Source: Candidatus Uhrbacteria bacterium (GTDB lineage: Bacteria > Patescibacteriota > Patescibacteriia > GWA2-47-26). From it: a stretch of 64,000 bases of DNA. A program made the position numbers and the translations under genes. The DNA is taken from positions 68,891 to 132,890 of the forward strand of contig JACPJN010000009.1 of NCBI GenBank assembly GCA_016187515.1. The letters run 5' to 3'. This document shows, piece after piece, positions 1-64,000 of this stretch. The notes beneath the pieces were generated by a model, which ran no database searches, was not told the DNA's origin, and saw only the letters and a list, made by a program, of their open reading frames with translations. How positions within the stretch are numbered: the first letter of the stretch is position 1; each line of letters opens with the position of its first letter.

Positions 1-424
1 TATTATCTGTGAGCCCTTGGCCATCTGCGCTATTTGCTCTCTTGGAATTGATAACTCTCATAATCTGGAGTGGCCGTACTCTAAAATTTACGATGTAACC
101 AACTTCCAACCCGGTAGATTCTAAATAACGTAATAATTGTTTTCTATGCTCGGCAGTAATGCGATCGGTTGTTTTTAACTCGAGTACAATCTTACCATCT
201 ACCACGAGATCGAGCCGAACCGTACCAAGGTCTTTCTCCTCATACAAAATTTTCACAGGTTTCTCTGTTTCGTATGGAATACTCTGCTTATCAAATAATG
301 TTGACACTGCTCGCTGATAATGCTTCTCATGCATCTTTGTACCGAGATCATTCTGTACTTTGAACAGTATCCCCCTAATCTTATAAGAAAGCTCCTTATG
401 CGGAAAGTATTCCTCCTTCGCCAT
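1..424 (-). CDS. GxxExxY family protein (PD-(D/E)xK-like), partial; runs off window start
   Basis: Reverse translation from ATG at 424 gives MAKEEYFPHKELSYKIRGILFKVQNDLG...LDLVVDGKIVLELKTTD...EHRKQLLRYLESTGLEVGYIVNF with no stop before position 1; matches the GxxExxY family architecture. Confidence 0.7.
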   Translation of the reverse strand, partial: MAKEEYFPHKELSYKIRGILFKVQNDLGTKMHEKHYQRAVSTLFDKQSIPYETEKPVKILYEEKDLGTVRLDLVVDGKIVLELKTTDRITAEHRKQLLRYLESTGLEVGYIVNFRVRPLQIMRVINSKRANSADGQGLTDN

Positions 425-427
425 ATT

Positions 428-2026
428 TCATTTAGATGTTAGCTCTCGAGCAATGTTATCTATATCACCCGCACCCATAACTATGACCACATCGTTAGGC
501 TGGGCAAGCTGCAATAATAACTGCTTGGTTTCTTCGAGATTGCCTCCATATCGGACATCTGCGTAATCTGGGGCCGGAGGCATCTGCGTTATCTTGTCTA
601 CAAGCATACGCGAGTTGACATCCCGCTCTTCCATCCGTCCCTTCACAGCATAAATTTCTGACACGATAACTAAATCCGCCGCGTCTTTTAGCACTTCCAC
701 AAAATCGTTAAACAAATGCTTGGTACGACTGTGCTGGTGCGGCTGAAACACAAGTACGAGCCGCCGTCCGGGATAGGCCTCTCGCGCCGCCTTCATGGTT
801 TCGCGGATCGCGGTGGGATGGTGGGCATAATCGCTAATTACCAAAATTTCCCCGGAGGACTCATAACTCCCCCTCCCCCCTCTTACCTTAAGAGGGGGTA
901 TCGATCGATCTCCCTCCCTTAAGTTAAGGGAGGGTTGGGGTGAGTTATGAACTGCTGACATAGTGCCGACGATTTCAAAACGCCGCCACACACCGCGGAA
1001 ATCACGCACGGCACTTTCCGCTACCTCGCACGGCACGCCCAACTCCATCGCGGCCGTTGCCGCCGCCGTAGCATTGTATCGGTTAAATTCGCCTGGCACT
1101 TGGAGTTGAAGTGTCCCAAAAATTTCACTACTATGCCCATAGGTAATCCGCTTTTCCCCCACTTTGTCATTTCGAGCGAAGCGAGAAATCTCATATCGTG
1201 CAGACGGCAAGGTGTGAGATCCCTCGACTCCGTACTCTGCACTCCGCTCGGGATGACGGGAAATTAGTATGCTACATCCCGCATCATCTTCATTCATCAC
1301 CACCAATCCTTCCGCTGGCACTTTCTTCACTAACTTCTGAAAGCTCTCCACCGTCTGTTCCAAATCCCGAAAATAATCCGGATGATCCCATTCAATACTG
1401 GTTACGACTACCGCATACGGTGATAATTCTAAAAAATGATCACGATAGTCGTCGCCTTCAACGATGAAAAATCTCGCGGATGCACTACGTGCCGCAGATT
1501 GCACAGATGATATATCCGCGTAATTTGCGGGCGCAGCCATCTGCGGAATCCTTATATTGCTATTCCCCCACTCCCTCACTTTGCTCCCCACAATCACGAG
1601 CGGATCCATACCGGCCGCTTCAAGAATAAGTCCGAGCATCGCGGTCGTGGTGCTTTTTCCATGCGTGCCGGTTACCACAATCGTGCGGAACTCACAGCTC
1701 ACCTGCCCCAGTGCCTGGGCATACGACAGCTCCGGAATGCCTCTCGTCCGTGCGGCGGCCCGTTCCGGATGATCTTCCGGCACCGCATCGGAGTAGATCA
1801 CGAGATTAACACCATTCAATAACTGTGAACTGTGAACTGACGACTGTGAACTAAACACTTGAATACCGTCGGATTCAAGTGTTTTAGTTATCTCACTCTC
1901 CTCCGCATCCGACCCACTCACCTGCTTTCCTTGCGCGCGCCAAAGTTGCGCCAGCGCAGATACGCCAATCCCGCCAATGCCGATGCAATGAATTTTTTGT
2001 GCAGTAGAGATGTTCATGTTACTCAT
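428..2026 (-). CDS. murC: UDP-N-acetylmuramate--L-alanine ligase, carrying two in-frame repeat insertions
   Basis: N-terminal KIHCIGIGGIGVSALAQ Rossmann motif, GTHGKSTTTAM P-loop and Mur ligase middle/C-terminal blocks; 532 aa versus about 460 typical because of inserted elements. Confidence 0.9.
   Translation of the reverse strand: MSNMNISTAQKIHCIGIGGIGVSALAQLWRAQGKQVSGSDAEESEITKTLESDGIQVFSSQSSVHSSQLLNGVNLVIYSDAVPEDHPERAAARTRGIPELSYAQALGQVSCEFRTIVVTGTHGKSTTTAMLGLILEAAGMDPLVIVGSKVREWGNSNIRIPQMAAPANYADISSVQSAARSASARFFIVEGDDYRDHFLELSPYAVVVTSIEWDHPDYFRDLEQTVESFQKLVKKVPAEGLVVMNEDDAGCSILISRHPERSAEYGVEGSHTLPSARYEISRFARNDKVGEKRITYGHSSEIFGTLQLQVPGEFNRYNATAAATAAMELGVPCEVAESAVRDFRGVWRRFEIVGTMSAVHNSPQPSLNLREGDRSIPPLKVRGGRGSYESSGEILVISDYAHHPTAIRETMKAAREAYPGRRLVLVFQPHQHSRTKHLFNDFVEVLKDAADLVIVSEIYAVKGRMEERDVNSRMLVDKITQMPPAPDYADVRYGGNLEETKQLLLQLAQPNDVVIVMGAGDIDNIARELTSK
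861..950. mobile_element. GC-rich palindromic MITE-like element (TCATAAC family), in frame in murC
   Basis: TIR TCATAACTCCCC / GGGGTGAGTTATGA flank two hairpins, CCCCCTCTTACCTTAAGAGGGGG and CCCTCCCTTAAGTTAAGGGAGGG; translated in murC as [31 protein letters not shown]. Confidence 0.85.
1822..1855. repeat. 34-nt repeat ACTGTGAACTGTGAACTGACGACTGTGAACTAAA, in frame in murC
   Basis: Identical 34-mer recurs at about 54231-54264 inside uvrC; both encode FSSQSSVHSSQ on the minus strand. Confidence 0.85.
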
Positions 2027-2079
2027 TTAATCACATTCCCTTGTAAAAATCAACCCCTCTGTGCTACACTAAGCATATT

Positions 2080-3333
2080 ATGACGAACTTGGCCCAATAC
2101 GATCCAGACATCGCGCACGCGATTAAAAACGAACTCGAACGTCAAAGAAACGGCTTGGAAATGATCCCGTCGGAAAATTTTGTGTCCCTAGCAGTGCTCG
2201 AGGCCATGGGCACCGTGCCCACTAATAAATACGCCGAGGGCTATCCGGGAAAGCGTTATTACGGCGGCAATCAATTTATTGATGTAATGGAAACGCTGGC
2301 GATTGAACGCGCGAAAAAACTTTTCGGAGCCGAGTATGCCAACGTTCAGCCGCATGCCGGCTCGCAAGCCAACATGGCGGCCTATTTCGCGGTCATGAAA
2401 CCCGGAGAGAAACTTATGGGCATGGCGCTTCCGATGGGCGGACACTTAACCCATGGCCATCCCTTGAGCTTCTCCGGCACGTTTTATCAAGTCGTGCCTT
2501 ATGGCGTACGGCGCGATGGCTGGCTGGATATGGATGAAGTGCGCGCGATCGCGCTTCGCGAAAAACCAAAAGTGCTGGTCTGTGGCGCATCCGCCTATCC
2601 GCGTCTGATTGACTTCAAGGCCTTTGCGCAAATCGCGCACGAAACTGGAGCAGTGGCAATCGCGGATATCGCGCACGTGGCCGGACTAGTGGTTGGCGGC
2701 GCGCATCCGCATCCATTTCCTGAAACCGACATTGTCACCACTACGACGCACAAGACCTTACGCGGCCCGCGCTCCGCGCTTATTTTAGCAAAAGCGCAAT
2801 ATGGCGCGGCCATTGATAAAGCGATTATCCCCGGCCTGCAAGGCGGACCAATGGAACATATCATTGCCGCTAAAGCCGTATGTTTTAAAGAGGCGATGGA
2901 GCCGAGTTTCACGGACTACGCGCGGCGTATCGTGGCTAATGCCAAAGTCCTGGCCGAAACGCTAATGCGTGAAGGACTCACACTGGTCTCCGGCGGCACG
3001 GATAATCATCTGATGCTCATGGATTTAACTGCTCTGAATATGGCCGGCAAACAAGCCGAGGCGCTTCTTGATGAAGTGGGTATTACGGTGAACAAAAATA
3101 TGATTCCGTACGATCCGAGGAAACCCTTAGACCCTTCCGGCATCCGTCTGGGCACACCGGCTTTAACCACGCGGGGTTTCACGGAAGACGACATGAAAAT
3201 CGTGGGCCGTACCATCGCGGAAGTTTTGAAAAATCCAACCAGCGACGATACCAAATCTCGTGCGCGAGAAGTCGTGCGCGGACTTACGGAAAAATATCCG
3301 CTCTATCCCGATCTAAAGTATGCAACTTATTGA
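2080..3333 (+). CDS. glyA: serine hydroxymethyltransferase
   Basis: 417 aa; SHMT motifs [22 protein letters not shown] and THKTLRGPR (PLP lysine region). Confidence 0.95.
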
Positions 3334-4228
3334 CGGGCGTGCGCTTGCGGCAAAAATCCACGCCGAAATAAAAGAGGAAATCCAGCGCCTTAAGATTGTC
3401 CCCGGGCTGGGGGTTATTTTGGTTGGCGAAAATCCGGCTTCCGAGCATTATGTGGAACTAAAAAAGAAAAAAGCGGAAGCGCTGGGTTTTTATGTGGATG
3501 TACGCGCCCTCCCGTCCTCCATCACCCAGGAAGCGCTGCACGCTGAAATTATCAATCTTAATTCTCAATCTTCAATTCACGGCTTTATTTTACAACTCCC
3601 GCTCCCCTCCCGCCTTGATAAGCACGCCGCGCTAAATTTGATTGATCCCAAAAAAGACGCTGACGGTTTGCATCCGCTTAATCTTGGTAATTTGGCGCGT
3701 GGCGCACCGGCTGTAATACCGGCTACGCCCCGCGGAATCCTGGCGCTTATTGAATCCACCGGCACCCGTATTGAAGGCGCGCATGCGGTGGTAGTCGGCC
3801 GCAGTGCGATTGTGGGCCTGCCGACCGCACTGATGCTCACACAGCGCAACGCCACAGTAACCATCTGCCACTCGCACACCAAATCCTTGGCCGCGCATAC
3901 ACAAACCGCAGACATTCTGGTGGTCGCGGCCGGACACCCCGGACTGGTACGCGGCGATATGCTAAAAGGCGGCGCGTGCGTAATTGATGTGGGAAGTACT
4001 CCCACCCCCTCTGAATCTCCCCCTCCAAGAGGGGGAGAACACCGGTCAATTTCCCCCCCTGCCCGAGGGGGGGCGAGGGGGGGTGGGAGTACCAAATGGC
4101 TCGGAGACGTTGATTTCGCCTCCACCCTAAAAAAATCCGGCTTTATCACCCCAGTCCCGGGCGGAGTGGGCCCTATGACTGTCGCGATGCTTTTGAAAAA
4201 TACGATTGAGCTGGCAAAGTCATCCTGA
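3320..4228 (+). CDS. folD: bifunctional methylenetetrahydrofolate dehydrogenase/cyclohydrolase, with an in-frame element
   Basis: [13 protein letters not shown]..., GFILQLPLP and [11 protein letters not shown] motifs typical of FolD; 14-nt overlap with the glyA stop; extra [33 protein letters not shown] loop. Confidence 0.9.
3996..4092. mobile_element. GC-rich MITE-like element (GTACTCCCACC family), in frame in folD
   Basis: TIR GTACTCCCACCCC / GGGGTGGGAGTAC enclose hairpins TCCCCCTCCAAGAGGGGGAG and TCCCCCCCTGCCCGAGGGGGGG. Confidence 0.8.
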
Positions 4229-4376
4229 ACGTGCGTGGGATCTCCGGCATATGCGGGGATACCCGCCTCTCTTCCCGTCGCGCATGCCATTCGGGAATTT
4301 AGACACTGCAATGCTCGGCGGGTTAATTTTGCACTCGAATTTTTTCGTTTCACTCAAAATTCGGCAAAATTAAAAA

Positions 4377-4415
4377 AGCGCCGGCTGAACTGGTCAGTCG
4401 GCGCGCGAGTCCTCT
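4377..4415 (-). terminator. intrinsic terminator for the response-regulator gene
   Basis: On the minus strand a GCGCCGACTGACCAGTTCAGCCGGCGC hairpin is followed by TTTTTTAATTTT. Confidence 0.55.
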
Positions 4416-4436
4416 CCTCTTGTCGCCTATTGCGGT

Positions 4437-4919
4437 CTAGCAAAACCCGTCTTCGCCAGAATCGTCGTCCGGGTCCGGCTCGGCGCCGTCGAAATCGTCG
4501 TCCGGATCATCGTCAACCTGCACCCCCTCCGGGTCCAGCACTTTCGCCACCGCGTTGCGGATCACGGCGCGCAATTCCGCGGGATCCCACGGCTTGGCCA
4601 GATACGCAAAGAGCAGGCCCGAGAAAACCGCTGCGGCATACTGGCCGCTGTCGCGGTCGGCGGTGACCAAAATCCGCACGCTGCGCGGAAATCGGGCGGC
4701 AACCTGGCGCAAAAACTCCAAACCTTTCAGGCCGCCCGGCATGGAGTTGTCGCTCATGATGACATCAAAAAACATGTGGGCATCAAGCATCCCAAGCGCC
4801 TCCGCCGCGCTTCCCGCCTCACTGATCGTACAATCCGAATACTCCCCTTGGATTGTCCGCGCCAGCGCCCGGCGCATTCCTCCTTCATCATCCACGATCA
4901 GAAAATGAACGGGTGCCAT
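4437..4919 (-). CDS. single-domain response regulator receiver protein with an acidic C-terminal tail
   Basis: MAPVHFLIVDDEGGMRRAL..., DVIMSDNSMPG and LAKPWD receiver motifs; the track ORF extends upstream to 4976 but M at 4919 fits the family. Confidence 0.75.
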   Translation of the reverse strand: MAPVHFLIVDDEGGMRRALARTIQGEYSDCTISEAGSAAEALGMLDAHMFFDVIMSDNSMPGGLKGLEFLRQVAARFPRSVRILVTADRDSGQYAAAVFSGLLFAYLAKPWDPAELRAVIRNAVAKVLDPEGVQVDDDPDDDFDGAEPDPDDDSGEDGFC

Positions 4920-4999
4920 TCTCTTTCCTCCCTTTTTGTATTTTCGCGTAACCGCCGCGTACCCCCACCCTACCACAAATCCTCGGCGCTGTCAACCCC

Positions 5000-5305
5000 C
5001 TAGCGGGTTACTTCCGCAATCCACTTCAACACCCCCCGAGACGTCCTTTTCACCTCCCACTGCTCAATAACCGGCAGGTCATAACTGTGCAAAGCGTAAA
5101 GGCGCGCTTCAAGGCGCCGCGCCAAGGCGTTTCTGGTCTTGCACAAAACCGCCCACTCCCGCGCCTGCTCCACCTTGGCTTTGAAGCGGTACACTGACCG
5201 CACTGGCCACATGTTCACGCAGGCAATTAACCGCTCGCGAAGCAGCGCGCGCGCAATGCGCTCGGCTTCTTTTCGCGAACCGCAAGTAGTAAAAATGACG
5301 ATCAT
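5000..5305 (-). CDS. cutA: divalent-cation tolerance protein CutA
   Basis: 101 aa; IVIFTTCGSRKEAERIARALLRERLIACVN...WAVLCKT...HSYDLPVI matches the CutA1 family. Confidence 0.75.
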   Translation of the reverse strand: MIVIFTTCGSRKEAERIARALLRERLIACVNMWPVRSVYRFKAKVEQAREWAVLCKTRNALARRLEARLYALHSYDLPVIEQWEVKRTSRGVLKWIAEVTR

Positions 5306-5320
5306 AACTTTGCCAGCGGT

Positions 5321-6481
5321 CTATAACAATTGCCACAATTTCTGTACCGCGCCAACCGCCATAAGCGCAGCTGCAGCAATTCCCGCCGCGACTTTCCAGT
5401 TCAGTCCGGAAGCGTGTCGGCGCCGCATCAACGCCAGCGCGGCGGCGACAATCACCATCCCCTCCAGTCCGAATAAGACACTGCCCACCACATCAATCAC
5501 GTCAATAAAACTCCTGGCCCCGGCCAAAAACAGCAAAAGCGGAATGCCCGCGGCAAACCCCCAAGCCGGCGTATGCTTTACCAAAAAATCATACTTAAGC
5601 ACCTCCTGCAAATAAAGCGCGATCACAAAATACGAGGTGATAATCGCGAGAAACCCCGTCAGCGCGCCCAGCGCCATGATCCCCGGCCCCAACACCCCTT
5701 GCAATCCGCTAATCGCTTCCTCACTCGTGTTTGATCCGGACACTCCGACCACGGCCAGCATAAAAAGCGCGGTTACGACTACCGGAACCAAGGTACCCAC
5801 CGCGATACTCCGGCGAAATACTCCTTTGCGCCGTTTGACAATATCCCAAAGTTCGGGAATTGCCGCGGCGCCGGAAAGCGAAACCATCAGCACTCCATAA
5901 GGCCCAAACCATCCGCCTCCTCCGGCGGTAAATAAATTCTGCGCGTCAAAATGCGCCAAACCGCGGCCGCTGATGAAAAGCAAAGCGCCGATAAGAAGCC
6001 AGGCCAGGTAAAACTCCACTCCGGCCACCAAGCGCAGCCCAAAAAAGCTCACCGTGGCAACCGCGATAAACAGTATGATGCTATAGGTAAACGCCTCGCC
6101 GCCAAAAATTGGCGTAAGCAGCAGCGAGAGAAACATGCCGCCCACAATCAGATACGCCAGCTGCAGGCCCCAAAAACGCACCACCTCCGTAATCAATACA
6201 ATCCGCTGGCCGGCTTTGCCAAAAGTATACCCCACGTATCCGGGCAAACGATGTTTCCCGGGAGTGGAAGCAATCAGTTCGCCGTAAAACCAGTGCACCG
6301 TCAGCACCAGCACACCCACCACGACAATCCAAAACAGCCCAATCCAAAACCCGGCTTGCGCCGCCACATACGGCGCGCCGAAAATCCCGACCCCGATAAT
6401 CAGCCCGGAAAGCGTGGCAATCGCATGGAGAAATTGTTTCATAAGACCAATAGGACCTATTGGTCTTATAGTATACCACAA
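5321..6481 (-). CDS. polytopic membrane transporter, amino-acid permease-like (Trp/Tyr permease-type)
   Basis: About 11 predicted TM helices and a GxGIFGAPY motif near the N-terminus; start may be the internal M at 6442 (MKQFLH...). Confidence 0.55.
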   Translation of the reverse strand: MWYTIRPIGPIGLMKQFLHAIATLSGLIIGVGIFGAPYVAAQAGFWIGLFWIVVVGVLVLTVHWFYGELIASTPGKHRLPGYVGYTFGKAGQRIVLITEVVRFWGLQLAYLIVGGMFLSLLLTPIFGGEAFTYSIILFIAVATVSFFGLRLVAGVEFYLAWLLIGALLFISGRGLAHFDAQNLFTAGGGGWFGPYGVLMVSLSGAAAIPELWDIVKRRKGVFRRSIAVGTLVPVVVTALFMLAVVGVSGSNTSEEAISGLQGVLGPGIMALGALTGFLAIITSYFVIALYLQEVLKYDFLVKHTPAWGFAAGIPLLLFLAGARSFIDVIDVVGSVLFGLEGMVIVAAALALMRRRHASGLNWKVAAGIAAAALMAVGAVQKLWQLL

Positions 6482-6528
6482 CTCATCCCCACACTATCCT
6501 CTTGACGCCTCGTGATTGAAAGGTTAAG

Positions 6529-7923
6529 GTGAATGGACTACTTATGCCTACCCAATCTCCTCCTTCTTTAGCGCAGCGTATCCCGCCCCAGAATATCGAA
6601 GCCGAGCAGTCGCTGTTGGGCGCGCTTCTGATTGATAAGGACGCGATTATCAAAGTGGCTGACGTGGTCATGCCCGAGGATTTCTATAAAGATATTCATC
6701 GCCTGATCTACGAGGCCATGTCCGGGCTATTCCAGGATCGCGAGCCGATTGACCTGCTTTCGCTCTCCAATCGCCTGGAGGAGAAGAAACAGCTGGAATT
6801 GGTCGGCGGCCGGACCTACTTGATTGAACTTTCCAACGCGGTGCCCACCTCGGCCAATGTTGGCCATTACGCTTCCATTATCCAAAAAAAAGCCACCCTG
6901 CGCCGTCTGCAGCAGGCCGCGGCGCAGATCAGCACGCTTTCATTTGAAGAAGCCGAGGAAGTGGATCATCTTTTGGATAAAGCCGAGCAAAAGTTATTCA
7001 GTGTTTCGCAAAAGTATTTGAAGCAGGCCTTTATTCCGGTGCGCGATGTCTTAACCGAGGCCTTTGACCGCATTGATGAAATCCACCGCGAAAAAGGGAA
7101 ACTGCGCGGACTTTCCAGCGGATTTTTCGCGCTGGATAATCTGCTCGCCGGACTGCAGCGTTCGGATTTGGTCATTCTGGCGGCGCGGCCATCGCTGGGA
7201 AAGACCTCGCTGGCCCTGGATATCGCGCGCAACGTTGCTACGCGCGAAAAAGTTCCGGTCGGCGTCTTTTCTTTGGAAATGTCCAAAGAACAGCTGGTGG
7301 ATCGGCTGATTTGCGCCGAAGCCGGAATTGATCTTTGGCGCATGCGTACCGGACGGCTTTCGGATAAACCAGGCGAAGACGATTTCGCGCGCATTGGACA
7401 CGCGCTGGGGCAGCTCTCCGAGGCCCCCATTTATATTGATGACTCGGCCACCGCGAACATTATGGAAATTCGCACCAAAGCGCGGCGCCTGCAGATGGAA
7501 AAAGGGCTGGGACTCCTGGTGGTGGATTATTTGCAGCTAATGGAATCGCGAACGCGCATTGAAAATCGCGTGCAGGAAATTTCGGAAATTACTCGGGCGT
7601 TAAAAGCGATCGCGCGCGAGCTGAACATTCCGGTGCTCGCCTTGTCCCAGCTTTCCCGCGCGGTGGAGGCGCGCAGCCCCGCGATTCCCAAACTCGCTGA
7701 TCTTCGTGAATCTGGATCGATCGAGCAGGACGCGGACGTCGTGCTGTTTATCTATCGCAAAGCCATGGATAAAGGAGCGCAAAATCTGACGCCCGAGGAA
7801 CGCCATATTGCGGATATTTTTATTGCCAAACACCGCAATGGCCCGACCGGACAGGTGCAATTATTCTTTGACGAACAAAAAGTAAGCTTCCGTAATTTGG
7901 AGAAAACCGGACAGCCGTTTTGA
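6529..7923 (+). CDS. dnaB: replicative DNA helicase
   Basis: N-terminal IPPQNIEAEQSLLGALL, Walker A ILAARPSLGKTSLALD, and IPVLALSQLSRAVE / DADVVLFIYR motifs. Confidence 0.95.
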   Translation: MNGLLMPTQSPPSLAQRIPPQNIEAEQSLLGALLIDKDAIIKVADVVMPEDFYKDIHRLIYEAMSGLFQDREPIDLLSLSNRLEEKKQLELVGGRTYLIELSNAVPTSANVGHYASIIQKKATLRRLQQAAAQISTLSFEEAEEVDHLLDKAEQKLFSVSQKYLKQAFIPVRDVLTEAFDRIDEIHREKGKLRGLSSGFFALDNLLAGLQRSDLVILAARPSLGKTSLALDIARNVATREKVPVGVFSLEMSKEQLVDRLICAEAGIDLWRMRTGRLSDKPGEDDFARIGHALGQLSEAPIYIDDSATANIMEIRTKARRLQMEKGLGLLVVDYLQLMESRTRIENRVQEISEITRALKAIARELNIPVLALSQLSRAVEARSPAIPKLADLRESGSIEQDADVVLFIYRKAMDKGAQNLTPEERHIADIFIAKHRNGPTGQVQLFFDEQKVSFRNLEKTGQPF

Positions 7924-8012
7924 GGTAAATCAAGTGAATCAGGTAAATCAAGTAAATCAAGTAAATCAAGTGAATCAAGTGCCTGATTTACTTGTCTCGC
8001 TTGATTTACCCA
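7922..8012. repeat. tandem 9-bp repeat array (GTAAATCAA/GTGAATCAA about 7 copies) followed by inverted tail CTTGATTTACTTGTCTCGCTTGATTTAC
   Basis: Read directly in the dnaB-recR intergenic region; same architecture recurs at about 48903-49012. Confidence 0.85.
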
Positions 8013-8018
8013 ATCAAT

Positions 8019-8705
8019 ATGCAATTTCCTCCTCCCATCACCCGTCTGATCCAGCATTTCCGCGCGCTCCCCGGCGTGGGCCCGCGCACGGCCGCGCGTT
8101 TTGTATTCGCGCTATTAAACAAACCCGAAGATGAACTGCGTTCCTTTGGCCATGCCCTGGTTGATCTTAAAGAAAGCATCCGCGTGTGCAAAGCATGTTT
8201 CAACGTATCGCTGGCAAATCCCTGCCAAATTTGCGCGGATCCCAATCGCGATGCCGCCGCGCTTTGCGTGGTCGCCCGACCGCAAGATATCCAAGCCCTT
8301 GAAGAAACCCGGGAATATCATGGTCTCTATCACGTCTTGGGTGGGACGCTTAATCCGATTGAGGGCGTAACGCCGGAACAATTGCGGATTAAGGAATTGC
8401 TGAATAGAATTGATAATCCGCCGCTCCCACCCCTCCTAACCTCCCCTCGGGCAGGGGAGGAAAACGATCGTATTTCTCCCCCTTTTCAAGGGGGAGTTAG
8501 AGGGGGTCAAGACATCCAGGAAATCCTCCTCGCCTTAAACCCGGACCTGGAAGGCGAGGCCACCGCGCTTTACCTGGCCAAACTTCTTAAAGCCCGCGTG
8601 CCGCGCGTCACGCGGCTGGCCCGCGGACTGCCCCAAGGCGCGGACCTGGAATACGCCGACGAGGTAACGCTCATCAACGCGATAAAAGGACGAAGGGAAA
8701 TATGA
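8019..8705 (+). CDS. recR: recombination protein RecR, with an in-frame element
   Basis: MQFPPPITRLIQHFRALPGVGPRTAARFVFALL (HhH), C4 zinc finger CKACFNVSLANPCQIC and Toprim; track ORF starts at 7992 but the RecR alignment favours 8019. Confidence 0.88.
   Translation: MQFPPPITRLIQHFRALPGVGPRTAARFVFALLNKPEDELRSFGHALVDLKESIRVCKACFNVSLANPCQICADPNRDAAALCVVARPQDIQALEETREYHGLYHVLGGTLNPIEGVTPEQLRIKELLNRIDNPPLPPLLTSPRAGEENDRISPPFQGGVRGGQDIQEILLALNPDLEGEATALYLAKLLKARVPRVTRLARGLPQGADLEYADEVTLINAIKGRREI
8423..8508. mobile_element. GC-rich MITE-like element (CTCCCACCCC family), in frame in recR
   Basis: Hairpins CCTCCCCTCGGGCAGGGGAGG and CTCCCCCTTTTCAAGGGGGAG; encodes NPPLPPLLTSPRAGEENDRISPPFQGGVRGGQD. 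Confidence 0.8.
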
Positions 8706-9547
8706 AAGAGGATATTTTACACAATCGTGGTTTCATAACACTCCTCGAGGAATTAGGACTATCCGGAAATGAGATAAAATGCTATTTAGCAACATTGGGC
8801 TTGAACTCCGCAACCGTTGCTGAAATTTCAAGCCACGCGGCAGTAAATCGCGTCAATGCCTACAGCGCAGTCAAGAAACTTCTTGAACATGGTCTTTTGG
8901 AACAAGAGATAACTCCAAAAGGACGGCGTATCCGTCCCGCCCCGTTTGACGCGCTTCAGGAACTTGCCCAAAGTTACCAAAAGCATGCTACTCGCCTACG
9001 CTGGAAGATGGAAGATCTAATCAAAGAATTGACTGACCAGCGCGCGCAAAACAATCCGTCACAACCAACGATAATGGGTGAAGTGCTTTTTTTCAGGGGT
9101 GAAGATGCGTTCTACCAAATTGCCGAGCGCACTCTCGCAATACCACCGGGATCGGAGGTCTGCATCCTGGAAGCGTTTGACTATTTTACCCCGCCGGACA
9201 ATCCTACCTATGATGACGAATACTATATCCCAGCGCGTTTAAATCGCGGGGTTTCGGCGCGCATACTCCATCGTCCGGACGAACATGGCCGAGCGTTGCG
9301 CGCCCGCGATCATAAAGAACACCGCGAAACGCGCTTCCTGCCGACTAACATGAATTTTCCGTGCTCCATGTATATTTACGGCGATGAAGTGGCGCTGGTG
9401 TGGACCACTGATCATGTGGTGGGATTGGCCGTACGCGGCGGACCGCTCACGACCTTGATGCGGGCGATGTTTGAGCAATATTGGAAAGCGGCGGCAGCGG
9501 GAAACCTATACCGGGACGCAAAAAACGCGCCTAAAAGTGAGTTGTAA
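8702..9547 (+). CDS. TrmB-like winged-HTH transcriptional regulator with an uncharacterised C-terminal domain (paralog 1)
   Basis: N-terminal LLEELGLSGNEIKCYLATLGLNSATVAEIS...LLEHGLL HTH; ATGA overlap with the recR stop; paralog of 14187..15125 (shared RETRFLP...YIYG.EVA motif). Confidence 0.65.
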   Translation: MKEDILHNRGFITLLEELGLSGNEIKCYLATLGLNSATVAEISSHAAVNRVNAYSAVKKLLEHGLLEQEITPKGRRIRPAPFDALQELAQSYQKHATRLRWKMEDLIKELTDQRAQNNPSQPTIMGEVLFFRGEDAFYQIAERTLAIPPGSEVCILEAFDYFTPPDNPTYDDEYYIPARLNRGVSARILHRPDEHGRALRARDHKEHRETRFLPTNMNFPCSMYIYGDEVALVWTTDHVVGLAVRGGPLTTLMRAMFEQYWKAAAAGNLYRDAKNAPKSEL

Positions 9548-9560
9548 TTCTACAATACTA

Positions 9561-9588
9561 CCGCGCGAAAGCGCGGATTTGCTTTTAA
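9561..9588 (+). terminator. intrinsic terminator
   Basis: CCGCGCGAAAGCGCGG hairpin followed by ATTTGCTTTT. Confidence 0.6.
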
Positions 9589-9737
9589 ATAAGCGAGAAT
9601 TTCTCTCCTATTGTTCCGTTCATCGCAAAAACTTTGACACTGCACTGCCATACCGCCAAACTAGAGGTAGATGGGGGTAAACGCCTATCTTTCTCCATCG
9701 GCATGGTGCTGTATGGAATATACCAAAGGAGGACGTC

Positions 9738-11072
9738 ATGTCGTACCTTTACAAAGTACTGTTCGTTTTCATGCTCGTCGGCGGATGCGGCGGAGTTGAG
9801 GAAGAAATTGATGGAGAAGGTTGGCAACGTGATCCGCTCGGAACTACTGAGAACCTGGTTTCTACGTGCGAGGAGTGCACCAATGTAGTCGCGATTGCGG
9901 TTGCAGCAACAATCGCCGCGGGATACGTTATCGGCCCGGGAGACGAGGCAACCGCTATATTTATGGGATTCGTTGCCTACCAACTCGTGACTCTCCAAAT
10001 TCCCGTCGAGTACGTTGCACAAGCTATACCCATCGCAATACAGCTTATCACCAATGGATTACGTGATGTCGTCGCGGTCATCTCCATGGCGCTATGTCGC
10101 GATACGCTGGCACTCTGTGAACCAATCCCGACACTGGATGAAACCGATTCGTCGGAAGATGTGGCGGTCGAACTCCAACCATGCACACCGAACTGGTCAT
10201 GCAACGCCTGGAGTGAGTGTGTGTTTCCGGGATTCCGCAGCCGCCTTTGTACAGATCTTGCCGGATGCGCGGGAACACCCCCGGTCGGCGCCACCTCAAC
10301 CACGCAAACCGAGCCGTGCGATCCTTGCGGCAATGGTTCGTGCGAGGACGGCGAAACCTGCACGAGTTGTCCGGCTGACTGCGGCACATGTCCCCCGCCG
10401 ACTTGCACACCGGCATGGAGCTGCAGCGGATGGTCAGCATGCTCATGTTCTGGCACCAGAACACGCACCTGCGCCGATCTCAATTCTTGCGGCACTGCCA
10501 CGGGACGCCCATCCATTACCTCTAGATGCGTGGTCTGTGGCAATGGCTCGTGCGATTGCGGCGAAACCTGCGCGAGTTGCTCTGGTGACTGCGGCGTTTG
10601 TCCGCCGCCGCCCTCTTGCACTTGCGCCGATGGGGATCGCGACGGACACTATGATCCGACCCGGTGCGGCGATTCCCGGTGCTCTCCTCGCGATGACTGC
10701 AACGACAGCAACGCGGCAATCTATGCCGGGGCGCCCGAGATCTGCAACGGCCTGGATGATAACTGTAATGGCACTGTTGACGAAAGTGGCGTATGTCCGC
10801 CGCCTGATCCAGAACCAGATCCTCCGGGGACCGGTGAAATTTGCGGTAACGACACGGACGACAATGGCAACGGCGACCCCTGGGACGGCTGCGAATGCCG
10901 CCCAATCTACGGCCAAAGTACGCGCTGTGTTGACGGGCGCTACTATGAGGCGTGCAATCGCGGCAACTGGCGCCGCGATAATGACTGCCTGGAATTCTGG
11001 CAATGTCCAGGGCGCGGCATCTGCGTCTTCCTGACCCGGCCGGATCCTTACGCCCAGTGTATTTGTCCCTGA
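9738..11072 (+). CDS. Cys-rich secreted putative lipoprotein with repeated CxPxWSC / CGNGSCExGETCxSCxxDCGxCPPP modules and a MopE-like putative metal-binding motif
   Basis: Signal peptide MSYLYKVLFVFMLVGGCGG with lipobox-like VGGC; strong SD AAAGGAGGA; DCNDSNAAIYAGAPEICNGLDDNCNGTVDE resembles the Myxococcus-type putative metal-binding repeat. Confidence 0.6.
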   Translation: MSYLYKVLFVFMLVGGCGGVEEEIDGEGWQRDPLGTTENLVSTCEECTNVVAIAVAATIAAGYVIGPGDEATAIFMGFVAYQLVTLQIPVEYVAQAIPIAIQLITNGLRDVVAVISMALCRDTLALCEPIPTLDETDSSEDVAVELQPCTPNWSCNAWSECVFPGFRSRLCTDLAGCAGTPPVGATSTTQTEPCDPCGNGSCEDGETCTSCPADCGTCPPPTCTPAWSCSGWSACSCSGTRTRTCADLNSCGTATGRPSITSRCVVCGNGSCDCGETCASCSGDCGVCPPPPSCTCADGDRDGHYDPTRCGDSRCSPRDDCNDSNAAIYAGAPEICNGLDDNCNGTVDESGVCPPPDPEPDPPGTGEICGNDTDDNGNGDPWDGCECRPIYGQSTRCVDGRYYEACNRGNWRRDNDCLEFWQCPGRGICVFLTRPDPYAQCICP

Positions 11073-11094
11073 AGTGCTTTTGCGAGTCCTTTCG

Positions 11095-11128
11095 CGGGAC
11101 GCGGAACCAACCTCCGCCATCCCGCTTT
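11095..11128 (+). terminator. intrinsic terminator
   Basis: GCGGGACGCGGAACCAACCTCCGCCATCCCGC hairpin followed by TTTTTTAA. Confidence 0.65.
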
Positions 11129-11147
11129 TTTAATAGGGAAATATAAA

Positions 11148-11180
11148 AAACAAGCGGTGTCCTCTCCACACCGCTTACGA
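11148..11180 (-). terminator. intrinsic terminator (convergent partner)
   Basis: Minus strand AAGCGGTGTGGAGAGGACACCGCTT hairpin followed by GTTTTTT. Confidence 0.6.
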
Positions 11181-11194
11181 ACAATAATCGCCTT

Positions 11195-11989
11195 TCACTG
11201 TGGCGCGCTGAAGTTCGGACCGGGCCAGTACCAGTCCGTCCCCAGGGCGTTTTCTCGGAGTATTCCTTGCGTCTGAAGCGCGCGCATAATCCGCGCGGTC
11301 TCGGAGCTGATCCAATCCGAGGATTGCGCGACAACGTGCGTCCTAATCAATTCCGCAAGGTCCCGACCGTTCAGGGGCCAGGTAATCTCCCCGCTTTTCG
11401 CGAGCTTGCGAAGATCCTCACAGACCAGCGTAAACGCATCGGCTACCCGGTGCTCAATTCGGGGCAACTCTTGCGGATCCGCCAATCTTGGCCCGGGCTG
11501 CGGAACCAATTTTGCGGTAGGGGCGGCCGCAGCACCTTCCGCCGCTTCGCTTGCCTTTCGCGGCCGCCCCCGCTTCCTGGCGCGCACCCCTTGACGAATT
11601 GCCTCCGCCAATGCGGGCGCGCTTACGCCGGCTTGAAAGACCTCTTCAAAAAGCGAGGCCGTGAGCGGATGCAGAGGATCGCCCGGCTGCTCACACACAA
11701 ACAAAGCGCCCTTTTGAATCAGATCCTCAACAATGGCCTGCGCAATTGTATATTCCGCGCCAGCGGTCTCCCTGGTCGCCCGCGCCACCGCTTGAATTAC
11801 TTCCTCCCGCGGCGCCGGCCAGCGCCGAATGAATCGCAGTTCATTCAGCGCGTCGCGCATTATCTCATCGCGCCCCATTATGTCACGCAGGTCCCTCGCC
11901 AACGCCTCTGCTCCGGGGTTGGTGTCATTCATGGTGTCATTCATGGTGAACCTCGGCGTAATTTGGTTGGAAATGAACAAACCACCCAC
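11195..11989 (-). CDS. hypothetical protein with an AT-hook-like RKRGRPRK segment
   Basis: 264-aa ORF downstream of the graspetide operon; no family recognised; the start could be the MNDTMNDT repeat at about 11944. Confidence 0.5.
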   Translation of the reverse strand: MGGLFISNQITPRFTMNDTMNDTNPGAEALARDLRDIMGRDEIMRDALNELRFIRRWPAPREEVIQAVARATRETAGAEYTIAQAIVEDLIQKGALFVCEQPGDPLHPLTASLFEEVFQAGVSAPALAEAIRQGVRARKRGRPRKASEAAEGAAAAPTAKLVPQPGPRLADPQELPRIEHRVADAFTLVCEDLRKLAKSGEITWPLNGRDLAELIRTHVVAQSSDWISSETARIMRALQTQGILRENALGTDWYWPGPNFSAPQ

Positions 11990-12115
11990 ATCATAATACC
12001 GCGCTTAAGAAAAGTCAAACCCGCCGTTATTGAAGAGTATGCAAAAACCGATAGGCATAGCAAAAAAAGTGGCCATCGCGGGGATGACCACTGGGGGCGG
12101 TTGCTGACGACCGAG

Positions 12116-12265
12116 TTACCGGTCGATCCAGCCGGGCTTCCGCTCGCGCTTGCAGTTGGGACAGCAGGGATAACCGGTGTTCTCCCGGCATGCCTGCCTG
12201 CCGTGCCTGCGGCAACCTTCGCACAGGCCGGTCCCGTTGCACTGACTGCAGATTTCTCGGGCCAT
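12116..12265 (-). CDS. 49-aa Cys-rich peptide (8 Cys, two CxxCxGxG-type motifs)
   Basis: MAREICSQCNGTGLCEGCRRHGRQACRENTGYPCCPNCKRERKPGWIDR preceded by a strong SD ACAAGGAGAAAG; the track ORF (to 12424) contains it. Confidence 0.6.
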   Translation of the reverse strand: MAREICSQCNGTGLCEGCRRHGRQACRENTGYPCCPNCKRERKPGWIDR

Positions 12266-12320
12266 GTTCTTTCTCCTTGTTTTGCGCTCAATGAGCGCGT
12301 TATTCCGCGGATTCCTCGCG

Positions 12321-12527
12321 CTACGGCCCGCCTTCGTCGCCGGTCCAAGGCGTATAGTCGCTGCGCGTGTTGTCCTGCCCCCCGATCGTGAATCCATCAA
12401 GCGAGTGGTGGGCTTCGAGCACACACCGCTGCTCCCGCGGGTCGTAGATGCACGCGGGTTTTACCGGAGTGGGCAGGACCTCTCCGAAGTGAAGCGAGAA
12501 GGGTTTTGTGGTTTCTGTGATTGGCAT
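12321..12527 (-). CDS. graspetide precursor peptide B (leader PFSLHFGEV; core ...GFTIGGQDNTRSDYTPWTGDEGGP)
   Basis: 68 aa; SD AAAGGAGAAA 6 nt upstream; leader motif KPFSLHFGEVLP...YDP..Q.C is paralogous to precursor A and resembles the microviridin PFFARFL leader; C-terminus rich in Thr/Ser and Asp/Glu. Confidence 0.7.
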   Translation of the reverse strand: MPITETTKPFSLHFGEVLPTPVKPACIYDPREQRCVLEAHHSLDGFTIGGQDNTRSDYTPWTGDEGGP

Positions 12528-12548
12528 GTGGATTTCTCCTTTTTGTGG

Positions 12549-12782
12549 CTAGTCGTTACGCGTAACATACTGATCGTCGTAGTCCTCGTAGCCGGTTAGT
12601 CCACTGTAGGATGTGGTACTGTTCTGGAACGACTGACTCTTCATGGTACCGGCAAAGAGCTCTCCTCCTTCCTCGCACTGGGTTACCGGATCGTACCGAT
12701 GCGTCGGCGCCGGCATCGGTTCCACCGCTTCCATGAAGTGGAAGAGGAAAGGACGCCGTGGGTTCGCGTTCGTCGCGTTCAT
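12549..12782 (-). CDS. graspetide precursor peptide A (leader PFLFHFMEAV; core ...STTSYSGLTGYEDYDDQYVTRND)
   Basis: 77 aa; RRPFLFHFMEAVEP...YDPVTQC leader paralogous to peptide B; C-terminal Thr/Ser plus Asp/Glu-rich core. Confidence 0.7.
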   Translation of the reverse strand: MNATNANPRRPFLFHFMEAVEPMPAPTHRYDPVTQCEEGGELFAGTMKSQSFQNSTTSYSGLTGYEDYDDQYVTRND

Positions 12783-12794
12783 TGTTGACCCCGT

Positions 12795-13031
12795 TCAGTC
12801 CGCTGATGCGGCATCGAGGAAGTCAAGATGCCCGCTTCCTCCGCAGCGCCCACATTCCGCGCTCTCGGTGCTCTGGCTTCGGATAACATACTCGGATTGT
12901 TTGCGGGAGATGCGACCGAGCCCTGCGCACGTCGGGCACTTGTATCTCCCGCGATCAGGACACCCGGAATCCTGACACAGTTTCAACGGCGGTCCAAAGG
13001 GGTTGAACGCAGCGATGATTTTTCCGATCAT
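12795..13031 (-). CDS. 78-aa Cys-rich zinc-ribbon-like peptide (CxxxxC, CPTCAGLG, CGRCGGSG)
   Basis: ATG at 13031 overlaps the ATP-grasp stop (ATGA coupling); the track gives a GTG start at 13052; contains an FNPFGPP motif. Confidence 0.55.
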   Translation of the reverse strand: MIGKIIAAFNPFGPPLKLCQDSGCPDRGRYKCPTCAGLGRISRKQSEYVIRSQSTESAECGRCGGSGHLDFLDAASAD

Positions 13032-14026
13032 GTTGCACCTCCTTGTTTCCACGCAAGAAGCTCAACCAACGCATCCGTCATTGGAAGCTTTGTGAGCTCC
13101 TCAAGCCAAAGCCATTGACCGTTAGGGTTGATTTCAAGAAACACCCACTCACCGTCCGGAGTAAAGATAAGATCAATCGCCCCGAAATTGAGTCCGTATC
13201 GGCGCACCATCTCACGACAACGCGCCTCCACTTCAGATGGCAAGGTAATCGCGCTGTGTAGGGTATGCTCAAAGTCATAGTGACGCCAATCGATCCTTGT
13301 CTTCTCGCTTTCCTGCGAGTCAATCCGCACCGCGAACACCTTATCTCCGATGATCGTTACCCGCGCCTCGTACTGCTTATCCACATACTGCTGGAACAAG
13401 TGCGGCGCAAAACGAATCGTGTCTGCATGCGAAAGAGCATCTTCGCCCACCACGCTCGTGAAAATCGCCGTATCCAGCGGAATCGTCGCCGGCCCACGGC
13501 CAGCGATTTTCACGATCACGCGCCCCTGATGCGCACTCCAAAATCCGCGAAACGTTTCCGGATTGTTGGTGACAAGCGTCTCGGGCGTCTGAAATCCCAG
13601 TTCACGCGCGAGCATGAGCTGGTGCAGTTTGTATTGTGCGGCGTGAAGCGCGTCTGGATGACTGACCCAGACGATGTCCGAAAGACACCTATACAGTCCT
13701 TGCAGGACGTAATGGCACTCGTCGCGCACAAAGGTCTGGACACCAGCGTCAACGATCTCGTCATGAACGACTGCATCCGAAGGCCGCCGATACCAACACG
13801 ATCGAATACAATCCGGCGTCAGCGTGCGCCCGTGATAGCGCAGTTCCCATTGTTCACCACGCCATTCAACCATGATCTCGCGCGGTAAATCCTCGGTATT
13901 GAGACGAAATACCGGAATGTCGCGCTCGTTGAATACTTTGATTACACGACTCGCATGCTCATCGTAACGGTTCGTTACGATAAGCACCGTATCCCGTGCT
14001 CTCATGATTTCTCCTTGGTTTGTCAA
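13028..14026 (-). CDS. ATP-grasp ribosomal peptide maturase (MdnC/MvdD microviridin-type ligase family)
   Basis: 332 aa; TVLIVTNRYDEH, FRLNTEDLP, WYRRP, ETLVTNNPE, FTSVVGEDAL, RVTIIGDKVFAVRIDSQ...IDWR, LNFGAIDLIFTPDGEWVFLEINPNGQWLWLE align block-by-block with MdnC as I recall it; SD AAGGAGAAATC. Confidence 0.85.
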   Translation of the reverse strand: MTNQGEIMRARDTVLIVTNRYDEHASRVIKVFNERDIPVFRLNTEDLPREIMVEWRGEQWELRYHGRTLTPDCIRSCWYRRPSDAVVHDEIVDAGVQTFVRDECHYVLQGLYRCLSDIVWVSHPDALHAAQYKLHQLMLARELGFQTPETLVTNNPETFRGFWSAHQGRVIVKIAGRGPATIPLDTAIFTSVVGEDALSHADTIRFAPHLFQQYVDKQYEARVTIIGDKVFAVRIDSQESEKTRIDWRHYDFEHTLHSAITLPSEVEARCREMVRRYGLNFGAIDLIFTPDGEWVFLEINPNGQWLWLEELTKLPMTDALVELLAWKQGGAT

Positions 14027-14046
14027 AGAGCGGAATGCTCTTCAAC
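14017..14046. promoter_or_regulatory. conserved 28-bp palindromic motif TTGTCAAAGAGCGGAATGCTCTTCAACT immediately upstream of the ATP-grasp SD
   Basis: AAGAGC-GGAAT-GCTCTT inverted repeat; a near-identical copy (1 mismatch) lies at about 36937-36967 upstream of another minus-strand operon. Confidence 0.6.
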
Positions 14047-14186
14047 TGTTGCAGGTGTTTCAGCCCTTGTCTTTCCTTATCATCCTTCTTCGCGCCGATG
14101 AAACATAGATACAAGGAAAGACAACGAGTGAAAACGAAAATCCACCGAAACTTTCCGGTGGACTCTCAAGAAACTATCTCCCTTTT

Positions 14187-15125
14187 TCATTTTTTCTTTT
14201 TCTCCCTCGACTTTCCGGCCATCTGCCAGGCCATTTCGAAAAGAAGTTTCATCACTTCGAAGACCGGACCGCCGCGCACTATCAAGCCAACCATCTCTCC
14301 TCCTTTCCAGGCAAACGCGACCTCCTTGCCATAAATATATACCGCGCACGCGAAATGCAGATCCGGGGGCAAATAACGTGTTTCTCGATTTTCCTTTTTA
14401 TCGCGCTCGTGAAGACGCGCCGCAAAGAGTTCGCGGGCATGAAGACACCGCGCCTTGATTCCACGCTTCACCCGTTCCGGAATGTAAATCATCTCGTCGT
14501 AATCCGGATCATTGGCAGGATGAAAAAAATCCGTCGCCTCAATATAATAGTTTGTCGATCCCGCCGGCACGTCTAAGCTTCGCTCCGCTATCCGCTCCAT
14601 CACTTCATCACCGCGCAAAACCATCAACCCTTCAAAATTCACTCGCGAAGTTCCTTCCTGATCACCGGCACAGGCCAACAATTTAGGAATAATATCCTCA
14701 ATCCGCCAGCGTACCTTGGTGGCGAACTTTTGATGTCCTTGCGCGAGCGCTTGAAGATTTTCAAGCGGTGCAGGATATATCAGACGACTGGCGCGCATCC
14801 CTTCCTGCACGATCAATCCCTGTTCAACCAGTCGCTTAATTGCTCCATACGCATTAACCCGATGTACATGCGCGCGCCGCGCAACATTGTTGATATTCGC
14901 CGGACCTAAACTTAGGGATGCCAGATAGCACTTTACTTCATTCCTTGAGAGACCTAATTTTTCAAGGAGCGCGATAATGCTCCGATCGCGCATGAGGTCT
15001 TCAGTTTCTGGCGTTTTGTTTTTCCGGACTATTGAAGTATTATCGTCTGCCATAAGCGTATGATAGCGCGGGATACTAGTCAAAATTTTTGCTGCCCAAT
15101 TCCTTAGTGGCCAGCCAAAGCCCAA
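14187..15125 (-). CDS. TrmB-like winged-HTH transcriptional regulator (paralog 2); likely start at about 15053 (MADDN) or 14993
   Basis: IIALLEKLGLSRNEVKCYLASLSLGPANINNVARRAHVHRVNAYGAIKRLVEQGLI HTH; C-terminal domain homologous to 8702..9547; the start at 15125 is TTG in the track. Confidence 0.65.
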   Translation of the reverse strand: MGFGWPLRNWAAKILTSIPRYHTLMADDNTSIVRKNKTPETEDLMRDRSIIALLEKLGLSRNEVKCYLASLSLGPANINNVARRAHVHRVNAYGAIKRLVEQGLIVQEGMRASRLIYPAPLENLQALAQGHQKFATKVRWRIEDIIPKLLACAGDQEGTSRVNFEGLMVLRGDEVMERIAERSLDVPAGSTNYYIEATDFFHPANDPDYDEMIYIPERVKRGIKARCLHARELFAARLHERDKKENRETRYLPPDLHFACAVYIYGKEVAFAWKGGEMVGLIVRGGPVFEVMKLLFEMAWQMAGKSREKKKK

Positions 15126-15338
15126 TAGCCACGGAGAAATTTAACCCTTATGGTTGTAGTATAGCATGCTACAACAGTGATATACAAAAGCGGTGCGCTC
15201 TTTTTGAACGCACGCGCCAACTGCGCCCCAATTCGGGCGTCTAGGGATTAGTAGTAAAGGACCCCGTGGCAAGCCACGGGGCATTGAATGGAGCGAGCTA
15301 CGCTCGCTCATACGCCCCGACCGCGGTCGGGGCGGCAT

Positions 15339-15728
15339 TCAACCTTTGATCCCGCGGCGTTCGTCGGAAATGTCCTCCGATCGGAATCGGAGTCCATTTC
15401 TCGCCTCACTTGCGGGAGTAATTTTTTCAATCCTTACCTTAGTAAACTCTTGCCGATGTCCTTTTTTCCTCTTGTACCGCACCTTGCGCTTGTATTTGAT
15501 AACCGTTACTTTCGGCGCCCGCCCCTGCTCTAAAATCGCGGCCTCAACTTTTGCGCCGGCCACGGTTGGCGTTCCCACTTTCACTTCCCCGCCATTGGCA
15601 TCGCCCATCAGCAATACCTGATCAAACACCGCCTGATCACCTTGATTTCCGGGCAGCTTTTCTACTTTAAGAATCGTCCCCGCTTGCACAATATACTGTT
15701 TCCCTCCGGTTTTGATGACAGCGATCAT
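15339..15728 (-). CDS. rplU: 50S ribosomal protein L21 (with a C-terminal extension of about 25 aa)
   Basis: MIAVIKTGGKQYIVQAGTILKVEKL...KVTVIKYKRKVRYKRKKGHRQEFTKV; the track ORF extends to 15851 but M at 15728 matches the L21 N-terminus. Confidence 0.85.
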   Translation of the reverse strand: MIAVIKTGGKQYIVQAGTILKVEKLPGNQGDQAVFDQVLLMGDANGGEVKVGTPTVAGAKVEAAILEQGRAPKVTVIKYKRKVRYKRKKGHRQEFTKVRIEKITPASEARNGLRFRSEDISDERRGIKG

Positions 15729-15934
15729 ATAGCATGGATGGTTACCCTCACCGCGTTCCTCTCCCCAAGGGAGAGGATGGCCGCAGGCCAGGTGAGGGGG
15801 CAATGGAATTACGAGTGGGAAAATTCTACCATACCCCCGGAATCCTGTCAAACAACAATGTACACCGCAAAAAAAACCGGTTCGTTGAGCTACGAACCGG
15901 TACGCGGCGCGGACGGACTTAGCCGTACTCGCGA

Positions 15935-17467
15935 TTAAGACGCCTTCAATGCGCGGTGGACATCCGGCTTGACGCCGTCAGCCCAAAAATCCTCCACATC
16001 AATCGGCGCGCGGCATCGCGTCTTAAGCGGCGGTCCGGTTCCCGCAAGCGTATATCCGCGGCGAAGCCGACTCGCGCGCCAAGCCGTTTCCGTAAGAGTT
16101 CTGTAGACATTGCGCAAGACCCGGTCCGGACGGAACCCGATGGACCTCGCCAGCGCCATCTCCGCGAACTTTCCTTCGGAAAGATCTCCAAACCAGTAAG
16201 CGCGCGCCAGAATCCGGCCGCGCGGGCTAAAGAAATTCTGGCGATCAATCTCCAGGAGTTCGCCGCGCGGGGATCGGCTCTCCAGATGCGTGAGCCAACT
16301 GCCAAACGCGTCCCAGGTGAAAACCCGTTCACCCCGCTGCGCTTCAATCGCGGCGCGCGCCGCGCTGCGCAGATACTCAATATCCGGCTCGGGCAAAACC
16401 GTCTTAACCAGACCGGCGCTGCGCATTTTTATGGTACTCTGCACCTGCGCTTGGCGGGCCATCTCTCTGACGATGCCAAACCGGCTGCCGATTTCTTCCA
16501 AACTCCAGCCCATCAGATGCAAAACCACAATCTCTCGTCCACGCGACTCAACATCATGCAAACGTTGGAGAAAAGCCGGACTAAGCAGTAACTCCGGAGA
16601 AACCTCAAATTTCGGCTCCGGATCAGCTGCCGCCTCGGCCAAACGATCGCCGACAGTCAGACCTTCACAGCCGCTTATCGGCGCCTCCAGCGAAACCTCG
16701 CGCAGCAGCATAGCATTCTCAATACTGCTGGCCAACTTCTCGGACACACCAAGCTTTTTCCTGATCTCTTCGCGCGTGGGTTTCCGACCAAGCCGTTGAC
16801 CAAGCGCTTTGGCCGTGAATTGGTACTGTACTATTGCATCCACCTTGTGCACCGGAATACGGACCGCCCTTTCCTTGTCTTTAAGCGCCCGGTAAATACC
16901 GGATCTGATCCACCAAGTGGCATAGGTTGAAAACTGAAATCCGCGGCCGGGTTCAAAGCGATCAAAGGCCCGCTCCAGTCCGAGCCATCCTTCCATAAAC
17001 AGGTCTTCCGCGCCCATGTGCCAGACCCGCCTTCTCCGCATTGCCCAGAAAACCAGTTTGGCAACCCATCTGGAGCACGAGATCAGCAGGCGCTCTCGCG
17101 CTTCTTTGTCGCCTTGCTGGCCGCGCCGGATCAGCTCCCGCTGCTCGTCACGCGACAGCCGAGGATTGTTGTCCAGTATGGCCCGCAGGCCCGGTGAAAA
17201 CTCCCGCTGTGTGCGCCGCTTCTCTGCGGCGCCCCAGGAGTCAAGATCAACGGCCTCCTTACCCTGCTCAAGGATCCGCTTATGCGAAACAATGGAAACG
17301 CGCTCGCTCAAAAGCGCGGCTCTGACCGCCTTGAGCGCCGCCGTTTGCACCGCTGGCAAAATCGTCCTGGGAAAGAGCGAACGGATGACCTCCTCCGAGA
17401 TCATGCCGCCCGCGCTATGGGCCAAGGCCTGCGCCTCAGCAACAATGTCCGCGTGCATGATCTCCAT
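15935..17467 (-). CDS. RNA polymerase sigma-70 family factor with a C-terminal extension of about 165 aa
   Basis: Region 2 FSTYATWWIRSGIYRAL, region 3, and region 4 IVVLHLMGWSLEEIGSRFGIVREMARQAQ; 510 aa, the last about 165 aa have no sigma homology. Confidence 0.8.
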   Translation of the reverse strand: MEIMHADIVAEAQALAHSAGGMISEEVIRSLFPRTILPAVQTAALKAVRAALLSERVSIVSHKRILEQGKEAVDLDSWGAAEKRRTQREFSPGLRAILDNNPRLSRDEQRELIRRGQQGDKEARERLLISCSRWVAKLVFWAMRRRRVWHMGAEDLFMEGWLGLERAFDRFEPGRGFQFSTYATWWIRSGIYRALKDKERAVRIPVHKVDAIVQYQFTAKALGQRLGRKPTREEIRKKLGVSEKLASSIENAMLLREVSLEAPISGCEGLTVGDRLAEAAADPEPKFEVSPELLLSPAFLQRLHDVESRGREIVVLHLMGWSLEEIGSRFGIVREMARQAQVQSTIKMRSAGLVKTVLPEPDIEYLRSAARAAIEAQRGERVFTWDAFGSWLTHLESRSPRGELLEIDRQNFFSPRGRILARAYWFGDLSEGKFAEMALARSIGFRPDRVLRNVYRTLTETAWRASRLRRGYTLAGTGPPLKTRCRAPIDVEDFWADGVKPDVHRALKAS

Positions 17468-17619
17468 TTTGCCCTCCGTTTTCGTTTTGCGTCAGAAAAC
17501 GCAAACTGCATTATACTACATCCTTCAAAAAATGCAAACTCCTTCCCAAAGAAAAACCGGACACGCGAGGCGTATCCGGGGCGCGGCGCGAACACCGCAA
17601 AACCAAAACAAAGAGCAAA

Positions 17620-17975
17620 ACGGGAAAGGGGTTGGGCAGTGTGTTGACCTGCGGATTGTTTAAAGCCGCGGACCTGGGAATGGACAAACGCGGCTCAAGG
17701 AGAGCGGAGGTTTGGCAGACCTCCTCAATCCGCCACTGCGAGATTCCCTTACCCGAGCGAGATGCCTTCCGTCTCCAGGATGCGAGGCCCGGCTGCGGTA
17801 ATTTCCCGCTAATCTCAACGCTTGACGCGGCATGCGTACCCGCCCGGGCGCACCTTGCCGCATGGACGCGTTCCGGTCCGCCGACTTTCTTTCAAAGGCC
17901 GGCGAACGTCCCGCGCGCGCAGGACTACCATACACCTAGCCTTGAACCTGCCGTATTTCCCCACGCGCGCGCGTA
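17620..17975 (-). ncRNA. rnpB: candidate RNase P RNA (bacterial rnpB-like)
   Basis: 630-bp GC-rich noncoding gap; the minus strand carries GAAAGAAAGUCGGCGGACC ... GGUCCGCGGCUU able to form a P4-like bulged helix about 225 nt apart, a CR-I-like stretch GUCCAUGCGGCAAGGUGCGCC (compare E. coli GCUCCAUAGGGCAGGGUGCC), a GGGUAAGGGAA CR-II-like stretch and a P3-like hairpin; not fully folded by hand. Confidence 0.4.
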
Positions 17976-18100
17976 AAGCGGATTAGGGCGGTTGACCCGA
18001 GTTACTTCTCGATCCGCCCCAGCCCGCAACAGTAGGTATAGTACCGCACTCACCATCCTGACGTCAAATGATCCGGACGCGCAAAATTAAAACTCCCCAG

Positions 18101-18937
18101 CTACGCGACAGGGAGTTCGCGGCAGTCCTCATCCTTACGCTTACGACGCGCGTTTAGCGAAACGACCGTAAGCAGCGGCGGCCAGCAAGCGGCCCAAAGC
18201 GCGCCCCTCCTCCTCTGCCCTTGGCGCATCGCGCAGTACATTGACATAATGCGCAAAAGACACGCCCGCGTCAGATATTCAATCTTATATTGCCCAACAC
18301 AGCCGTCCACAAACTCCTTAAACGCCGGGCGTTCATCTGCTGGCAAATGCACCAGAAAATTCTCCATCCTCTCCAGCGCTGGCGCGGAAATCCACTGCCG
18401 CACCGGCACATATCCTTCCCAACGCTCTTTCGGCGTCCGGCCATACACGGCCTGGTGAACTTGAAGCACGCGTCCGCCTTGGGGCACGCTGACATTCACT
18501 TCAAAGGCGGGGCCAAATTCTTCGCCCGCAAGCGCGCGGCCAAGCAGCGCGTAGAAAAGCGCGAGCAGAACGCATTCTTCGTACTCGCTTTGCGGAAACG
18601 GCGCTCCCAAGCGCGTGGTATAGCCGTTTTTCCCCGCGTACCATACCGCAAGCTCTACCAGGTCCGCCTCAATTTGCCGCGGCGTGAGCGGTTGGGAGCA
18701 ATCATGGTACAGGGAAGCGCGTAAAAACGATTGGCATCCCTTTTGCGACATATAATCCGTCATCTCGCGCATGGCGCTCCAGAGTGCAAACTGGGTAACT
18801 GGCGCAGGTAATTCCGGAGCCATCTCGCCAACATAGCGCTCCAGACCGCAGCGGCGCAAAACGCGCAAAGTCAAAGAACGAAAGAACTGCGGTCCGTAGA
18901 TACGGTACTGCGCGGCGTCTTTCAAACGACGGGACAT
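18101..18937 (-). CDS. hypothetical protein
   Basis: 278-aa ORF, no recognisable family; downstream of the receiver gene in the same orientation. Confidence 0.5.
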   Translation of the reverse strand: MSRRLKDAAQYRIYGPQFFRSLTLRVLRRCGLERYVGEMAPELPAPVTQFALWSAMREMTDYMSQKGCQSFLRASLYHDCSQPLTPRQIEADLVELAVWYAGKNGYTTRLGAPFPQSEYEECVLLALFYALLGRALAGEEFGPAFEVNVSVPQGGRVLQVHQAVYGRTPKERWEGYVPVRQWISAPALERMENFLVHLPADERPAFKEFVDGCVGQYKIEYLTRACLLRIMSMYCAMRQGQRRRGALWAACWPPLLTVVSLNARRKRKDEDCRELPVA

Positions 18938-18955
18938 GGTTTCCCTCTTTCTTGT

Positions 18956-19312
18956 TTAAGAAGACATCAGCAGTTGTGCGACAATTCCGCGGAGGCGTTC
19001 CGGGCCGGCGTTGAGCGTCGCGGATTTGTCCAGCGTCAAGTCCGCGCGGGAAAACGGCGGATCCGGATGGCCGGTCCAAAGAATGACGGGCAAACGCGGC
19101 CAGCGCTCTTTAATTCGTCCGGAAAACTCCGCTCCATTCATCCCGCCCATTTCCAAATCAGTAATCACGAGCGCAATCTCCGTTTGCTCAATACGCAGGA
19201 GCGCGACGCGCGCATCTTCCATGCCGACCACCTCATACAGATCGCCAAGCCACGCCCGCAAGGTCTTGATCCAATACAACTCGTCATCAACGCAAAGGAT
19301 GGTTTTTCGCAT
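18956..19312 (-). CDS. single-domain response regulator receiver protein (CheY-like)
   Basis: MRKTILCVDDELYWIK..., ALVITDLEMGGMNG and RLPVILWTGH receiver motifs; the track ORF extends to 19360. Confidence 0.7.
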   Translation of the reverse strand: MRKTILCVDDELYWIKTLRAWLGDLYEVVGMEDARVALLRIEQTEIALVITDLEMGGMNGAEFSGRIKERWPRLPVILWTGHPDPPFSRADLTLDKSATLNAGPERLRGIVAQLLMSS

Positions 19313-19417
19313 CAAGAGCACCTCCTGGAGTATTTCATCACAGACGCAACCGCCTGTCAACCGCGTAAATGAGAGGGTTGACGGGGATATAATTAGTTAG
19401 GCGATGTAATTTATTTT

Positions 19418-19708
19418 TTAAACTTTTTCCCGTTTTACGCCTGATGCGAAAACATTCAACTCTTGGTTATATTGCTCATTGGTCGCCCTGATTGTTGCGG
19501 ATCTTTTTTGGCCACGTCCGCTTTCGAGAAATGCTTTTAATCTCCTCGCGGTCGGCACATCAACCCAGTCTATTGTTATCGAGAGAGACGGCTCATTTCT
19601 TTGTGTCCTTAAAAAGTCCATAAATTCAAAGGTGTCCATACTTAAAAACTCGGAGCTAATATCTTTTGGAACCGGCTCATGTTCAATCTTGGAGTTGAAT
19701 GTTTCCAT
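19418..19708 (-). CDS. hypothetical small protein
   Basis: 96-aa ORF upstream of the receiver gene, same strand; no family recognised. Confidence 0.4.
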   Translation of the reverse strand: METFNSKIEHEPVPKDISSEFLSMDTFEFMDFLRTQRNEPSLSITIDWVDVPTARRLKAFLESGRGQKRSATIRATNEQYNQELNVFASGVKREKV

Positions 19709-19845
19709 AGTGTTAAAAGTTAAAAAAATAAATTATTTCCGATAACGGGCGGCGCGTATGCGAAGTCCCGACGGAATGTAGTGAAGTCGGGATTTGGGCA
19801 GGCACAGCGAAATGGCGGTGCAATTTCTGCTGTGGATAGGTGGAC

Positions 19846-19972
19846 TTGACAGTTATCAGGAGTTGTGTTAGTATATGATTGGGTATCAACCGGTCGCTCG
19901 TTCAGTATCAATTGAGCGAGCCCAACCTTTCAAAAGGGCGCTGTCTGTAACAGGACGCGCTTTTTTGATATA
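19846..19972 (+). promoter_or_regulatory. near-consensus sigma-70 promoter (TTGACA-N17-TAGTAT) driving a structured transcript of about 80 nt that ends in an intrinsic terminator (candidate small RNA or tRNA leader)
   Basis: CTTGACAGTTATCAGGAGTTGTGTTAGTATATG; downstream hairpin CGCTCGTTCAGTATCAATTGAGCGAG and terminator GGGCGCTGTCTGTAACAGGACGCGCTTTTTTG just upstream of tRNA-Ile. Confidence 0.5.
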
Positions 19973-19991
19973 CTGGGTGCGTGGACTTTGA

Positions 19992-20064
19992 GGGCCCGTA
20001 GCCCAATTGGCAGAGTGCTCGGTTGATACCCGAGAGGTTGGGGGTTCGATGCCCCTCGGGTCCA
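19992..20064 (+). tRNA. tRNA-Ile (anticodon GAU)
   Basis: Cloverleaf: acceptor GGGCCCG/CGGGTCC, D-loop with A14 and G18G19, anticodon stem CTCGG/CCGAG with loop TTGATAC, T-arm GGGGG-TTCGATG-CCCCT, discriminator A; CCA not encoded; the D-stem has one mismatch. Confidence 0.65.
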
Positions 20065-20171
20065 CATCAAAGACCATCTCATAACGAGGTGGTTTTTGAT
20101 TATCAAGGAAATTGCATCGCCGATCATTTTATTTTGTGTAGCCGCATACGCCGTGCTCGTATAATCAAAGC

Positions 20172-20200
20172 ATACCATTTCTGGTATGCTTTTGAGAAGT
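20172..20200 (+). terminator. intrinsic terminator after the tRNA
   Basis: GCATACCATTTCTGGTATGC hairpin followed by TTTTG. Confidence 0.55.
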
Positions 20201-20287
20201 GAGAACCACCCCTGCCGTGTTGGGGTTTTATCCCCATCGCAAAGCGCGCGGCCTTCTTTCGCCGCCTTTCGCCGCCTATTAAATTCG

Positions 20288-20325
20288 GACGAAACTAACA
20301 TACTGTACAGTATGTTAGTTTCGTC
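20288..20325. repeat. perfect 38-bp palindrome GACGAAACTAACATACTGTACAGTATGTTAGTTTCGTC
   Basis: 18-bp perfect arms around a central TA, read directly; about 220 bp downstream of tRNA-Ile. Confidence 0.85.
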
Positions 20326-20346
20326 TTCAACCGATATATAAGGGCT

Positions 20347-20455
20347 CTTTTCAATTTTTTCGTCCTTCGAGACCGTTGCAAAACTCCCTTTTTGTCATCC
20401 CCGCCTGCCTACCGCAGGCAGGCGAACGCGGGGATCCAGAAATCCTAATGGAGAA
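20347..20455. mobile_element. partial copy (left half) of the GAGACCGTTGCAAAACTC-TIR foldback element
   Basis: GAGACCGTTGCAAAACTCCCTTTTTGTCATCCCCGC[CTGCCTACCGCAGGCAGG]CGAACGCGGGGATCCAGAAATC matches the left arm of the 26184..26312 element with a 20-bp palindromic insert. Confidence 0.6.
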
Positions 20456-20525
20456 TATTAAAAACCACCCTGACCGCGATCAGGGTGGGGCATGCGGCGG
20501 ACTCCATGGGGAAGGGCGCCGCACG

Positions 20526-21257
20526 TTACTCTTCCTCCTCCGCTTCGTCTTCCTCTTTTTCCGGATCAGGCCGCCAGGCGCCGCACTGACCTTCTTCGTC
20601 AAAAAGGTCGCTGCAGAATCCGTAGAGAAAACCGCGAATCCGCTGCCAGGTTTCACTCGGCGAAGTTACGAACTCGGAAGGGTTCTCGCTGCACCGCTGC
20701 ACCACTTCCCGCGTTGCGTCCTCCACGCACTCCAAAGTACAGTACGGATCCTCTTCAAAATTGAACCCATCGGTGAGCGCGGCAGGAAGCGCCTGGTAAT
20801 AGAGTACCTGCACGCACAGCACGGCCCCGGGTACGCGTTCAACTTCTGCCTCTGCGACGTGGCCCAGAATTGCGCCCTCATCCATAAGCGCCGAGAGTTC
20901 TTGCTCCACGGATTCAAGTGATCCCTGCAGTTCTGCTGGTGAGACCACGAGCGGCGAGCTTAGGAGACCCAGTTCCGCTTGCGCAAACCCCCGCATGGCG
21001 CCCAGTCGTCTCGCGCCGCGCTCGGAAAGCGTCTGCGGAAGCACCGCGTCCTCCTCAACGCGCCGCGCGCCGTTTTCCACGAGTCCGCACTGTTCAAAAG
21101 ACGGCACCTCGCCTCCTTGGCCGCGCATCGCGGTTTCAAGCACGCGCGCCGCTTCCTTGGTTTTCTCGTAGCGCCGCGTGAGCGCCTGCGCGTTATCTTC
21201 ATCGCGCTGCGCACAACCCATGGCGCAGATCATGAGCATTATGATTGGGCGTTTCAT
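20526..21257 (-). CDS. putative lipoprotein with an acidic C-terminal tail
   Basis: MKRPIIMLMICAMGCAQ signal peptide with lipobox (AMGC); C-terminus EKEEDEAEEEE; the track ORF extends upstream to 21377. Confidence 0.55.
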   Translation of the reverse strand: MKRPIIMLMICAMGCAQRDEDNAQALTRRYEKTKEAARVLETAMRGQGGEVPSFEQCGLVENGARRVEEDAVLPQTLSERGARRLGAMRGFAQAELGLLSSPLVVSPAELQGSLESVEQELSALMDEGAILGHVAEAEVERVPGAVLCVQVLYYQALPAALTDGFNFEEDPYCTLECVEDATREVVQRCSENPSEFVTSPSETWQRIRGFLYGFCSDLFDEEGQCGAWRPDPEKEEDEAEEEE

Positions 21258-21343
21258 GATGTCCTCCGTGTGGAAAGAAATAGCCGGTGGCACGAAATCG
21301 TCTCGCACCACCGACCTTGAGTTGTTTCCTCTCTCCTTCCGCT

Positions 21344-22294
21344 CTACTGGTAATAGCCCGCCGAGCGGAAGAAACACGCGATGTTCAGGTGCGTCTGCGA
21401 CCGCGCGATGTCGGCCGCGTCAATCGGCGTGCAGGGCTCGGTCAAGTGCCGCCCTTGGCGCGCGAGCACCTCGTCCGGCCCGGCCTCCAGGAACCACTGG
21501 GATTCGTAGAAGCACCAGCCCACGGTCGGAACCACCGCGGACTGCATGCAGGCCGCGCGGCAAAGATACACTGCCGGATCGTCCGCATCGTTCATGTACT
21601 GGAGCGCCGCGGGCGCGGAGCGGAACGCGACCTCCTGCATGCACAGGATCGCGCCCTGCAGGTTGTGCACCGTGCGCCCCACGGCCTCGGCCGCGCCGGC
21701 GATGCCGTCAATGATGCGCGAAACCCCTTCCATGATTCCGGTCGCGAGATCGTCCGGGGTCTCGATGTTGATGACGCTGCCTTCCACTCCGCCTCCGGCG
21801 CCTTCTCCGTAGCGGCGACCCATCCGACGGACGGTCTCCTCTTCGACCTCCCGCGCCATCCGCCGATCCGAGGCCTCCTGGAGCGTCCGAGGCGGCGGCA
21901 TGGGCGGAGGCGTAAACGGCTCGCCGAGCGCCGTGAGTTCGCGCTCGGTGTAGCGCTCGATCCGCTCGAGCTGTTCCTGCGCCTCTTGCGGCAAGTTCGG
22001 CGTGATGCCGAGCTCCCGCGGCTTGGTCGCGCCGCTCCAGGCGTACTGGAGCGTCACAACCGACGGAACCGGAACGTTTTCCGTTCCTTCGGCCTCGACG
22101 ATGCCGCCGACCTCCGCGACCGAGCTGCGCACCATCCGCGACCGCTCGATCGCGGCGATCGCGATCTCGCCCTCCAGCGCGGCCAGGAGCTCGGCCTTGG
22201 TCGGCCCTTCCTGCTGCGGCTCGCTGCCGCAGGCGGCAAGCAAAAGGTTGCTTCCGCAACAAACGGCCAGAAGAATGTTCTTGATCCACTGCAT
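21344..22294 (-). CDS. putative lipoprotein
   Basis: MQWIKNILLAVCCGSNLLLAACGS signal peptide with lipobox (LAAC); no family recognised. Confidence 0.55.
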   Translation of the reverse strand: MQWIKNILLAVCCGSNLLLAACGSEPQQEGPTKAELLAALEGEIAIAAIERSRMVRSSVAEVGGIVEAEGTENVPVPSVVTLQYAWSGATKPRELGITPNLPQEAQEQLERIERYTERELTALGEPFTPPPMPPPRTLQEASDRRMAREVEEETVRRMGRRYGEGAGGGVEGSVINIETPDDLATGIMEGVSRIIDGIAGAAEAVGRTVHNLQGAILCMQEVAFRSAPAALQYMNDADDPAVYLCRAACMQSAVVPTVGWCFYESQWFLEAGPDEVLARQGRHLTEPCTPIDAADIARSQTHLNIACFFRSAGYYQ

Positions 22295-22438
22295 GACTCT
22301 TTGCCTCCTTGTCCCCACTTACGTGGCGGACGGTTGTTGTTTCTTAAGTCAAAGAACGATTTTCTACCGCTATCGTCTCATGCCGGTCTGGCGACAAATA
22401 GAGACGCGCGACGACAGGCAATGACAGCTTCGTGAAAA

Positions 22439-23170
22439 CTATGGACACGCCCCGTCGTCGCAGAGAACGGCGCCGCACTCTTCGGCCATACTAATCGCGT
22501 TTCCGCAGGAATCAACATCCCAGACATCGCCGTATCGGCAATCGCGCCACGCGGTCGGTACGCACACGCTTGTGACCGCCGGACTTGAAAAACAGCTTGA
22601 ATCCGGCGGACAATTTGCCCGCGAACCGCACGGCCCGCTGCACCACGAAATTGCCATATTCGTAGTCCAGACCAGACAACGCGGCGCTTCCGGGGGACAA
22701 TCGTCATCGTTGCCGCACGGACTGCACACCGGCGCAACACCTTCCACCACGCACTCAAATTCGCGCTCATCAGCGCTTACCGTACACACGGTCCCGGGCG
22801 GGCACACGAACCCGAGATCCTGCCACACGCTCACGCAGTCCTCCGGCTCGCCCATACGCGGCCCGCAAATCAGCGGCGTTTGTCCATCAGCGGCGCACAT
22901 AAAACTCTTCAGCGCCGGACACTCGCTTGGTCCGCATCCTGGTGGTAAGAGCGACGGTCCATCCTCACGCTCTTCCTCCGCGTTTCCCGCGCCGCCATCG
23001 GCGGCTTGGTGCGCGGTACTGTCCCCGCCGTCGTCGTACGCGCTGGGCGCCGCCCACTCCTCTCCTTCCACAGGTTCGGTCGGCTGTTCAACCACGACGA
23101 TCTTTACTTCGTCGCCGCATGATGAAAAGCAAATCACGACACATATATGAAAAACCCTAACTTGCGCCAT
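22439..23170 (-). CDS. Cys-rich secreted putative lipoprotein
   Basis: MAQVRVFHICVVICFSSCG with lipobox (FSSC); more than 25 Cys in about 240 aa; CTTTGACAAA motif about 25 nt upstream of the start. Confidence 0.55.
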   Translation of the reverse strand: MAQVRVFHICVVICFSSCGDEVKIVVVEQPTEPVEGEEWAAPSAYDDGGDSTAHQAADGGAGNAEEEREDGPSLLPPGCGPSECPALKSFMCAADGQTPLICGPRMGEPEDCVSVWQDLGFVCPPGTVCTVSADEREFECVVEGVAPVCSPCGNDDDCPPEAPRCLVWTTNMAISWCSGPCGSRANCPPDSSCFSSPAVTSVCVPTAWRDCRYGDVWDVDSCGNAISMAEECGAVLCDDGACP

Positions 23171-23361
23171 GGCGGTTTCTCCTTTTGATATTTTTGTCAA
23201 AGAGCCATTCCCTGTTCTCATCATCCCGCTCCCCTGTCCTGACAACTAGAGAAACGTAACGACGCAAAAGTCTACACACTGAAAACATCCCTGAAAAACA
23301 AAAAAAGGTCCGCGCGCCCGGCGTGGCCGCGGTTTCATGGACTAGTCCATGAAACCGGCTG

Positions 23362-23400
23362 CATAAAAAAACGACCCGTCCCTGAGGAACGGATCGGACA
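23362..23400 (-). terminator. conserved terminator cassette (minus strand CCGATCCGTTCCTCAGGGACGGGTCGTTTTTTT)
   Basis: One of at least 5 near-identical copies of AAAAACGACCCGCCCCGTGGAGCGGATCGG (plus-strand reading); GC hairpin plus T-run when read on the minus strand, directly 3' of a minus-strand gene. Confidence 0.7.
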
Positions 23401-23512
23401 AAAGGAACAGCGGACTACGTACGTTATCCTCCCATAGTACTCCCATCATGGACGCAATCGCGCTTTGTGGTGCAGCGGGTGCAGACCACGCGGCCCTCGC
23501 CAAAGATTCGGT

Positions 23513-23938
23513 TCAGGCATACTGTCGTCCTCCTTGACGTACTGCGTCTGCAGCGCGTTCAAGTAACCTGCGCACACCCTCCGGATACCACGGCCTCCAT
23601 AGGTAGGTATATACACCCTCTACCATTATCCCGCTTGGCCACTGTTGGAAAAGCTCGCCGGTGACCGGGCCCTCGTAGTAAGCGAGCGACAAGATTCCCA
23701 GCAGTCCGGGATGCCGCCGGAAAAAGTGCAGCGCCGGATCAAGATCGCTCCGCTGCTGAACGCCCCGTACATCCACCACCGCAATCGGTATTGGCCTGCG
23801 CGTAAGCGCTGCTGCGGCGGCTTCCAGATCATTGGCAATAATGATCTCGTAGGCAACTTGTGTTGCGCCAAGCACGCGCAGGAATTCTTGACCGTGCCGC
23901 TCTGACGCTACCAGTAGAACACAAAGCTTATCCTCCAT
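23513..23938 (-). CDS. receiver-like (possibly degenerate, pseudo-receiver) domain protein
   Basis: MEDKLCVLLVASERHG...IAVVDVRG resembles a CheY-like fold but the conserved acidic pocket is only partly present. Confidence 0.45.
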   Translation of the reverse strand: MEDKLCVLLVASERHGQEFLRVLGATQVAYEIIIANDLEAAAAALTRRPIPIAVVDVRGVQQRSDLDPALHFFRRHPGLLGILSLAYYEGPVTGELFQQWPSGIMVEGVYTYLWRPWYPEGVRRLLERAADAVRQGGRQYA

Positions 23939-23983
23939 GTCAAAGTCCTCCTCATCTTTAGTACACCATAATCCGCACTTCTG

Positions 23984-24118
23984 TGTCAACCCCGCGCCTT
24001 AAGAAGGACAGGTACGGTGTGTCTTGGTGTCCTTCAGAGATAAGTCCATGCCTTTTTTAGAGAGATATTCTAAACGGCGCGTAGCGCCGAGGTTCTCTTA
24101 AGGCGCGGGGTCAACCCC
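23984..24118. repeat. foldback element with 19-bp inverted termini GTCAACCCCGCGCCTTAAGAA / TTCTTAAGGCGCGGGGTCAAC
   Basis: Inverted repeats read directly, flanking about 95 bp with no ORF; intergenic. Confidence 0.6.
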
Positions 24119-24137
24119 TCAAAAATCTTTCAGCAAA

Positions 24138-24166
24138 ATAAGGTCCGGCCGGACCTTATTTTGTTA
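24138..24166. terminator. bidirectional terminator-like perfect palindrome AAATAAGGTCCGGCCGGACCTTATTTT
   Basis: GGTCCGGCCGGACC hairpin flanked by A/T runs, immediately 3' of the 24245..24877 gene. Confidence 0.65.
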
Positions 24167-24244
24167 TGGGAGAAAAATTTTCGTGCAACAAAAAAAGACC
24201 CACTGAAGAGTGGATCTTGCCAGAAGAACAAGCCGGGCGCTGCT

Positions 24245-24877
24245 CTACCCGCAATCCATGACTCCGTAGGTGTACTCCTCCGCCAGCGCCGCTGCGGACT
24301 GCGTCAGACACATGCCGGCATCCACTCCGGGAATCGCGCAGCAAACCGGTTCGGTGGAAACGCAATCCGCCCCGCCGTGACAGGCGCGGGCAGTGATCTC
24401 CAGTCGGCGGGCGGCCAGGTCCGGATCAAACGCGAAGTTGCACGACTCTCGACACTCCAGCCCGACGCTGTCAATCCCGGCCGTGGCCATGGCCGCATCA
24501 ATCTCGAAAACGACTTCCGCGCAGCAGATGTGCCCGCCGCAATCCTCCGGCCCGTCGCACTGCAGGCCAACACCCTCACACCCCTTTTCAATCGGCACGC
24601 AGATTGCGCCGGTCAGCGCAAGGCAGCACTCCTCGCGGTCAACCCAGCACGGTTGCGGCCCGCAGGCAATTTCTTGAGCGGCCCCGTCAGGCGAGGCGCG
24701 GCTTACCGCGTCAACCACCATGGCATCGCGCGGCAGTGCGTCAGGCGCGGCCGAATCCGGCGTCGCCGCGCCAACCTTGCCGTCCGAAAGACCCGCCGGC
24801 GCCGGGCGGTCAGCGCTGCAACCGGCCAGCAGCGCGCCGGCGGCTGCAAAAATTCCGTGATAAAAGGAACAGCGCAT
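24245..24877 (-). CDS. Cys-rich secreted putative lipoprotein
   Basis: MRCSFYHGIFAAAGALLAGCS with lipobox (LAGC); about 24 Cys in 190 aa. Confidence 0.55.
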   Translation of the reverse strand: MRCSFYHGIFAAAGALLAGCSADRPAPAGLSDGKVGAATPDSAAPDALPRDAMVVDAVSRASPDGAAQEIACGPQPCWVDREECCLALTGAICVPIEKGCEGVGLQCDGPEDCGGHICCAEVVFEIDAAMATAGIDSVGLECRESCNFAFDPDLAARRLEITARACHGGADCVSTEPVCCAIPGVDAGMCLTQSAAALAEEYTYGVMDCG

Positions 24878-25014
24878 GATCTCCTCCTTGCCCGGTTGAT
24901 TAGGGCTATCTTCAGCATAGTGTTTTTGCGGATGTTTGTCAACCTATTATTAAAAAAGATCCGCGCGTGCGGATCTGAAAAAGACGCTCCAAGGAACAAC
25001 GGCTCCGGCCCGGT

Positions 25015-25866
25015 CTAGCCATCCAGGCCATGCCAGCGTGCGCACCAAATACAATCGTCCATGCCATCACACTCGCTGGATTCTGCGGCGCTTGGCGAGC
25101 CGATCGGACCGTCTGGCGCGCGTGGCGGATCTTCCGCCTCGTCTCCGCAAGCGCGACATACGCCAATCTTATATCGGAAATAATGTCCGGCGCCATCTTC
25201 CCCAGCGTAGGTCTCCTCAACAATCTCACGTTCCTCAACTGGCCCAAGATGACTGCCGGCTGAACAAGACGCGCCGGCCGTTTGCGCTGGCGGCGTGATT
25301 TCCGCGATTCTTTCGGCGGGCAACGCCGTAATTTCTCGTCCAAGCGCCGCCGTGGACAGTCCGGGCGCAGACAGAGCCGCGGTGCTGTACACGGCAGCGG
25401 CCGCCTTATCTTGGTCGCGCCTTGCTGCCGCACATGCTTGTTCAAGGGCAGCAATAAACCGTGGAAGATACGTTGGCGCGATGTGGAAGATGCCCCGCCA
25501 CTCTGGACTAAATTCCAACTCCCCAGCGCCGTAGTACGCGCAAATGGTTCCGGCCGGCAACGGAAGCGCAATACTGCGCATGTCGGAATTATCCGCGGAC
25601 AGGATTTGACGCAAGTTTGCCAGCAGTTTATGCGCCTGCGGCCGCGCCAGCGCCAGTTTTGCCGAGGAAGGCGTGGGCTTCAGCGCCAGCGCCTGGGAAA
25701 ACCAGGTGATGACAACCTGATATACCTGAGCGCATTCCACTTCGCTTTTACGCAAAGCAGTGCAGGTGATGCGCGCATTGATATGCGGCCCCACCTCAAT
25801 TTCTTCTTGAAAAACCGTGATCAGCGCTGTCTCAGTCATGTGCATTTCTCCTTCTTGGTGATTCAC
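25015..25866 (-). CDS. hypothetical protein
   Basis: 283-aa ORF, no family recognised. Confidence 0.45.
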   Translation of the reverse strand: MNHQEGEMHMTETALITVFQEEIEVGPHINARITCTALRKSEVECAQVYQVVITWFSQALALKPTPSSAKLALARPQAHKLLANLRQILSADNSDMRSIALPLPAGTICAYYGAGELEFSPEWRGIFHIAPTYLPRFIAALEQACAAARRDQDKAAAAVYSTAALSAPGLSTAALGREITALPAERIAEITPPAQTAGASCSAGSHLGPVEEREIVEETYAGEDGAGHYFRYKIGVCRACGDEAEDPPRAPDGPIGSPSAAESSECDGMDDCIWCARWHGLDG

Positions 25867-25900
25867 TTGTCAACGAACACTTTATACCATCCCCGGCACC

Positions 25901-26119
25901 TTATGGTTCCTCCATCGCGCGCGTCTTAGTGAGGAAACACCCTCGACACTCGCAATACGGGTCATCGGAATCATGACCGACTGGCGGATCCGGCGGATAA
26001 GGGGTTCCACAGTGGTCGCACCGACGGCGATGGCCCATCGCCACTGTTCCCTCGCACATGTACGCACCGCACGTGCACTGCGTAAAACGGCCCTCTTGCC
26101 TGCACTTCGGACATTTCAT
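25901..26119 (-). CDS. small zinc-ribbon protein (MKCPKCRQ...CDHCGTPY...CECRGC)
   Basis: 72 aa with four CxxC pairs; the track ORF extends to 26203. Confidence 0.5.
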   Translation of the reverse strand: MKCPKCRQEGRFTQCTCGAYMCEGTVAMGHRRRCDHCGTPYPPDPPVGHDSDDPYCECRGCFLTKTRAMEEP

Positions 26120-26183
26120 GGTTTTTCTCCTTACTCCATCTATAGCATGCCCCTGATCCACGTTTGCGTCAAGGGCGACAAAA

Positions 26184-26312
26184 GAGACCGTTGCAAAACT
26201 CAATTTTTGTCATCCCCGCGAACGCGGGGATCCAGAAATTCCAGTGAATCGTAGATTCCCGCTTCCGCGGGAATGACAGAGGAGGGCAATTTAAGAGTTT
26301 TGCAACGGTCTC
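26184..26312. mobile_element. MITE-like foldback element with perfect 18-bp TIR GAGACCGTTGCAAAACTC
   Basis: Left TIR at 26184-26201 and right TIR GAGTTTTGCAACGGTCTC at 26295-26312; internal hairpins GTCATCCCCGCGAACGCGGGGAT and ATTCCCGCTTCCGCGGGAAT superficially resemble CRISPR repeats, but there is no array. Confidence 0.75.
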
Positions 26313-26345
26313 ACAAAAAACGACCCGCCCCGTGGAGCGGATCGG
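26312..26345 (-). terminator. conserved terminator cassette copy
   Basis: AAAAACGACCCGCCCCGTGGAGCGGATCGGGCC directly 3' of the 26358..27422 gene. Confidence 0.7.
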
Positions 26346-26357
26346 GCCAAAGAACAA

Positions 26358-27422
26358 CTACGCAAACCCCATTTCGCGATCGGTCTGCCGCATCGCCTGG
26401 AGCGGGTCAAGTCCGCGGCCAAGCATCCGAATCGCGTCAAGATTGGGCAGTACCGCCACGGTGCGGTAGTACAGAAAGGCCACGATTTGCAAGAAACATG
26501 ATGACGCGCCTGGCCGCGGCTCAAGCGCATCGCGCACCACCATGATCGGCGGGATCCGATCATCAAAGGCACGCGCCAGATTCAGGTCGTAGGTGGACGT
26601 TACGCCGAAAGGAAGCAGCGCCACATGGGGCATTTGCCCAAGCCGCTCCAGCGCCTGTTCATGCGTTAGGAATTCTCGACACTGGATGTGAATCGTCACG
26701 CAATAGTGCAGCAGCGATGGTATCTGAACAACGAGATTCACCCGCACCCGCTGTTGTGGAAGCAAATCGCCCAGCTGGTTCTGAACGCGATCGGCAAGAT
26801 CACGGCGCACCGTGACGGTATTGACGCGTTCCATGATCATGTAATCCGCCTCCCGTCGGTCAAACTGCATGAGCACCTGAAGGCGCACACCATCAGTAAT
26901 ATCCTTAAAGGGGTAAAGGAGCGGGACCACCCCGGAAAGGATGCAATCGCTCATCCGCAATTGCTTTGCGCCGGCGGGATTAGCCGAGGTAAGCGGCGGG
27001 ACGATGAGCTGACCCTCTGGATACGCGCCGTCTTGCAGTAGAATAAAACCGCGAAAATGCTGATACTGATCGGCAAACGGATTGCGGCCATGCGGATACA
27101 CTGTATCCACTACCACATCACACTCGCGGTTGAGCGCCAATTTATCGATATGCTCAAAGCGAATCAGTCCTTGCTCGGCATTGAGCGCGGTTACCGCGTC
27201 GCGGGAAGACGCGTCAAGATACATCCGCGTCGGAAGCTCGCGCTTCAGTTGAGGATTTATCTGAATGCGCTCCAGCAGCCGCTCCAGCGTTTGGTCGCGC
27301 ACCACCACACCGGCGGTGCATTCCAGATCCGAGGAACGCGCGGCAGCTGACGCCAGCCGAGATCCCAGCAGTCCCGCGGCTCCTCTAATCCCGACCCGGA
27401 TCTTCTTGCGATCTTCTTTCAT
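26358..27422 (-). CDS. NAD(P)-binding semialdehyde/glyceraldehyde-3-phosphate dehydrogenase-family oxidoreductase (type II GAPDH-like)
   Basis: N-terminal KIRVGIRGAAGLLGSRLASAA Rossmann motif and a candidate catalytic Cys in MSDCILSGVV; 354 aa; precise family not resolved. Confidence 0.45.
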   Translation of the reverse strand: MKEDRKKIRVGIRGAAGLLGSRLASAAARSSDLECTAGVVVRDQTLERLLERIQINPQLKRELPTRMYLDASSRDAVTALNAEQGLIRFEHIDKLALNRECDVVVDTVYPHGRNPFADQYQHFRGFILLQDGAYPEGQLIVPPLTSANPAGAKQLRMSDCILSGVVPLLYPFKDITDGVRLQVLMQFDRREADYMIMERVNTVTVRRDLADRVQNQLGDLLPQQRVRVNLVVQIPSLLHYCVTIHIQCREFLTHEQALERLGQMPHVALLPFGVTSTYDLNLARAFDDRIPPIMVVRDALEPRPGASSCFLQIVAFLYYRTVAVLPNLDAIRMLGRGLDPLQAMRQTDREMGFA

Positions 27423-27436
27423 GATTCACTCCTCTG

Positions 27437-28012
27437 CTAATACAAGCCGTAGGTCGCAATGTAGCAAGCGACCGCCAGGGGTACCAGCGTGTCAATGGAT
27501 TCCCCGGCGCCTACCCGCCGGCGAATCTCGGTACTGGAAATATCCATGCCCGACGTTTGAAGTACGCTGACCTTACGCCGCGCCTCCGGAGGCACTGGCG
27601 ACAAATCTACGCCCGCGCGCGGAATGATCAAAAATTGACAAAGATCAAGCGCCGCGTATCCGCCGGTCCAGCGCGTCGGCATATCGCGAAGTGAATCCGC
27701 TCCCATAATCCAGCACAACCGCTGATCAGATGAAAGCGATGCGCGGAGTCGGATGATCAAATCAAAGGTGAAGCATTTTCCTTGAGTGGCAATCTCCAGA
27801 TCGCACAGGGAGAAGCGCTGCTCGTCCGCGATGGCAAGGCGTATCATCTCCACCCGATCCAAAGCAGAAGCAGCGTCTGGACGTTTATGCGCCCAAGCCG
27901 GCATAAACCGGATTTCGCGCAGTCCGGCTTCCGCCATCGCAATCCTCGCCATCTCCAAATGTCCTTGATGGATAGGGTCAAATGTGCCCCCCAGAATGCC
28001 GATACTTGTCAT
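27437..28012 (-). CDS. nadD: nicotinate-nucleotide adenylyltransferase
   Basis: GILGGTFDPIHQGHL (H/T-x-G-H motif) and ISSTEIRRRV C-terminal motif; 191 aa. Confidence 0.9.
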   Translation of the reverse strand: MTSIGILGGTFDPIHQGHLEMARIAMAEAGLREIRFMPAWAHKRPDAASALDRVEMIRLAIADEQRFSLCDLEIATQGKCFTFDLIIRLRASLSSDQRLCWIMGADSLRDMPTRWTGGYAALDLCQFLIIPRAGVDLSPVPPEARRKVSVLQTSGMDISSTEIRRRVGAGESIDTLVPLAVACYIATYGLY

Positions 28013-28069
28013 GGAACATCCTCCTTTTTCAGTACATCATACCGCTCATTCAGCGTCAAGTAGGCGCAA

Positions 28070-28228
28070 AAATAAAAACGACCCGCCCCGTACCTTTCCG
28101 AAGGAGTATCCTTCGTATAGGACAGAGAGAGCCGCAAGGCGGATTCGCCTTCCCGTTTTGCCTTAGGCACCACCACGGCTGGGAAAGGTATGGGGCCCGC
28201 CCCGTGGAGCGGATCGCGGCAAGATTTC
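28070..28228 (-). terminator. terminator cassette copy interrupted by an insertion of about 115 bp
   Basis: AAAAACGACCCGCCCCGT[...115 bp...]CCCGCCCCGTGGAGCGGATCG: the hairpin arms are separated by a structured insert with an internal CCTTTCC...GGAAAGG inverted repeat. Confidence 0.55.
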
Positions 28229-28270
28229 CTGCGGTGCTGATCACCGCCAAAGAACAAAACGCGGTAATTG

Positions 28271-28678
28271 TTAGGATGAGGCGGGCTTTGCTGATGCTCG
28301 TTCGCGCAGATCTTCCTGAACAAGCGTAATGAGCTCCGCCGCCAACCCCACCACGGTCTGCTGATCATATCCATTACTGCGCAACTCCCTATAGATCGCG
28401 CGGGCCAGAATCCTAATTCCTCTCTCGTCTGGAGTACTCACCCTAAGCGAGGCCAGGGCCGAGGTAGGCGTTGATCGCGCAGATTGGTAAGATGCTGAAA
28501 CCCGCGGAGTCCCGTGCGGCGATGTGCCTTTTCTCCTACTTCCCATAACCGTCCCCCAAAGTTTCCGCAGAAGCTCCTGCCCTCCCATAAAAATGCACAT
28601 GGCCAACAACAGAGCAACTAGAAACAGCCACCCTACTACTTTCACCAAAAAGAGCAGTATTTTCCCGAGATACCGCAT
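28271..28678 (-). CDS. hypothetical membrane protein
   Basis: N-terminal TM helix LLFLVKVVGWLFLVALLLAMCIF; no family recognised. Confidence 0.45.
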   Translation of the reverse strand: MRYLGKILLFLVKVVGWLFLVALLLAMCIFMGGQELLRKLWGTVMGSRRKGTSPHGTPRVSASYQSARSTPTSALASLRVSTPDERGIRILARAIYRELRSNGYDQQTVVGLAAELITLVQEDLRERASAKPASS

Positions 28679-28752
28679 TGATCTACTCCTTGTTCACGCG
28701 CACACTAGACACCAGGTATTCTCCTCAATACACCTTGAGCGCCGCGGCCAAG

Positions 28753-29211
28753 CTACGGCTTCGAAATGCAGTCCCGGATGCGCTCCTCCAGACGCTCCCA
28801 GTAACTTCCGGCGCGGGCCTGATAACCCGGATCCGCAGAGGCCTTCGCCTGATCAGCCGCAATGATCCGGCGATCCTGATCAGTAAGCCGAAGAAAGCGC
28901 AACTGGTAATCTCCGGTTGGTATCGCACGGCTCTCACCAACAACCCACTCGGGAACTCGAATCACCATGTACCAGCGCTCTTCGTCGCCGCAGCGCACCG
29001 CGAGGATGTCGCGATCCGGCATGTGCGATCGTACTCCAGCGTAATTCAACCACTCCGCAAGATGCTTCTCAAATGCCGGCCAACCGAAAAGCGCACTACC
29101 AAGCTCTTCATCTACTTCTCGGGTTCCTTCGTACTTCCGGAGGACTTGAAAACAAGGGAATACGGGAGAAACGGGACTTGCTTTTGCTACGGGATTGGGC
29201 ATGAAGAACAC
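28753..29211 (-). CDS. hypothetical protein
   Basis: 152-aa ORF (start probably M at 29202); no family recognised. Confidence 0.45.
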   Translation of the reverse strand: MFFMPNPVAKASPVSPVFPCFQVLRKYEGTREVDEELGSALFGWPAFEKHLAEWLNYAGVRSHMPDRDILAVRCGDEERWYMVIRVPEWVVGESRAIPTGDYQLRFLRLTDQDRRIIAADQAKASADPGYQARAGSYWERLEERIRDCISKP

Positions 29212-29255
29212 CTCCTGCCTCTACTTCACCACAGCCCCCAAAAAATGTCAAATAC

Positions 29256-29295
29256 AAAAAACGACCCGCCCGCTTGGAACGGATCGGACGGAAAG
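29256..29295 (-). terminator. conserved terminator cassette copy
   Basis: AAAAAACGACCCGCCCGCTTGGAACGGATCGGACGG. Confidence 0.65.
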
Positions 29296-29540
29296 AGCAG
29301 CAGAGCACCGTGCCGTATGGGTAGCGCTCGTCGCTCTGCACGCACCGCGCCACCTTCCGCGCATCGCCGTCGGCGATGGTGAGGTACGCGCTGCAGCGCA
29401 ATCCCGGAAACGATACGGTGAGCGCATCAAATACCATGATCTTCTGCGCGCCTGCTTCACAGCGTGTCTTCACGAAGGTCTGAAACTGCGCCCCCTCGAC
29501 TGCGATTTGCTGCCTTTGCGCCGCATACCCTTTCCAGAAC

Positions 29541-29777
29541 TCACATCCTGTCCATATCCCCAAACGGACAGATCCAACTGCAGCAAGGACAGGTCTCGGT
29601 GTGCACATAGCCGCAGGATTTGCAATTCTCTTCCTTGGCTGGCCGCACAAGGCGGTAGAGAACCCAACCGAGAATCACTGCGCCGACCCACACGATCGCG
29701 AGTAATTCAATAAATGGACCGAGAATCACGAGAACTCCATCCAGTATCTTAACTGTGAAGCGTTTCACGGTGTTCAT
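29541..29777 (-). CDS. small membrane protein with a C-terminal Cys cluster (CKSCGYVHTETCPCCSWICPFG)
   Basis: MNTVKRFTVKILDGVLVILGPFIELLAIVWVGAVILGWVLY...; the track ORF 29541..29939 has a spurious N-terminus that translates the terminator cassette. Confidence 0.45.
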   Translation of the reverse strand: MNTVKRFTVKILDGVLVILGPFIELLAIVWVGAVILGWVLYRLVRPAKEENCKSCGYVHTETCPCCSWICPFGDMDRM

Positions 29778-29887
29778 GTCAATGTACCTCCTAAAGTACA
29801 TTGAACCACCGTATTCTACGGGTGTCAAATCCGCCCAAACCGGGTTACGTTCAGCATAAATTCCGATCACGGCGCGCGCATCGGTAA

Positions 29888-29925
29888 ACAAAAACGACCC
29901 GCCCTGGGGAGCGGATCGGACCAAA
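29888..29925 (-). terminator. conserved terminator cassette copy
   Basis: AAAAACGACCCGCCCTGGGGAGCGGATCGGACC 3' of the 29967..30188 gene. Confidence 0.65.
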
Positions 29926-29966
29926 GAACAATACGGCACGCGCGCAAACCGGGCGCTGGATTGCGC

Positions 29967-30188
29967 CTAGTCGTCAGGGGGCGTGACATCCACCTCTTCA
30001 CTGCGGCCGCACCGTTTGCAAACATAGGTACGTATCACCTCGACGTTGCGACACAGCTCGCAAGAGCACTGACCGGGCTCCGGCGTCAGCTCGCCGCCGG
30101 GAAGCGGCCGCTCCTCATCACAATCCTCTCCGGTCCCCATCTCTTGCCCATCGTGCGGCTTCTCTTGGGTTCCGTAACACGTTGGCAT
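29967..30188 (-). CDS. small acidic Cys-containing protein
   Basis: 73 aa with CxCxxC...CxxC; no family recognised. Confidence 0.4.
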   Translation of the reverse strand: MPTCYGTQEKPHDGQEMGTGEDCDEERPLPGGELTPEPGQCSCELCRNVEVIRTYVCKRCGRSEEVDVTPPDD

Positions 30189-30223
30189 GGCTTTATCCTT
30201 TCTTGTCCAGATTATCTACCCAG

Positions 30224-31900
30224 TTACGGCGTAAATTCAGCAATGGTTCCATCCTCGCCTGGTTGACCTTCCTCTGCGGTGGGGCCGCCGGCCGCACCGC
30301 CATCGCCACCTGCTGCTGTAAAGTAACCACCGGAGACGGCTGCTCCAAGGAATGCGGCGGTATCAAAGTACGTGACGCTATCAACTATGCCCTCACCGAT
30401 GAGCGCCTTGATCCGGCCGCCAGAACCGCCTCCACCGCCGCCGCCGTGAGATGACGGGCCGCATCCGGATCCTCCTCTGCCTCCTTGTCCACCATCGGCA
30501 GTAATGCGCGCACTAGAAGCAAGCGTGAGAACCGGTGCGTCAATGAGTACTGTGCCGCCGGCACCGGCGCCACCGGCGCCATCATCGCAGATGTTCCAGC
30601 CGCGCTGGTCTCCGTCACCTCCGCTTACAGAAATCATACCCGCGATCGTTGCCTCTTCGGCAACATAGATCTCAATAAGACCTCCGCCGCGAGCGCCGCA
30701 ACTGTTGGTTCCTGGGACAGCTCCAGGCGGACAGTAGATAGCGCCGCCATTGCCGCCTCGTGAGCCAGCGTATACGTCTAGTCCTGATACGCTTCCGTAC
30801 AAGTTCGTGCCTCCGGCGCCAGGGGTAGCGACCGCGACCCACTGGCCATAGCCGCCACCGCCTGCAGATGCCGCATGACACCCGCCGCCTCCGCCGCCTC
30901 CGGATGCGGTGAGGCCGCCTCCACTGCCGTTGCCTCCATTACAGAGCCCGGCGTCTCCTACCCCATCGGCATAGATTTGAGCAAACTCACCGATAAAGAG
31001 GGTCCCGCACGAGAGGGAAAGTGTGCCAGCCACTACCACCACCGCGCTCCCGCTAAGCTCGCAAACCTCAAATGAGAGCGCACCGGACAGGGTGACCGTT
31101 CCACTTAACCGACGCAGATCTTCATCAATCTCACCGTCACAATCTTCATCAGTACTCCCATCGTAGAGTTCAAGATCGTTGTCGCCGACCGAGCAAACCG
31201 TGGTGTTGAGACCGCTACACTCGTAGGCGTCGTCAGTACACAGATCGGAATCTGCACCGTCGCAGGCCGTACCTGGAAGGTTCGCGAGCGGACACGCGCC
31301 GTCGCAGGCATTGCTGCCCTCGTCCACCGTTCCGTCGCAGTCGTTGTCCTCCCCGTCGCAGGGATCGCCGTTGTCTTCCCCTGAAGAACAAACGACTGTG
31401 TCAGCATCTTCGCACTCGTAGCTATCGTCTTCGCACAAATCAACATCCGAACCGTCACAGGGATCTCCAGGGACGTTTGCGAGCAGTGCACACCCGCCGC
31501 AGGCATTGAGCGCGCCTTCGTCCGTCTCGCCATCGCAGTCGTTGTCGCGTCCGTCGCAGACTTCATCGGCACTGTTGTCGTTTTCACAAACCACCGCGGT
31601 CAGATCTGGCGAACAGATCCAGGCGCCGCATGATCCAGGGTGCAATCCATCATCACAGGCATCGCCAGGCATCCCTGCAAGAGATTCGCATCCGCCGCAA
31701 GCATTGAACACGCCTTCATCAACCACCCCATCACAATCATCATCTTGCCCATTGCAAACCTCGGATGCCGGCAGGCATTGTTCGTCAGGGGGCGGACGTT
31801 TTGTGCCATCTTGCGGGGTAGGTTGCTCCTTATCCCCGCAACCAAAGATTGACAGGATGCCAAGTACGCGAAAACGGTTTCGTGCGGTAAAGATCGCCAT
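30224..31900 (-). CDS. large secreted lipoprotein with three MopE-like putative metal-binding repeats and a Gly-rich beta-helix-like C-terminal region
   Basis: LGILSIFGCG lipobox; repeats CNGQDDDCDGVVDEG..ACGGC, CDGRDNDCDGETDEG..ACGGC, CDGEDNDCDGTVDEG; long GGxGGxG tracts. Confidence 0.6.
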   Translation of the reverse strand: MAIFTARNRFRVLGILSIFGCGDKEQPTPQDGTKRPPPDEQCLPASEVCNGQDDDCDGVVDEGVFNACGGCESLAGMPGDACDDGLHPGSCGAWICSPDLTAVVCENDNSADEVCDGRDNDCDGETDEGALNACGGCALLANVPGDPCDGSDVDLCEDDSYECEDADTVVCSSGEDNGDPCDGEDNDCDGTVDEGSNACDGACPLANLPGTACDGADSDLCTDDAYECSGLNTTVCSVGDNDLELYDGSTDEDCDGEIDEDLRRLSGTVTLSGALSFEVCELSGSAVVVVAGTLSLSCGTLFIGEFAQIYADGVGDAGLCNGGNGSGGGLTASGGGGGGGCHAASAGGGGYGQWVAVATPGAGGTNLYGSVSGLDVYAGSRGGNGGAIYCPPGAVPGTNSCGARGGGLIEIYVAEEATIAGMISVSGGDGDQRGWNICDDGAGGAGAGGTVLIDAPVLTLASSARITADGGQGGRGGSGCGPSSHGGGGGGGSGGRIKALIGEGIVDSVTYFDTAAFLGAAVSGGYFTAAGGDGGAAGGPTAEEGQPGEDGTIAEFTP

Positions 31901-31974
31901 GGCTTTCTCCTTCTATTCCTTGTCAAAGGACCATCTCCAGTACACCACCGCGGGGCGCGTATGTCAATAACCGC

Positions 31975-32265
31975 GTTATCCACTTGACACCGATTGCGCC
32001 TTCGGGGTACCATAATTTTAGTATGAAGTTACTCACTGCAATAACGCTGAATCTTCGTCGGCGCGGGACCCCAACCCATCCCGCGAGTTTTCTGTTGGAA
32101 AGATTATCGAACCGTGGTACCACTACAGCGGTTCACACGAATGGACACGAATCGGCGGGCGCAACATCTTCCTACGACTTCCCTGCCTCTACCCTGCGCC
32201 CTTACGAATAATCACCAATAAAAGTTTTTCCACTAGCAAACTCCCGGGATAATCCGGGAGTTTTT
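31975..32265 (+). promoter_or_regulatory. candidate cis-regulatory leader (about 260 nt) ending in an intrinsic terminator immediately before the SD of the 32292 gene
   Basis: TTGACA-N18-TACCAT promoter-like element at about 31977; structured region (CGCGGGACCCCAACCCATCCCGCGAG hairpin); terminator CTCCCGGGATAATCCGGGAG followed by TTTTT, then ACAAGGAGGAATACC and ATG. Confidence 0.4.
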
Positions 32266-32291
32266 GCACCTTCACAACAAGGAGGAATACC

Positions 32292-32690
32292 ATGAGGTCA
32301 CATCGCGATCCCCCACCGACAGCGCCGGAGGTAAGAGAGCTCACGCCGGGCGAATGGCACAATGCCATGAAGCGTCTTGAACTTAAGAGCAATCCCTTGG
32401 AATGGTGGGGAGATCGTATTGAGGAGGGGATATGCTGCGCTGAACCGTTCCTAACCTGTTACATCTATCGACTACGCTACTGCTACACCGGCGCAAGAGG
32501 ATGTGCGGGGCCTGTGGGAGAAACGCTGGTATTTGTGCCAAGCGCGCCCCTACGTCCCACGCGTGCATGGCAGCTGCCGGAATGGATCACGCAGGAAGCG
32601 CGCACTCGGTGGCCCACGGTTACCTGCTGGAAACTCGTGATATGGGAAACCCGCCTTGAGCGGGTAACCGTAACCATCCGTAGTCCATAA
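32292..32690 (+). CDS. hypothetical protein
   Basis: 132 aa; strong SD AAGGAGGAATACC; no family recognised. Confidence 0.55.
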   Translation: MRSHRDPPPTAPEVRELTPGEWHNAMKRLELKSNPLEWWGDRIEEGICCAEPFLTCYIYRLRYCYTGARGCAGPVGETLVFVPSAPLRPTRAWQLPEWITQEARTRWPTVTCWKLVIWETRLERVTVTIRSP

Positions 32691-32740
32691 ACTGGACGCA
32701 AACATACGCGCATGCTAGGATACGGTTAAGGAGGTGAACC

Positions 32741-33712
32741 TTGGAACTCACGATCCTTTCGGGAAGTGCGCACCTTGGACTCTCGCGCGCGGTGGCCAAC
32801 CACATGGGCCGCGCGCTCGGTGAAACCACGACCACGCGGTTCGCCGACAGTGAGCTGGACGTCCAGATCGGTGAGAATGTTCGCCGGCGCCACGTGGTCA
32901 TCATCCAGCCAACGCCGCCGCCTGCGGAAAACTGGCTGGAGCTCTTTCTCTTGATGGATGCGGCGGTACGCGCTTCAGCCGCGGAGATCACGGTGGTGAT
33001 GCCCTACATGGGCTACGCGCGCCAAGACCGCAAAGACGCGCCGCGCAAACCGATTTCGGCCGCGGCAATGCTGAAACTTCTGGTGGCCAGCGGCGCAAAC
33101 CGGGTCTGCACCATTGATCTCCACGCGGCGCAAACCCAGGCGGCAATTTCCGCCCCCTTTGATAACCTTTACTTCTCGACAGCGCTCTTGCGCGGCCTGG
33201 GACCGCGTAACTGGAAAAAGGTCGTGCTAGTTTCTCCGGACGCGGGCGGAATTCCCCGCTGCCGCGCGCTGGCGAAAAAACTGGGGTGTCCGATCGCCTT
33301 TATTGACAAACGCCGCGAGCGCGCCAATGAATCCGAAGTAATGCACGTGGTCGGCCGCATCCGCGGACGCGAGGCAATCATTCTGGATGATATGGTGGAC
33401 ACGGCCGGATCGCTGGTCAAGGCCGCGGAAGCGCTGCTGGCCAAGGGCGCTACCGCCGTCTCTGCTTGCTGTACGCATCCGGTACTCTCGCCCAAATCCA
33501 TCCGCCGCCTGGCGCACGCGCCGCTGCGTACGCTTGTGGTTGCCGACACTATCCCCATCTCCGCGGCCAAACGCGCGCGCATCGTAGATAAGCTTAGGGT
33601 AGTAAGCTGCGCACCCATGCTTGGCGATGCGATCCTGCGCATCCACTCCGGCGAGTCCCTCGCAGTGCTCTTTCCTGAAGCACGCGAGAAGCCCGCACAC
33701 CCTGTCTCCTAA
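32741..33712 (+). CDS. prs: ribose-phosphate pyrophosphokinase (PRPP synthetase)
   Basis: TTG start with SD AAGGAGGTG; motifs RFADSELDVQIGENVRRRHVVIIQ, VVLVSPDAGG and the PRPP-binding IILDDMVDTAGSL. Confidence 0.9.
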   Translation: MELTILSGSAHLGLSRAVANHMGRALGETTTTRFADSELDVQIGENVRRRHVVIIQPTPPPAENWLELFLLMDAAVRASAAEITVVMPYMGYARQDRKDAPRKPISAAAMLKLLVASGANRVCTIDLHAAQTQAAISAPFDNLYFSTALLRGLGPRNWKKVVLVSPDAGGIPRCRALAKKLGCPIAFIDKRRERANESEVMHVVGRIRGREAIILDDMVDTAGSLVKAAEALLAKGATAVSACCTHPVLSPKSIRRLAHAPLRTLVVADTIPISAAKRARIVDKLRVVSCAPMLGDAILRIHSGESLAVLFPEAREKPAHPVS

Positions 33713-33859
33713 ACGCACTGCACTCGCACCAAGGCGACCATCCGGCCGCCTTGTTTTTTTTGCAGCTTGCCCGCCCGTCCCTTGAAGGCGGCGCGCCGCC
33801 TCAAAGTGACAAATAGAAAAGAGGGTGATTAGCCCTCTTGGAAAAGAACGCTGGCGGCG

Positions 33860-34091
33860 CTACTGCCAGATCTTCCAGGCGCCCCGAGCCAGCGCGCGGC
33901 CCAGAAGCTTATTTTTGACGCGGCGCAGAATTTTGCGCCAATCGCCGCTGGCCAGCACTTCCACATCGCGCACGAGGCGGCTGCCAGTGTACATGCCGCG
34001 CCGCAGTTTTGCAAGCATGCGCCGCGGGTCATCTTCGGCCATTCTGCGATTCCGCGGAATCGCAGAATGTACTTTTATCTTACGGGACATC
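33860..34091 (-). CDS. small highly basic protein (76 aa)
   Basis: MSRKIKVHSAIPRNRRMAEDD...; SD AAAGGAGGA 4 nt upstream of the ATG; 12 nt after the preceding gene's stop. Confidence 0.55.
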
Positions 34092-34103
34092 GCATCCTCC
34101 TTT

Positions 34104-35552
34104 CTAGTTCCGCAGGAGAAGCTCATCAAGGCAAATTGTCCCGCCGCCAAGATGCGTAACCTGCACCTGCAGTTCGGTAAGCTTGCCGACCTGCTCCGGC
34201 GGATTGCCTTGCTGGCCGTCATAACGCACGAACTGCCCGGTCTCCACGGTAAGTTCCGGCATTAACGCCGCGTTGCTCTGTGATCCTTGCGCGCCAAGCA
34301 GAGCCGCGACCTCCCAACGGAAAACCCTTTGCCCGGGGGAATCCTCGATCGTGTTGTAGTGACTAACCCGCTGTTCACTGCCCCACTCCGTCTTCTCTCC
34401 CCAATCGCAGTCATCCACAAAGGGCAGAACATCCCAAAGCAGCTCACTGAATGAGCACTTTGCCGTGCGTCTCACCGACACTGATTTGTACACCGGTTCT
34501 TGATGGGTTTGCCTTGGAAAATACTCTTCAGTAAAATTCCGAGCAGTGAAGTAGAGCGAGATGCGCTGCCAACCACTGGCAAGCGCAACCGCCGGTACCT
34601 GGGGCGGCCCAATTCCCGAGCGGCCAATGGCCCAAGAAACCGGCGTGGCATCCCCGCGAACCTCATTATGGTTAAATTGCAGCCACACTCCATCGGCGGT
34701 GCGGGCCATGACCGTAAACCGCAGACCGCTGCCAAACAGCAGAAAGCCCAGATAGGCCTCGGCTTTCTGGCGCGACACAATCAGTTCCATAGGAAACTGG
34801 AAAGTGCCTTGAGCGCGTGTGCACACGCAGTGTGCTCCTTCCCCGCATTGGGTCCCATTGGTCCCATTGGAGAGCGAGCTAAACATCCAATCCCCGCTGA
34901 ACCGAATGTTCCCCACATGACCGTCTTCGAAATTCTCGGCAAACGGTGGGCGCATTGGCAAAGGATTAAGCGACGACCGCTCCTGCTCATCCTCGCCGCG
35001 GCAGGCGTTTTTTTCACCGCGCGCGAAGCGTCTCGCCATATCCGCAGTTACGGGCTGGCACGGCTCGCCGGTTACCGGATCGCGCAGCGGGATGCGCGTA
35101 AAATGGCATTTTCCGTCCCCCCGCTCACAATGCCAGATTACCGGTTCCGGTTCGGAAGTCGCCGGATTGGGATTGAAAAACACTGTCGGGCTCTCCACGA
35201 AAACCTCCGGATCCGATTTTCCGGATTTTTTCGCTTCCTCAAAAACCTGCTTGACCGCCCGAGTCATCGGCAAGCAGGGCTGGCCGCTTGACGAGTCAGT
35301 GCCCGCGGTAGCGCGGCACGGCTTGATTCGCCCATCAGCCAAAACAATATATCCGGCGTTGGCTTGTCCCTGCGCGGAAAACGTGAACTTGCCGCCGTAT
35401 GCCAAGTACAGCGCCGGAAGCGCCACGATGACGGCCAGAAGAATCAGGAGAACTGCGGCTCTTTTCCGCATGTGAACCTCCGCTAATTGCGGCTCGGCGC
35501 CGCGCGCTTTGACGGAAGGCGATCCGTAGGCGGCGCCATCCGCATCCGGCAT
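34104..35552 (-). CDS. membrane-anchored extracellular protein carrying a conserved WCERGDGxC Cys-rich domain (probable start M at 35471)
   Basis: N-terminal TM MRKRAAVLLILLAVIVALPALYLAY; VIWHCERGDGKCHFTRIPLRDPVTGEPCQP domain paralogous to the C-terminus of 35483..36265. Confidence 0.55.
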   Translation of the reverse strand: MPDADGAAYGSPSVKARGAEPQLAEVHMRKRAAVLLILLAVIVALPALYLAYGGKFTFSAQGQANAGYIVLADGRIKPCRATAGTDSSSGQPCLPMTRAVKQVFEEAKKSGKSDPEVFVESPTVFFNPNPATSEPEPVIWHCERGDGKCHFTRIPLRDPVTGEPCQPVTADMARRFARGEKNACRGEDEQERSSLNPLPMRPPFAENFEDGHVGNIRFSGDWMFSSLSNGTNGTQCGEGAHCVCTRAQGTFQFPMELIVSRQKAEAYLGFLLFGSGLRFTVMARTADGVWLQFNHNEVRGDATPVSWAIGRSGIGPPQVPAVALASGWQRISLYFTARNFTEEYFPRQTHQEPVYKSVSVRRTAKCSFSELLWDVLPFVDDCDWGEKTEWGSEQRVSHYNTIEDSPGQRVFRWEVAALLGAQGSQSNAALMPELTVETGQFVRYDGQQGNPPEQVGKLTELQVQVTHLGGGTICLDELLLRN

Positions 35553-36265
35553 TCCTTAACCAAGTCAAGGTCAATCGGCTCACACTCGCGTCCGGTTTGC
35601 GGATCATAGATTTGCGCGCGCGCCAGCCAGCAATTGCCGTCTCCGCGCTCGCACCAGTACCGCACCGGCGAACCGTCGTCAAGGTCAAAAAACACCGCGT
35701 CCTCGGAGTTTTTTTCCAGAACCGGCGGATTCGCCGCATCGCGCCCATTAAGCAGTTGGATCATCTGCGCGGTCATCCGATAGCAGCGCTGGCCGCTTTC
35801 CAAATCCAATCCGCCCGGATTGGAGCAGAATTTTGCCCGACCGTCCAGCGCAATCGCGTAACCGCTGCGCTGATCCCAAAGTACCGAGATCAGCACGAAA
35901 ATCACAACCAGCGCGCCGAGCATGGACGCCCCGAACCAGCGCCGCGAGGACTTCAGGGAAAACAGCTCCCAAAGCCCCCAAACGCCAAGTCCGGCTCCGG
36001 CCCACGCCAAGAGTTTGCCCGCGGCGGCCGGAAATCCGACTCCTTCGGCAAGCGCAATGCTTTCGCTGTACACGTAATAGGCAAACGCGCCCAAACTGGT
36101 CAGGGTCATCAGCAAAATCGCGCTTACGGCGATATTGATGACCCAAAGCGCGGTCAAAGCCCGCCGCGCCCAGCGCTGGCTTCGTTTTGACCAGAGCAGC
36201 CCAGTTACAAGAATGCTGACCGTAAACTGAATCAAAGTGATGATCAACCAGAGCGTCATGACCAA
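35483..36265 (-). CDS. polytopic membrane protein with a C-terminal WCERGDGxC Cys-rich domain
   Basis: 4-5 TM helices followed by VFFDLDDGSPVRYWCERGDGNCWLARAQIYDPQTGRECEPIDLD. Confidence 0.55.
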   Translation of the reverse strand: MVMTLWLIITLIQFTVSILVTGLLWSKRSQRWARRALTALWVINIAVSAILLMTLTSLGAFAYYVYSESIALAEGVGFPAAAGKLLAWAGAGLGVWGLWELFSLKSSRRWFGASMLGALVVIFVLISVLWDQRSGYAIALDGRAKFCSNPGGLDLESGQRCYRMTAQMIQLLNGRDAANPPVLEKNSEDAVFFDLDDGSPVRYWCERGDGNCWLARAQIYDPQTGRECEPIDLDLVKECRMRMAPPTDRLPSKRAAPSRN

Positions 36266-36420
36266 CCTCCTTTTTGGTGTTGATTGACTGTAATTTGATT
36301 GTCAAGGAACGGCTGTTGCTGTTCCGTCCGGTTCGTCCACCGCGTGTTTGGTGAGCAAGCCGGATAGAACGGGATGGAACGCGGCATTGGCGCTCCATCC
36401 CAAAGTATAGATCCCCGGAC

Positions 36421-36630
36421 CTATCCGCCGAAAAGATCCTTCAGCCGGCCCAGAAACGCCGTGCCGCGCCGGCGCGCTTCTTCCAGCACGCCCGCCAATT
36501 CCTCGGCTTCGCGCGAAAGTTCTCGCACACGGATCTTGAGCGGCGAGATCGCAGCGGGCGCGCCGCTGCGCTCCGGCGGAGCAGATTCGCCGACTTTTTC
36601 CGCGACCTCCGCGGGCTGTTCTGCGGACAT
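36421..36630 (-). CDS. hypothetical small protein
   Basis: 69 aa; begins 4 nt after the stop of the upstream small membrane protein gene. Confidence 0.4.
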   Translation of the reverse strand: MSAEQPAEVAEKVGESAPPERSGAPAAISPLKIRVRELSREAEELAGVLEEARRRGTAFLGRLKDLFGG

Positions 36631-36634
36631 CGCC

Positions 36635-36883
36635 CTACCCTCCTCTCTTCTCGGCCAGCTTGCGCTGCTTTTCCTCGCGCCGCCGCCGCCGCGCCCAGTC
36701 GGCTCCGAAGAACGCGGCGATTGCCAGCAGAAGCGGCGCTACGACCGCGCCGGCGTTGGTGTGCACCGACGACTGCACTCCGGCGGTGCGCGCATCTTTC
36801 GCGAACTTGGCGCTCGCGATGACCGCAAATCCGATGCCGATAGTCAGCATCAAGACGAACAGGGCAAAAGCGAGAGCAAACAT
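36635..36883 (-). CDS. small two-TM membrane protein
   Basis: MFALAFALFVLMLTIGIGFAVIASAKF...VVAPLLLAIAAFFG; SD AAAAGGAGG upstream; the track ORF extends (TTG) to 36943. Confidence 0.5.
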   Translation of the reverse strand: MFALAFALFVLMLTIGIGFAVIASAKFAKDARTAGVQSSVHTNAGAVVAPLLLAIAAFFGADWARRRRREEKQRKLAEKRGG

Positions 36884-36936
36884 GACGACCTCCTTTTTCG
36901 GGGTTGTTCGGTTTTCCGGCTTTTCAGCCGGGGTGG

Positions 36937-36967
36937 TTGTCAAAGAGCGGGATGCTCTTCAACTTTC
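36937..36967. promoter_or_regulatory. second copy of the 28-bp palindromic motif TTGTCAAAGAGCGGGATGCTCTTCAACT
   Basis: One mismatch relative to the 14017..14046 copy; lies upstream of the first gene of the minus-strand 36.9-33.9 kb operon. Confidence 0.6.
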
Positions 36968-37304
36968 AGACATCGCAAGCTAGGTCAGCATCCACTCGGG
37001 TGCAGTCCCTCAATGGAACCGCCGCGGTCAAGCACGCGCAGACATTCGCGCACCCACTCCGGCATCTCCCGCTGATCCTGCGCGCCAGAACCTCGCGCGT
37101 TTTTCGTCCGGTCCGCCTGCGCCGCGCAAGCGGGTCTGAAAACTTCCGAGACCTCTGCAAATCTTCTCACCATGTTTGTCCTCCTTTTCATTCATCCCCC
37201 TTCTGCTTTTTAGTATAAAAAAACGCCGCGCTGACAAATAGCGACAAGGTCTGAAAAGCAGGCCTCCAGGCCTGCACGACTGTTCTCCCTTTTTGCAACT
37301 AACA

Positions 37305-37370
37305 ACCCAATAACCCAAGTACCTAATCACCTAAATACCTAAGTACCTAATCACCTAATCACCTCACCCT
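37305..37370. repeat. tandem array of 8-9-bp units (TACCTAAGT / CACCTAATC)
   Basis: CAACCCAATAACCCAAGTACCTAATCACCTAAATACCTAAGTACCTAATCACCTAATCACC immediately 3' of the 626-aa gene. Confidence 0.75.
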
Positions 37371-39244
37371 TTCTCCACCAGCCCCACCCGCATCAGTTTG
37401 TCCGGTTTGAAGTGCACTTTATAATTGGAACCCAGTCCGCCGTGAATTTCCAAACCAAGGTGTTTGCCAGTCAGCTCCTTGACCACACTCACCAGGGGTC
37501 TCACGATTTTGGATTCCATCTGATTGCGATCGGAACGGTAGCAGGAGGCCGGCAATTCCGCCGCCGAGAGTTCACCGCCATTGCCCATAAACTTGCGAAA
37601 AAGTTCAATGGTTTGTTTGGCGCTGTGAATCTGGTTGGAAGTCAACGGCTTGCCCCGCACATACACTCGTCCTTCTTTACCTTCCAAAAGCAAATCAAAT
37701 CTCTCGCGTTCGCGGTCCCATTTTTCACGAGTATAAAGCGTGGCGCCAATTTTTCCTTCCCCATTCCACTCCCGCGCCGTAATACTTTGCGCGGCGGTAA
37801 ATGGCGAGTAAATCCCGGTTTCCACATGCTGTTCTACGCGCGCGCCGGCCGAAGCCGTATTGCCATCGCACCACGAAGCCCAGTGGCAATGCACGGGTTT
37901 TTTAACTTCTTCGCGGATCAGCGGCAGCGCTTCATTAAATATCGGCGCCAGAGTGTTAAGCGGCCCCAGCACCATTAAACAGCCATGATTACCCGGCCCA
38001 ATCAGCCGGGTTGCCACGCCCAAATCAGTGTGCTTGGCGCCCACCACCCGCAGCATAGTTTGCGGCCGACTCAACACTAACGGCGAAAGCCCTAAAATGC
38101 GCAGCACATGCTGACTAATGTTTTGATTTTGAAAAAAATCCCGCAAAACATGCGGCGCGGCGCCGTAAAGAAACAAGTCATGCATGGTCTTAAACACGGT
38201 CATGGACAGCACCACGGAGGACTTGCGATAGACCTGGAACATGTCCATGCCGGCGGACTGGCCCGGACCGCCTTGGGCCAGCTCCAAGAACCAAGGCGTA
38301 TCGCGGAAAGTATCCGGCACCAGATTTTTAAAAGTGCTGCTGGCAAACGCCGCGGCTTCATCCAGTTTGGCCTTAAACGCGCTGCGGGTCTGATAAACAA
38401 AACGCGAATCGCCTTCTTCTCCGGTAAACAGCAAAGCCGCGTCAATTGGCCAAGCCGGATTAGGATCCAGCTGAAACAGTTCGTCCATGCGGCTGCCGCG
38501 AAAAAATAATCCATCCGAAGCGTTATAGTAAGAAGACGGATGCTCCAAGCCATAATCCCGATAGTGGTCAAACAAAAACGGGTCCGGTTCGCGAAAATAA
38601 ACCACTGGATACTGGGAATCAATTAAAGTGGCAAAAGTGATATGCGCGTCTGAAAGCCAATTGGCAATAATGGAATCCAGTTTCCAGGCCAGGCGAAATA
38701 CTTTTTCAAAGGCCTTAGACCCGGCCAGCTGTTCGGTGGGCATTTTCACGAATTCCGCCGCTTCGCTCGGAGTAATCGCGCCTAAATGCAGCAGCCAGGC
38801 CGTGGCGATGGACGCTCCGCAAAGCGGATCCACATTAAGTCCGCGATACCACGGAATCTCGCAAAGCATCCAAATCCGGGCGCCCTGGCTTTTGCGGTAC
38901 GGCGCGGCCGCGTGCGCGAGCATTTCCAAAAGCAGCGGATTGCAGCGCGTCGTATCCCAGTCCTCAAATTCATCGCGTTCCGGAATAAAATAGCGCATTG
39001 GTCCATAACTGATTCCGCTGGCCGCGCAGGGCTCAATGCCAATATGAATTCTTAGCGGCAATTTGCTAATCAGGCCAATCCCGCCCGGGCCTACGGCATA
39101 AGTGGGCGACCACATCAAAGTGGCCGGCGCGGAAACCACCGTGGGACAAGAACGATACAGCTCTTCATAAAGCTGGCGATGCCGCTCTTGAATGGTCTGA
39201 CTGTTAGCGTGGGTATGAAATTCTTTAGATAGCATACTGTGCAA
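37364..39244 (-). CDS. large hypothetical protein (626 aa)
   Basis: Long uninterrupted ORF; no family confidently recognised. Confidence 0.5.
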   Translation of the reverse strand: MHSMLSKEFHTHANSQTIQERHRQLYEELYRSCPTVVSAPATLMWSPTYAVGPGGIGLISKLPLRIHIGIEPCAASGISYGPMRYFIPERDEFEDWDTTRCNPLLLEMLAHAAAPYRKSQGARIWMLCEIPWYRGLNVDPLCGASIATAWLLHLGAITPSEAAEFVKMPTEQLAGSKAFEKVFRLAWKLDSIIANWLSDAHITFATLIDSQYPVVYFREPDPFLFDHYRDYGLEHPSSYYNASDGLFFRGSRMDELFQLDPNPAWPIDAALLFTGEEGDSRFVYQTRSAFKAKLDEAAAFASSTFKNLVPDTFRDTPWFLELAQGGPGQSAGMDMFQVYRKSSVVLSMTVFKTMHDLFLYGAAPHVLRDFFQNQNISQHVLRILGLSPLVLSRPQTMLRVVGAKHTDLGVATRLIGPGNHGCLMVLGPLNTLAPIFNEALPLIREEVKKPVHCHWASWCDGNTASAGARVEQHVETGIYSPFTAAQSITAREWNGEGKIGATLYTREKWDRERERFDLLLEGKEGRVYVRGKPLTSNQIHSAKQTIELFRKFMGNGGELSAAELPASCYRSDRNQMESKIVRPLVSVVKELTGKHLGLEIHGGLGSNYKVHFKPDKLMRVGLVEKG

Positions 39245-39419
39245 CGGACGGCGGAGTAGGGGGGCGCAGGCCTTAAAAAGGCGCCTTGGTTGGGATTTTA
39301 CACCCCCCTTACCCTATCCGACCGCGTATAGTATCTCTGAAAATATCTCTGAAAAATAGAGACCACGTCTGAACACTTGCATTCACTTAAAAACCAGTAC
39401 TTTTTCACTTTATTTATAC

Positions 39420-39460
39420 TAAAAAGGCCCTAATTTGTCAAGGGCTGCTGAAAACCGCTC
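39420..39460 (-). terminator. intrinsic terminator for the DUF192 gene
   Basis: Minus-strand hairpin around GGGCC...GGCCC followed by TTTTTAGTATAAATAAAG. Confidence 0.5.
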
Positions 39461-39496
39461 CACCGGTTGATAACGATTGTTAACCATGAGTACCGA

Positions 39497-39949
39497 CTAT
39501 GGATTCCCGCCCGTCATCCTGATTTCGTCACCAATCTTTAGCCCATGCCGCTCGGTAAATCCCGCGTTGACCTCCAGGACGGCATCGGCTGGCTCTTTTG
39601 GCTGAACCGTCGCGGGCGGCTGATCGCCCGCCGGATATGGCACATTTTCACTGATGTCCACAATCTTCCCCTCCCGAATCCAGATAATGTCCAGCGGAAA
39701 GCGCATGTCCTTCATCCAAAAACTGTGGCGCGCCGACTGTTCCAGGGGAAAATACATACCTTGATCCGCCGGCAAGGAATCGCGCCCGGAAAGTCCTTGC
39801 GCGCGAGAGACCGGCGTGTCGGCAATCTCCACGGTAACGACAGTGTCACCAATAATAATCACGTTCGGCTGCACCACCGGCTTTATCTTCAAATACACAA
39901 ACGCAGCCGCCATGACGGCCAAAACGATAATAACCAATTTACTCTTCAT
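39497..39949 (-). CDS. DUF192 domain-containing protein
   Basis: Signal/TM N-terminus; GLSGRDSLPADQGMYFPL...FWMKDMRFPLDIIWIREGKIV matches DUF192 (COG1430). Confidence 0.75.
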   Translation of the reverse strand: MKSKLVIIVLAVMAAAFVYLKIKPVVQPNVIIIGDTVVTVEIADTPVSRAQGLSGRDSLPADQGMYFPLEQSARHSFWMKDMRFPLDIIWIREGKIVDISENVPYPAGDQPPATVQPKEPADAVLEVNAGFTERHGLKIGDEIRMTGGNP

Positions 39950-41036
39950 ATTTTCGGTGTTGGTAGCGCAAAACCAGAATCACCGCCAGGCCGGTCATCA
40001 ACAAGACCAGCGCGCCAAGCGCAATAAGTTTCTGTTTGCTTTGCAGGAATAAAGTAGTCATCCCAAATGCGGCCGCGATCGTCCATAACAAAAGTACCGC
40101 CCCGCGCTGGGAAAATCCAGCATCTAATAGACGAAAATGCAAGTGCTGGCTATCTCCGATTGCTGGCGACTTCCTTTCCCACAGTATGCGCCTAGCGATA
40201 ACCCATACCGTGTCCAGTACCGGAACCCCCAATACCAGGAGCGCGGTAGCAATTTTCCCTCCCGAAATAATGGCGAGTATACCGAGCAAAAATCCCGCCA
40301 GCGTCGATCCGCCTGTTCCTAAAAAAATCTTGGCCGGATGCCAGTTCCAGAACAAAAATCCGGCAAATGCGCCGGCCACCATAATCGCGAGCATCCCCAC
40401 CTCGGGTTGCAAAAATTTCGTTACCGTGGCTAATAAAAAAATCGTCAACGCTCCGATCACCGTCATGCCGGACACCAGCCCGTCAAGTCCATCCAGTAAT
40501 TTTGTCGTATACATCATGCCCATGATCCACGCAAATGTAAAAAGATCGGCCGGAAGCGTAACGCGATATCCTACCCCTTGCCACCAAAATAGTACTTTCT
40601 CCCAGGACACGAGCGATATTACGCCGCCAAACGGATTGGTAATCTCACGAATTCCAATCCCGCTGGCAATAATGATAAGCGCGGCTGCAATGGTAAACAC
40701 GATTTGCCGCGAGGGCTTTAAGTTATATTTGTCATCAAGATACCCGCCAAGGATAAGTAGAGCGCCGGCAACCGAAATACCAATCAGATGCTTTATCGTG
40801 ATGGACGCCAACAACAGCTGCGGCGTATAAATTGCCACATACCACATCACGGCCATTAGTCCCACAAAAACCCCCAATCCGCCCAAAAGCGGAGTTGGCT
40901 TGGTATGAATCTTGCGCGGCTCTCCGGGCACGTCAAGCACGCGCCAGCTTACCGCAAGATGGCGCGTGAGCGGCGTTAGCGCAGAGACCGCCGCGCACGA
41001 CACAATGAACGCCAAAAAATACCGCATAAAAATCAC
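39939..41036 (-). CDS. glycosyltransferase family 4 (MraY/WecA-type) polyprenyl-phosphate N-acetylhexosamine-1-phosphate transferase
   Basis: 10-11 TM helices; VLDVPGEPRKIHTKPTPLLGGLGVF and DDKYNLKPSRQI motifs typical of the WecA/MraY family. Confidence 0.75.
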   Translation of the reverse strand: MIFMRYFLAFIVSCAAVSALTPLTRHLAVSWRVLDVPGEPRKIHTKPTPLLGGLGVFVGLMAVMWYVAIYTPQLLLASITIKHLIGISVAGALLILGGYLDDKYNLKPSRQIVFTIAAALIIIASGIGIREITNPFGGVISLVSWEKVLFWWQGVGYRVTLPADLFTFAWIMGMMYTTKLLDGLDGLVSGMTVIGALTIFLLATVTKFLQPEVGMLAIMVAGAFAGFLFWNWHPAKIFLGTGGSTLAGFLLGILAIISGGKIATALLVLGVPVLDTVWVIARRILWERKSPAIGDSQHLHFRLLDAGFSQRGAVLLLWTIAAAFGMTTLFLQSKQKLIALGALVLLMTGLAVILVLRYQHRKYEE

Positions 41037-41527
41037 TTTCCCCCCCTCTCGGATAGACCCCTCCTATCCTCCCCTTGGTAAGGGGAGGAAATCGGATCGC
41101 TTCTCCCCCTTTTCAAGGGGGAGGTAGAGGGGGTCCGTAGCTTTCTCCCCCTCTCCGAGGGGGAGTCAGAGGGGGTCAAATGTTGTCTGATCTTTTCTAC
41201 CACTCCGGCAATACTATCTCGCACTTCATTGTCCGTAACACGAATCACTCGAATCCCCCGCTGTTCAATAAACCGCTGTCGCGCGGCATCATGGTCGCCA
41301 GCGCCTGCTTGATAATGACTATCCCCATCAACTTCGATTGCTAATTTTGCGGGATCGCAGTAGAAATCAACCACGTACGGACCAATGCCGTATTGACGAC
41401 GAAATTTGTATCCATCGATATATTCCTTGCGGAGATAATACCATAGGATCTTTTCCGCATGCGTCATCCGATTGCGTAATTGCTGTCGTAATGGTGTTTG
41501 AAGTTCACGATTAAATAATGTTCCCAT
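41033..41527 (-). CDS. DUF559 (Vsr-like endonuclease domain) protein with its C-terminal about 45 aa encoded by a repeat element
   Basis: MTHAEKILWYYLRKEYIDGYKFRRQYGIGPYVVDFYCDPAKLAIEVDGDSH...RQRFIEQRGIRVIRV; tail PSDSPSERGRKLRTPSTSPLKRGRSDPISSPYQGED is the translated hairpin array. Confidence 0.75.
   Translation of the reverse strand: MGTLFNRELQTPLRQQLRNRMTHAEKILWYYLRKEYIDGYKFRRQYGIGPYVVDFYCDPAKLAIEVDGDSHYQAGAGDHDAARQRFIEQRGIRVIRVTDNEVRDSIAGVVEKIRQHLTPSDSPSERGRKLRTPSTSPLKRGRSDPISSPYQGEDRRGLSERGGK
41041..41178. mobile_element. GC-rich MITE-like element array (GACCCCTCCTA family, 3 hairpin modules)
   Basis: GACCCCTCCTATCCTCCCCTTGGTAAGGGGAGG ... CTCCCCCTTTTCAAGGGGGAGGTAGAGGGGGTC ... CTCCCCCTCTCCGAGGGGGAGTCAGAGGGGGTC. 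Confidence 0.8.
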
Positions 41528-41537
41528 ACGCTTACGT

Positions 41538-41661
41538 TAGACCCCTCCTAGCCTCCCCTTGGTAAGGGGAGGAAACGATTCAATTTCTCCCCCTCTCGGA
41601 GGGGGAGGTAGAGGGGGTCCGTAGCTTTCTCCCCCTCTCCGAGGGGGAGGTAGAGGGGGTC
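41538..41661. mobile_element. GC-rich MITE-like element (second copy, near-identical to 41041..41178)
   Basis: GACCCCTCCTAGCCTCCCCTTGGTAAGGGGAGG...GAGGGGGAGGTAGAGGGGGTC, present twice; intergenic between the DUF559 and clpC-like genes. Confidence 0.8.
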
Positions 41662-41665
41662 ATTT

Positions 41666-44353
41666 CTACAACTTCTCCGCTTTCTCTACCCGTAGCTGCC
41701 CGCCTTTTTCAAGGATCACGAGGTCGCGGCGGCCGAGCTTGGCGGTGAGCAGGAGATTCGCCAGGGCGTCGTTGACGCGCTCTTGGATTACGCGCCGCAG
41801 CGGACGGGCGCCGAAAAGCGGATCAAAGCCGGCATGCGCGAGCTCGGAGACGGCCTCATCAGTGGCGCGGAAGGTAATCCCTTTGGCCTCCAGTTGCTTG
41901 CCGACTTTAGCGAGCATCAGTTTCGCGATCTGCACAATCTCGGTCTCGGAAAGCGGTTTGTACACGATCACGGCATCAAAACGGTTTAAAAATTCCGGCC
42001 TAAAGTATTGCTTCAATTCGCGCTCAACAAGCGTTTTCTTGATCTCCTCCAGTGCCGTGCCTTTTTTAAGCTCTTCTTGAATAAACGGCGTCCCCGCGTT
42101 CGAGGTGCCGATAATAATGGTGTTGGTAAAGTCCACGACCCGTCCGGCGCTGTCGGTTACGCGTCCGTCATCCATCACCTGCAAAAACACGTTTAAAATA
42201 TCCGGATGCGCCTTTTCAATCTCGTCTAAGAGCACCAGCGAAAAGGGATTCTTGCGCACCGGCTCGGTAAGCAGTCCCCCATGCTCGCCCGGAGCGCCAA
42301 GCAGGCGATGCACACTGCCCTTATCTTGATACTCGGACATGTCCACGCGGGCCATGTGTGCTTCATTGCCAAAATACACTTCGGCCACGGTTTTCGCCGT
42401 CTCGGTCTTGCCCACCCCGGTGGGTCCCAGAAACAAGAAATTCGCAATCGGCCGCTTTTGTTCGCGAATCTCGGCGCGCGCGCGGCGCAGGGAGGCCGAG
42501 ACGGCTTTGACTGCCTCATCTTGACCAATGATCCGCGCATGCATTATTTTCTCCAGGTTCAAAAGCTTATCTGCCTCGGCCGCGGTAACCGAAGTAACCG
42601 GAACATGCGACTTTGCGGAAATTATTTCCGCAGCATCTTCTCCGCGCACCAATGCTTTCGCCCCCCGCCGATTGCGCACAAGCTCGGCGCTTTCTTTGGC
42701 CATATCAATCGCTTTTTCCGGGAGCGCTTGCTCTTTAAGAAACCGATCCGAAAGCACGACGGCTTTTTCCAGCGCGTTATACGAAAAATACACGCCGCTT
42801 TGGTGTTCAATCGGACCGACTTTGGATTCTAAAATATGTATCGCCGTATTTACCTCGGGCTCTTCCACCTCAATTTTAATACAGGCATTCCCGAGCGGGC
42901 TGCCTTCGATCCGGGCTTGATATTCTTCCGCAGTTGTGGTCGCGATCGCCAAAAAATACCCTTTTTCCAGCTCGGTGGCGAGCGTCTCTCCCAAATCCAG
43001 CCCGGCCCCCGCGCTGGCGCCGATTAATTCATGGACATTGGGCAGCGCCAAAACTACGTTACGCGAACGCGCAATATCATAAACACAAGTCAGCAAGCGC
43101 TCCTGGGCTTGCGCAGGGTTCGCTCCGGAAACTAATTTCGGTATGGATAATGAAACCAGACGGCGATCCTTAAGCGAGCGCGGAACTTCTTCCTCCACCA
43201 TCCGCTGCGCCAGACCATTAAGTATTGCTTCTTTACCAACCCCATGCGGGCCGACTAGAATAATACTTTTTCGCTCGCCCTCCAGAACCCGGAAAATCTC
43301 GTCAAACTCTTTCGCGCGATCAACCGTAAGCTCCAGATAGCCGCGCCCGGCAAGCCGAGTCAGGTCGTCGGAAAAGCGATCCAACGCCCGGGTCTGGAGC
43401 GCGGTCATCGCGCGATTCATCTCGCCTTTTGGACGGCGCGAGGCGGCGCCGCGAAAATGCTTCCAGCGCCGGCGCAATTCTTCGTTAATCTCCAGCCAGC
43501 GGACGGAATTGCGCAATTTTCGTTCGTCAATTCCCAGGTCGAAAAAAATTTCCTTAAGCCGCTCATCCGCCAGCGCTGTTTGGAGGAGTACCTGATGAGC
43601 GCCGACATATTCACTCTGGGCTTGCTGCGCGTCTTGGTAAGCAGTGATAATGATTTGCTTGGCAGTGTCGCCAAAGGTTGGATCACTCCCACCCCTCCCT
43701 CCCACCCCCTCTTGATCTCCCCCTCGGGCAGGGGGAGAGATTCCTCGGGCAGGGGAGGAAACCGCTTTTTCTCCCCCTCTTAAGTTAAGAGGGGGCAGGG
43801 GGGCGTTATGAACCGATTCCAACACATGCTTTAGGCGATCTTGCAATCCTTTCACATCAATCTCCAGTCGCACAAGAAGAGACGCCACTGACGGCGAACC
43901 CAAAAGCGCCCACATCAAATGCGCCGGCGCGACCTCCGCATGCTTTACGCGCGCAGCCGTGCGGTACGCCCCCCGAATCCGGGCGTACACATCTTCGGTC
44001 AGCGCGCGCGATACATCAATGCGCTTCAACCGTTTCTTTCTCCCCCTTACCAAGGGGGAGATTAAGAGGGGGTGCACCTTCTCTTTTTCCTCTCCTCTTC
44101 TTAATAATCTCATCACCAAATACAAATCCGCAATCAATGAAAACGCAAACACCAATTTTCCTCGTCCGCCAAATTGCCAATAGCGCACGGTAAAAATCCG
44201 CTCCACATCAGGCAGCGCTTCTCCCACCAGTGCTACAATTCCCACCACCGCAAAAGCGCTCACGATCGTGAGGAATATCGCGCGAACAAGTTTGCCCACG
44301 CGCTCCCCCGCCAAACCCGCCCGATCAATTTTTGCTCCGAAATAAAGTTCCAT
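41666..44353 (-). CDS. ClpA/ClpB/ClpC-family AAA+ chaperone ATPase with an unusual N-terminal TM segment and two in-frame element insertions
   Basis: Two Clp_N repeats, NBD1 Walker A GPHGVGKEAIL, NBD2 FLGPTGVGKTETAK, sensor LVLLDEIEKAHPDILNVFLQVMDDGRVTD; the start is uncertain (TM region of about 90 aa precedes Clp_N). Confidence 0.8.
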   Translation of the reverse strand: MELYFGAKIDRAGLAGERVGKLVRAIFLTIVSAFAVVGIVALVGEALPDVERIFTVRYWQFGGRGKLVFAFSLIADLYLVMRLLRRGEEKEKVHPLLISPLVRGRKKRLKRIDVSRALTEDVYARIRGAYRTAARVKHAEVAPAHLMWALLGSPSVASLLVRLEIDVKGLQDRLKHVLESVHNAPLPPLNLRGGEKAVSSPARGISPPARGGDQEGVGGRGGSDPTFGDTAKQIIITAYQDAQQAQSEYVGAHQVLLQTALADERLKEIFFDLGIDERKLRNSVRWLEINEELRRRWKHFRGAASRRPKGEMNRAMTALQTRALDRFSDDLTRLAGRGYLELTVDRAKEFDEIFRVLEGERKSIILVGPHGVGKEAILNGLAQRMVEEEVPRSLKDRRLVSLSIPKLVSGANPAQAQERLLTCVYDIARSRNVVLALPNVHELIGASAGAGLDLGETLATELEKGYFLAIATTTAEEYQARIEGSPLGNACIKIEVEEPEVNTAIHILESKVGPIEHQSGVYFSYNALEKAVVLSDRFLKEQALPEKAIDMAKESAELVRNRRGAKALVRGEDAAEIISAKSHVPVTSVTAAEADKLLNLEKIMHARIIGQDEAVKAVSASLRRARAEIREQKRPIANFLFLGPTGVGKTETAKTVAEVYFGNEAHMARVDMSEYQDKGSVHRLLGAPGEHGGLLTEPVRKNPFSLVLLDEIEKAHPDILNVFLQVMDDGRVTDSAGRVVDFTNTIIIGTSNAGTPFIQEELKKGTALEEIKKTLVERELKQYFRPEFLNRFDAVIVYKPLSETEIVQIAKLMLAKVGKQLEAKGITFRATDEAVSELAHAGFDPLFGARPLRRVIQERVNDALANLLLTAKLGRRDLVILEKGGQLRVEKAEKL
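43684..43812. mobile_element. chimeric GC-rich MITE-like element in frame between the two Clp_N repeats
   Basis: Starts CACTCCCACCCCTCC (CTCCCACCCC-type end) and ends GGGGGCGTTATGAA (TCATAAC-type end); 3-4 hairpins; encodes [40 protein letters not shown]. Confidence 0.75.
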
Positions 44354-44363
44354 CGCGCTTGAA

Positions 44364-46184
44364 TTATATCTTTAGCCGTTGCGCCTGCCTTTTCGCTTCT
44401 TTCATAACCCGCTCCATATACTTAATCGGTGACTCATCGGTTTCCGTAACTTTAGTGCGCTCTTCGCTTCGCTCCAGAACAACATGCCGCGCGAAACGCG
44501 GTATTCCCCGGGTTCTGCCGCCCTCCTTTACCAGCGCCGACATTAAATTGCGATCGTGGGTGGAGAGCATAACCGCGCCGGGAAAATCTTGTATCGCGCG
44601 CGTTACTTTGTCCTGCAAGTCCGAATCCATGTGATTGGTCGGCTCGTCCAGCGCGAGCATGTCAACGTCGCGCAGCGCGCTGACCGCCAAAAACCAAAGC
44701 AAGCGCTGCTCGCCTCCGGAAAACTTTGAAAAAGGACGATTAAGCCAACTCTGCCCGATCCGCGCGGAGCCCCCAAAATTCAAATCCCGCGCCAACTCCA
44801 CAAACGCGTTTTGCGGCGGCTTATCTTTGTGCAGTGATGATCCGGTTGAATGCGGGCTGGTTTCCGCTTTTACCCATTGGAAAAAATCGCCCAAAGTCCC
44901 GCGCGCGATTTCTTCCGGCCAAAACTGGGGCAAATACGCGATCTGTGTGCCTTTGAACCGCTTGGGCCCTCCGCGGTCCGTGCCGCGCGCCATGGCTTCC
45001 ATGAGTTTGGTTTTGCCGGTGCCGTTGTCACCGCTTAAAATCATCAAATCGCCGCCCCGCACGCTTGGCGCGGCAATATCGCGCAGCGGAGAATTGGGCA
45101 CCGTAAACTGATGCGGGGTTTCAATAATGCTGGCGCCGTGCTTATAGCCATACTCCTCTTGCGGCCATTGTACCTCGCCGCTGATCACCGGAACGCGTTC
45201 GCGCGCCGTGTCCTTAACATAACGGCGATAAGGAGCATTGGACTCTTGGAGCGTTCGCCCGTCTTTGTCCCAATCTATCTCAATCACTCCGTCTTCGCCG
45301 GCTTGCGTTAAAAACCAGTCCACATGGCTCACGCTCACCACGGCAACTCCCTCGCGCTTATATTTATCAAACAGGCCGGTCAGTTTCGCGATTGACCGCA
45401 AATCCAGATGGTTGGTCGGCTCGTCCAAAAGCAGCGCGTCCGGTTCACTGGCCAGAACCATCATTAGCGCCATTTTGGTCCTTTCGCCGCCGGATAATTC
45501 GCGCACTTTGCGATTCAAAAATTGCTCCATGTCAAATAACTTTGCAATCTGGCCCAATAGCTCATCAATGCGCACTTGCACGTCTTGATTGGCAAGATTG
45601 CGTTCGTGCGCGCCCAAATCATTCCAGTCAATTGGAAATTGCTCTTTGAAATAACGCGCCGCGCTTTGTAGAACCTCCCCGGCGCTCAAATTCTCAATCG
45701 TGCCCAGCAATTCTTCTTGATCCAGGCGCGCGATTCTCAAATTCTCCCGTACGTGCGCGACTGGTCTAGCATACACCACCGTTCCGTCTCCGCTGCGCGT
45801 ATCCATGTGCGCGCCGCGCTCCATAAGCGCGTCAAAAAACGTGCTTTTACCCGCGCCGTTTGGACCAATCAGCACCTTGCTTTTACCGCGCGCGACATTT
45901 ACGCGCCGCACATCAATAGCGGGATCCGTCCGTCCGATATGCGCTTGCGCGGCGCCAACGGCCGCGTCCGTAAGCGTGCGGGCCAATTCATGCCGTCCAA
46001 CTTCTTGCGGCCGGATATCCACGACATGCGCGCCCAGCACCGCGCGCAGCTCCGGCGGAATTTCAATGGCCTCCGAAGTTTCTGCGGCGCTTTCCGCCGG
46101 CACGCTTGGCGCGCCCTTCTTCAGCTGATCCTCCATCAGCTGATTGAATTCCTCTCGCGGGATTCCCCGAGGTATTTTTCCCAT
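44364..46184 (-). CDS. ABC-F family ATPase (tandem ABC domains, no TMD)
   Basis: Two Walker A motifs (LIGPNGAGKST, LSGDNGTGKT) and two signatures (LSGGERTKMAL, FSGGEQRLLW) with a linker; 606 aa. Confidence 0.8.
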   Translation of the reverse strand: MGKIPRGIPREEFNQLMEDQLKKGAPSVPAESAAETSEAIEIPPELRAVLGAHVVDIRPQEVGRHELARTLTDAAVGAAQAHIGRTDPAIDVRRVNVARGKSKVLIGPNGAGKSTFFDALMERGAHMDTRSGDGTVVYARPVAHVRENLRIARLDQEELLGTIENLSAGEVLQSAARYFKEQFPIDWNDLGAHERNLANQDVQVRIDELLGQIAKLFDMEQFLNRKVRELSGGERTKMALMMVLASEPDALLLDEPTNHLDLRSIAKLTGLFDKYKREGVAVVSVSHVDWFLTQAGEDGVIEIDWDKDGRTLQESNAPYRRYVKDTARERVPVISGEVQWPQEEYGYKHGASIIETPHQFTVPNSPLRDIAAPSVRGGDLMILSGDNGTGKTKLMEAMARGTDRGGPKRFKGTQIAYLPQFWPEEIARGTLGDFFQWVKAETSPHSTGSSLHKDKPPQNAFVELARDLNFGGSARIGQSWLNRPFSKFSGGEQRLLWFLAVSALRDVDMLALDEPTNHMDSDLQDKVTRAIQDFPGAVMLSTHDRNLMSALVKEGGRTRGIPRFARHVVLERSEERTKVTETDESPIKYMERVMKEAKRQAQRLKI

Positions 46185-46185
46185 A

Positions 46186-46554
46186 TTAAATAAAGTTCAT
46201 AATCTGCGCATCCAGCAAATACGCCGCGGCCGCCGGAATCAACAGCCACCCGATAATCCACAACAGTAAAAACGCGGCCCAAATAATTAAGGCGATCGCG
46301 CGTCCTACAATCTGCGCCAAGCGCATGAAAAAACTAATCAGCCGGCCGACAATATCATACTGACCATACATCGGAACAAAGAGGTTTTTCAGCCACACAT
46401 CAATGGCCAGCGCGTCTTGCCGTGCCACAAAACTACCCGCCACTCCCTTCAATTGCTTCCACAATCCCCGGCTATACCACCAAATCGGGGTATACAAAAA
46501 ATCCACAACAGTAGAGCCAATAACCGTACGCAGGGTTTGAAAAAATATACCCAT
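46186..46554 (-). CDS. small membrane protein
   Basis: 122 aa with 2-3 predicted TM helices; starts 2 nt after the ABC-F start region. Confidence 0.45.
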   Translation of the reverse strand: MGIFFQTLRTVIGSTVVDFLYTPIWWYSRGLWKQLKGVAGSFVARQDALAIDVWLKNLFVPMYGQYDIVGRLISFFMRLAQIVGRAIALIIWAAFLLLWIIGWLLIPAAAAYLLDAQIMNFI

Positions 46555-46574
46555 AGTGATTCACTATACCATGT

Positions 46575-47882
<1,308 letters not shown>

Positions 47883-47916
47883 TCAGGGCTTTTTGCGTAC
47901 TTTTTACAGGAAACCT

Positions 47917-48189
47917 TTATATGATGGAAACCTTGAGCTGGGCATCCAGTGCTTTCGCGGCTTTTCCCAAAAATTCCAGCGTAGGATTATAATTACCGGA
48001 TTCAAGACGGGCAATCGCCGACTGCTTGGTTTTCATCCGCCGCGCAAGTTCCGCCTGGGTCAACCCTTTTTGATTGCGTTTTTCAATAAGCGTTTGTATC
48101 AATGCAAACTCCGGCCCGAGCGCGGTGTAGGCCTTGCGAAATTCCTTATTTTTGAGCAGTTGCTTACGGAGTATTTTATAGGATTCCAT
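47917..48189 (-). CDS. higA: HigA-like XRE-family HTH antitoxin
   Basis: 90 aa; helix-turn-helix LTQAELARRMKTKQSAIARLE; directly downstream of the toxin gene. Confidence 0.75.
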   Translation of the reverse strand: MESYKILRKQLLKNKEFRKAYTALGPEFALIQTLIEKRNQKGLTQAELARRMKTKQSAIARLESGNYNPTLEFLGKAAKALDAQLKVSII

Positions 48190-48213
48190 ACTGCATTGAG
48201 TATAACATATAGG

Positions 48214-48528
48214 TTATATTGTGTCAAGTGTGGACAATTTTTGGCGAGCCGCCACGATTTCTTTGTGCGGGATCTTCTGCGATTTTTTAATGAAACCATG
48301 AAGTAGTACAACCACACCCTTATGGAATGCGTAAATTAAGCGCACCTCTTGTGTGCCTTTTACGCGCAACTCTAGAAGCCCTCCACCAATATGTTTACTG
48401 TGAGGCATACCGAGCGCATGCCCAAATCGTTCAAGAAGTTCAAGCGTTCGAAATACCTTCGCGGAGGTTGGTATTTCAAGTGTTTTAATAAACTCCTTTA
48501 CCTTGTTATCAAAAAATTGAACTTCCAT
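48214..48528 (-). CDS. higB: HigB-like RelE/ParE-superfamily toxin (Gp49 family)
   Basis: 104 aa; LGMPHSKHIGGGLLELRV...LIYAFHKGVVVLLHGFIKKSQKIP matches Gp49-like toxins; toxin-first higBA order. Confidence 0.75.
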   Translation of the reverse strand: MEVQFFDNKVKEFIKTLEIPTSAKVFRTLELLERFGHALGMPHSKHIGGGLLELRVKGTQEVRLIYAFHKGVVVLLHGFIKKSQKIPHKEIVAARQKLSTLDTI

Positions 48529-48545
48529 AACTACCTAGCTACTCA

Positions 48546-48926
48546 CTATCGCGCCGCCACTACCCCGGTAGTTGACGACACATATTGCACATCGGTTGCG
48601 GCGATCATGCCGGACTCGCGCACCCAGGCCTCAATCCGTTGCGGCGTCTGCATTTCCGCGCTCTTTAGATTAAGCCGTTTATTTTCAAATTTCAAAGCCT
48701 CAATCCGGCGCTCCAGATCCTTCATTTTGTATCCATGAGTCGAGACGCTGACCATGGTCGTAAGATAAGAAAAGCCAACCGCGATAAGCGCGACCGCTAG
48801 CAAACCGCGCCAGGTTTTACGCGTGCTCATCAGGCGCATTATAAGACCAACTCGCCGCATGGTATGGTGGATTTTCGTAAGGTGGAAATGTCGGGGCATA
48901 ACAATTGAGTAAATCAAGTGAATCAA
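48546..48926 (-). CDS. ftsL: cell division protein FtsL-like (probable start about 48860)
   Basis: Single TM LLAVALIAVGFSYLTTMV followed by coiled coil DLERRIEALKFENKRLNLKSAEMQTP; sits between rsmH and the higBA pair. Confidence 0.65.
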   Translation of the reverse strand: MIHLIYSIVMPRHFHLTKIHHTMRRVGLIMRLMSTRKTWRGLLAVALIAVGFSYLTTMVSVSTHGYKMKDLERRIEALKFENKRLNLKSAEMQTPQRIEAWVRESGMIAATDVQYVSSTTGVVAAR

Positions 48927-49012
48927 GTAAATCAGGTAAATCAGGTAAATCAGGTAAATCAGGTGGCTTGACTTGCCTGCCTCGCTTGATTTACTTGTCT
49001 CGCTACAATTTC
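48903..49012. repeat. tandem 9-bp repeat array (GTAAATCAA/G about 7 copies) with inverted tail CTCGCTTGATTTACTTGTCTCGC
   Basis: Same architecture and unit as 7922..8012; lies between the rsmH stop and the ftsL start. Confidence 0.85.
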
Positions 49013-49998
49013 TCGATAACTCTCATCTTCGCGCTCCGGGCGCGCGGATTTATTCTAATCTCGCTATCACTCGGCACCACTGGTTTTTTGGTAAGTATTT
49101 TTAACTTCTGGTCCGGCCACTGCCGAAAAAACTGTTTGACGATCCGATCTTCCAGCGAATGAAACGCGATGACGGCCAGTCGTCCGCCGCGGTGCAGGAT
49201 TTCCACAGCTTGCGGCAGTACGGCTTGCAAAGCGCCCAGCTCATCATTTACCGCAATCCGCAATGCCTGGAAAGTGCGCGTGGCTGGATGCAATCCGCCG
49301 ATCCAGGGCATGCGATCCGCATTGCTCCCACCCCTCCTCGCCTCCCCTCGGGCAGGGGAGGAAAAATCTTTTCTCCCCCTCTCCGAGGGGGAGTTAGAGG
49401 GGGTGTGCTTACTAAGCTTCTCTCTATACGCTTGCACCACCACATCACTCAGTTGTTTGCTGGTCACCATTGGCTTCTTTTTCCGTTCTTCCACAATGCG
49501 GTTCGCGATCTCGCGCGCTAATCGCTCTTCCCCATATTCCGTGAGTAACTCCGCAAGCTGCTTCTGATTCCACGAGTTCACAATTTCTGCCGCGCGCACG
49601 CCGCGCGACACATCAAACCGCATGTCCAGCAGTTCATCCTTCTCAAACGAGAATCCCCTGCCTCGCTCAAGCGTCGAGGAAGAAAATCCTAGATCAAGAA
49701 GTATTCCCTGCACCGTCCCGAATTTTTGCTCCTTCACAATCGCGGCCAAGTTCCGGAAATTATCATTCACGAGCACAATGCGATTCAAGTATTTTCTAAT
49801 TTCGAATTGCGAATTTCTAATTTCAGTGATGGCGTCTGGATCGGCATCTATACCTAGTAATCTTCCAACGGGCGCGGTGTGCTGTAGGATTGCGGCACTA
49901 TGACTGCCATCACCGATCGTGCAATCCACAAAATTCTGATTCGGTTTAGGGTCAAGGAACTTCAGCGCTTCTTCTACCATGACTGGCACATGGGACAT
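49003..49998 (-). CDS. rsmH: 16S rRNA (cytosine1402-N4)-methyltransferase with in-frame insertions
   Basis: MSHVPVMVEEAL, FVDCTIGDGSHS, DLGFSS and AFHSLEDRIVK motifs; inserted HTPSNSPSERGRKDFSSPARGEARRGGSN and EIRNSQFEIRKY segments. Confidence 0.9.
   Translation of the reverse strand: MSHVPVMVEEALKFLDPKPNQNFVDCTIGDGSHSAAILQHTAPVGRLLGIDADPDAITEIRNSQFEIRKYLNRIVLVNDNFRNLAAIVKEQKFGTVQGILLDLGFSSSTLERGRGFSFEKDELLDMRFDVSRGVRAAEIVNSWNQKQLAELLTEYGEERLAREIANRIVEERKKKPMVTSKQLSDVVVQAYREKLSKHTPSNSPSERGRKDFSSPARGEARRGGSNADRMPWIGGLHPATRTFQALRIAVNDELGALQAVLPQAVEILHRGGRLAVIAFHSLEDRIVKQFFRQWPDQKLKILTKKPVVPSDSEIRINPRARSAKMRVIEKL
49325..49406. mobile_element. GC-rich MITE-like element (CTCCCACCCC family) in frame in rsmH
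   Basis: GCTCCCACCCCTCCTCGCCTCCCCTCGGGCAGGGGAGG...CTCCCCCTCTCCGAGGGGGAGTTAGAGGGGGTG. Confidence 0.8.
49786..49835. repeat. AT-rich insertion (TATTTTCTAATTTCGAATTGCGAATTTCTAATTTCAGTG) in frame in rsmH
   Basis: Shares the ATTTCTAATTTCGAAT core with the tgt insertion; low GC island inside a GC-rich CDS. Confidence 0.65.
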
Positions 49999-50001
49999 AT
50001 T

Positions 50002-50451
50002 TTAAATCCCAAACTCATTAAGCGCTTCCGCGTGCGCTTCCATCTCATCTGCGGTTCGCGTCTGATGCGCCCGCCATTTTTCCTTATCCCAAATCTCCAG
50101 CCGCTCCCCTGCCCCCAAAACCACCGCGTCTTTTTGAAGCGCCGCATGATCTTTCAAATAGTCCGGCACCAGAATTCTTCCGAGATTGTCAAGTTCCACC
50201 TCGCTCGCTCCGGAAAACATAAACCGCTTAAAATTTCTGCTGCTTTCGCTGGTAAGCGGCAAGGCGTTTAACTTGGCCGCAAACTCTTCCCAGGCCCGTA
50301 GCGGATATACAAATAAACACCCTTCCAGTCCGCGAGTGACCACCACTTTCGGACCAAGCTCGCTGCGCAGTCGCGCGGGCATCGGAAGGCGCCGCTTTGC
50401 ATCCATTTTGTGCTGATACTCGCCGATAAGCATACGGATTAAGACCGGCAA
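50002..50451 (-). CDS. mraZ: transcriptional regulator MraZ
   Basis: Two SpoVT/AbrB-like repeats (KMDAKRRLPMPARLRSEL; VELDNLGRILVPDYLKDHA); immediately upstream of rsmH; probable start M at 50433. Confidence 0.85.
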   Translation of the reverse strand: MPVLIRMLIGEYQHKMDAKRRLPMPARLRSELGPKVVVTRGLEGCLFVYPLRAWEEFAAKLNALPLTSESSRNFKRFMFSGASEVELDNLGRILVPDYLKDHAALQKDAVVLGAGERLEIWDKEKWRAHQTRTADEMEAHAEALNEFGI

Positions 50452-50524
50452 AGAACCAAGGACTGGGAGGGAGATAGTGAATCTATTTTGTTTTCGCTTC
50501 CAGTCCCTTATTCCTTGCGTTCAT

Positions 50525-50600
50525 TGGTAAAGTTATGCACATTTATCCACAGAGTTATCCACTTCTTACCACTTTTGTATTTGTACAGGTATATTATAGC
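50525..50600 (-). promoter_or_regulatory. mraZ promoter region: extended -10 (TGTGCTATAAT) plus three direct GTGG(A/T)TAA repeats (candidate MraZ operator; two are DnaA-box-identical TTATCCACA)
   Basis: Minus strand ...TTTGTGCTATAATATACCTGTACAAATACAAAAGTGGTAAGAAGTGGATAACTCTGTGGATAAATG; the repeats are spaced 10-12 bp as in known MraZ boxes. Confidence 0.5.
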
Positions 50601-50705
50601 ACAAATTTTCCCACTGCTCAAACTCTCCCCGCTTACTGAAAAATTCGAAAAAACCCCAGTATTTGGCCAAAATCCTATGGGCCGGCAAAACCTTTGTGGA
50701 TAAAA

Positions 50706-50745
50706 CACCAACCGACCCGGAATTCCGGGTCGGTTGGTGACTACC
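50706..50745. terminator. perfect 15-bp-stem palindrome CACCAACCGACCCGGAATTCCGGGTCGGTTGGTG (terminator of the sigma/anti-sigma operon)
   Basis: Read directly; on the minus strand it is followed by a T-rich tract. Confidence 0.7.
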
Positions 50746-50780
50746 CTGTCCGACCATGCGGCATGCGCCCTACGCTCTGG

Positions 50781-52343
50781 TTATGGGAGCGCCGCGCCTT
50801 CGGGAAGAGAGCCGTCGGGCTCTTTTACCGCGCCTTTGCTGACTGCTTCATCAATGAGTTTTACGACATCCTTATAAAACGCGCTGGCCTGTTCATATTG
50901 TCCTAAACCGAACGCCCGCCCGGCTTGCTTGACAAGATTGGCTACTTTTTCTTTAACCGGCACACTCAAACGTCCCTTATATTGAAGCATGATGTCCCGG
51001 GCTTCGGCTTGCGCATCTAATGCATCTTGGCGTGCGGCTTCATCCGCGGGGAAACGTGATGGTTGAACAACGGTTTCGGGTTGACCAGGAGCAATCTCGG
51101 ACCCTGGCGCGGGCGCTGCGGTTGCCGGCGCCTCTGGCTGTTTCAAGAGCGCCTTCCGCATCTTGGCGGCATCAATCATCTCCGTAAGTTCTTCACTTTC
51201 CTCAACCGTGGCCGGGAGGGATTGTAATCCTCCCCCAACGGTTATGCCTTCGAGCTCCGCCATGGTCTCGGGAACAACTTCCGCCATATCAACTTTGCGC
51301 GCCTCGCGCGCCAAGGGCGACGCAAATTGAATGAAGAGCTTAAACGCCTGGGAGGATTTCTCCACCGCGTCCGCCCAATCCTGTTCTTCCAGCGCTTTGC
51401 GCGCCTCGCGCGTGAGCGCTACGCCATCCTGATAAAGGGTATCGCGACGCTGAAACTCACGCTTGGCCAAGTCGAGTTTATCGGCATCATCAATACGCTC
51501 AATCTTCCCGACGATTTGCTCGCGCAACGAGGACATCGCTTGCATTTTATTTTCCGCGGATTTTACGCGCCCGCGCGCGGCCTGCGCCAAACCCTTCTCG
51601 ACAATTTGCTTTTTTGCGATTTCCGCTTCCGCGCTCCCGGCGCGCGCCTTAAGCTTCTCTATGGCGGCATCAACTTCAACCGCCTGAACCCGAAGCTCCG
51701 TTTGAAGATCCGCAGTTTGACTAAGCGAAGCCATGACCCCCTGGAGCACCTGCGCCTGGGCCGCCATTTGCGCCGCTGCTTCCAGCGCCTCTTCCGTGCC
51801 TTGTTCATTCAGCGTCTCGACGCGATTATTTAAGCCCTCCACCCGGTTTTCCAGACGTATGACGGTCTCTTCAATTTTCTTTTCCAAGCGCTGCTTCTTT
51901 TGGGCATCCGCGAGCGCGAGTTTTTCTTGGAGGGCGCCAATCTCCTGCGCGCGCCGCGCCGCAAGCTTTATTTTAAGATTTAGCTTTGTCGCGTCATCCG
52001 TAACGCGAACCACTGCTTCGGCAACTCGCTCGGAGGCCAATTTGACCCCGTAAAGGGTATCTCCGGGAGTGTCGTTCTGGGATGCGGCCACGGTGCCTCC
52101 CCCGCCAAGCACGACCGCGAGAATAAGTGCGATAACTGGCATAAATTTGCGTGGTTTAAGTATAAGAAATTGCGGAATTAAAAACTCGAAGGACCTTTGT
52201 GTAATAGGAAGACGGCGCGCTGCTTCTTGTCTTACGCGGGCAAACACCACATTCTTGGCCCGCACCACTGGCGGAGCCGGAGGATGCCACTCTGAAAAAT
52301 CCCTTAAAATTTGCTCAAGTATTTTCTCATCAATTGGCCGCAT
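50781..52343 (-). CDS. anti-sigma factor-like membrane protein with a long coiled-coil extracytoplasmic domain
   Basis: Cytoplasmic N-domain, one TM (MPVIALILAVVLGGGGTVAAS), Ala/Glu/Lys-rich coiled coil; translationally adjacent (5 nt) to the ECF sigma gene. Confidence 0.6.
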   Translation of the reverse strand: MRPIDEKILEQILRDFSEWHPPAPPVVRAKNVVFARVRQEAARRLPITQRSFEFLIPQFLILKPRKFMPVIALILAVVLGGGGTVAASQNDTPGDTLYGVKLASERVAEAVVRVTDDATKLNLKIKLAARRAQEIGALQEKLALADAQKKQRLEKKIEETVIRLENRVEGLNNRVETLNEQGTEEALEAAAQMAAQAQVLQGVMASLSQTADLQTELRVQAVEVDAAIEKLKARAGSAEAEIAKKQIVEKGLAQAARGRVKSAENKMQAMSSLREQIVGKIERIDDADKLDLAKREFQRRDTLYQDGVALTREARKALEEQDWADAVEKSSQAFKLFIQFASPLAREARKVDMAEVVPETMAELEGITVGGGLQSLPATVEESEELTEMIDAAKMRKALLKQPEAPATAAPAPGSEIAPGQPETVVQPSRFPADEAARQDALDAQAEARDIMLQYKGRLSVPVKEKVANLVKQAGRAFGLGQYEQASAFYKDVVKLIDEAVSKGAVKEPDGSLPEGAALP

Positions 52344-52348
52344 ATGAT

Positions 52349-52906
52349 CTAAGTGACGTTACCGCGCGCTAAATCTTTCAATTTTTGAAGCGCCCGATGG
52401 ATGCGGACCGAGGCATTATTTTCCGTAATACCCTGCAGCGCGGCGATTTCAATAACCGAGAAACCTTCCACATGCCGCAAAAGCAAAATATCCCGCTCTT
52501 CCGCATCAAGCTTGGAAAATAACTGGAGCACGAGAGCGTATTCGGTTTTCTTCTCCGGGCTTTCTCGCGCCTGCGCGGGTAATTCAAAACCTTCGGTAAG
52601 CAAAACTTCCAGCGATATTTTGGGAGCTTTGGCGCGATATTGATCAATAATCAAATTGCGCGCAATGCGGTACACCAGCGCATCAACATAATCAAGCACC
52701 TCTTGTTCGTGTCGCTTTAAGTACTCCCACACGCGCAAAAATGTTCCGGAAAGCACATCTTCAGCATCCTCTTTAGAACTCAAACGCAAAAACGCGTACC
52801 GAAAAATCTTGGCCGCGAGGCGATCAAAGAGCTTTTCAAACGCCGCCGGATCGCCAAGCTCTTTGCAGCGCACTTTTTTCACCGGGATGTCCAAAGGTTC
52901 GGACAT
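52349..52906 (-). CDS. ECF-type RNA polymerase sigma-70 factor (sigma-24 family)
   Basis: Region 2 LFDRLAAKIFRYAFLRLSSKEDAEDVLSGTFLRVWEYL and region 4 LLLRHVEGFSVIEIAALQGITENNASVRIHRALQKLK. Confidence 0.85.
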   Translation of the reverse strand: MSEPLDIPVKKVRCKELGDPAAFEKLFDRLAAKIFRYAFLRLSSKEDAEDVLSGTFLRVWEYLKRHEQEVLDYVDALVYRIARNLIIDQYRAKAPKISLEVLLTEGFELPAQARESPEKKTEYALVLQLFSKLDAEERDILLLRHVEGFSVIEIAALQGITENNASVRIHRALQKLKDLARGNVT

Positions 52907-52923
52907 AATAAAGCAGACGGGAT

Positions 52924-54411
52924 TTAGTGGAATTTCTTACGCCGCCGCGGCCTGAACCCGCGGCCCCTTAACCTCCGATGATAGCATACCGCAAACCGGT
53001 GCGCTTCGTCACGCACGCGCAAAAGAAAATCCTTATAATTTTCCACAATGCGGACAAGCTCGGGATTATCCTTATCAAAAATTGGCCGGTCTTGCTTGCG
53101 CTTAAAACCTTTGGCAATGCCGACGATGAGAATGTGGAGCCCACCTGCCTGCACCACGTCCCGCGCCGCATTCACCTGCCCCCAACCGCCGTCAATCACG
53201 ATCAAATCTGGCATGGGCCATTCAACCCCCTCTTTCTCCCCCTTCCCAAGGGGGAGATTAAGTGGGGGTCCGGAGCGCTTGAACCGTCGCGCCAGCACTT
53301 CGCGCATCATCGCCACATCATTAATCCCCTGCACAGTTTTAATTTTAAATCTTTTGTATTCGCGTTTGGACGGTTCGCCATTTTGGAATACCACCATTGA
53401 TCCCACTGCGCTAGTGCCGCTGATATTGGAAATATCATATCCTTCGATACGACCGAGGATACTGATCGGCGTAGGGCATAGAGCGTAGGGCGTAGAGCTT
53501 TGCCTCTTTGCTCTATGCTCTATGCCATCTGCCGCCAACACGGCCACATCCCGAATATGCTTCAGCGCAAATAATTTCCTCTTCAGCGATTCGGCCTCCT
53601 CAAACTTTTCTTCACGCGCGGCATTCTTCATTCTTAATTCTAAATTCTTCATTACTTTCGCCTTTTTGCCTTCCAGCATCAAAATCACATTCCGAATATT
53701 TTTCATATACTCTTTGCGCGTGACCGCGCCCACACACACCCCCGGACAGCGGCCGATATGATAATCAAAGCACGGTTTTCGTGGTGATTCGTTTTTTTTA
53801 TTCGTGGTAATTCGTGTCATGCACCGCCACGGAAACCACTTCCGCATCAAATCCAGCGCCGCGCGAATGGAGGAGGCGCTCGTATATGGACCGAACACTT
53901 TGATCGCTCGTAACCCCCTCGCACTCCCCCTTACCCTAAGGGGGAAAAACGAACGATCTCCCTCCCTTAAGGTAAGGGAGGGCTGGGGTGGGTTATGAAT
54001 GGTGGCATATTGTGCCAGCTCATTCCCCCGCACCAGCTGCACCTTAGGAAAACGCTCATTAGTAATAACCACGTAAAGGAATGACTTATCATCTTTTTCC
54101 CTTACATTATAGCGCGGCTGATATTTTTTAATTAAATTCGCCTCCAGTATCAACGCCTCAATTACGCTGTCCGTCACCTGATAATCAATCCGCGCCACCT
54201 CATGCAACATCTCATCAATCGTCCTCCGATACTGTGAACTGTGAACTGACGACTGTGAACTAAAGTACGAGTTTACTCGTATTTTAAGATTCGTCGCTTT
54301 CCCCACATACACCACCTTCCCCTTTTTATCGCGCATCAAATACACCCCTGGTTTGGTGGGAAGTTTGTTGTGTTTGATTTTGATTATCTTTTGGATTGAC
54401 ATAATCCTCAC
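52924..54411 (-). CDS. uvrC: excinuclease ABC subunit C (short form lacking the C-terminal HhH domain), with in-frame repeat insertions
   Basis: GIY-YIG KPGVYLMRDKKGKVVYVGKATNLKIRVNSY, UvrBC-interaction region, RNase H-like endonuclease domain; probable ATG at 54402 (MSIQK). Confidence 0.85.
   Translation of the reverse strand: MRIMSIQKIIKIKHNKLPTKPGVYLMRDKKGKVVYVGKATNLKIRVNSYFSSQSSVHSSQYRRTIDEMLHEVARIDYQVTDSVIEALILEANLIKKYQPRYNVREKDDKSFLYVVITNERFPKVQLVRGNELAQYATIHNPPQPSLTLREGDRSFFPLRVRGSARGLRAIKVFGPYTSASSIRAALDLMRKWFPWRCMTRITTNKKNESPRKPCFDYHIGRCPGVCVGAVTRKEYMKNIRNVILMLEGKKAKVMKNLELRMKNAAREEKFEEAESLKRKLFALKHIRDVAVLAADGIEHRAKRQSSTPYALCPTPISILGRIEGYDISNISGTSAVGSMVVFQNGEPSKREYKRFKIKTVQGINDVAMMREVLARRFKRSGPPLNLPLGKGEKEGVEWPMPDLIVIDGGWGQVNAARDVVQAGGLHILIVGIAKGFKRKQDRPIFDKDNPELVRIVENYKDFLLRVRDEAHRFAVCYHRRLRGRGFRPRRRKKFH
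53907..53999. mobile_element. GC-rich MITE-like element (TCGTAAC/TCATAAC family) in frame in uvrC
   Basis: GCTCGTAACCCCCTCGCACTCCCCCTTACCCTAAGGGGGA...TCCCTCCCTTAAGGTAAGGGAGGGCTGGGGTGGGTTATGAA; a solo hairpin module also lies at about 53225-53270. Confidence 0.8.
54231..54264. repeat. second copy of the 34-nt GTGAACTG repeat, in frame in uvrC
   Basis: ACTGTGAACTGTGAACTGACGACTGTGAACTAAA identical to 1822..1855; encodes FSSQSSVHSSQ. Confidence 0.85.
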
Positions 54412-54449
54412 GATCTCCCTCCCTTAAGGTAAGGGAGGGTTGGGGTGGG

Positions 54450-54827
54450 TTATGAACCGTGCTTATCTAGTTCCTCTTTAATCTTCTGCCACACCCCTTC
54501 CAAATTCTGCATCACATCATTATTTCCAAATCGTACTACTTTGATATCTTGTGACGCAAGATATTGTGTCCGCTCATCATCATGCTTTCGATTCGCCTCT
54601 TCCGCATGCTGTCCGCCATCAACTTCTACCGCCAATCTATGTACTGGACAATAAAAGTCAAGCACGTAGAGGCCAACGCTATACTGACGAAAAAACCGCG
54701 CACCCATTTGCTTCCTACTTAATATTCTCCACACGCGCCGTTCGGCCTCCGTTGAATTTTTCCGCAATTCACGGCGCCTTTCTTTTGTGGATTGTCTGTT
54801 ATAAAGATGGTTCATAACCCCCTCCAA
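54450..54827 (-). CDS. stand-alone DUF559 (Vsr-like PD-(D/E)xK endonuclease domain) protein, flanked on both sides by GC-rich hairpin elements
   Basis: RRVWRILSRKQMGARFFRQYSVGLYVLDFYCPVHRLAVEVDGGQH...YLASQDIKVVRF; paralog of 41033..41527; half-elements at about 54414-54457 and 54813-54858. Confidence 0.75.
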   Translation of the reverse strand: MEGVMNHLYNRQSTKERRRELRKNSTEAERRVWRILSRKQMGARFFRQYSVGLYVLDFYCPVHRLAVEVDGGQHAEEANRKHDDERTQYLASQDIKVVRFGNNDVMQNLEGVWQKIKEELDKHGS

Positions 54828-54834
54828 CTCCCCC

Positions 54835-57800
54835 TTACCTTAAGGGGGAGAGTACGGATTTCAAATACTTCCCGGTCCACGATCCTTTTGCGCGCGCAAC
54901 TTCCTCCGGTGTCCCGATCGCCACCACTTCCCCGCCCTTATCTCCGCCCTCTGGCCCAAGATCAATGATATAGTCGGCACACTTTATTATGTCAAGATTA
55001 TGCTCGATTACCAGCACAGTATTGCCGGCTTGCACCAGGCGTTGCAATACTTCAATCAATTTCCGCACATCTTCATAATGCAGTCCTACAGTGGGTTCGT
55101 CAAGAATATAAAGAATTCGCCCGCGGCGGCGACCTGCCAGCTCTGTACCCAATTTTACGCGCTGAGCTTCTCCGCCAGAAAGCGTGGTTGCCGATTGTCC
55201 CAGCTCAATGTATCCAAGACCAACTTCACGCAATACTTTAAGCCGATCATGGATGTGCGGAATATCGCGGAAGAAACCGTCCGCTTCCTCGATCGTCATA
55301 GATAGCACGTCAAAAATGTTCTTGCCTTTGTATAATACTTCCAGCGTTTCACGATCAAATCGTTTGCCTTTGCACACATCGCATTTTACATACACCGTTG
55401 GCAAAAAATGCATTTCAATGGCAATCAAACCATTGCCTTCGCAGTTCTCACAACGTCCCCCGCCGCGATGCGTAGACACATTAAAGCTAAACCGGCCCGG
55501 CTTGTATCCACGCATGCGTGACTCCGGAAGCGCGGCAAACAAATCGCGGATATGCGTGAACACGCCAGTGTATGTGGCGGGGTTGCTGCGCGGGGTGCGC
55601 CCTATCGGCGATTGATCTACTTCCACTACCCCATCAAGATATTCCAGGCCCAGAATTGCTTTGTGGCGCCCAGGCACATAGCGCGCCAGATTATACCGAT
55701 TAGCCAGCGCTTTGTACAAAATATCATTGACCAGCGTGCTTTTGCCGGAGCCGGACACGCCGGTAACGCACACGAAACGGCGCAATGGAATTTCCAGTGT
55801 GAGGTTTTTGAGATTATTCTCCGAGGCGCCGACAATTTTGAGACGCTCTTTTGAGTTAGTGCGCCGCGAAACAGGAAGTGGGATTGATTTTTGTCCGGAC
55901 AGGTATTGGAGGGTGAGTGACTCATAACTCCCCTTCGTAACCCCCCTATCCCCCCTTACCCTAAGGGGGGCACGTTTTCGTGTGTCCCCACTTTCAACCC
56001 CCTCCCTTAAGGTAAGGGAGGGCGGGGGTGGGTTATGCAACAACTCCTTCAACTCCCCCTCCACCACAATATGCCCGCCCGCCTTCCCCGCCCCCGGCCC
56101 TAAGTCCACAAGATAGTCAGCCGCGCGAATCGTGGCTGGATCATGCTCTACCACAATCACGGTATTGCCAAGATCACGCAGCTCCAAAAGGGTCTTGATA
56201 AGCCGCTCGTTGTCGCGCTGGTGTAAGCCGATCGTTGGCTCGTCTAGCACATACAATGTTCCGGTTAAGCGCGAGCCAAGCTGGGAAGCCAGCCGAATCC
56301 GCTGGGCCTCACCTCCGGAAAGCGTACCGGCGCGACGATCCAGCGTAAGATAATCCAGTCCAACATCCAGCATAAATTTCAACCGACTGGTTATTTCGCG
56401 CAGCACGGGGAAAGCGATTTCGAATTCGGTATCCGACAGTACGATTTCATAACTCCCCCTACCCCCTCTTACCCTAAGAGGGGGGTTTTGTTTTTCTCCT
56501 CCCCTTAAGGTAAGGGGAGGTTGGGAGGGGTTATGAGCCATGAATCCTAATTGATTGAAAAAATCGTATGCTTCCACAATATTCATTCCGGCAACTTCCA
56601 CAATACTATGTCCGCCAACCTGTACATGCAAACTTTCCTTCCGCAAACGCGCGCCTTTACAAGCTAAGCACACTTTTTCGGAAAAAAGCGACTCGGTGCC
56701 TAAACCATGACACTGCGTACACGCGCCATATGGACTGTTGAATGAAAACAGCCGCGGCTCAATTTCCGGAAATGAAAATCCATCGTCAGGGCAGGAGAAT
56801 TTACTTGACATGATGAGCTCGGAGACCCCCTCTGAATCTCCCCCTCCGAGAGGGGGAGAAACCGATTTTCCTCCCCTACCCGAGGAATCTCTCCCCCTGC
56901 CCGAGGGGGAGATAAAGAGGGGGTGGGAGGGAGGGGTGGGAGCACCTCCACCCACAAGTATTGTCACGACATCGTGTCCGTATTTCAGGGCTGTTTCAAT
57001 CGCTTCAGCCAAATGCGACCGCAGGGCTTTGTTTCCATCAATGGGCCAGCCAATTGGCACACGATCAACCACCAAATCAATCGTATGCGCCTTGTATCGC
57101 GCCAGCACAATGCGCTCTTTTAACTTTTTCAAAACGCCATTAACGCGTACTTCCGCAAATCCTTCGTTATACAAATCGTAAAGCATTTGGTGATACTCGC
57201 CTTTGCGGCCGCGAACTATTGGGGCGAGAACCGTGATAGCGTCAGTGCTCGTAACCCCTCCTGCACCTCCCCTTACCCTAAGGGGAGGAACCGATCGGTC
57301 TCCCTCCCTTAAGGTAAGGGAGGGTTGGGGTGGGTTATGAAGTCGTTCTAGCACAATGTTCACCATTTCTTCAACAGTAAGTTTTTGAATCGGCTTTCCG
57401 CACGCTACGCAATGCGGCCGCCCGACCCGCGCGAAAAGCACCCGCAGATAATCATAAATCTCGGTAATCGTCGCGACGGTGGAGCGCGGATTAGCGCTAT
57501 GCGCTTTTTGATCAATAGAAATCGCGGGCGAGAGTCCTTCAATTTCGTCCACATCCGGCTTATCCATTTGTCCTAAAAACTGCCGGGCGTAGGCGGAAAG
57601 CGACTCCACATACCGGCGCTGGCCTTCAGCAAAAATCGTATCAAATGCCAACGACGACTTTCCTGATCCGGAAAGTCCGGTAAACACAATCAGCTTATTG
57701 CGCGGCAGCGTAAGATCAATGTTTTTTAAATTATGCTCCCGCGCTCCACGGATGACTATTTGATCGCTCATATTGACATCTTCTTTTCTCTGTATTAAAC

Positions 57801-57918
57801 TCCGTATGGAGGTACACCATGGCAAAAAAGCAACGTCCTTTGCAACTCCCATCTTCAACTCCAACCTGGGTGATGTTTCTCGCGATCGCCACCGCGCTAC
57901 AACAAATGCAACTGGCAC
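54835..57918 (-). CDS. uvrA: excinuclease ABC subunit A carrying four in-frame MITE insertions (probable start 57771)
   Basis: Tandem ABC ATPase domains ([14 protein letters not shown]; [13 protein letters not shown]), zinc fingers CxxC; 1027 aa versus about 940 typical; the final codons and stop (SPLR-TAA) are supplied by a hairpin element. Confidence 0.92.
55921..56038. mobile_element. GC-rich MITE-like element (TCATAAC family) in uvrA, copy 1
   Basis: CTCATAACTCCCC...CCCCCCTTACCCTAAGGGGGG...CCCTCCCTTAAGGTAAGGGAGGGCGGGGGTGGGTTATG. Confidence 0.8.
56446..56535. mobile_element. GC-rich MITE-like element (TCATAAC family) in uvrA, copy 2
   Basis: TTCATAACTCCCCCTACCCCCTCTTACCCTAAGAGGGGGG...CCTCCCCTTAAGGTAAGGGGAGGTTGGGAGGGGTTATGAG. 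Confidence 0.8.
56825..56945. mobile_element. GC-rich MITE-like element (multi-hairpin, CCCCCTCTGAATCTCCCCC type) in uvrA, copy 3
   Basis: GACCCCCTCTGAATCTCCCCCTCCGAGAGGGGGAG...TCTCCCCCTGCCCGAGGGGGAGATAAAGAGGGGGTGGGAGGGAGGGGTGGGAG. Confidence 0.75.
57249..57341. mobile_element. GC-rich MITE-like element (TCGTAAC family) in uvrA, copy 4
   Basis: GCTCGTAACCCCTCCTGCACCTCCCCTTACCCTAAGGGGAGG...TCCCTCCCTTAAGGTAAGGGAGGGTTGGGGTGGGTTATGAAG. Confidence 0.8.
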
Positions 57919-58232
57919 GCTTCAGCATGGCCACGATTGCAAAGCGTCTCCGGCCCCGTGAGCGGAAACACACTCTGCGGCATTATGCTTCGCTCAACTA
58001 TGTTCTTTTTGAGAGGGAAGTGCGAAACAGGCATGTGGTCGGTCAGATCAGTCCCGCGGTTCTGGACGCCCTGCTGACTGCGATGAGGGAAACGCTGGGC
58101 ACCTCTTGGACCATCAACCGTTTCTGGAATCTGCTGGGTAATTCGGGTGACAAAGCCCAGCGGACACTAACCAACTTGACGAGCCGCATCCTGGCGCGCG
58201 CCCGCACCCTTGCCCACGGAAAATCACAGTGA
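57819..58232 (+). CDS. hypothetical protein (137 aa), first gene of a translationally coupled pair divergent from uvrA
   Basis: SD GGAGGT 6 nt upstream of the ATG; local GC lower than surroundings; no family recognised. Confidence 0.5.
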
Positions 58233-58429
58233 CGAAACCCCCATCTTCCGGAATCAGTCCGGAGCAAGTCCGCGCCGTGCTCGAAACACTGCAGGCGGCC
58301 GCACTTTCCCATCAAATCCAGTTTATCGCCTACTTGGTAGGTAATACATCGGGAATCAATCCCGATTTGGTAGCTACCATCGCCAGAATGGCGTCTGCAA
58401 AACTCCGTGCCAATCAAAAACCCAACTAA
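58229..58429 (+). CDS. hypothetical small protein (66 aa), GTG start overlapping the upstream stop (GTGA)
   Basis: Overlapping stop/start coupling with 57819..58232; the antisense 167-aa ORF 58043..58546 is considered less likely. Confidence 0.4.
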   Translation: MTKPPSSGISPEQVRAVLETLQAAALSHQIQFIAYLVGNTSGINPDLVATIARMASAKLRANQKPN

Positions 58430-58653
58430 CCTGGGGCAATACTCTGCCGCAAAGCTGTACTGCTCTGTTCCCCGGCCCGCTGCTGACCCGCGCTCCACCC
58501 AAGACGCGCGGATCACCAGCCGGCCGGTTTTTTTAATTTCTCCCAAAATGCAAGCGAATGCGATGCATTTTGATTGGAGAAATTAACCCGCCAGCTTGTG
58601 GGTGCCACTGAACCGAAGCGCAGCGTAGGCATGCGCGGCGCTGCGAAAGGCGG

Positions 58654-58737
58654 GTCCCCTCCCTTAGGTTAAGGGAGGGCAGGGTGGGTTACGAGCGATT
58701 CATAACTCCCCTAACCCCTCTTACCTTAAGAGGGGGA
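58654..58737. mobile_element. two abutting GC-rich element halves at the uvrB 3' end
   Basis: ...CCCTCCCTTAGGTTAAGGGAGGGCAGGGTGGGTTACGAG-CGAT-TCATAACTCCCCTAACCCCTCTTACCTTAAGAGGGGG: the end of one TCATAAC-type element is joined to the start of another. Confidence 0.75.
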
Positions 58738-60933
58738 ATTGTTTGCCGGCTTCTTGCTTTGCTTCCTTAATACTTGTATCTCGTCTCTCAAGATTGCCGC
58801 CAATTCAAACTGCAGCAAATTTGCCGCCTCGCGCATTTGTTTTTCCTTTTCGCGAATCAAGTCATCCGCGCGTCCGCCCTTCGCTTGTGTTTCAAGCTCC
58901 AGCGCTTTTTTCGCCAATTCTTCCTCTTTTCGTTTGGTCAGGCCTTCCGTAATGTCTTTGATGGCTTTTTTAATTGTGCGCGGGGTAATGCCGTGCGCTT
59001 TATTGTAAGCCATTTGCAATTTGCGCCGCCGATCGGTTTCCCGAATTGCCCGCGTGATTGAGCCGGTCATCTGGTCTGCATAAAGCACGACTTGCCCATG
59101 CACATTGCGCGCCGCGCGACCAATGGTCTGGATTAGCGAGGTTTCACTGCGCAAAAATCCTTCTTTATCCGCGTCTAAAATTGCCACGAGCGACACCTCG
59201 GGCAAATCCAGTCCTTCGCGGAGCAAGTTTACACCCACCAATACATCAAATTTACCGCGCCGAAAATCGGTGAGAATCGTAATGCGATCCAGCGTGTCCA
59301 CATCAGAATGCAAATATTGCACTTTTATTTTTAAATCGGCAAGATATTCAGTTAAATCCTCGGCCATTTTCTTGGTCAGGGTGGTTACCATCACCCGCTC
59401 ATGCCTTTTCACACGCTCCTTTACGCGCGCCATCAAATCCTCCACCTGGGATTTAGAAGCCATGGTTACGCCATGACTACGCAATGTCACGCCAGTTGGC
59501 GTCTTGTGGCGTAGTGATGGCGTTTTTGTGGCCTCTACCGCCCCAGTTATAGGGCGTACAATAATTTCTGGATCAACCAGTCCGGTCGGCCGAATAATTT
59601 GCTCCACCACGCCATTTGCTCTTTGCTCTTTGCTCTTGGCCAATTCATATGTTCCTGGCGTGGCCGAAGTATAAATCGTCTGCGGCATACGCGCCTCAAA
59701 TTCCTCAAATTTAAGCGGCCGATTATCAATCGCGCTCGGCAGGCGGAACCCATATTCGATAAGCGCCTGTTTGCGGCTGCGATCACCTTCGTACATCCCC
59801 TGGATCTGGGGAAGCGTTACGTGGGATTCGTCAATAACTAGGAGCCAATCATTAGCACGCTGTCCCCCTCCCCTAACCCCTCCCACCAAGGGAGGGGGAT
59901 TTGTTGTTCCTCCCTCTCCCCTTGTGGGAGAGGGTTGGGGTGAGGGGTAACGCGTGAAATAATCCAACAACGTCTTTGCCGGCTCTCCGGGCGCGCGGCC
60001 ATCAAAATGCCGCGAGTAATTTTCAATGCCATGACAAAATCCAACTTGTGCAATCATTTCCAAATCATAACGCGTGCGCCGTTCCAGCCGCTCGGCTTCC
60101 AGCAGTTTTCCGGTTTTATTAAAATACGCTAACCGATCTTTAAGCTCGGCGCGGATGTCTTTGATGGCGCGCTTGACTTGCGGTTCATCCGCCACATAAT
60201 GTTTGGTTGGAAAAATCCACACCGAGTCCACTTTTTCACGCACTTTTCGGGTTACCGGATCAATCATAATAATCTCCCCGACTTCCTGCGCGCTTAAATC
60301 CACGCGATAAATCATATCGTGATTGGAAGGCATGACTTCAAAAGTTTGTCCCCTCATCCTAAACATTCCACGTTTTACTTCAGCATTCGTACGCGCATAT
60401 TGCATTTTGGTCAGCGTTTTCAAAATATCTACGCGCCCAATAACTTGCCCACGCGTCAATTTCATGGACATTTTCTCATACGTCTCCGGCGATCCAATGT
60501 TGTAAATGCACGAAACCGAGGCCACAATAATTACATCGCGCCGGGTAAGTAGCGCTTGTGTTGCCGCGTGCCGCAACCGATCAATTTCTTCATTAATCAT
60601 GGCTTCTTTTTCAATATAAGTATCCGTGCGCGGCAAATACGCCTCCGGCTGATAGTAATCGTAGTAGGACACAAAATACTCCACCGCGCTGTCCGGAAAA
60701 AACTCCCGATATTCATTGCAAAGCTGGGCCGCCAGCGTCTTGTTATGCGCAATGACTAAAGTCGGCCGCTGGACTTTTTCAATCACATTAGCAATACTGA
60801 AAGTTTTTCCACTGCCCGTAACACCAAGCAAGGTTTGATGCGCGTCGCCACGCTCAAGTCCATCCACGAGTTGCTTAATCGCCCGCGGCTGGTCACCTGC
60901 CGGCTTGAATTTACTTCTGATCCTAAATTTCAT
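58726..60933 (-). CDS. uvrB: excinuclease ABC subunit B with an in-frame element
   Basis: GDQPRAIKQLVDGL, LLGVTGSGKTF, helicase motifs, UvrB/UvrC interaction C-terminus; inserted PSPQPSPTRGEGGTTNPPPLVGGVRGGGQR. Confidence 0.92.
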   Translation of the reverse strand: MKFRIRSKFKPAGDQPRAIKQLVDGLERGDAHQTLLGVTGSGKTFSIANVIEKVQRPTLVIAHNKTLAAQLCNEYREFFPDSAVEYFVSYYDYYQPEAYLPRTDTYIEKEAMINEEIDRLRHAATQALLTRRDVIIVASVSCIYNIGSPETYEKMSMKLTRGQVIGRVDILKTLTKMQYARTNAEVKRGMFRMRGQTFEVMPSNHDMIYRVDLSAQEVGEIIMIDPVTRKVREKVDSVWIFPTKHYVADEPQVKRAIKDIRAELKDRLAYFNKTGKLLEAERLERRTRYDLEMIAQVGFCHGIENYSRHFDGRAPGEPAKTLLDYFTRYPSPQPSPTRGEGGTTNPPPLVGGVRGGGQRANDWLLVIDESHVTLPQIQGMYEGDRSRKQALIEYGFRLPSAIDNRPLKFEEFEARMPQTIYTSATPGTYELAKSKEQRANGVVEQIIRPTGLVDPEIIVRPITGAVEATKTPSLRHKTPTGVTLRSHGVTMASKSQVEDLMARVKERVKRHERVMVTTLTKKMAEDLTEYLADLKIKVQYLHSDVDTLDRITILTDFRRGKFDVLVGVNLLREGLDLPEVSLVAILDADKEGFLRSETSLIQTIGRAARNVHGQVVLYADQMTGSITRAIRETDRRRKLQMAYNKAHGITPRTIKKAIKDITEGLTKRKEEELAKKALELETQAKGGRADDLIREKEKQMREAANLLQFELAAILRDEIQVLRKQSKKPANNSPS
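59864..59952. mobile_element. GC-rich MITE-like element in frame in uvrB
   Basis: CCCCCTCCCCTAACCCCTCCCACCAAGGGAGGGGG...CCTCCCTCTCCCCTTGTGGGAGAGGGTTGGGGTGAGGGGTAACG. Confidence 0.75.
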
Positions 60934-60934
60934 A

Positions 60935-61030
60935 CTGTGTACGAATTACGAATCTTGCACGAATACTACAAATTTGATCAACTACGTATTCGTGATATTC
61001 GCAATGTTATTCGTTAATTCGTACACAAAA
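60935..61030. promoter_or_regulatory. AT-rich uvrB upstream region with nested palindromes built from CGAAT / ATTCG pentamers (candidate operator)
   Basis: GTGTACGAATTACGAATCTTGCACGAATACTAC...CTACGTATTCGTGATATTCGCAATGTTATTCGTTAATTCGTACAC: outer 17-bp inverted arms with three CGAAT and four ATTCG units. Confidence 0.5.
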
Positions 61031-61177
61031 CAAATTCCCCCCAGCGGCCTACTCCACTAGGGGTCAACTGAACAAAACAACTATACCACACGCAATAAAA
61101 AAATCAAGGGCGTCTCCTGTGCGGTCGCGTGCCGAACAAAAAACGCCCTTCCTACGCACGATACGCCGGAGGCGCGG

Positions 61178-61621
61178 CTACGCGGTGAACTTCGACAAGA
61201 TGACACCGCTTTCCACTAAGATTTGCGTAAACGAAGGATTGACCGCGAGATACGCGTCCAGCAGCTCGCGACAGCGAGGCCAGGTTTGCACGCTCATCTG
61301 AATGACGGACGCGTCCCTCTTCTGGCGGTTGTTGAGGGCTTGGCCGGTAACAACGCATGCCACAAGACCGATAAAACCGGCCCCGATCAAGGAAAGAGCG
61401 CCGACAAGCCAAGTGGGCTTCAATCCTGTGAAAATCGTTAGGCAGCAACCCAATATCAATATGGCGAACATCGCCGCCACCATACCAAACCCATTGTTCC
61501 AACCTTCACGGCGGCGCATCCGGAGGATGAGGTTGACGAGTCCCGCCACCCGCTCTCGCTCCGGCGCGGAAAGGTCATCCACGCGAACGATCGCCTGGCT
61601 TCCCAGGGTCAAATGAACCAT
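61178..61621 (-). CDS. hypothetical membrane protein
   Basis: Two central TM helices (FGMVAAMFAILILGCCLTIF; LVGALSLIGAGFIGLVACVV). Confidence 0.45.
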   Translation of the reverse strand: MVHLTLGSQAIVRVDDLSAPERERVAGLVNLILRMRRREGWNNGFGMVAAMFAILILGCCLTIFTGLKPTWLVGALSLIGAGFIGLVACVVTGQALNNRQKRDASVIQMSVQTWPRCRELLDAYLAVNPSFTQILVESGVILSKFTA

Positions 61622-61710
61622 GATTTCCTCCTTGGCAAAATTGCCAGAACCATTCCGGCAATACTTCGTTTATACATTAGGGGTTAAAAGGTGTCAAGGC
61701 AGCTGAATAA

Positions 61711-62283
61711 TCACTCAAATCGCACCGGCACCACCACTTTATCAATCTCACTCCCGTCTTGCGGCGAATTTTGAAAGACCTCCAGTACACCGGAACTGGT
61801 GCGCGGGGTGTCAAAAATAAGTTCGGCGCGATACGGGCCGTGAATTCCTAAATCCGGCGCAGTGCCGGTCACGGCCACTTTAGCGAGTTCACGGCCGCCA
61901 GCATCTTTCAGCCGCACGACTACATTCTGTTCAAAAGTCCGCTCCAATCCCTCAACCACCAGCGGGCTTGCCACCAAAGCGTTCGGTCTTGGCGCGCGCA
62001 CGGAAATATTATTACTGGCCGACCAAATCTCGTCGCTGGCGCCATCTTCAAACGTCTCCGGCAAAGGCGGCGTGGAGATGGTCAGTTCAATCGGCGCGCG
62101 AACATTGAGCGCCGTGGAAGCAACAAAACCGCTGACTAACCCAACTAGGAGTGCGGCCAGCACTCCTTTCCACCTGGTTGAACCTCTTTTGCGCGGCGCA
62201 AAGGCGCGCGAACCATAGGCCCTCATAATCATCAAAACATGATGCTCGCAAGCGCCCAAGCCCCATCCTCGTTTATCGCCCAA
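61711..62283 (-). CDS. secreted/membrane-anchored hypothetical protein (probable start about 62226)
   Basis: N-terminal TM WKGVLAALLVGLVSGFVAS followed by a domain of about 150 aa of unknown function. Confidence 0.45.
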   Translation of the reverse strand: MGDKRGWGLGACEHHVLMIMRAYGSRAFAPRKRGSTRWKGVLAALLVGLVSGFVASTALNVRAPIELTISTPPLPETFEDGASDEIWSASNNISVRAPRPNALVASPLVVEGLERTFEQNVVVRLKDAGGRELAKVAVTGTAPDLGIHGPYRAELIFDTPRTSSGVLEVFQNSPQDGSEIDKVVVPVRFE

Positions 62284-62654
62284 AGCGCGAGCATCCCGAC
62301 AAAATACAAGAATGCCAATTCCCAGCCCTGCTGAAATTTTTGCCCCCGATGCGCGGAAAGCATCACCAGGATAAAGTATCCGGCTAAGAGCAGCGCCACC
62401 GGATGAACAAACAGTCCAACAATAAGAAGTAACGAGCCCGCGAATTCAAGCAGCCCGGCCAGAAGCGCGAAAATTCTCGGAGCCGGCCATTTAAGCGAGG
62501 CGACGTAACCGGAAAACTGCGCGAAATTCTTGAACAGCTTCGGATAACCATGGCTGATCAGACCAAGGCCCAATCCGACCCGCAGAATAAATGGCGCCCA
62601 TTCACTGAAATTACCCTGTCCAGAAACGAATAAGGTGTTTAAAACTTCGGTCAT
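62232..62654 (-). CDS. DoxX family membrane protein
   Basis: 140 aa, four TM helices; FILRVGLGLGLISHGYPKLF and LLEFAGSLLLIVGLF match the DoxX family. Confidence 0.7.
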   Translation of the reverse strand: MTEVLNTLFVSGQGNFSEWAPFILRVGLGLGLISHGYPKLFKNFAQFSGYVASLKWPAPRIFALLAGLLEFAGSLLLIVGLFVHPVALLLAGYFILVMLSAHRGQKFQQGWELAFLYFVGMLALWAINEDGAWALASIMF

Positions 62655-62658
62655 AAGC

Positions 62659-63993
62659 TCACCTCCTTTGCAAATTTGATATCCGCACTCCGATTAAACG
62701 GATCAACCGCGTTTTCTTCAAATATGGAATGAGAAGCTTAAGCGCCTCCCGTTTAAGTATTGTACCATCGGCGCTAAAATGCCGCAAGGTGTACGCGGCA
62801 GTATGGGTCTCAAAATTCTCAAACCGCACCCGCATGGTAATCGTACGAAATTGCACGCTTTCCTTTCGCGCCTCATCCATCACCTCATCACACAACTCCA
62901 TAAGTGTGCGCGTCAAAAGGGCTTGGTCCCGTGTGTCAGCCGCAAACGTAGTTTCATGGCCCACGGATTTTGCCTCATATTCCTCAACCACCGGAGAATC
63001 ATCCCGGCCATGCGCGCGGTCAAACAACTCATCACTGCGCGGCAGAGACACCCTCAAGTCCCGAATGGTTTTAATCCCCTGCCGCGCGAGCTGCGCCTCG
63101 GTTTTAGGCCCAATTCCGGGCAATCGGCGCACCGGCAATGGATCTAAAAATTCCTGCACGCGCTCGGGCGTGACCACTGTCAACCCGTCCGGCTTTTTAA
63201 AATCCGAAGCAATTTTGGCAATCAATTTATTTGGTCCGATTCCAATCGAGCAAGTCAATCGTTCGCGCTTCAAAATCTCCATCTTAATCTTTCTCGCAAT
63301 CCTCTCCGCCTCCTCCAACGCATTTCCATAATTCATGATTCGTAATTCATGCTTCATCAACTCAACATACGCTTCGTCCACGGACACCTGTTCCATTGGC
63401 ACACCCCCTCTAACTCCCCCTCGAAGAGGGGGAGAAACGAAACGATTTCCCCCCCTGCCCGAGGGGGGGTGCGGGGGGGTGGGAGCGACCGCGCACTCAA
63501 CCACTTCCTTTACCACCTTCATAATCCGCTCCGACACAATCCCATACAACTTCCCATCCACCGGCAAATACGCGCACTGCGGCGCCGAGCATAATTTCCA
63601 AGCGCGAGAAATCGGCATGGCGCTATGAATTCCAAATTTCCGCGCGGCATAATTTGCCGTCGACACCACGCCGCGGCCTTGGCCTTCCTTCGGATCAGCG
63701 CCTACCACAATGGGGCACCCCTTAAGTTCCGGATGCTCCCTTTCCTCCACTGCCGCAAAAAACGCGTCCATGTCAATATGTAATATTATACGCGCCATAT
63801 ACAACAAAACCCCTTCAAACTGATTCAAAAAATCAAAAGGGCAAAGATACAAAGAGTTTAGGTTTTTGACTTGCCTGCCCCGCACCAAGCTACGCTTTGG
63901 TGCTGGGGCGGAGGCGGAAGACAAACCGGTTGACAGGATACCACCTGCTCTCTGGCTTCGCCCAGTTGCGGCGCAGCCACAACCCGTCCTCAT
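62659..63993 (-). CDS. dinB: DNA polymerase IV (Y-family) with an in-frame element (probable start 63798)
   Basis: MARIILHIDMDAFFAAVEEREHPELKGCPIVVG, SIDEAYVEL-like and GIGPKTEAQL motifs; inserted [30 protein letters not shown]. Confidence 0.9.
   Translation of the reverse strand: MRTGCGCAATGRSQRAGGILSTGLSSASAPAPKRSLVRGRQVKNLNSLYLCPFDFLNQFEGVLLYMARIILHIDMDAFFAAVEEREHPELKGCPIVVGADPKEGQGRGVVSTANYAARKFGIHSAMPISRAWKLCSAPQCAYLPVDGKLYGIVSERIMKVVKEVVECAVAPTPPHPPSGRGGNRFVSPPLRGGVRGGVPMEQVSVDEAYVELMKHELRIMNYGNALEEAERIARKIKMEILKRERLTCSIGIGPNKLIAKIASDFKKPDGLTVVTPERVQEFLDPLPVRRLPGIGPKTEAQLARQGIKTIRDLRVSLPRSDELFDRAHGRDDSPVVEEYEAKSVGHETTFAADTRDQALLTRTLMELCDEVMDEARKESVQFRTITMRVRFENFETHTAAYTLRHFSADGTILKREALKLLIPYLKKTRLIRLIGVRISNLQRR
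63403..63487. mobile_element. GC-rich MITE-like element (CTCCCACCCC family, reverse orientation) in frame in dinB
   Basis: ACACCCCCTCTAACTCCCCCTCGAAGAGGGGGAG...TTCCCCCCCTGCCCGAGGGGGGGTGCGGGGGGGTGGGAGCG. Confidence 0.8.
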
Positions 63994-64000
63994 TGCGCGC

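What the first reader, a model, noticed from the sequence alone, without database searches (positions are those of the whole stretch)
861..63487. Superfamily of GC-rich palindromic MITE-like elements inserted in frame in essential genes (RPE-like phenomenon)
At least 20 copies of 45-135 bp elements occur in 64 kb, built from C5/G5-stem hairpin modules (CCCCCTCTTACCTTAAGAGGGGG, CCCTCCCTTAAGGTAAGGGAGGG, CTCCCCCTTTTCAAGGGGGAG, CCTCCCCTCGGGCAGGGGAGG) bounded by TIRs (TCATAACYCCCC/GGGGTGRGTTATGA; CTCCCACCCC/GGGGGTGGGAG; GACCCCTCCTA/TAGAGGGGGTC). Most lie inside conserved housekeeping and repair genes (murC, folD, recR, clpC-like between the two Clp_N repeats, tgt, rsmH, uvrA four times, uvrB, uvrC, dinB) and are translated in frame as Pro/Gly/Arg/Ser-rich insertions of about 30 aa ([25 protein letters not shown]; SPPARGG; SPRAGEE). 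The TCATAAC family has stops in all three forward frames and one open reverse frame, and every genic copy sits in the open orientation, consistent with purifying selection on insertions. Chimeric copies (clpC) and abutting halves (uvrB 3' end) suggest recent recombination or mobility. One copy donates the uvrA stop codon. Large genes such as dnaB, glyA, prs and the ABC-F gene carry none, and density is highest around the two DUF559 genes at 41-60 kb. In-frame proliferation of palindromic elements is well known for Rickettsia RPEs but not, to my knowledge, for this element type.
Basis: seen in the sequence. Interest (0 to 1): 0.9.

Follow-up and report, generated by a model that had tools for sequence, protein, structure and literature searches.

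The report
Protein-invading palindromes partnered with DUF559 nuclease genes
A tiny groundwater bacterium carries about twenty copies of a 90-base nested DNA palindrome, most of them translated as 30-residue loops inside essential and DNA-repair proteins, and the same palindromes flank small DUF559 nuclease genes in many phyla including E. coli, which points to a candidate partner enzyme for a repeat class whose origin is unexplained.

Summary
The window comes from a Candidatus Uhrbacteria (CPR/Patescibacteria) genome and holds 21 loci of GC-rich nested palindromes. Each has an outer C-block/G-block stem around one to three 10-bp hairpins.

- 16 copies are read in frame inside conserved genes: murC, folD, recR, clpC, tgt, rsmH, uvrA (four copies), uvrB, uvrC and dinB.
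- Orthologues from close relatives lack them, or carry other repeats at the same loops.
- Family A is 90 nt (30 codons) and has one open frame in six. All 7 genic copies use that frame.

The element type is not unknown. It has the design of E. coli BoxC/PIT/TMECO repeats, and one copy matches the TMECO consensus exactly.

What appears to be new is the partner gene. Both DUF559 (Vsr-like PD-(D/E)XK nuclease) genes in the window sit exactly between element halves, which supply their start and stop codons.
- Across metagenomes, 86% of related DUF559 genes have such a hairpin within 150 nt upstream, against 4% of control windows.
- In a sample of 60 E. coli genomes, those with ycjD have a median of 18 other BoxC copies and those without it a median of 5.

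Best reading: a REPIN/RAYT-like partnership that uses a different kind of nuclease. The physical link is shown. Mobilisation by DUF559 is inferred.

The parts
861..950 (+). Family A element (90 nt: TCATAAC-C block, hairpin 1, spacer, hairpin 2, G block-GTTATGA) in frame in murC
3996..4092 (+). Family B element (CTCCCACCCC...GGGGGTGGGAG outer stem, two hairpins) in frame in folD. It falls between residues 234 and 241 of solved FolD 4a5o.
8423..8510 (+). Family B/C element in frame in the Toprim domain of recR
15744..15800 (+). BoxC-like nested palindrome (CCCTCACC..CCTCTCCC..GGGAGAGG..GGTGAGGG) in the N-terminal extension or 5' leader of the L21 gene. Genic status is uncertain.
41033..41527 (-). 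DUF559 gene 1 (164 aa; PF04480 E=1.6e-30). Its last ~45 codons read through a three-hairpin element.
41055..41178 (+). Family C three-hairpin element forming the 3' end of DUF559 gene 1
   Evidence: (D7)
41539..41662 (+). Family C three-hairpin element just upstream of DUF559 gene 1, a direct repeat of 41055-41178. It is intergenic, after the clpC stop.
   Evidence: (D7)
43685..43811 (+). Composite B plus A-half element in frame in the clpC-like gene
44025..44073 (+). Single-hairpin element in frame in the clpC-like gene
   Evidence: (D6)
47173..47262 (+). Family A element (90 nt) in frame in tgt. Query residues 202-234 have no counterpart in solved TGTs.
49324..49406 (+). Family B/C element in frame in rsmH; absent in the L191 and L192 orthologues
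53221..53269 (+). Single-hairpin element in frame in uvrC; absent in L192
53908..53998 (+). Family A element in frame in uvrC; absent in L192
54408..54455 (+). Half element (on the gene strand: TCATAAC-C block plus hairpin) abutting the 3' end of DUF559 gene 2. The TAA stop of the gene lies in TCATAAC.
54450..54815 (-). DUF559 gene 2 (121 aa), inserted between uvrA and uvrC. The relative L192 has the empty site.
54812..54852 (+). Half element (on the gene strand: hairpin plus G block-GTTATGA). It supplies the uvrA stop codon in its loop and the ATG of DUF559 gene 2.
55922..56038 (+). Family A element (117 nt) in frame in uvrA (insert 4, P0001 residues 584-615)
56447..56536 (+). Family A element (90 nt) in frame in uvrA (insert 3, residues 410-442). 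It is shared with L193 and absent in L191 and L192.
56822..56945 (+). Family B element in frame in uvrA (insert 2, residues 275-316)
   Evidence: (I1)
57249..57340 (+). Family A element in frame in uvrA (insert 1, residues 146-175). It is shared with L191, where a compensatory stem change keeps the hairpin.
58655..58740 (+). Head-to-head pair of half elements (hairpin-GTTACGA gcgat TCATAAC-hairpin). This is the DUF559 cassette arrangement without the ORF. It contains the uvrB stop codon.
59868..59950 (+). A-like element in frame in uvrB. Positions 59912-59946 match the E. coli TMECO/BoxC consensus exactly.
63397..63487 (+). Family B element in frame in dinB; largely absent in the L191 orthologue

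Best explanation
The window carries a population of nested-palindrome repeats of the BoxC/PIT/TMECO kind. Each has a C-rich block, one to three perfectly complementary 10-bp hairpins, and a G-rich block that pairs with the C block. The canonical unit is 90 nt, which is 30 codons.

**What the copies have done.**
- Copies have inserted all over this small genome.
- Only copies that land in tolerant protein loops, in the one phase and orientation without stop codons, survive. They are then translated as Pro/Gly/Arg/Ser-rich loops of about 30 residues.

**The partner gene.**
- The repeats are the cognate repeats of small DUF559 genes, which encode Vsr-like PD-(D/E)XK nucleases.
- Each DUF559 gene sits exactly between two element halves or whole elements, which supply its start and stop codons.
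- Each of the two paralogues in the window is flanked by its own repeat family.

**Proposed mechanism.** By analogy with RAYT transposases and REP/REPIN repeats, I propose that the DUF559 nuclease recognises and cuts the hairpin, cruciform or triplex form of these palindromes. This would spread them, maintain them, or both.

**Shown and inferred.**
- Shown: the repeats exist, they are in-frame insertions absent from orthologues, the frame is filtered, the DUF559-repeat physical link holds across phyla, and BoxC copy number tracks ycjD in E. coli.
- Inferred: that DUF559 is the enzyme that moves or maintains them, and by what chemistry.
For: **Insertions.**
- The window UvrA is about 120 aa longer than typical orthologues. 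The four inserts are missing from most relatives and shared patchily with the closest ones.
- The same holds for uvrB, uvrC, dinB and rsmH, and for tgt and folD compared with solved structures.
- In the AF2 model the inserts are the longest coil segments with pLDDT below 50.

**Frame filter.** Family A has 1 open frame in 6, and 7 of 7 genic copies use it. Canonical copies are 90 or 117 nt long.

**Palindromy is kept at the DNA level.** 8 of 10 stem pairs show changes on both sides, and no G-T intermediates occur. Orthologous copies keep their stems through compensatory changes.

**DUF559 link in the window.**
- The ATG of gene 2 lies in GGGGGTTATGA and its TAA in TCATAAC.
- The relative L192 has uvrA directly followed by uvrC, which is the empty site.
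- Gene 1 lies between two copies of the three-hairpin element.
- An ORF-less version of the same cassette sits at the uvrB 3' end.

**DUF559 link elsewhere.**
- The terminus pattern hits more than 110 loci in Nitrospirae, Desulfuromonadales, Patescibacteria, Gammaproteobacteria, Chloroflexota and Planctomycetota.
- 8 of those 110 loci hold a DUF559 gene. In three of them (L012, L064, L076) the pattern supplies the ATG, and in L092 and L083 the stop is the TAA of TAACCCC (L076 and L003 read through it to a TAA in the hairpin loop).
- Among 80 metagenomic DUF559 loci, a C-rich hairpin lies within 150 nt upstream in 68 of 79 and downstream in 44 of 70. Only 25 of 567 distant control windows have one.

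**Enterobacteria.**
- E. coli ycjD has a BoxC copy 170 nt downstream.
- The stop codon of the Enterobacter asburiae homologue lies in the loop of a perfect TMECO doublet.
- In a spread sample of 60 E. coli genomes, ycjD+ genomes have 10-26 other BoxC places (median 18) and ycjD- genomes 1-16 (median 5), p=8e-10.
- YcjD homologues are named from E. coli, Shigella, Enterobacter, Kluyvera and Klebsiella but not from Salmonella. PMC4666352 reports that Salmonella lacks TMECO.
Against: - No nuclease or transposition activity of DUF559 on these repeats is known. The fold is a repair/restriction nuclease, not a recognised transposase.
- No target-site duplication or other footprint of a defined mechanism was seen.
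- Physical linkage could arise because the repeats insert preferentially next to one another and next to the gene, or because the gene is itself a parasite of the repeats.
- The E. coli correlation is confounded by phylogeny. ycjD-negative genomes fall into a few clades, and O157-type genomes keep 12-14 copies without ycjD.
- Only the DUF559 clade closest to the query (43-63% identity) was surveyed.
- Translation of the inserts is inferred from frame conservation and was not observed.
Confidence: 0.6

Rival explanations
1. DUF559 is a homing-endonuclease-like selfish gene that parasitises the palindromes. It targets the head-to-head junction of two element halves and copies itself in. The palindromes themselves spread by another route, such as host recombination, hairpin-primed synthesis or another enzyme.
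For: - The ORF occupies exactly the space between GTTATGA and TCATAAC.
- An ORF-less junction of the same design exists at 58655-58740.
- Relatives show an empty site.
- Vsr-like domains occur in known homing endonucleases (PMC3424549).
- ycjD is present in only 62% of E. coli genomes.
Against: - It does not explain why BoxC numbers fall in ycjD-negative E. coli.
- It does not explain why each DUF559 paralogue has its own dispersed family.
- The DUF559 genes in the window are two divergent single copies (37% identity), not many near-identical copies as expected for an actively homing gene.
Confidence: 0.2
2. These are ordinary MITEs mobilised in trans by a transposase encoded elsewhere in the genome (IS200/IS605-RAYT type or other). 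DUF559 genes are passive neighbours, because elements pile up next to each other.
For: - Terminal inverted repeats and hairpins are present.
- Elements cluster and often abut each other head to head in many genomes.
- Only 64 kb of this genome was seen, so a transposase could lie elsewhere.
Against: - No transposase was seen in the window or noticed next to the elements in fetched loci.
- Holder et al. found no transposase or integrase near any TMECO site (PMC4666352).
- No target-site duplication is visible.
- The DUF559 start and stop codons are built from element termini in several phyla.
- The enrichment is 86% against 4%, which passive neighbourhood does not predict for one particular gene family.
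Confidence: 0.12
3. The palindromes are host-useful structures, for example triplex or cruciform DNA that shapes recombination, replication or expression. DUF559 is a Vsr-like repair enzyme that keeps them perfect by correcting T/G mismatches in extruded hairpins. The repeats are not mobile in the strict sense.
For: - Stems are strictly Watson-Crick, with no G-T intermediates.
- Compensatory changes occur at orthologous copies.
- The composition is very G/C rich.
- TMECO forms triplexes in vitro and marks variable regions (PMC4666352).
Against: - Copies are clearly gained at new sites inside conserved genes in single lineages, so they do move.
- A host function does not explain in-frame invasion of about ten essential genes.
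Confidence: 0.06
4. The segments are ancestral low-complexity protein sequence, assembly artefacts, or intervening sequences removed from the transcript or the protein.
For: None was found beyond the lack of direct expression data.
Against: - Orthologues lack them.
- Independent assemblies share orthologous copies.
- Identical 38-nt stretches (window 54417-54454 = 57302-57339) occur in unrelated genes and next to DUF559 (D4).
- There is no Rfam intron or ribozyme hit.
- The open frame is kept in 16 of 16 genic copies, which would be unnecessary if they were spliced out.
Confidence: 0.02

Closest known systems
BoxC / PIT (potential intrastrand triplex) / TMECO repeats of E. coli and other bacteria (Bergler 1992 and Hoyne 2000 as cited in Holder et al. 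2015, PMC4666352)
   Same: - Same three-block design of C arm, G arm and second G block, often doubled into a nested palindrome.
- Window 59912-59946 matches the TMECO consensus CCCTCNCCC N3-6 GGGNGAGGG N3 GGGNGAGGG exactly.
- Tens of copies per genome, high conservation, wide phyletic spread.
   Different: - TMECO was reported as always intergenic and without any associated mobility gene. Here most copies are inside genes and are translated, and a partner gene (DUF559) is identified.
- The dominant families in the window have 7-bp C/T arms, TTAAGGTAA-type loops and TCATAAC/GTTATGA heads that E. coli BoxC lacks.
Rickettsia palindromic elements (RPE; Ogata et al. 2000, summarised in PMC10969869)
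   Same: Palindromic repeats of about 100-150 bp inserted in frame into many unrelated housekeeping genes, encoding a conserved peptide and tolerated in the protein.
   Different: - Different host lineage (CPR, Nitrospirae and Desulfuromonadales rather than Rickettsia), different sequence, and very G/C rich.
- Shorter (90 nt) and built of modular hairpins.
- Linked to a nuclease gene. I know of no partner gene for RPEs (from memory; not checked here).
REP/REPIN repeats and their RAYT transposases (PMC3116915, PMC3337134, PMC2817692)
   Same: - Short hairpin modules that occur as inverted doublets.
- A small, usually single-copy gene flanked by its own repeat type.
- Different paralogues paired with different repeat families.
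- In the E. coli sample here, BoxC copy number is lower in genomes without the partner gene. Whether REPIN numbers likewise decline after RAYT loss was not checked in the text read here.
   Different: - The partner here is a Vsr-like PD-(D/E)XK nuclease, not an HUH-Y1 transposase.
- There is no GTAG/CGTC tag.
- REPs are extragenic, whereas these elements are largely intragenic in this genome.
Bacterial MITEs (Correia, ERIC, Nezha, Coxiella QMITE; PMC10969869, PMC5896051)
   Same: Small size, terminal inverted repeats, stable hairpin folding and occasional in-frame insertion into genes.
   Different: No target-site duplication was seen, no parent insertion sequence with matching ends, and the architecture is a modular nested palindrome.
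Free-standing homing endonuclease genes, including Vsr-like ones (PD-(D/E)XK survey PMC3424549)
   Same: A small nuclease ORF occupies a precisely bounded slot in a symmetric site, and the ORF is present or absent among relatives.
   Different: There is no intron or intein context. The flanking half-sites are themselves a dispersed multi-copy repeat. No cleavage data exist.

Membership tests
BoxC/PIT/TMECO intrastrand-triplex repeats | Three consecutive blocks: C-rich arm, complementary G-rich arm, and a second G-rich block (consensus CCCTCNCCC N3-6 GGGNGAGGG N3 GGGNGAGGG) | tested here: met
   One exact consensus match at 59912-59946, with 0 expected. A relaxed three-block scan finds further copies. 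All half elements show a hairpin plus G block.
BoxC/PIT/TMECO intrastrand-triplex repeats | Located only between genes (as reported for E. coli K-12) | tested here: not met
   16 of 21 loci are inside ORFs and in frame. The reported restriction is quoted.
BoxC/PIT/TMECO intrastrand-triplex repeats | Forms an intrastrand triplex in vitro | not testable with these tools
   Only Watson-Crick folding could be computed. It gives three-way junctions with z-scores from -2.5 to -6.9 (-3.4 or lower in five of six elements).
Rickettsia palindromic elements (RPE) | Palindromic repeat inserted in frame into unrelated conserved genes and encoding a conserved peptide | tested here: met
Rickettsia palindromic elements (RPE) | Sequence similarity to the RPE-1 to RPE-10 consensus sequences; Rickettsia host | tested here: not met
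   The host is Candidatus Uhrbacteria. The composition and modules (C5/G5 hairpins) are unlike the RPE description. No RPE sequence library was available for a direct alignment.
MITE | Terminal inverted repeats and small size | tested here: met
   Outer stems of 9-13 bp and lengths of 45-127 nt
MITE | Target-site duplication flanking the element | tested here: not met
   No duplication is visible at the four uvrA sites aligned with filled and empty relatives, or in the flanks of seven family A copies.
MITE | Autonomous parent insertion sequence with the same ends and a transposase | tested here: not met
   No transposase was found in the window. The only gene bounded by the element ends is DUF559.
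REP/REPIN-RAYT system | Hairpin repeats occurring as inverted doublets, with a small partner gene flanked by them | tested here: met
   Doublet architecture. The partner gene is flanked in the window and in 68 of 79 metagenomic loci.
REP/REPIN-RAYT system | Partner gene is an HUH/Y1 (IS200-like) transposase; REP carries a GTAG or CGTC tag | tested here: not met
   The partner gene is PF04480 DUF559, with 3hrl as closest solved structure. The element heads are TCATAAC/GTTATGA.
DUF559 (PF04480), Vsr-like PD-(D/E)XK nucleases | Significant match to the family profile with the conserved acidic and His positions kept | tested here: met
   - Gene 1 matches PF04480 at E=1.6e-30.
- Gene 2 matches gene 1 (E=4e-25), 3hrl (E=1e-16) and NF007294 (E=2e-23).
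- D53, E64, D66 and H70 are invariant in alignment A2.
Homing endonuclease gene | ORF inserted in a defined site that exists uninterrupted elsewhere, with presence/absence among relatives | tested here: inconclusive
   There is an ORF-less junction at 58655-58740 and an empty uvrA-uvrC site in L192. However, the empty site lacks the half elements too, so the whole cassette moved or was lost, not the ORF alone.
Homing endonuclease gene | Site-specific cleavage of the ORF-less allele | not testable with these tools
   This needs biochemistry.

The most novel reading that the evidence does not exclude
Small DUF559 (Vsr-like) nucleases are the long-missing partner enzymes of BoxC/PIT/TMECO-type G/C-rich nested palindromes throughout bacteria. 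Together they would form a second REPIN/RAYT-like class of domesticated or selfish repeat system, built on a PD-(D/E)XK nuclease rather than a transposase. The system can write 30-residue loops into essential proteins in several phyla. A parallel pairing of small GIY-YIG nucleases with GTCATTCCCG...CGGGAATCCA palindromes suggests a general rule.
Probability: 0.45. Interest if true: 0.9.

Novelty: new variant of a known kind. Interest (0 to 1): 0.8.

Why it matters
**A candidate partner for an unexplained repeat class.** BoxC/PIT/TMECO repeats have been known in E. coli since the 1990s, with no known origin, mobility gene or function. The most recent study states that no mobility activity was ever found near them. 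A specific, testable candidate partner now exists: YcjD in E. coli, a protein of unknown function.

**Consequences if the link is causal.**
- It defines a new nuclease-repeat partnership comparable to RAYT/REPIN.
- It gives DUF559, a very large orphan family, a role.

**In-frame invasion is more widespread than thought.**
- In-frame invasion of essential proteins by palindromes is not a Rickettsia peculiarity. It is widespread in CPR bacteria, Nitrospirae and Desulfuromonadales.
- This matters for protein-length and 'insertion' statistics in reduced genomes.
- It matters for annotation of MAG proteins.
- It matters for how new surface loops arise.

Tried and rejected
- **Rfam.** A gathering-threshold search of the whole window found only one tRNA, so no known RNA family explains the elements.
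- **Target-site duplications.** None was found in the DNA alignment of four uvrA sites with three relatives.
- **ORF 58043-58546.** I tested it as the second DUF559 gene. It has no Pfam hit. tblastn placed the real gene at 54450-54815.
- **Literature.**
  - No paper links DUF559, COG2852 or YcjD to repeats.
  - No paper describes in-frame palindromes in Patescibacteria.
  - DUF559 is listed as enriched among predicted programmed-inversion targets (PMC9881135), which fits flanking inverted repeats but was not pursued.
- **Geobacter 'multicopy nucleotide sequences'.** These are reported inside genes (PMC2700814, PMC2996986), but the motifs found here are not in the held supplements.
- **Defence-system libraries.** They give only weak nuclease-domain similarities to DpdF and a methyl-directed REase.
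- **Clean ycjD empty site in a B2 E. coli.** The locus is replaced by an efflux cluster and is not informative.
- **AF2 model of UvrA.** With only 12 aligned sequences the model is mediocre (mean pLDDT 64). It supports only the statement that the inserts are unstructured excursions.
- **Covariation between DUF559 clades and hairpin types.** I did not quantify it, because co-inheritance alone would produce it.

Full report
**Source and observation**

The window is from a Candidatus Uhrbacteria (CPR/Patescibacteria) metagenome-assembled genome. Its UvrA is 100% identical to an NCBI protein on a 202-kb contig.

- TCATAACYCCCC with one mismatch occurs 13 times against 0.5 expected.
- Direct-repeat families of 5-12 copies recover all quoted modules.
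- A scan for perfect C-rich hairpins finds about 39 modules, 32 of them in the last 23 kb.
- Pfam confirms the gene identities.

**Anatomy**

All families share one design:
- An outer stem is formed by a C-rich block and a G-rich block.
- It encloses one to three hairpins. Each hairpin has a C/T arm and a G/A arm and folds as a 10-bp stem with a 3-nt loop.
- As single-stranded DNA the elements fold into three-way junctions. Five of the six elements folded score 3.4 to 6.9 standard deviations better than shuffles, and the three-hairpin copy 2.5.

The families differ in their outer stems:
- Family A is TCATAAC-YCCCC, hairpin, ~13-nt spacer, hairpin, GGGGNG-GTTATGA. The clean copies measure exactly 90 nt, with one of 117 nt.
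- Families B and C have outer stems built on ACCCCYTC/GARGGGGT.

Across 36 hairpin modules, 8 of the 10 stem pairs change on both sides (C-G to T-A), and pairs 2-10 show no one-sided change and no G-T pair. The complementarity is therefore kept at the level of DNA, not in the wobble-tolerant manner of RNA structures.

**They are insertions**

*UvrA.*
- Four inserts of about 30-40 residues in the window protein sit at columns where most orthologues (842-870 aa) have nothing.
- The closest relatives share some of them.
- Other relatives carry unrelated repeat peptides at the same loops.

*Synteny loci of three relatives.* The same pattern holds for uvrB, uvrC, dinB and rsmH. The relative L192 lacks essentially all the inserts.

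*DNA level.*
- The boundaries are clean and no target-site duplication is visible.
- Copies at orthologous sites in species with about 80% UvrA identity have kept their hairpins through compensatory changes.
- The inserts are therefore old and stable, and they are not assembly artefacts.

*Solved structures and model.*
- The Tgt insert is extra sequence between conserved blocks.
- The FolD insert falls between residues 234 and 241 of 4a5o.
- An AlphaFold model of UvrA is mediocre (mean pLDDT 64). It places the four inserts as the longest low-confidence coils between confident elements.

**Frame filter**
- Every one of the 16 genic copies is open in the host frame.
- Family A has stops in five of six frames, and all seven genic copies use the sixth. 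The chance of that is about 4e-6.
- The 90-nt unit is 30 codons.
- Families B and C have several open frames. They occur in both orientations relative to their host genes, and because they are palindromic they give similar Pro-then-Gly peptides either way.
- This is what selection on random insertion would leave, and it argues that the inserts are translated. Translation itself was not observed.

**The DUF559 genes**

*Location and arrangement of gene 2.*
- tblastn with the DUF559 protein at 41033-41527 finds a second, 37%-identical gene at 54450-54815, between uvrA and uvrC.
- On its coding strand the order is: uvrA coding sequence, a hairpin whose loop holds the uvrA stop, GGGGGTTATGA whose ATG starts DUF559, the ORF, TCATAAC whose TAA stops it, a C block, a hairpin, then the uvrC start.
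- In the relative L192 the uvrA stop is followed directly by the uvrC ATG. The whole cassette is therefore an insertion, or a loss in L192.

*Other cassette forms.*
- At the uvrB 3' end the same head-to-head arrangement occurs without an ORF (GTTACGA gcgat TCATAAC), and it again holds the host stop codon in a hairpin loop.
- DUF559 gene 1 lies between two direct copies of a three-hairpin family C element, and one of them encodes its C-terminal tail.
- Each paralogue is thus paired with a different dispersed family.

**The link holds elsewhere**

*Genome scan with the terminus pattern (hairpin arm plus G block plus GTTAYGA).*
These come from Nitrospirae, Desulfuromonadales and Geobacteraceae, Desulfobulbaceae, Patescibacteria and Saccharibacteria, Gammaproteobacteria, Chloroflexota and Planctomycetota.
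- Almost all hits include the full hairpin.
- Eight of these 8-kb loci contain a DUF559 homologue.
- In L012, L064 and L076 its ATG is the ATG of GTTATGA.
- In L092 and L083 its stop is the TAA of TAACCCC. In L076 and L003 the ORF reads into the C arm and stops in the loop.

*The converse search.*
- I started from DUF559 protein motifs only and collected 80 metagenomic loci.
- A C-rich hairpin lies within 150 nt upstream of the ORF in 68 of 79 loci and downstream in 44 of 70.
- Only 25 of 567 windows at least 400 nt away have one.
- 29 of 80 start codons sit in GGGnGTTATGA.

*In-frame occupancy is not a CPR peculiarity.*
- 38 of 113 pattern hits lie in open frames of at least 150 codons.
- These include valyl-tRNA synthetase, nitrogenase-like proteins, CbiG-CbiF and a MiaB-like enzyme in Nitrospirae and relatives.
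- All carry ...[13 protein letters not shown]....

**Known kin**
- E. coli K-12 ycjD is the DUF559 prototype. It has a repeated G/C-rich nested palindrome 170 nt downstream, with a median of 19 places per E. coli genome.
- This repeat fits the TMECO consensus that Holder et al. 2015 give for the BoxC/PIT repeat class (PMC4666352).
- One window copy (59912-59946, inside uvrB) matches their consensus exactly.
- That study reports the motif as always intergenic and states that no transposase, integrase or other mobility activity was ever found nearby.

**Tests in enterobacteria**
- ycjD is present in 3378 of 5426 complete E. coli genomes.
- In a spread sample of 60 genomes, ycjD-positive ones have 10-26 other BoxC places (median 18). 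ycjD-negative ones have 1-16 (median 5). Mann-Whitney p = 8e-10.
- The caveat is phylogenetic non-independence. O157-type genomes keep 12-14 copies without ycjD.
- Named YcjD homologues come from E. coli, Shigella, Enterobacter, Kluyvera, Klebsiella and allies, and none from Salmonella. Holder et al. report that Salmonella lacks TMECO.
- The Enterobacter asburiae homologue sits at a different chromosomal site. It ends ...CCCTCACCC CGG CCCTCTCCC TGA AA GGGAGAGGG..., so its stop codon is in the loop of a perfect reverse TMECO, and a forward TMECO follows. This is the same configuration as in the CPR window.

**Mechanism**

*Shown:*
- The elements exist and are gained at new sites.
- The frame is filtered.
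- The palindromy is maintained at the DNA level.
- They are physically and phyletically linked to DUF559.

*Inferred (about 0.5):* DUF559 is a Vsr-like PD-(D/E)XK nuclease with invariant D53, E64, D66 and H70. It recognises the hairpin, cruciform or triplex form of its flanking palindromes and nicks them. That would drive their spread or their maintenance, as RAYTs are thought to do for REPINs (PMC3337134).

A homing-type reading remains possible, in which DUF559 parasitises head-to-head junctions. So does a Vsr-like 'proof-reading' role that keeps the stems perfect and G/C rich.

**Novelty**
- In-frame palindromes are known from Rickettsia RPEs (PMC10969869), and the motif class is known as BoxC/PIT/TMECO.
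- Four things appear to be new. They are absent from the searchable literature:
  - this element class being massively intragenic and translated;
  - its presence in CPR and several other phyla;
  - its tight association with DUF559 genes;
  - the dependence of BoxC numbers on ycjD in E. coli.

**Caveats**
- Only 64 kb of the source genome was seen.
- The DUF559 survey covers the clade nearest the query.
- There is no biochemical or expression evidence.
- The E. coli correlation needs phylogenetic control.

Noticed in passing
L193:5573-5990 and L076 (GIY-YIG hit at 2614-2880); UvrA P0004: There is a second nuclease/palindrome pair. A small GIY-YIG ORF (98 aa) is flanked on both sides by GTCATTCCCG...CGGGAATCCA palindromes in a Parcubacteria genome and in a Thermodesulfobacteriota genome. 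The same palindrome encodes the VIPVKTGIH...SGMT inserts found at two loops of UvrA in another relative.
   Followed up: partly
L194:11190-11810 (E. coli K-12 ycjD region): The ycjD GTG start lies in the right arm of a perfect 17-bp hairpin. Its last codons (SPSP, stop) read into a decayed BoxC C arm. A partial duplicate of its own 3' end and then an intact BoxC follow downstream.
   Followed up: partly
window 59443-59544: An unrelated nested palindrome (ACGCCATCACTACGC...GCGTAGTCATGGCGT) is read in frame in uvrB as TKTPSLRHKTPTGVTLRSHGVT. It is absent from the L192 orthologue and single-copy in the window.
   Followed up: partly
window 46575-47873 (tgt), residues 110-133 and 334-361: Two further stretches ([22 protein letters not shown] and [26 protein letters not shown]) have no counterpart in solved TGT structures. 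They may be other kinds of insert.
   Followed up: no
window 7924-8010 and 48908-48995: Two arrays of six 9-nt units (GTAAATCAA/G) are each followed by an inverted partial copy. One lies immediately upstream of the recR start.
   Followed up: no
window 37296-37359: An 8-nt tandem array (AACCCAAT/TACCTAAT type) lies just downstream of (3' to) the 626-aa ORF with no Pfam match, whose stop-codon end is at 37364.
   Followed up: no
window 23366, 26314, 28186, 29256, 29888: There are five copies of a ~45-nt A-rich plus GACCCGCCC...GGAGCGGATCGG hairpin motif. Their positions next to the ends of long ORFs suggest they lie between genes, and they look like a shared terminator-type hairpin family (D12/D14, 64).
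   Followed up: no
window 52924-63993 and 7992-8705: 10 of the 16 genic copies sit in DNA-repair genes (uvrA, uvrB, uvrC, dinB, recR), which make up about 15% of the coding DNA (binomial p = 2e-5). This is confounded with closeness to DUF559 gene 2. Relatives also load their uvr genes with other repeats.
   Followed up: partly
UvrA/UvrB/UvrC of relatives P0004, P0005, L191, L193: Other repeat-derived peptides (ERSEGS..., SDEIASPRKRSGLAMT, SPVLRTSSPSGRGQGEG) occupy the same loops in different lineages. These loops are therefore recurrent landing sites for several palindrome families.
   Followed up: partly
L103:1300-3348: In a Nitrospiraceae genome the element lies exactly between the CbiG C-terminal domain and a tetrapyrrole methylase domain in one 683-codon frame. 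This could be a case of an element fusing two genes.
   Followed up: no
window 20288-20325, 34040-34069, 50706-50739: Perfect 34-38 bp palindromes unrelated to the C/G hairpin families. A tRNA gene lies at 19992-20064.
   Followed up: no

What the first reader, a model, noticed from the sequence alone, without database searches (positions are those of the whole stretch)
1822..1855. Identical 34-nt GTGAACTG-rich insertion shared in frame by murC and uvrC
ACTGTGAACTGTGAACTGACGACTGTGAACTAAA occurs at 1822-1855 (murC) and 54231-54264 (uvrC), same orientation and same frame, adding FSSQSSVHSSQ to two unrelated enzymes. 33 nt of the shared block (11 codons) are read through. Perfect identity implies very recent insertion or conversion; this is a second, distinct class of in-frame micro-insertion.
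Basis: seen in the sequence. Interest (0 to 1): 0.6.

Follow-up and report, generated by a model that had tools for sequence, protein, structure and literature searches.

The report
Duplicated heptamer repeat inside two genes
Two essential enzymes (MurC and UvrC) of an uncultured Uhrbacteria (CPR) bacterium carry the same 34-base run of 7-base tandem repeats, translated in a tolerant surface loop; it belongs to a known, widespread repeat type, but being copied exactly between two genes and overwriting loop sequence is unusual.

Summary
ACTGTGAACTGTGAACTGACGACTGTGAACTAAA occurs exactly at 1822-1855 and 54231-54264. Both copies lie inside minus-strand genes (murC, uvrC) and are read as FSSQSSVHSSQ. 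Independent assemblies break inside the murC copy.

It is not a simple 11-codon insertion. It is an imperfect heptanucleotide tandem repeat, about 4.9 units of ACTGTGA. Its AACTG-core vocabulary occurs in at least 109 unrelated metagenome sites and resembles the published TAACTGA repeats. Only the reverse orientation lacks stop codons, so the shared orientation is forced and the shared frame is a 1-in-2 outcome.

In both proteins the array overlies a hypervariable, low-confidence loop. The net change is about +3 residues in MurC, and UvrC is shorter than its closest relatives there. A related murC has a different array (TCAAATG x5) at the same place with no length change. The closest uvrC has a 30-nt palindrome there.

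Period-7 arrays are strongly enriched across Patescibacteria, and arrays within one genome tend to share units. The peptide is very low copy.

Best reading: a neutral heptamer array copied once or a few times between loci by a templated event. The copying step is inferred. This is a new variant of a known kind, of moderate interest.

The parts
1822..1855 (+). Copy 1 of the 34-nt imperfect heptamer array (ACTGTGA ACTGTGA ACTGACG ACTGTGA ACTAAA). It is read on the minus strand as MurC residues F58-Q68 (FSSQSSVHSSQ).
   Evidence: Exact match. TRF period 7, 4.6 copies. Lies in the low-confidence segment between strands E56-59 and E75-78 of the MurC model. Logan contigs start at 1823 and 1826.
54231..54264 (+). 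Copy 2 of the same 34-nt array. It is read on the minus strand as UvrC residues F50-Q60 (FSSQSSVHSSQ).
   Evidence: Exact match. TRF period 7, 4.4 copies. UvrC model residues 54-58 have pLDDT below 50, between helices 42-51 and 59-71.
428..2026 (-). Host gene murC (UDP-N-acetylmuramate--L-alanine ligase, 532 aa).
   Evidence: Pfam Mur_ligase, Mur_ligase_M and Mur_ligase_C. 100% identical to P0001 from a Candidatus Uhrbacteria MAG.
52924..54411 (-). Host gene uvrC (excinuclease subunit C, 495 aa).
   Evidence: Pfam GIY-YIG and UvrC_RNaseH_dom. 100% identical to P0121 on the same 202 kb contig.
1849..1889 (.). Strong hairpin next to copy 1: a 17-pair stem with one bulge whose outer pairs include the last array unit (AACTAAA / TTTAGTT). 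It encodes conserved MurC residues ITKTLESDGIQVF. Its link to the array is unexplained.
   Evidence: DNA fold -12.4 kcal/mol, z = -5.6, 0 of 200 shuffles fold as well. The residues align with homologues.
54261..54286 (.). Weak hairpin next to copy 2 (11-pair A/T-rich stem) encoding conserved UvrC residues KIRVNSYF. It is not statistically supported.
   Evidence: DNA fold -5.5 kcal/mol, z = -1.2, 26 of 200 shuffles fold as well.
46796..46868 (.). Same class, different units: an inverted pair of heptamer arrays (ATTGGAT and AATATCT types) inside tgt.
47508..47542 (.). Same class: heptamer array (ATTTTGC type) inside tgt.
49789..49826 (.). Same class: heptamer array (TTTCTAA type) inside rsmH.
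53468..53534 (.). Same class: an inverted pair of heptamer arrays (GGCGTAG / CTCTATG) inside uvrC, in a low-confidence linker of variable length.
53618..53654 (.). Same class: heptamer array encoding KNLELRMKN in the UVR helix of UvrC. It causes no length change and is shared with the relative L204.
59609..59644 (.). Same class: heptamer array (TTTGCTC) inside uvrB.
63325..63350 (.). Same class: heptamer array (CATAATT type) inside dinB.

Best explanation
The 34-mer is a short, imperfect tandem repeat of a 7-nt unit. It is a heptanucleotide simple-sequence array of the widespread AACTG-core type (ACTGTGA, ACTGACA, ACTGAGA and others, related to the published TAACTGA repeats). Both copies lie in reverse orientation inside minus-strand genes, which is the only orientation free of stop codons. 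Each is translated as FSSQSSVHSSQ in a poorly conserved, low-confidence surface loop about 55 residues from the N-terminus of MurC or UvrC. The copies overlie (replace) the loop sequence found in relatives and do not add 11 clean residues. All of that is shown. Inferred: the two copies are identical because one array, or a third copy elsewhere, was copied into the other locus by a non-reciprocal, template-directed event. Candidates are ectopic conversion or template switching during replication or repair, possibly favoured by the adjacent hairpin at murC. The array then persists as a neutral passenger because these loops tolerate almost any sequence. It is one product of a lineage-wide process that creates, homogenises and disperses heptamer arrays in Patescibacteria genomes.
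For: Repeat nature: TRF period 7, 4.4-4.6 copies. Period-7 arrays number 7 in the window and 2 in L001 against 0 in shuffles. In 1.28 Mb of 80 Patescibacteria loci there are 169 against 18 in shuffles, more than for periods 6, 9 or 12. Those contigs have 26-70% GC and share nothing else with the window. The most common array length is 5 units, as here. MacGregor 2015 (PMC4679880) describes the same logic: forward copies have stops in all frames, so ORF copies are reverse. Orientation and frame constraint. Permissive loops and overwriting: alignments. The MurC segment is 39 aa in nearly all of 45 genes, 39 in L001 despite five TCAAATG units, 42 here and 50 in L185. L204 uvrC has a perfect 30-nt palindrome at the site. 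pLDDT dips at both arrays. Copying rather than independent growth: the third unit (ACTGACG) is imperfect and both boundaries are identical. None of 109 unrelated sites sharing the first 20 nt matches all 34 nt; the best are 29 nt cut by a contig end and 33 of 34. Other genomes also hold identical imperfect arrays in two places (L145 28 nt, L160 24 nt). Arrays within one genome share identical units 7 times more often than GC-matched between-genome pairs (p = 2e-7). Low copy number: only 5 proteins in 5.8 billion clusters share words with the peptide. There is no other AACTG array in the window or in 82 related loci.
Against: No donor, no presence/absence polymorphism and no close strain were available, so the direction, age and mechanism of the copying are untested. 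There is no flanking homology or clear microhomology beyond the native TTT codon. The rest of the genome (about 140 kb more of the contig plus other contigs) could not be scanned, and intergenic copies or copies read in the other frame would escape the peptide search. The hairpin association is significant at only one of the two sites. The pairs in the unit-sharing test are not fully independent. Neutrality is assumed from loop variability and was not measured.
Confidence: 0.6

Rival explanations
1. The 34-mer is an active, non-autonomous mobile micro-element, a very small dispersed repeat moved by a trans-acting enzyme that pastes or overwrites about 31-34 nt at preferred targets such as hairpin-adjacent sites.
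For: The identity has abrupt boundaries and no flanking homology. Two copies occur within 64 kb. Other Patescibacteria genomes have identical imperfect arrays in two genes. Units are shared within genomes. A strong hairpin abuts copy 1. Loops are overwritten without length change in L001.
Against: Only 5 word-sharing proteins exist in 5.8 billion clusters, and two of them should be MurC and UvrC. There are no terminal inverted repeats or target-site duplication in the sequence. No other AACTG array occurs in the window or related loci. No candidate enzyme was identified. The site 2 hairpin is not significant.
Confidence: 0.15
2. The array, alone or with the downstream hairpin, is a functional nucleic-acid element on the + strand. 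It could be a multi-site binding platform for an RNA- or DNA-binding protein, or the 3' part of an antisense or leader RNA, as proposed for TAACTGA repeats upstream of start codons.
For: The AACTG-core class is shared by very different organisms, has a preferred size of 5 units, and often ends within 0-7 nt of a start codon (PMC4679880). Copy 1 lies in forward orientation 225 nt upstream of the divergent glyA, followed by a strong hairpin and TTTTA. Both copies lie about 170 nt into their host genes.
Against: Copy 2 has no + strand gene downstream. The hairpins are not called as terminators on the + strand, and the site 2 hairpin is not significant. There is no Rfam match. Relatives carry unrelated arrays or a palindrome at the same sites. 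The hairpin arms encode conserved residues. No expression data exist.
Confidence: 0.12
3. The two arrays grew independently in place by replication slippage of the same favoured heptamer and are identical by convergence.
For: The vocabulary is limited, and near-identical strings occur in unrelated contigs: L021 matches 33 of 34, and L034, L065 and L078 are similar. Heptanucleotide repeats are the commonest long SSR class in bacteria (Mrazek 2007, as cited in PMC4679880).
Against: Both copies have the same imperfect third unit, the same degenerate last unit and the same boundaries. The net length changes (+3 residues; fewer than relatives) are not multiples of 7 nt. Single 7-nt steps would frameshift essential genes. 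None of 109 sites with the same first 20 nt matches all 34.
Confidence: 0.06
4. It is an assembly or binning artefact that created one of the copies.
For: The source is a metagenome-assembled genome, and the uvrC copy could not be confirmed independently.
Against: Two other assemblies reproduce the murC junction with no mismatches and break inside the repeat, which implies a second context in the reads. Both proteins are full-length and collinear with orthologues across the repeat.
Confidence: 0.02

Closest known systems
TAACTGA heptamer direct repeats of marine Beggiatoaceae, Cyanobacteria and some Bacteroidetes (MacGregor 2015, PMC4679880)
   Same: Tandem 7-nt direct repeats with the AACTG core in sets of 2-6 units. 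Forward copies carry stop codons in all frames, so ORF-internal copies are reverse and give 7-residue periodic Ser/Val/Gln-rich peptides. The phylogenetic distribution is patchy and the spreading mechanism is unknown. The metagenome relatives of our array often sit just upstream of start codons.
   Different: The unit is TGAACTG rather than ATAACTG (5 of 7 positions shared). The host is a CPR bacterium. The copies are in interior loops of essential enzymes, not in 5' leaders, protein termini or hypothetical ORFs. An imperfect array is duplicated exactly at two loci and overlies native sequence.
Heptanucleotide long simple sequence repeats of prokaryotes (Mrazek et al. 2007, as summarised in PMC4679880) and cyanobacterial STRR heptamers (from memory)
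   Same: Period 7 is the favoured repeat length, and the arrays are short and dispersed. Period 7 is also the most enriched period in Patescibacteria loci.
   Different: That literature explains arrays by local polymerase slippage and notes that non-triplet units avoid coding regions. Here 48 of 80 strict arrays lie in long open frames. An exact imperfect copy occurs at a second locus, and one array (L001) replaced sequence with no length change.
Small dispersed repeats (SDR, 21-27 nt) of Nostoc (Elhai et al. 2008; from memory, paper not held)
   Same: Very short, protein-less sequences found as identical copies at unrelated loci, some within genes and associated with secondary-structure contexts.
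   Different: SDRs are high-copy, are not tandem heptamers, and are confined to Nostocaceae. Our element is low copy.
In-frame palindromic elements and MITEs such as Rickettsia palindromic elements (established knowledge), and the GC-rich palindromic repeats of this same genome
   Same: Repeat DNA that is read through in frame and lands in surface loops of conserved enzymes without destroying them. The same MurC and UvrC loops host such elements in relatives (L124, P0123).
   Different: Those elements are 70-150 nt, palindromic and high copy. The 34-mer has no inverted termini, is a direct tandem repeat, and is present twice.

Membership tests
Heptanucleotide tandem repeat (long simple sequence repeat) | Head-to-tail copies of one 7-nt unit, three or more copies, beyond chance | tested here: met
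   TRF period 7, 4.4-4.6 copies, 75-76% matches. Period-7 arrays: 7 against 0 in shuffles in the window.
Heptanucleotide tandem repeat (long simple sequence repeat) | Unit-number polymorphism through slippage among strains | not testable with these tools
   No near-identical MurC or UvrC variants exist in the database; clusters P0001 and P0121 have one member each.
TAACTGA-type (AACTG-core) direct repeats | Unit is TAACTGA | tested here: not met
   In the NNAACTG register the unit is TGAACTG against ATAACTG. The AACTG core is identical and 2 of 7 positions differ.
TAACTGA-type (AACTG-core) direct repeats | Sets of 2-6 tandem units | tested here: met
   4.9 units here. The mode is 5 units among 109 metagenome sites.
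TAACTGA-type (AACTG-core) direct repeats | Mostly intergenic, forward, within a few nt upstream of a start codon | tested here: not met
   Both window copies are ORF-internal and reverse. About 18 of 109 metagenome relatives do have a start codon within 7 nt.
TAACTGA-type (AACTG-core) direct repeats | Forward strand has stops in all frames, so ORF-internal copies are reverse | tested here: met
   Six-frame translation.
In-frame MITE or palindromic element (RPE-like) | Terminal inverted repeats or overall palindromic structure | tested here: not met
   The 34-mer is a direct tandem repeat. Its fold shows no internal pairing, and only the neighbouring native sequence pairs.
In-frame MITE or palindromic element (RPE-like) | Target-site duplication flanking the element | tested here: not met
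   The flanks differ and carry no direct repeat.
In-frame MITE or palindromic element (RPE-like) | Many dispersed copies per genome | tested here: inconclusive
   Two copies in 64 kb. At most 5 proteins in the database share words with the peptide. The rest of the genome could not be read.
In-frame MITE or palindromic element (RPE-like) | Read through in frame in a surface loop of a conserved protein | tested here: met
   Alignments and pLDDT dips.
Small dispersed repeats (SDR, Nostoc) | 21-27 nt unit present in tens to hundreds of near-identical copies | tested here: not met
   The block is 34 nt with two copies seen and is low copy by the peptide search. The family definition is recalled from memory.
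Known structured RNA family | Match to an Rfam covariance model | tested here: not met
   No match at E <= 1 over either copy.

The most novel reading that the evidence does not exclude
Patescibacteria may have a templated patch-copying process that writes short heptamer arrays of about 30-35 nt, with genome-specific units, over loop-coding DNA of essential genes, sometimes with no length change. If so, the murC/uvrC 34-mer would be a fresh product of the smallest known mobile or convertible sequence unit, and this process would drive loop diversification in CPR proteins.
Probability: 0.15. Interest if true: 0.65.

Novelty: new variant of a known kind. Interest (0 to 1): 0.4.

Why it matters
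Heptanucleotide repeats are known but poorly understood, and are usually treated as non-coding slippage products. Four things here go beyond that view. (1) They are abundant inside essential housekeeping genes of CPR bacteria. (2) An imperfect array has been copied exactly between two unrelated genes. (3) The same protein loop carries different arrays, or a palindrome, in different lineages. (4) One array replaced native sequence without changing its length. Together these suggest a conversion-like process, not only slippage. That bears on how the many unexplained in-frame extras of CPR proteins arise, and on why k-mer assemblies of these genomes fragment. The wide spread of the AACTG-core vocabulary (26-70% GC organisms, preferred size five units) also extends the TAACTGA observation well beyond the taxa where it was described. 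It keeps open the question of a conserved binding partner.

Tried and rejected
- **Genome and viral scans.** A scan of genome contigs for the 24-mer core gave 0 hits, so the source genome is not a species representative there. A scan of viral contigs for the 20-mer also gave 0 hits.
- **Extending the source contig.** Looking up P0001 failed: no such gene is on record. Logan contigs found through SHMT and the sigma factor are short and break at repeats. The uvrC copy and the rest of the genome therefore stayed out of reach.
- **Peptide search for further copies.** A profile with random flanks worked locally. On the real database it returned only 5 word-sharing candidates, none listed.
- **Special DNA-level conservation of the array at 53622-53649.** The 28-nt identity with L204 is not exceptional, because an ordinary conserved stretch gives 29 nt. 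Rejected.
- **Shared hairpin as part of the element.** Only site 1 is significant. The hairpins are not called as + strand terminators. Their arms encode conserved residues. Kept as an unexplained neighbour, not as part of the repeat.
- **Classifying metagenome sites as coding or intergenic.** Using open frames of at least 100 aa is unreliable in high-GC contigs, so the result was not used.
- **CRISPR spacer or Cas1-Cas2 off-target integration.** Considered because of the roughly 33-nt size and the neighbouring palindrome. Rejected: there is no duplicated flanking repeat, and it would not explain the 7-nt periodicity.
- **Programmed frameshift signal.** Rejected: the hairpin lies upstream of the array in the mRNA sense.
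- **Literature.** The Elhai 2008 paper could not be read.
Full report
**1. Observation**

The string ACTGTGAACTGTGAACTGACGACTGTGAACTAAA occurs exactly at 1822-1855 and 54231-54264 on the + strand. Even with three mismatches allowed there are no other matches, and 100 shuffles gave none. Identity ends abruptly on both sides.

Both copies lie inside long minus-strand ORFs:
- 428-2026 is MurC, with all three Mur-ligase domains.
- 52924-54411 is UvrC, with the GIY-YIG and RNase H-like domains.

Both ORFs are 100% identical to proteins of a Candidatus Uhrbacteria (CPR/Patescibacteria) MAG, on one 202 kb contig. Each copy is read in the same frame as FSSQSSVHSSQ.

Two independent Logan assemblies match the window without a mismatch over 6.1 and 5.5 kb. 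They begin at window positions 1823 and 1826, inside copy 1. A k=31 assembler does this at a true repeat longer than 31 nt, so the repeat is real in the reads. Both proteins are collinear with orthologues across the repeat.

**2. What the block is**

It is not an arbitrary insert. It is an imperfect tandem repeat with period 7: ACTGTGA, ACTGTGA, ACTGACG, ACTGTGA, ACTAAA. TRF reports 4.4-4.6 copies.

The window holds about ten more period-7 arrays of 28-38 nt with other units. All lie inside housekeeping genes: tgt (three arrays), rsmH, uvrC (three more), uvrB and dinB. Period-7 arrays number 7 in the window against 0 in shuffles.

In 1.28 Mb around murC from 80 Patescibacteria genomes there are 169 period-7 arrays against 18 in shuffles. 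That is more than for the codon-compatible periods 6, 9 and 12. Of the 80 strict arrays from the window, L001 and those 80 loci, 48 lie in long open frames.

**3. The unit belongs to a widespread vocabulary**

In these contigs the 20-mer is always part of heptamer arrays that share the core AACTG and vary in the other two positions: ACTGTGA, ACTGACA, ACTGAGA, ACTGCGA and others.
- The contigs have 26-70% GC and share nothing else with the window.
- The most common array size is five units, as here.
- About 18 of 109 unique sites have a start codon within 7 nt downstream.

This matches the TAACTGA direct repeats described in Beggiatoaceae, Cyanobacteria and Bacteroidetes (PMC4679880). Those repeats come in sets of 2-6 units and lie mostly just upstream of start codons. 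Their forward copies carry stops in all frames, so the few ORF-internal copies are reverse and encode 7-residue periodic peptides.

Our 34-mer behaves the same way. The forward strand has stops in all three frames, and the reverse strand has two open frames. The shared orientation is therefore forced, and the shared frame is a one-in-two outcome.

No other AACTG-type array occurs in the window or in the 82 related loci. None was found in viral contigs. No Rfam family overlaps either copy.

**4. Insertion or replacement?**

*MurC.* The array-encoded residues lie over the position where homologues have FIGHxxxNI. The segment from the G.D motif to the hhhYS strand is 39 residues in nearly all of 45 Patescibacteria MurC proteins. 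It is 42 here, a net of +3, not +11. The Phe codon (TTT) at the end of the block is native in both genes.

The nearest murC relative (L001, 57% identical) carries a different array at the same position: TCAAATG x4 followed by TCAGATG, read as QMSNVKCQMS. Its segment is still exactly 39 residues, so that array overwrote native sequence with no length change. A third genome (L185) has yet another array there (+11). In L124 the GC-rich palindromic element replaces the region. Three arrays in 45 loops is 4- to 13-fold over background (Poisson P = 0.04 to 0.002, depending on how narrowly the loop is defined).

*UvrC.* The stretch between SYF and RTI has 12 residues here, 19-20 in the closest relatives and 5-8 in distant ones. 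The closest relative (L204) has at that spot a perfect 30-nt palindrome, CATTCTGCGATTCGCGCGAATCGCAGAATG, read as HSAIRANRRM.

*Structure models.* AlphaFold models built with the homologue alignments place both arrays in local confidence dips between well-predicted elements:
- MurC residues 61-70 have pLDDT 64 against 87-93 on either side.
- UvrC residues 54-58 are below 50, between helices 42-51 and 59-71.

The other low-confidence stretches coincide with the other in-frame repeats. These loops are permissive sites that collect several kinds of repeat DNA.

**5. Why are the two copies identical?**

Independent growth by slippage is unlikely. Both copies share the imperfect third unit, the degenerate last unit and both boundaries. 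Single 7-nt steps would frameshift essential genes. None of 109 unrelated sites with the same first 20 nt matches all 34 nt. The best are 29 nt cut by a contig end, and 33 of 34.

The pattern is not unique to this genome:
- L145 has the same imperfect 28-nt array in murC and in another gene, both read as KLEIRNWK, the only open frame.
- L160 has a shared 24-mer.
- Arrays within one genome share an identical consensus unit in 4.3% of pairs, against 0.6% for GC-matched pairs from different genomes (odds ratio 7, p = 2e-7; pairs are not fully independent).

So arrays are copied or homogenised within genomes.

The element is nevertheless low copy. A profile made of the invariant peptide with random flanks detects MurC and UvrC locally at E = 1.2 and 0.087 for the full database size. 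On the real database it found only five word-sharing candidates among 5.8 billion clusters.

I therefore favour a single or rare non-reciprocal templated copy (ectopic conversion or template switch) over an active high-copy mobile element. This step is inferred. No donor, polymorphism or enzyme was identified.

**6. The hairpins**

Each copy is followed on the + strand by a different inverted repeat and then TTTTA. The one at murC (1849-1889) is a 17-pair stem whose outer pairs include the last array unit. It folds at -12.4 kcal/mol, z = -5.6, and 0 of 200 shuffles fold as well. The one at uvrC is A/T-rich and not significant (z = -1.2, 26 of 200).

Both hairpins encode conserved native residues: ITKTLESDGIQVF in MurC and KIRVNSYF in UvrC. 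The terminator scan does not call either as a + strand terminator. I treat the murC hairpin as an unexplained neighbour that could have favoured a template switch, and not as part of the repeat.

**7. Age and selection**

The heptamer array that encodes KNLELRMKN in UvrC (53622-53649) is identical over 28 nt in L204, whose uvrC is 72% identical overall. An ordinary conserved stretch gives a 29-nt run, so there is no evidence for selection on the DNA itself. The result does show that in-ORF heptamer arrays can be old, cause no length change, and become part of a conserved helix.

**8. Comparison with what is known, and verdict**

The block is a heptanucleotide tandem repeat (membership met). 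It works like the reverse, ORF-internal TAACTGA repeats, but it differs from them in four ways:
- the unit is different (5 of 7 positions shared);
- the host phylum is different;
- the copies are in interior loops of essential enzymes;
- an exact imperfect copy is present at two loci.

It fails the defining tests for MITE/RPE-like elements, having no inverted termini and no target duplication. It also fails those for high-copy small dispersed repeats.

I file it as a new variant of a known kind, of moderate interest (0.4). The more novel reading is a patch-copying process that writes genome-specific heptamer arrays over loop-coding DNA in CPR bacteria. That reading is not excluded, and I give it about 15%.

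Noticed in passing
window 7925-8020 and 48909-49017: Two intergenic arrays of a 9-nt unit (GTAAATCAA/G, about 6 copies), each followed by inverted copies of the unit so that the whole can fold back. Logan contig L205 ends inside the first (position 7962), so this too is a true dispersed repeat.
   Followed up: partly
window 37296-37364: An intergenic array with an 8-nt period (ACCTAATC type, about 5.5 copies; also scored at periods 16 and 24), lying between two minus-strand ORFs.
   Followed up: no
window 54450-54827, with 54415-54466 and 54801-54852: A 125-aa DUF559 (Vsr-like endonuclease fold) ORF sits between uvrC and uvrA and is bracketed by 52-nt inverted GC-rich repeats (83% complementary). 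It looks like a small selfish cassette.
   Followed up: partly
window 866-951, 4004-4090, 8423-8509, 41051-41662, 43686-43810, 47178-47263, 49324-49406, 53210-53270, 53913-53999, 54415-54456, 55941-56045, 56452-56541, 56825-56943, 57254-57341, 58655-58743, 63397-63487: A large family of GC-rich palindromic repeats (CCCTCCCTTAAGGTAAGGGAGGG type). They are read through in frame as NPPQPSL.LREGDRS.PPL.VRGG-like peptides in MurC, UvrC, UvrA, FolD and others. They coincide with low-pLDDT stretches of the models.
   Followed up: partly
window 53774-53829 (and L204 uvrC): A 56-nt stretch encoding WRCMTRITTNKKNESPRK is 100% identical to the uvrC of the relative L204, although the genes are only 72% identical (third positions 53%). 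Other UvrC proteins lack this segment. It contains repeated CACGAAT motifs and looks like a recently shared or converted in-frame element.
   Followed up: partly
L204 10157-10186: A perfect 30-nt palindrome, CATTCTGCGATTCGC|GCGAATCGCAGAATG, is read in frame as HSAIRANRRM in uvrC, at the exact loop where the window has the heptamer array. The same peptide occurs in UvrC P0126 and P0127.
   Followed up: partly
window 1849-1889: A 17-pair hairpin (z = -5.6) lies inside murC and both of its arms encode conserved residues (TKTLE / IQVF). Its origin is unexplained; conversion of a quasi-palindrome into a perfect one is one possibility.
   Followed up: partly
L145 977-1004 and 7932-7959; L160 1173-1196 and 2724-2747; L174 4207-4246, 4369-4411 and 8980-9012; L185 1309-1341, 1771-1815 and 5444-5485: Other Patescibacteria genomes hold the same imperfect heptamer array, or the same unit, in two or three different genes, including inverted pairs within one ORF. 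Each genome has its own unit.
   Followed up: partly
L063 and L082 (two copies each, 3114 nt apart); also L017, L052, L086, L108, L116, L118: In low-GC metagenome contigs the ACTGTGA array is preceded by a conserved sequence of about 40 nt (..caatcgttgcatagttcattgaaaaa). It recurs at 3.1 kb spacing and may be the end of a larger repeated element.
   Followed up: no
window 62662-63999 and L204 1256-2413: Both this genome and its relative encode a DinB/Pol IV-family translesion polymerase near the uvr genes. The window's dinB itself carries a heptamer array (63325-63350).
   Followed up: no

Follow-up and report, generated by a model that had tools for sequence, protein, structure and literature searches.

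What are the short repeats that separate dnaB from recR, and rsmH from an ftsL-like gene, in the 64-kb stretch of Candidatus Uhrbacteria (Patescibacteria) DNA analysed here (the window)? The original prediction described tandem 9-mers with an inverted tail at both places and offered an iteron-type protein-binding array or a phase-variable locus as possible meanings. Its naming of dnaB, recR, rsmH and ftsL is correct, as is its statement that the repeats lie directly upstream of gene starts (Table 1). DnaB and RecR were assigned by scores above the NCBIfam cut-offs, and the start of the ftsL-like gene was fixed via its ortholog in a relative, L207, where rsmH and ftsL are joined by the spacer 'taaGCTatg'. 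Two of the flanking genes carry GC-rich palindromic inserts of another kind, in recR at 8415-8507, in frame, and in rsmH at 49324-49404.

Each locus measures about 90 bases and consists of six 9-mers, a turn of 4-5 nt and an inverted arm of three to four related units. Tandem Repeats Finder (TRF) reports period 9 and 6.2 copies for both tandem parts, at 7925-7980 with 89% matches in element 1 (dnaB-recR) and at 48909-48964 with 93% matches in element 2 (rsmH-ftsL). Both arrays are thus present as predicted, but the count of about seven has to be lowered to six complete GTRAATCAR units followed by a partial seventh, 'GTG'. The inverted tail is borne out: its inverted units belong to the same family as the tandem 9-mers (consensus GYRARNCMR) and are by turns of the GTAAATCAA and the GCGAGRCAR type, with a repeat period of 18 bp. 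All 15 matches to GTRAATCAR in the window fall within the two loci, against 1.88 expected and a maximum of six in any shuffle. The forward arm of element 1 begins 1 nt past the dnaB stop codon; that of element 2 has its outer end 9 nt from the ftsL-like ATG (48899-48897, minus strand), and the last base of element 2 overlaps the rsmH stop codon (49003-49005). Both elements adjoin the upstream stop codon and leave the downstream ATG 9 nt away, thereby filling the spacer, and neither contains an ORF. The two loci are copies of one short non-coding foldback element.

Table 1. Genes, element parts and other tandem arrays of the window
Feature	Position	Strand	Details
dnaB (replicative helicase)	6544..7923	+	TIGR00665, 554.8 bits, cut-off 385; stop TGA 7921-7923
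Element 1, forward arm	7925..7978	+	GTAAATCAA / GTGAATCAG / GTAAATCAA x3 / GTGAATCAA
Element 1, turn (GTGC) and inverted arm	7979..8009	+	ends 9 nt short of recR ATG
Element 1, inverted units	7983-7991; 7992-8000; 8001-8009		CTGATTTAC; TTGTCTCGC; TTGATTTAC
recR	8019..8705	+	TIGR00615, 221.9 bits, cut-off 162.6
ftsL/divIC-like gene	48546..48899	-	start MPRHFHLTK; FtsL/DivIC matches sub-threshold only
Element 2, forward arm	48909..48962	+ as written; flanking genes on -	six tandem 9-mers
Element 2, turn (GTGGC) and inverted arm	48963..49003	+	period 18, 2.2 copies
Element 2, inverted units	48968-76; 48977-85; 48986-94; 48995-49003		TTGACTTGC; CTGCCTCGC; TTGATTTAC; TTGTCTCGC
rsmH (mraW)	49003..49998	-	matches solved structures, E = 5e-63
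murC single heptamer arm	1821..1852	-	AACTGTG x4.6; in frame
8-mer array, same class	37305..37364	-	AGGTGATT-type on minus strand; begins at stop codon of ORF 37364-39244
tgt heptamer foldback	46803..46868	-	ATTGGAT x4.6, 6-nt turn, inverted x4; in frame
rsmH single heptamer arm	49793..49824	-	array also present there in two relatives
uvrC heptamer foldback	53468..53525	-	GGCGTAG... / CTCTATG...; in frame

At the orthologous junctions such insertions are present in some relatives and absent from others. The dnaB-recR spacer measures 6-27 bp in six relatives (L004, L007, L008, L010, L056 and L074), whereas it carries tandem-unit hairpins in the window and in L005, L006 and L003. In L001, whose DnaB is 85% identical to that of the window, the same spacer holds a PF05635 gene between inverted 9-mer arrays. 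The rsmH-ftsL spacer is 3 bp long in L207 and is occupied by a different foldback in L208.

Both elements have the border known from intervening sequences (IVSs), namely complementary sequence predicted to form a stable stem-loop. Their minimum free energies are -35.3 kcal/mol (z = -7.8 against shuffles) for element 1 and -40.4 kcal/mol (z = -6.3) for element 2. At the two loci the best structure accounts for just 0.09-0.12 of the ensemble, which fits alternative pairing registers and agrees with the slipped hairpins of the original prediction. The inverted arm departs from a simple complement of the forward one, as its systematic GCGAGRCAR units open internal loops; the sequence is therefore under some constraint besides pairing.

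Stems of this kind could benefit the host as RNA, either by processing or stabilising the mRNA (as an RNase III site or a REP-like 3' protector) or by tuning the translational coupling of recR and ftsL. This reading would account for the strength of the predicted stems, for the precision with which they occupy, at both loci, the interval between the stop codon and a point 9 nt ahead of the ATG, and for the occurrence of some hairpin at the same junctions in several lineages; the empty spacers of the relatives, which have no Shine-Dalgarno sequence, would suit it as well. However, close relatives make do with empty spacers of 3-27 bp, and the sense strand is not preferred. At locus 2 folding of the antisense strand is favoured by 14.6 kcal/mol over that of the sense strand, two in-gene foldbacks also fold far better on the antisense strand, and in a set of 31 hairpins 16 fold less well and 10 better on the sense strand, a bias that is not significant. 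There is no sigma-70-like promoter, intrinsic terminator or T-run within either element, and an Rfam search of the window, L001, L005 and L012 at gathering thresholds was negative, the insert of L012 having no match even at E <= 1. Hairpins of the same class also lie in frame within genes, where a cleavage site would be harmful. Taken together, we regard a host-beneficial hairpin as quite improbable. Replication-strand mutation bias, considered as a cause of the better antisense folds, was rejected because the + strand is C-rich throughout.

The two junctions are part of a wider picture that the original prediction missed, made up of the many arrays of the window and the link of the family to PF05635. 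The window contains 14 tandem arrays, against 0.28 expected from shuffles, most of them in frame within conserved genes, and at least 10 different units occur among them. Eleven other arrays have period 7, compared with period 9 at the two junction loci, and the array at 37305-37370, which had been called a 9-mer array, has in fact a period of 8. The tgt foldback is a clean insertion that makes the protein about 23 aa longer than in solved TGT structures. The last 31 bp of the murC arm (1822-1852) are identical to 54231-54261 in uvrC. The position and the approximately 4.6 units of the rsmH array are kept in three genomes while the unit sequence has changed completely, a pattern more in keeping with turnover in place than with simple copy-and-paste. 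The rsmH, murC and dinB arrays overlie segments of similar length in orthologs, where these segments are themselves array-bearing; these three arrays are old and positionally stable and not recent insertions.

The 9-mer family is found well beyond the window. The original prediction took a lack of further copies as counting against it, and copies are indeed present in other genomes. A metagenome pattern scan yielded at least 120 contigs, none of them from the same species, and many of the matches are unrelated coding repeats; inverted units lie nearby in only 13 of 127 arrays. Searches for exact matches to the RecR and UvrC proteins brought up no strain variant; UvrC is 100% identical to a protein filed at NCBI under 'Candidatus Uhrbacteria bacterium'. 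The composite GTAAATCAAGTGAATCARGTAAATCAAG-turn-CTTGATTTACTTGYCYYGC was recovered at nine metagenome loci of 35-51% GC, which amount to seven distinct elements, since L110, L156 and L183 are identical. Most metagenome copies have one end 2-9 nt upstream of an ATG (rpsL, rfbD, uvrA, pyk, purH), they occur in both orientations relative to the downstream gene, and the order of unit variants, GTAAATCAA-GTGAATCAR-GTAAATCAA, is kept across unrelated contigs. The same composite sequence has spread to unrelated junctions and genomes.

This distribution bears on whether the elements are simple-sequence repeats that arose where they stand, by replication slippage and strand-switch (snap-back) synthesis at fragile stop/start junctions, without mobility and perhaps with phase variation. 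Units of 5-11 nt, heptamers above all, are the class linked to slippage according to Mrazek 2007, as summarised in PMC4679880. Units have turned over at fixed sites in rsmH, and the same hot spots hold different inserts in different lineages, both of which an origin in place would explain. However, it would hardly produce an imperfect, ordered composite common to the two window loci and to unrelated loci elsewhere, or a 31-bp array with the same internal variant in murC and uvrC. Unit number, moreover, is constant in two proxies: the identical locus in L110, L156 and L183 has four units in contigs from three samples, and the two assemblies of the closest relative, L208 and L209, differ by two substitutions and no indel over 21.5 kb with such arrays. 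The flanking genes are housekeeping genes, the arrays have no promoter, and the repeat occupies a stop-to-start interval, not a promoter spacer or a reading frame where it could act as a switch. An origin in place is highly improbable on this evidence, and the phase variation originally suggested finds no backing in it.

The resident of the dnaB-recR spacer in L001 offers a different answer. It encodes a PF05635 protein, a member of the family called 'four-helix-bundle' or '23S rRNA intervening-sequence', which is related to Avd. The units of its arms, AGCAAGACC / AGCGAGACC / AGTAAAACC, parallel the window's GCAAGTCAA / GCGAGACAA / GTAAATCAA, and the right arms of the L001 cassette and of element 1, which occupy the same site, are identical at 14 of 18 positions over TTTAC-CTCGC. 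L087 combines GTAAATCAA units with TGGTCTTGC, whose reverse complement is precisely the L001 unit. A PF05635 gene on a sediment contig (L213; 64% identical) has the arms GTAAATCAA GTAAATCAA GCGAGTCAA ... / TTGACTTGATTTAC TTGACTCGC TTGATTTAC, which are the window's own units, and a 67% homolog at another site (L212) has arms of the same 9-mer family. Two further relatives of the L001 protein, L210 and L211 (78% and 80% identical), have the same arms; the L210 cassette is called between dnaB and recR, and L211 is a 1.1-kb contig with no identifiable neighbouring genes. These comparisons show that the arms of the window element are homologous to those of the PF05635 cassette at the same junction.

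The association of arrays with PF05635 genes is not confined to this site. Arrays lie on both sides of nine of nine full-length PF05635 genes examined from Patescibacteria, and PF05635 genes on cyanobacterial and Riemerella plasmids have heptamer arrays on either side, usually inverted. On these plasmids an array lies within 70 bp of 12 of 16 ends of PF05635 genes, compared with 11 of 101 ends of other coding sequences (Fisher p = 2e-7). In all, the analysis covered about two dozen PF05635 examples, some of which are homologous loci. The PF05635/TIGR02436 family is abundant, with 1229 relatives of one query at E <= 1e-10; a scan of viral contigs found none. The 64-kb window itself is free of PF05635 genes and thus shows no 'master' copy for this genome.

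Since arrays travel with the PF05635 gene, the tandem units could also be binding sites through which an oligomeric protein regulates recR and ftsL or else the element, either an iteron-type DNA binder or a toroidal PF05635 homopentamer acting on RNA or DNA repeats in the manner of TRAP. Across contigs of 35-55% GC the 9-mers retain their family sequence, the inverted arm has conserved sequence beyond the needs of complementarity, and PF05635-adjacent arms and in-gene arrays as a rule comprise about 4.3-4.7 units, equivalent to five cores; PMC4990558, citing Lin 2006, describes S23p/Xcc0516 as a toroid-shaped homopentamer. Yet at least 10 unrelated units occur in one window that lacks a PF05635 gene, the window arms have six units and cyanobacterial arms 3-15, and the elements face the downstream gene in either orientation. 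Nothing in the context points to a replication origin, the GC skew showing no sign switch anywhere in the 64-kb window, and this, with the two orientations and the place of the family beside PF05635 genes, speaks against the iteron-type array of the original prediction. We consider a binding-site function unlikely.

On balance, the elements are probably ORF-less foldback derivatives of an IVS-like PF05635 cassette and would represent selfish or neutral insertions. The complete cassette would consist of an arm, the PF05635 gene and an inverted arm. Either the gene was lost from it or a gene entered the loop of an existing hairpin, and the data favour neither direction. As an insertion of IVS type, selfish or neutral, the element would be transcribed inside a polycistronic mRNA, and its arms would pair into an imperfect stem of roughly 25-30 bp. 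Such a stem may draw the upstream stop and the downstream start codon together and in this way keep the insert harmless, and it would be a plausible substrate for RNase III, as are the IVS stems in rRNA. The element has no associated transposase, no transposition mechanism or other enzyme was found with it, and a four-helix-bundle protein is not a known recombinase. The only candidate for a target-site duplication is a 6-bp ACAATT on both sides of locus 2, which we take as chance, as nothing comparable was seen at locus 1 or in the metagenome copies inspected by eye.

These findings connect two orphan phenomena. The PF05635/TIGR02436 proteins are very common kin of Avd, the DGR accessory protein, and have no known function outside DGRs; the tandem heptamer-type repeats of Cyanobacteria, Xanthomonas and Beggiatoaceae have no accepted origin or role. 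A module of arm, PF05635 gene and inverted arm at stop/start junctions joins the two and provides a testable handle; we found no published link between long-unit tandem repeats and PF05635 genes in the searchable literature. A bolder and, as a whole, unlikely generalisation is that, across phyla, PF05635 proteins belong to a single system with short tandem-repeat arrays, ranging from STRR-type heptamers up to 9-mers. In this view the arms of approximately five units on either side of the gene would be recognised by its own product, the toroidal homopentamer, much as TRAP wraps repeated motifs in RNA or DNA. The cassette would invade stop/start junctions and rRNA helices in company with its protein, and pairs of arms without a gene, the two window loci among them, would be dispersed binding sites or relics of both. 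If true, the orphan PF05635 family would be accounted for, and with it the origin of the tandem heptamers of Cyanobacteria, Xanthomonas, Beggiatoaceae, Bacteroidota and Patescibacteria. There are also consequences for annotation. In CPR genomes, conserved proteins are extended in frame by tandem-array elements and also by a second class of GC-rich palindromes, and PF05635 genes inside cas operons may be insertions and not cas components.

How do the elements compare with known systems? Iterons and contingency loci resemble them in having tandem direct repeats beside gene starts. However, iterons have units of 17-22 bp, while the units here are 9 nt long, accompanied by an inverted arm and placed at an operon junction with no rep gene or origin; compared with contingency loci, the neighbours are housekeeping genes and copy number is constant in the proxies. 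REP sequences are short palindromic repeats scattered at gene ends within operons, and Rickettsia palindromic elements (RPEs) are in-frame inserts in conserved protein genes, tolerated in surface loops. REP/BIME/REPIN sequences and RPEs vary in presence and absence among relatives as our elements do, a likeness in behaviour only. In contrast to REP, REPIN and RPE, the elements have no RAYT-type transposase in sight, their arms are tandem arrays and not a unique palindrome, and the copy number of each element family is low.

Long-unit repeats come closer. They include the heptameric STRRs of cyanobacteria, TAACTGA of Beggiatoaceae, Cyanobacteria and Bacteroidetes (PMC4679880) and GGGAATC of Xanthomonas with about 70 convergent pairs (PMC4692102). 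Like the elements, they consist of head-to-tail units of 7-9 nt in 3-18 copies, are mostly intergenic and lie a few nucleotides from start or stop codons, some overlapping stops or lying within ORFs; their inverted pairs can form stem-loops, and the taxa that carry them overlap with PF05635-rich taxa. Both window loci have the head-to-tail units of 5-11 nt above chance, intergenic and near gene ends, that mark STRR-type repeats. They differ from STRR heptamers in their 9-nt unit, which is not the 7-nt one, and in a structured mix of two unit types, and from STRR-type repeats in having many unit families per genome, none dominant, and a host among the Patescibacteria.

The nearest counterparts are the IVSs, sequences with complementary borders that sometimes include an S23p/PF05635 ORF; RNase III cuts them out, and they are considered selfish (PMC4990558). 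IVSs are inserted in a helix of 16S or 23S rRNA, whereas the elements lie between dnaB and recR and between rsmH and ftsL, or in frame inside protein-coding genes, and the Rfam scan found no rRNA gene in the window. The arms of the elements are built of tandem 7-9-nt units, and their excision by RNase III is putative. As in CPR rRNA genes, where ORF-less and ORF-bearing insertions coexist (PMC11270868), IVSs with an S23p/PF05635 ORF, found in Leptospira, Coxiella, Brucella and CPR rRNA, share with the element family a sporadic occurrence among relatives and the existence of ORF-bearing and ORF-less forms with the same ORF family.

The two intergenic elements in the window share one architecture, tandem 9-mers followed by an inverted tail, and the original prediction to this effect was borne out. 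TRF resolved a 9-bp unit in 6.2 copies at each locus, with a further 18-bp period in the locus 2 tail, and each tail is an inverted arm composed of units from that 9-mer family (CTGATTTAC-TTGTCTCGC-TTGATTTAC in element 1; TTGACTTGC-CTGCCTCGC-TTGATTTAC-TTGTCTCGC in element 2). Three unit variants are present, namely GCAAGTCAA, GCGAGACAA and GTAAATCAA. The motif GTRAATCAR has 15 matches in the window, compared with 1.9 expected, and all 15 fall within the two loci. Each element runs from the stop codon of the preceding gene to 9 nt short of the next ATG, and the two are oppositely oriented relative to transcription. The flanks of locus 1, dnaB and recR, were assigned by NCBIfam above cut-offs. 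At locus 2, one flank is rsmH (E = 5e-63 against solved RsmH) and the other is an ftsL/divIC-like gene with sub-threshold matches only, whose start (MPRHFHLTK) was set by an ortholog.

The window DnaB shares 85% identity with its counterpart in Candidatus Uhrbacteria RIFCSPHIGHO2_02_FULL_46_47 (L001), the remaining matches being Patescibacteria. For UvrC, an NCBI protein labelled 'Candidatus Uhrbacteria bacterium' is an identical match. The dnaB-recR spacer measures 6-27 bp in six relatives, and the rsmH-ftsL spacer of another genome, L207, is 3 bp. Tandem-unit hairpins occupy the dnaB-recR spacer from stop to ATG in the window (9-mers), in L005 and L006 (7-mers) and in L003; the inverted repeat in L002 is non-tandem. 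In L001, this spacer holds a 123-aa ORF flanked by inverted 9-mer arrays, and the ORF belongs to PF05635/TIGR02436 (E = 7e-40), the four-helix-bundle or '23S rRNA intervening-sequence' (IVS) protein family, also called S23p. The L001 arm units AGCAAGACC, AGCGAGACC and AGTAAAACC parallel the window variants GCAAGTCAA, GCGAGACAA and GTAAATCAA, and the right arms of the two are 14/18 identical. Homologs with the same arms are found in L210 and on a 1.1-kb contig, L211 (78% and 80% identical to the L001 protein); the L210 gene is called between dnaB and recR, and the genes next to that of L211 gave no identification. Arms of the same family also border a 67% homolog located elsewhere, before pyrG, and in a sediment contig (L213) a 64% homolog lies between GTAAATCAA GTAAATCAA GCGAGTCAA and TTGACTTGATTTAC TTGACTCGC TTGATTTAC, the window's own units. 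The rsmH-ftsL junction of the L001 genome (L208) carries a foldback, but a different one. Across the 80 dnaB loci collected, short tandem arrays are common, their units differ and inverted pairs are frequent. On a Falkowbacteria contig (L012, 5396-5617), AATTTTT/TTAAAAA inverted arrays flank a GC-rich stretch of ~135 nt that separates dnaB from the following gene; this structured-looking segment, without an Rfam hit at E <= 1, may be an undescribed small RNA carried as cargo.

Arrays accompany PF05635 genes both within Patescibacteria and beyond. All nine full-length Patescibacteria genes examined have arrays on both sides. A search with the L001 protein picked up plasmid genes of Cyanobacteria and Riemerella, with identities reaching 53.5%. 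Of 14 inspected, 13 are bordered by heptamer arrays on at least one side; these are usually inverted and often span stop-to-ATG spacers, including cas10-cmr3 and cas6-cas4. In eight 6-kb loci, some homologous to each other, an array was present within 70 bp at 12/16 PF05635 gene ends versus 11/101 other CDS ends (Fisher p = 2e-7). On the cyanobacterial plasmids L202, L206 and L218, PF05635 genes lie between cas10/cmr3 and cas6/cas4 with heptamer arrays on both sides. PF05635 genes have been reported as associated with cas loci (PMC3936711), which may reflect insertion at operon junctions and not a CRISPR function.

Scanning metagenomes for three units in a row returned at least 120 contigs, none of them from the same species. 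The composite element, with the consensus GTAAATCAAGTGAATCAAGTAAATCAAG-turn-GCTTGATTTACTTGNCTCGCTTGATTTAC, was found in both orientations in nine metagenome loci (35-51% GC) comprising seven distinct sequences, L110, L156 and L183 being identical. In most of the nine, an ATG (rpsL, rfbD, uvrA, pyk, purH) is found 2-9 nt from one end; one metagenome contig has the array in frame within ligA. Because an imperfect order of unit variants is common to loci, whole-element copying is favoured over independent slippage. On the metagenome contig L181 (5774-6726; 36% GC), tandem heptamer arrays (TTTTGAT, AAATTTA) lie in successive ribosomal-protein operon spacers around rplN and rplX, as has been reported for TAACTGA repeats in the ribosomal-protein operons of Beggiatoaceae.

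The arrays had also been read as iteron-type and as a phase-variation signature, and neither reading was supported. GC skew is negative throughout the window, which therefore contains no origin, and no unit-number variation was seen in the proxies (L110/L156/L183; two assemblies of the closest relative, L208 vs L209). There were no Rfam family matches, and neither a sigma-70-like promoter nor an intrinsic terminator was found in either element. Strong stems are predicted (z about -6 to -8), but they are not strand-specific: the locus 1 fold is equal on both strands, the antisense strand of locus 2 folds 14.6 kcal/mol better, and no strand bias was significant across 31 hairpins.

Period 7-9 arrays with at least three copies number 14 in the window versus 0.28 in dinucleotide shuffles. 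Most lie in frame within long conserved ORFs (murC, tgt, rsmH, uvrC, uvrB, dinB), and some are foldbacks, in which an array and its inverted counterpart are separated by a short turn. Against solved structures, the tgt arrays are clean insertions that add ~20 and ~23 residues. The rsmH and dinB heptamer arrays occupy the same site, with ~4.6 units, in three genomes (window, L207 and L208 orthologs); the dinB unit is similar among them, and that of rsmH is wholly different (GAAATTA / GGAATYA / CACGTAA). This fixed site and fixed length of ~33 bp point to concerted turnover or repeated replacement. GC-rich palindromes form a second repeat class, encoding 'NPxQPxLxLRxGD..'-like peptides (RNA MFE -43 to -61 kcal/mol), and are absent or at other sites in orthologs; at one tgt site, a relative has such a palindrome and the window a heptamer foldback. 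Their behaviour is similar to that of Rickettsia palindromic elements.

Other repeats were also observed. Both copies of the 31-bp array share the same internal variant, code in frame for SSQSSVHSSQ(L/Y) and have a short inverted repeat beside them, within the native coding sequence. The uvrB site of the 11-bp-period array holds a different insert in one relative and none in another. The supposed 9-mer array at 37305 has period 8 by TRF; the adjoining 626-aa ORF has no Pfam match, and 3' of the array on the minus strand lies a terminator-like hairpin, GCAGGCC-TGGA-GGCCTGC + TTTTC. Upstream of mraZ, four GTGG/GTGC boxes at ~10-12-nt spacing (AGTGGTAAGAAGTGGATAACTCTGTGGATAAATGTGCATAA) lie 3' of a promoter-like extended -10 (TGTGCTATAAT); from known MraZ binding sites, we take them to be probably the MraZ operator, and their reverse complement resembles DnaA boxes (TTATCCACA).

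Repeat features of the window
Feature	Coordinates	Context
Element 1	7922-8012 (tandem arm 7925-7980)	dnaB-recR spacer
Element 2	48903-49012 (tandem arm 48909-48964)	rsmH-ftsL-like spacer
In-gene foldbacks	46803-46868, 53468-53525	
Heptamer array	49793-49824	rsmH
Heptamer array	63327-63355	dinB
Identical 31-bp heptamer array (ACTGTGAACTGTGAACTGACGACTGTGAACT)	1822-1852, 54231-54261	murC, uvrC
8-mer array	37243-37364 with the hairpin (array 37305-37364)	begins at TGA of 626-aa ORF 37364-39244
11-bp-period array with inverted partner (GCCATGGTTAC... / ...GTGATGGCG)	59459-59530	in frame in uvrB
Extended -10 and boxes	50533-50640 (minus strand)	upstream of mraZ 50002-50451
GC-rich double-hairpin palindromes, 81-93 bp	857-946, 8415-8507, 47172-47258, 49324-49404, 53905-53994, 59863-59949, 63400-63483	in frame in murC, recR, tgt, rsmH, uvrC, uvrB, dinB

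With fair confidence, we regard the two window loci as foldback forms, lacking the ORF, of an IVS-like PF05635 cassette. By analogy with rRNA IVSs, the element would be transcribed as part of the operon mRNA, its stem would form and draw the stop and start codons together, and RNase III might cleave the stem. The turnover of units at fixed sites (rsmH) shows that copy-and-paste does not account for everything. Known rRNA IVSs have complementary borders and, in some, an S23p ORF, are excised by RNase III and are considered selfish, and the S23p protein forms a homopentameric toroid (PMC4990558). Among CPR rRNA insertions, too, some carry a PF05635 ORF and others lack an ORF (PMC11270868). Heptamer tandem arrays adjoining start codons, and convergent array pairs, have been described in Beggiatoaceae, Cyanobacteria, Bacteroidetes and Xanthomonas (PMC4679880, PMC4692102). 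Our literature search found no paper tying PF05635/IVS elements to tandem heptamer-type arrays, and it is chiefly this link that makes the elements of interest; in kind they are a variant of IVS-type elements and long-unit tandem repeats.
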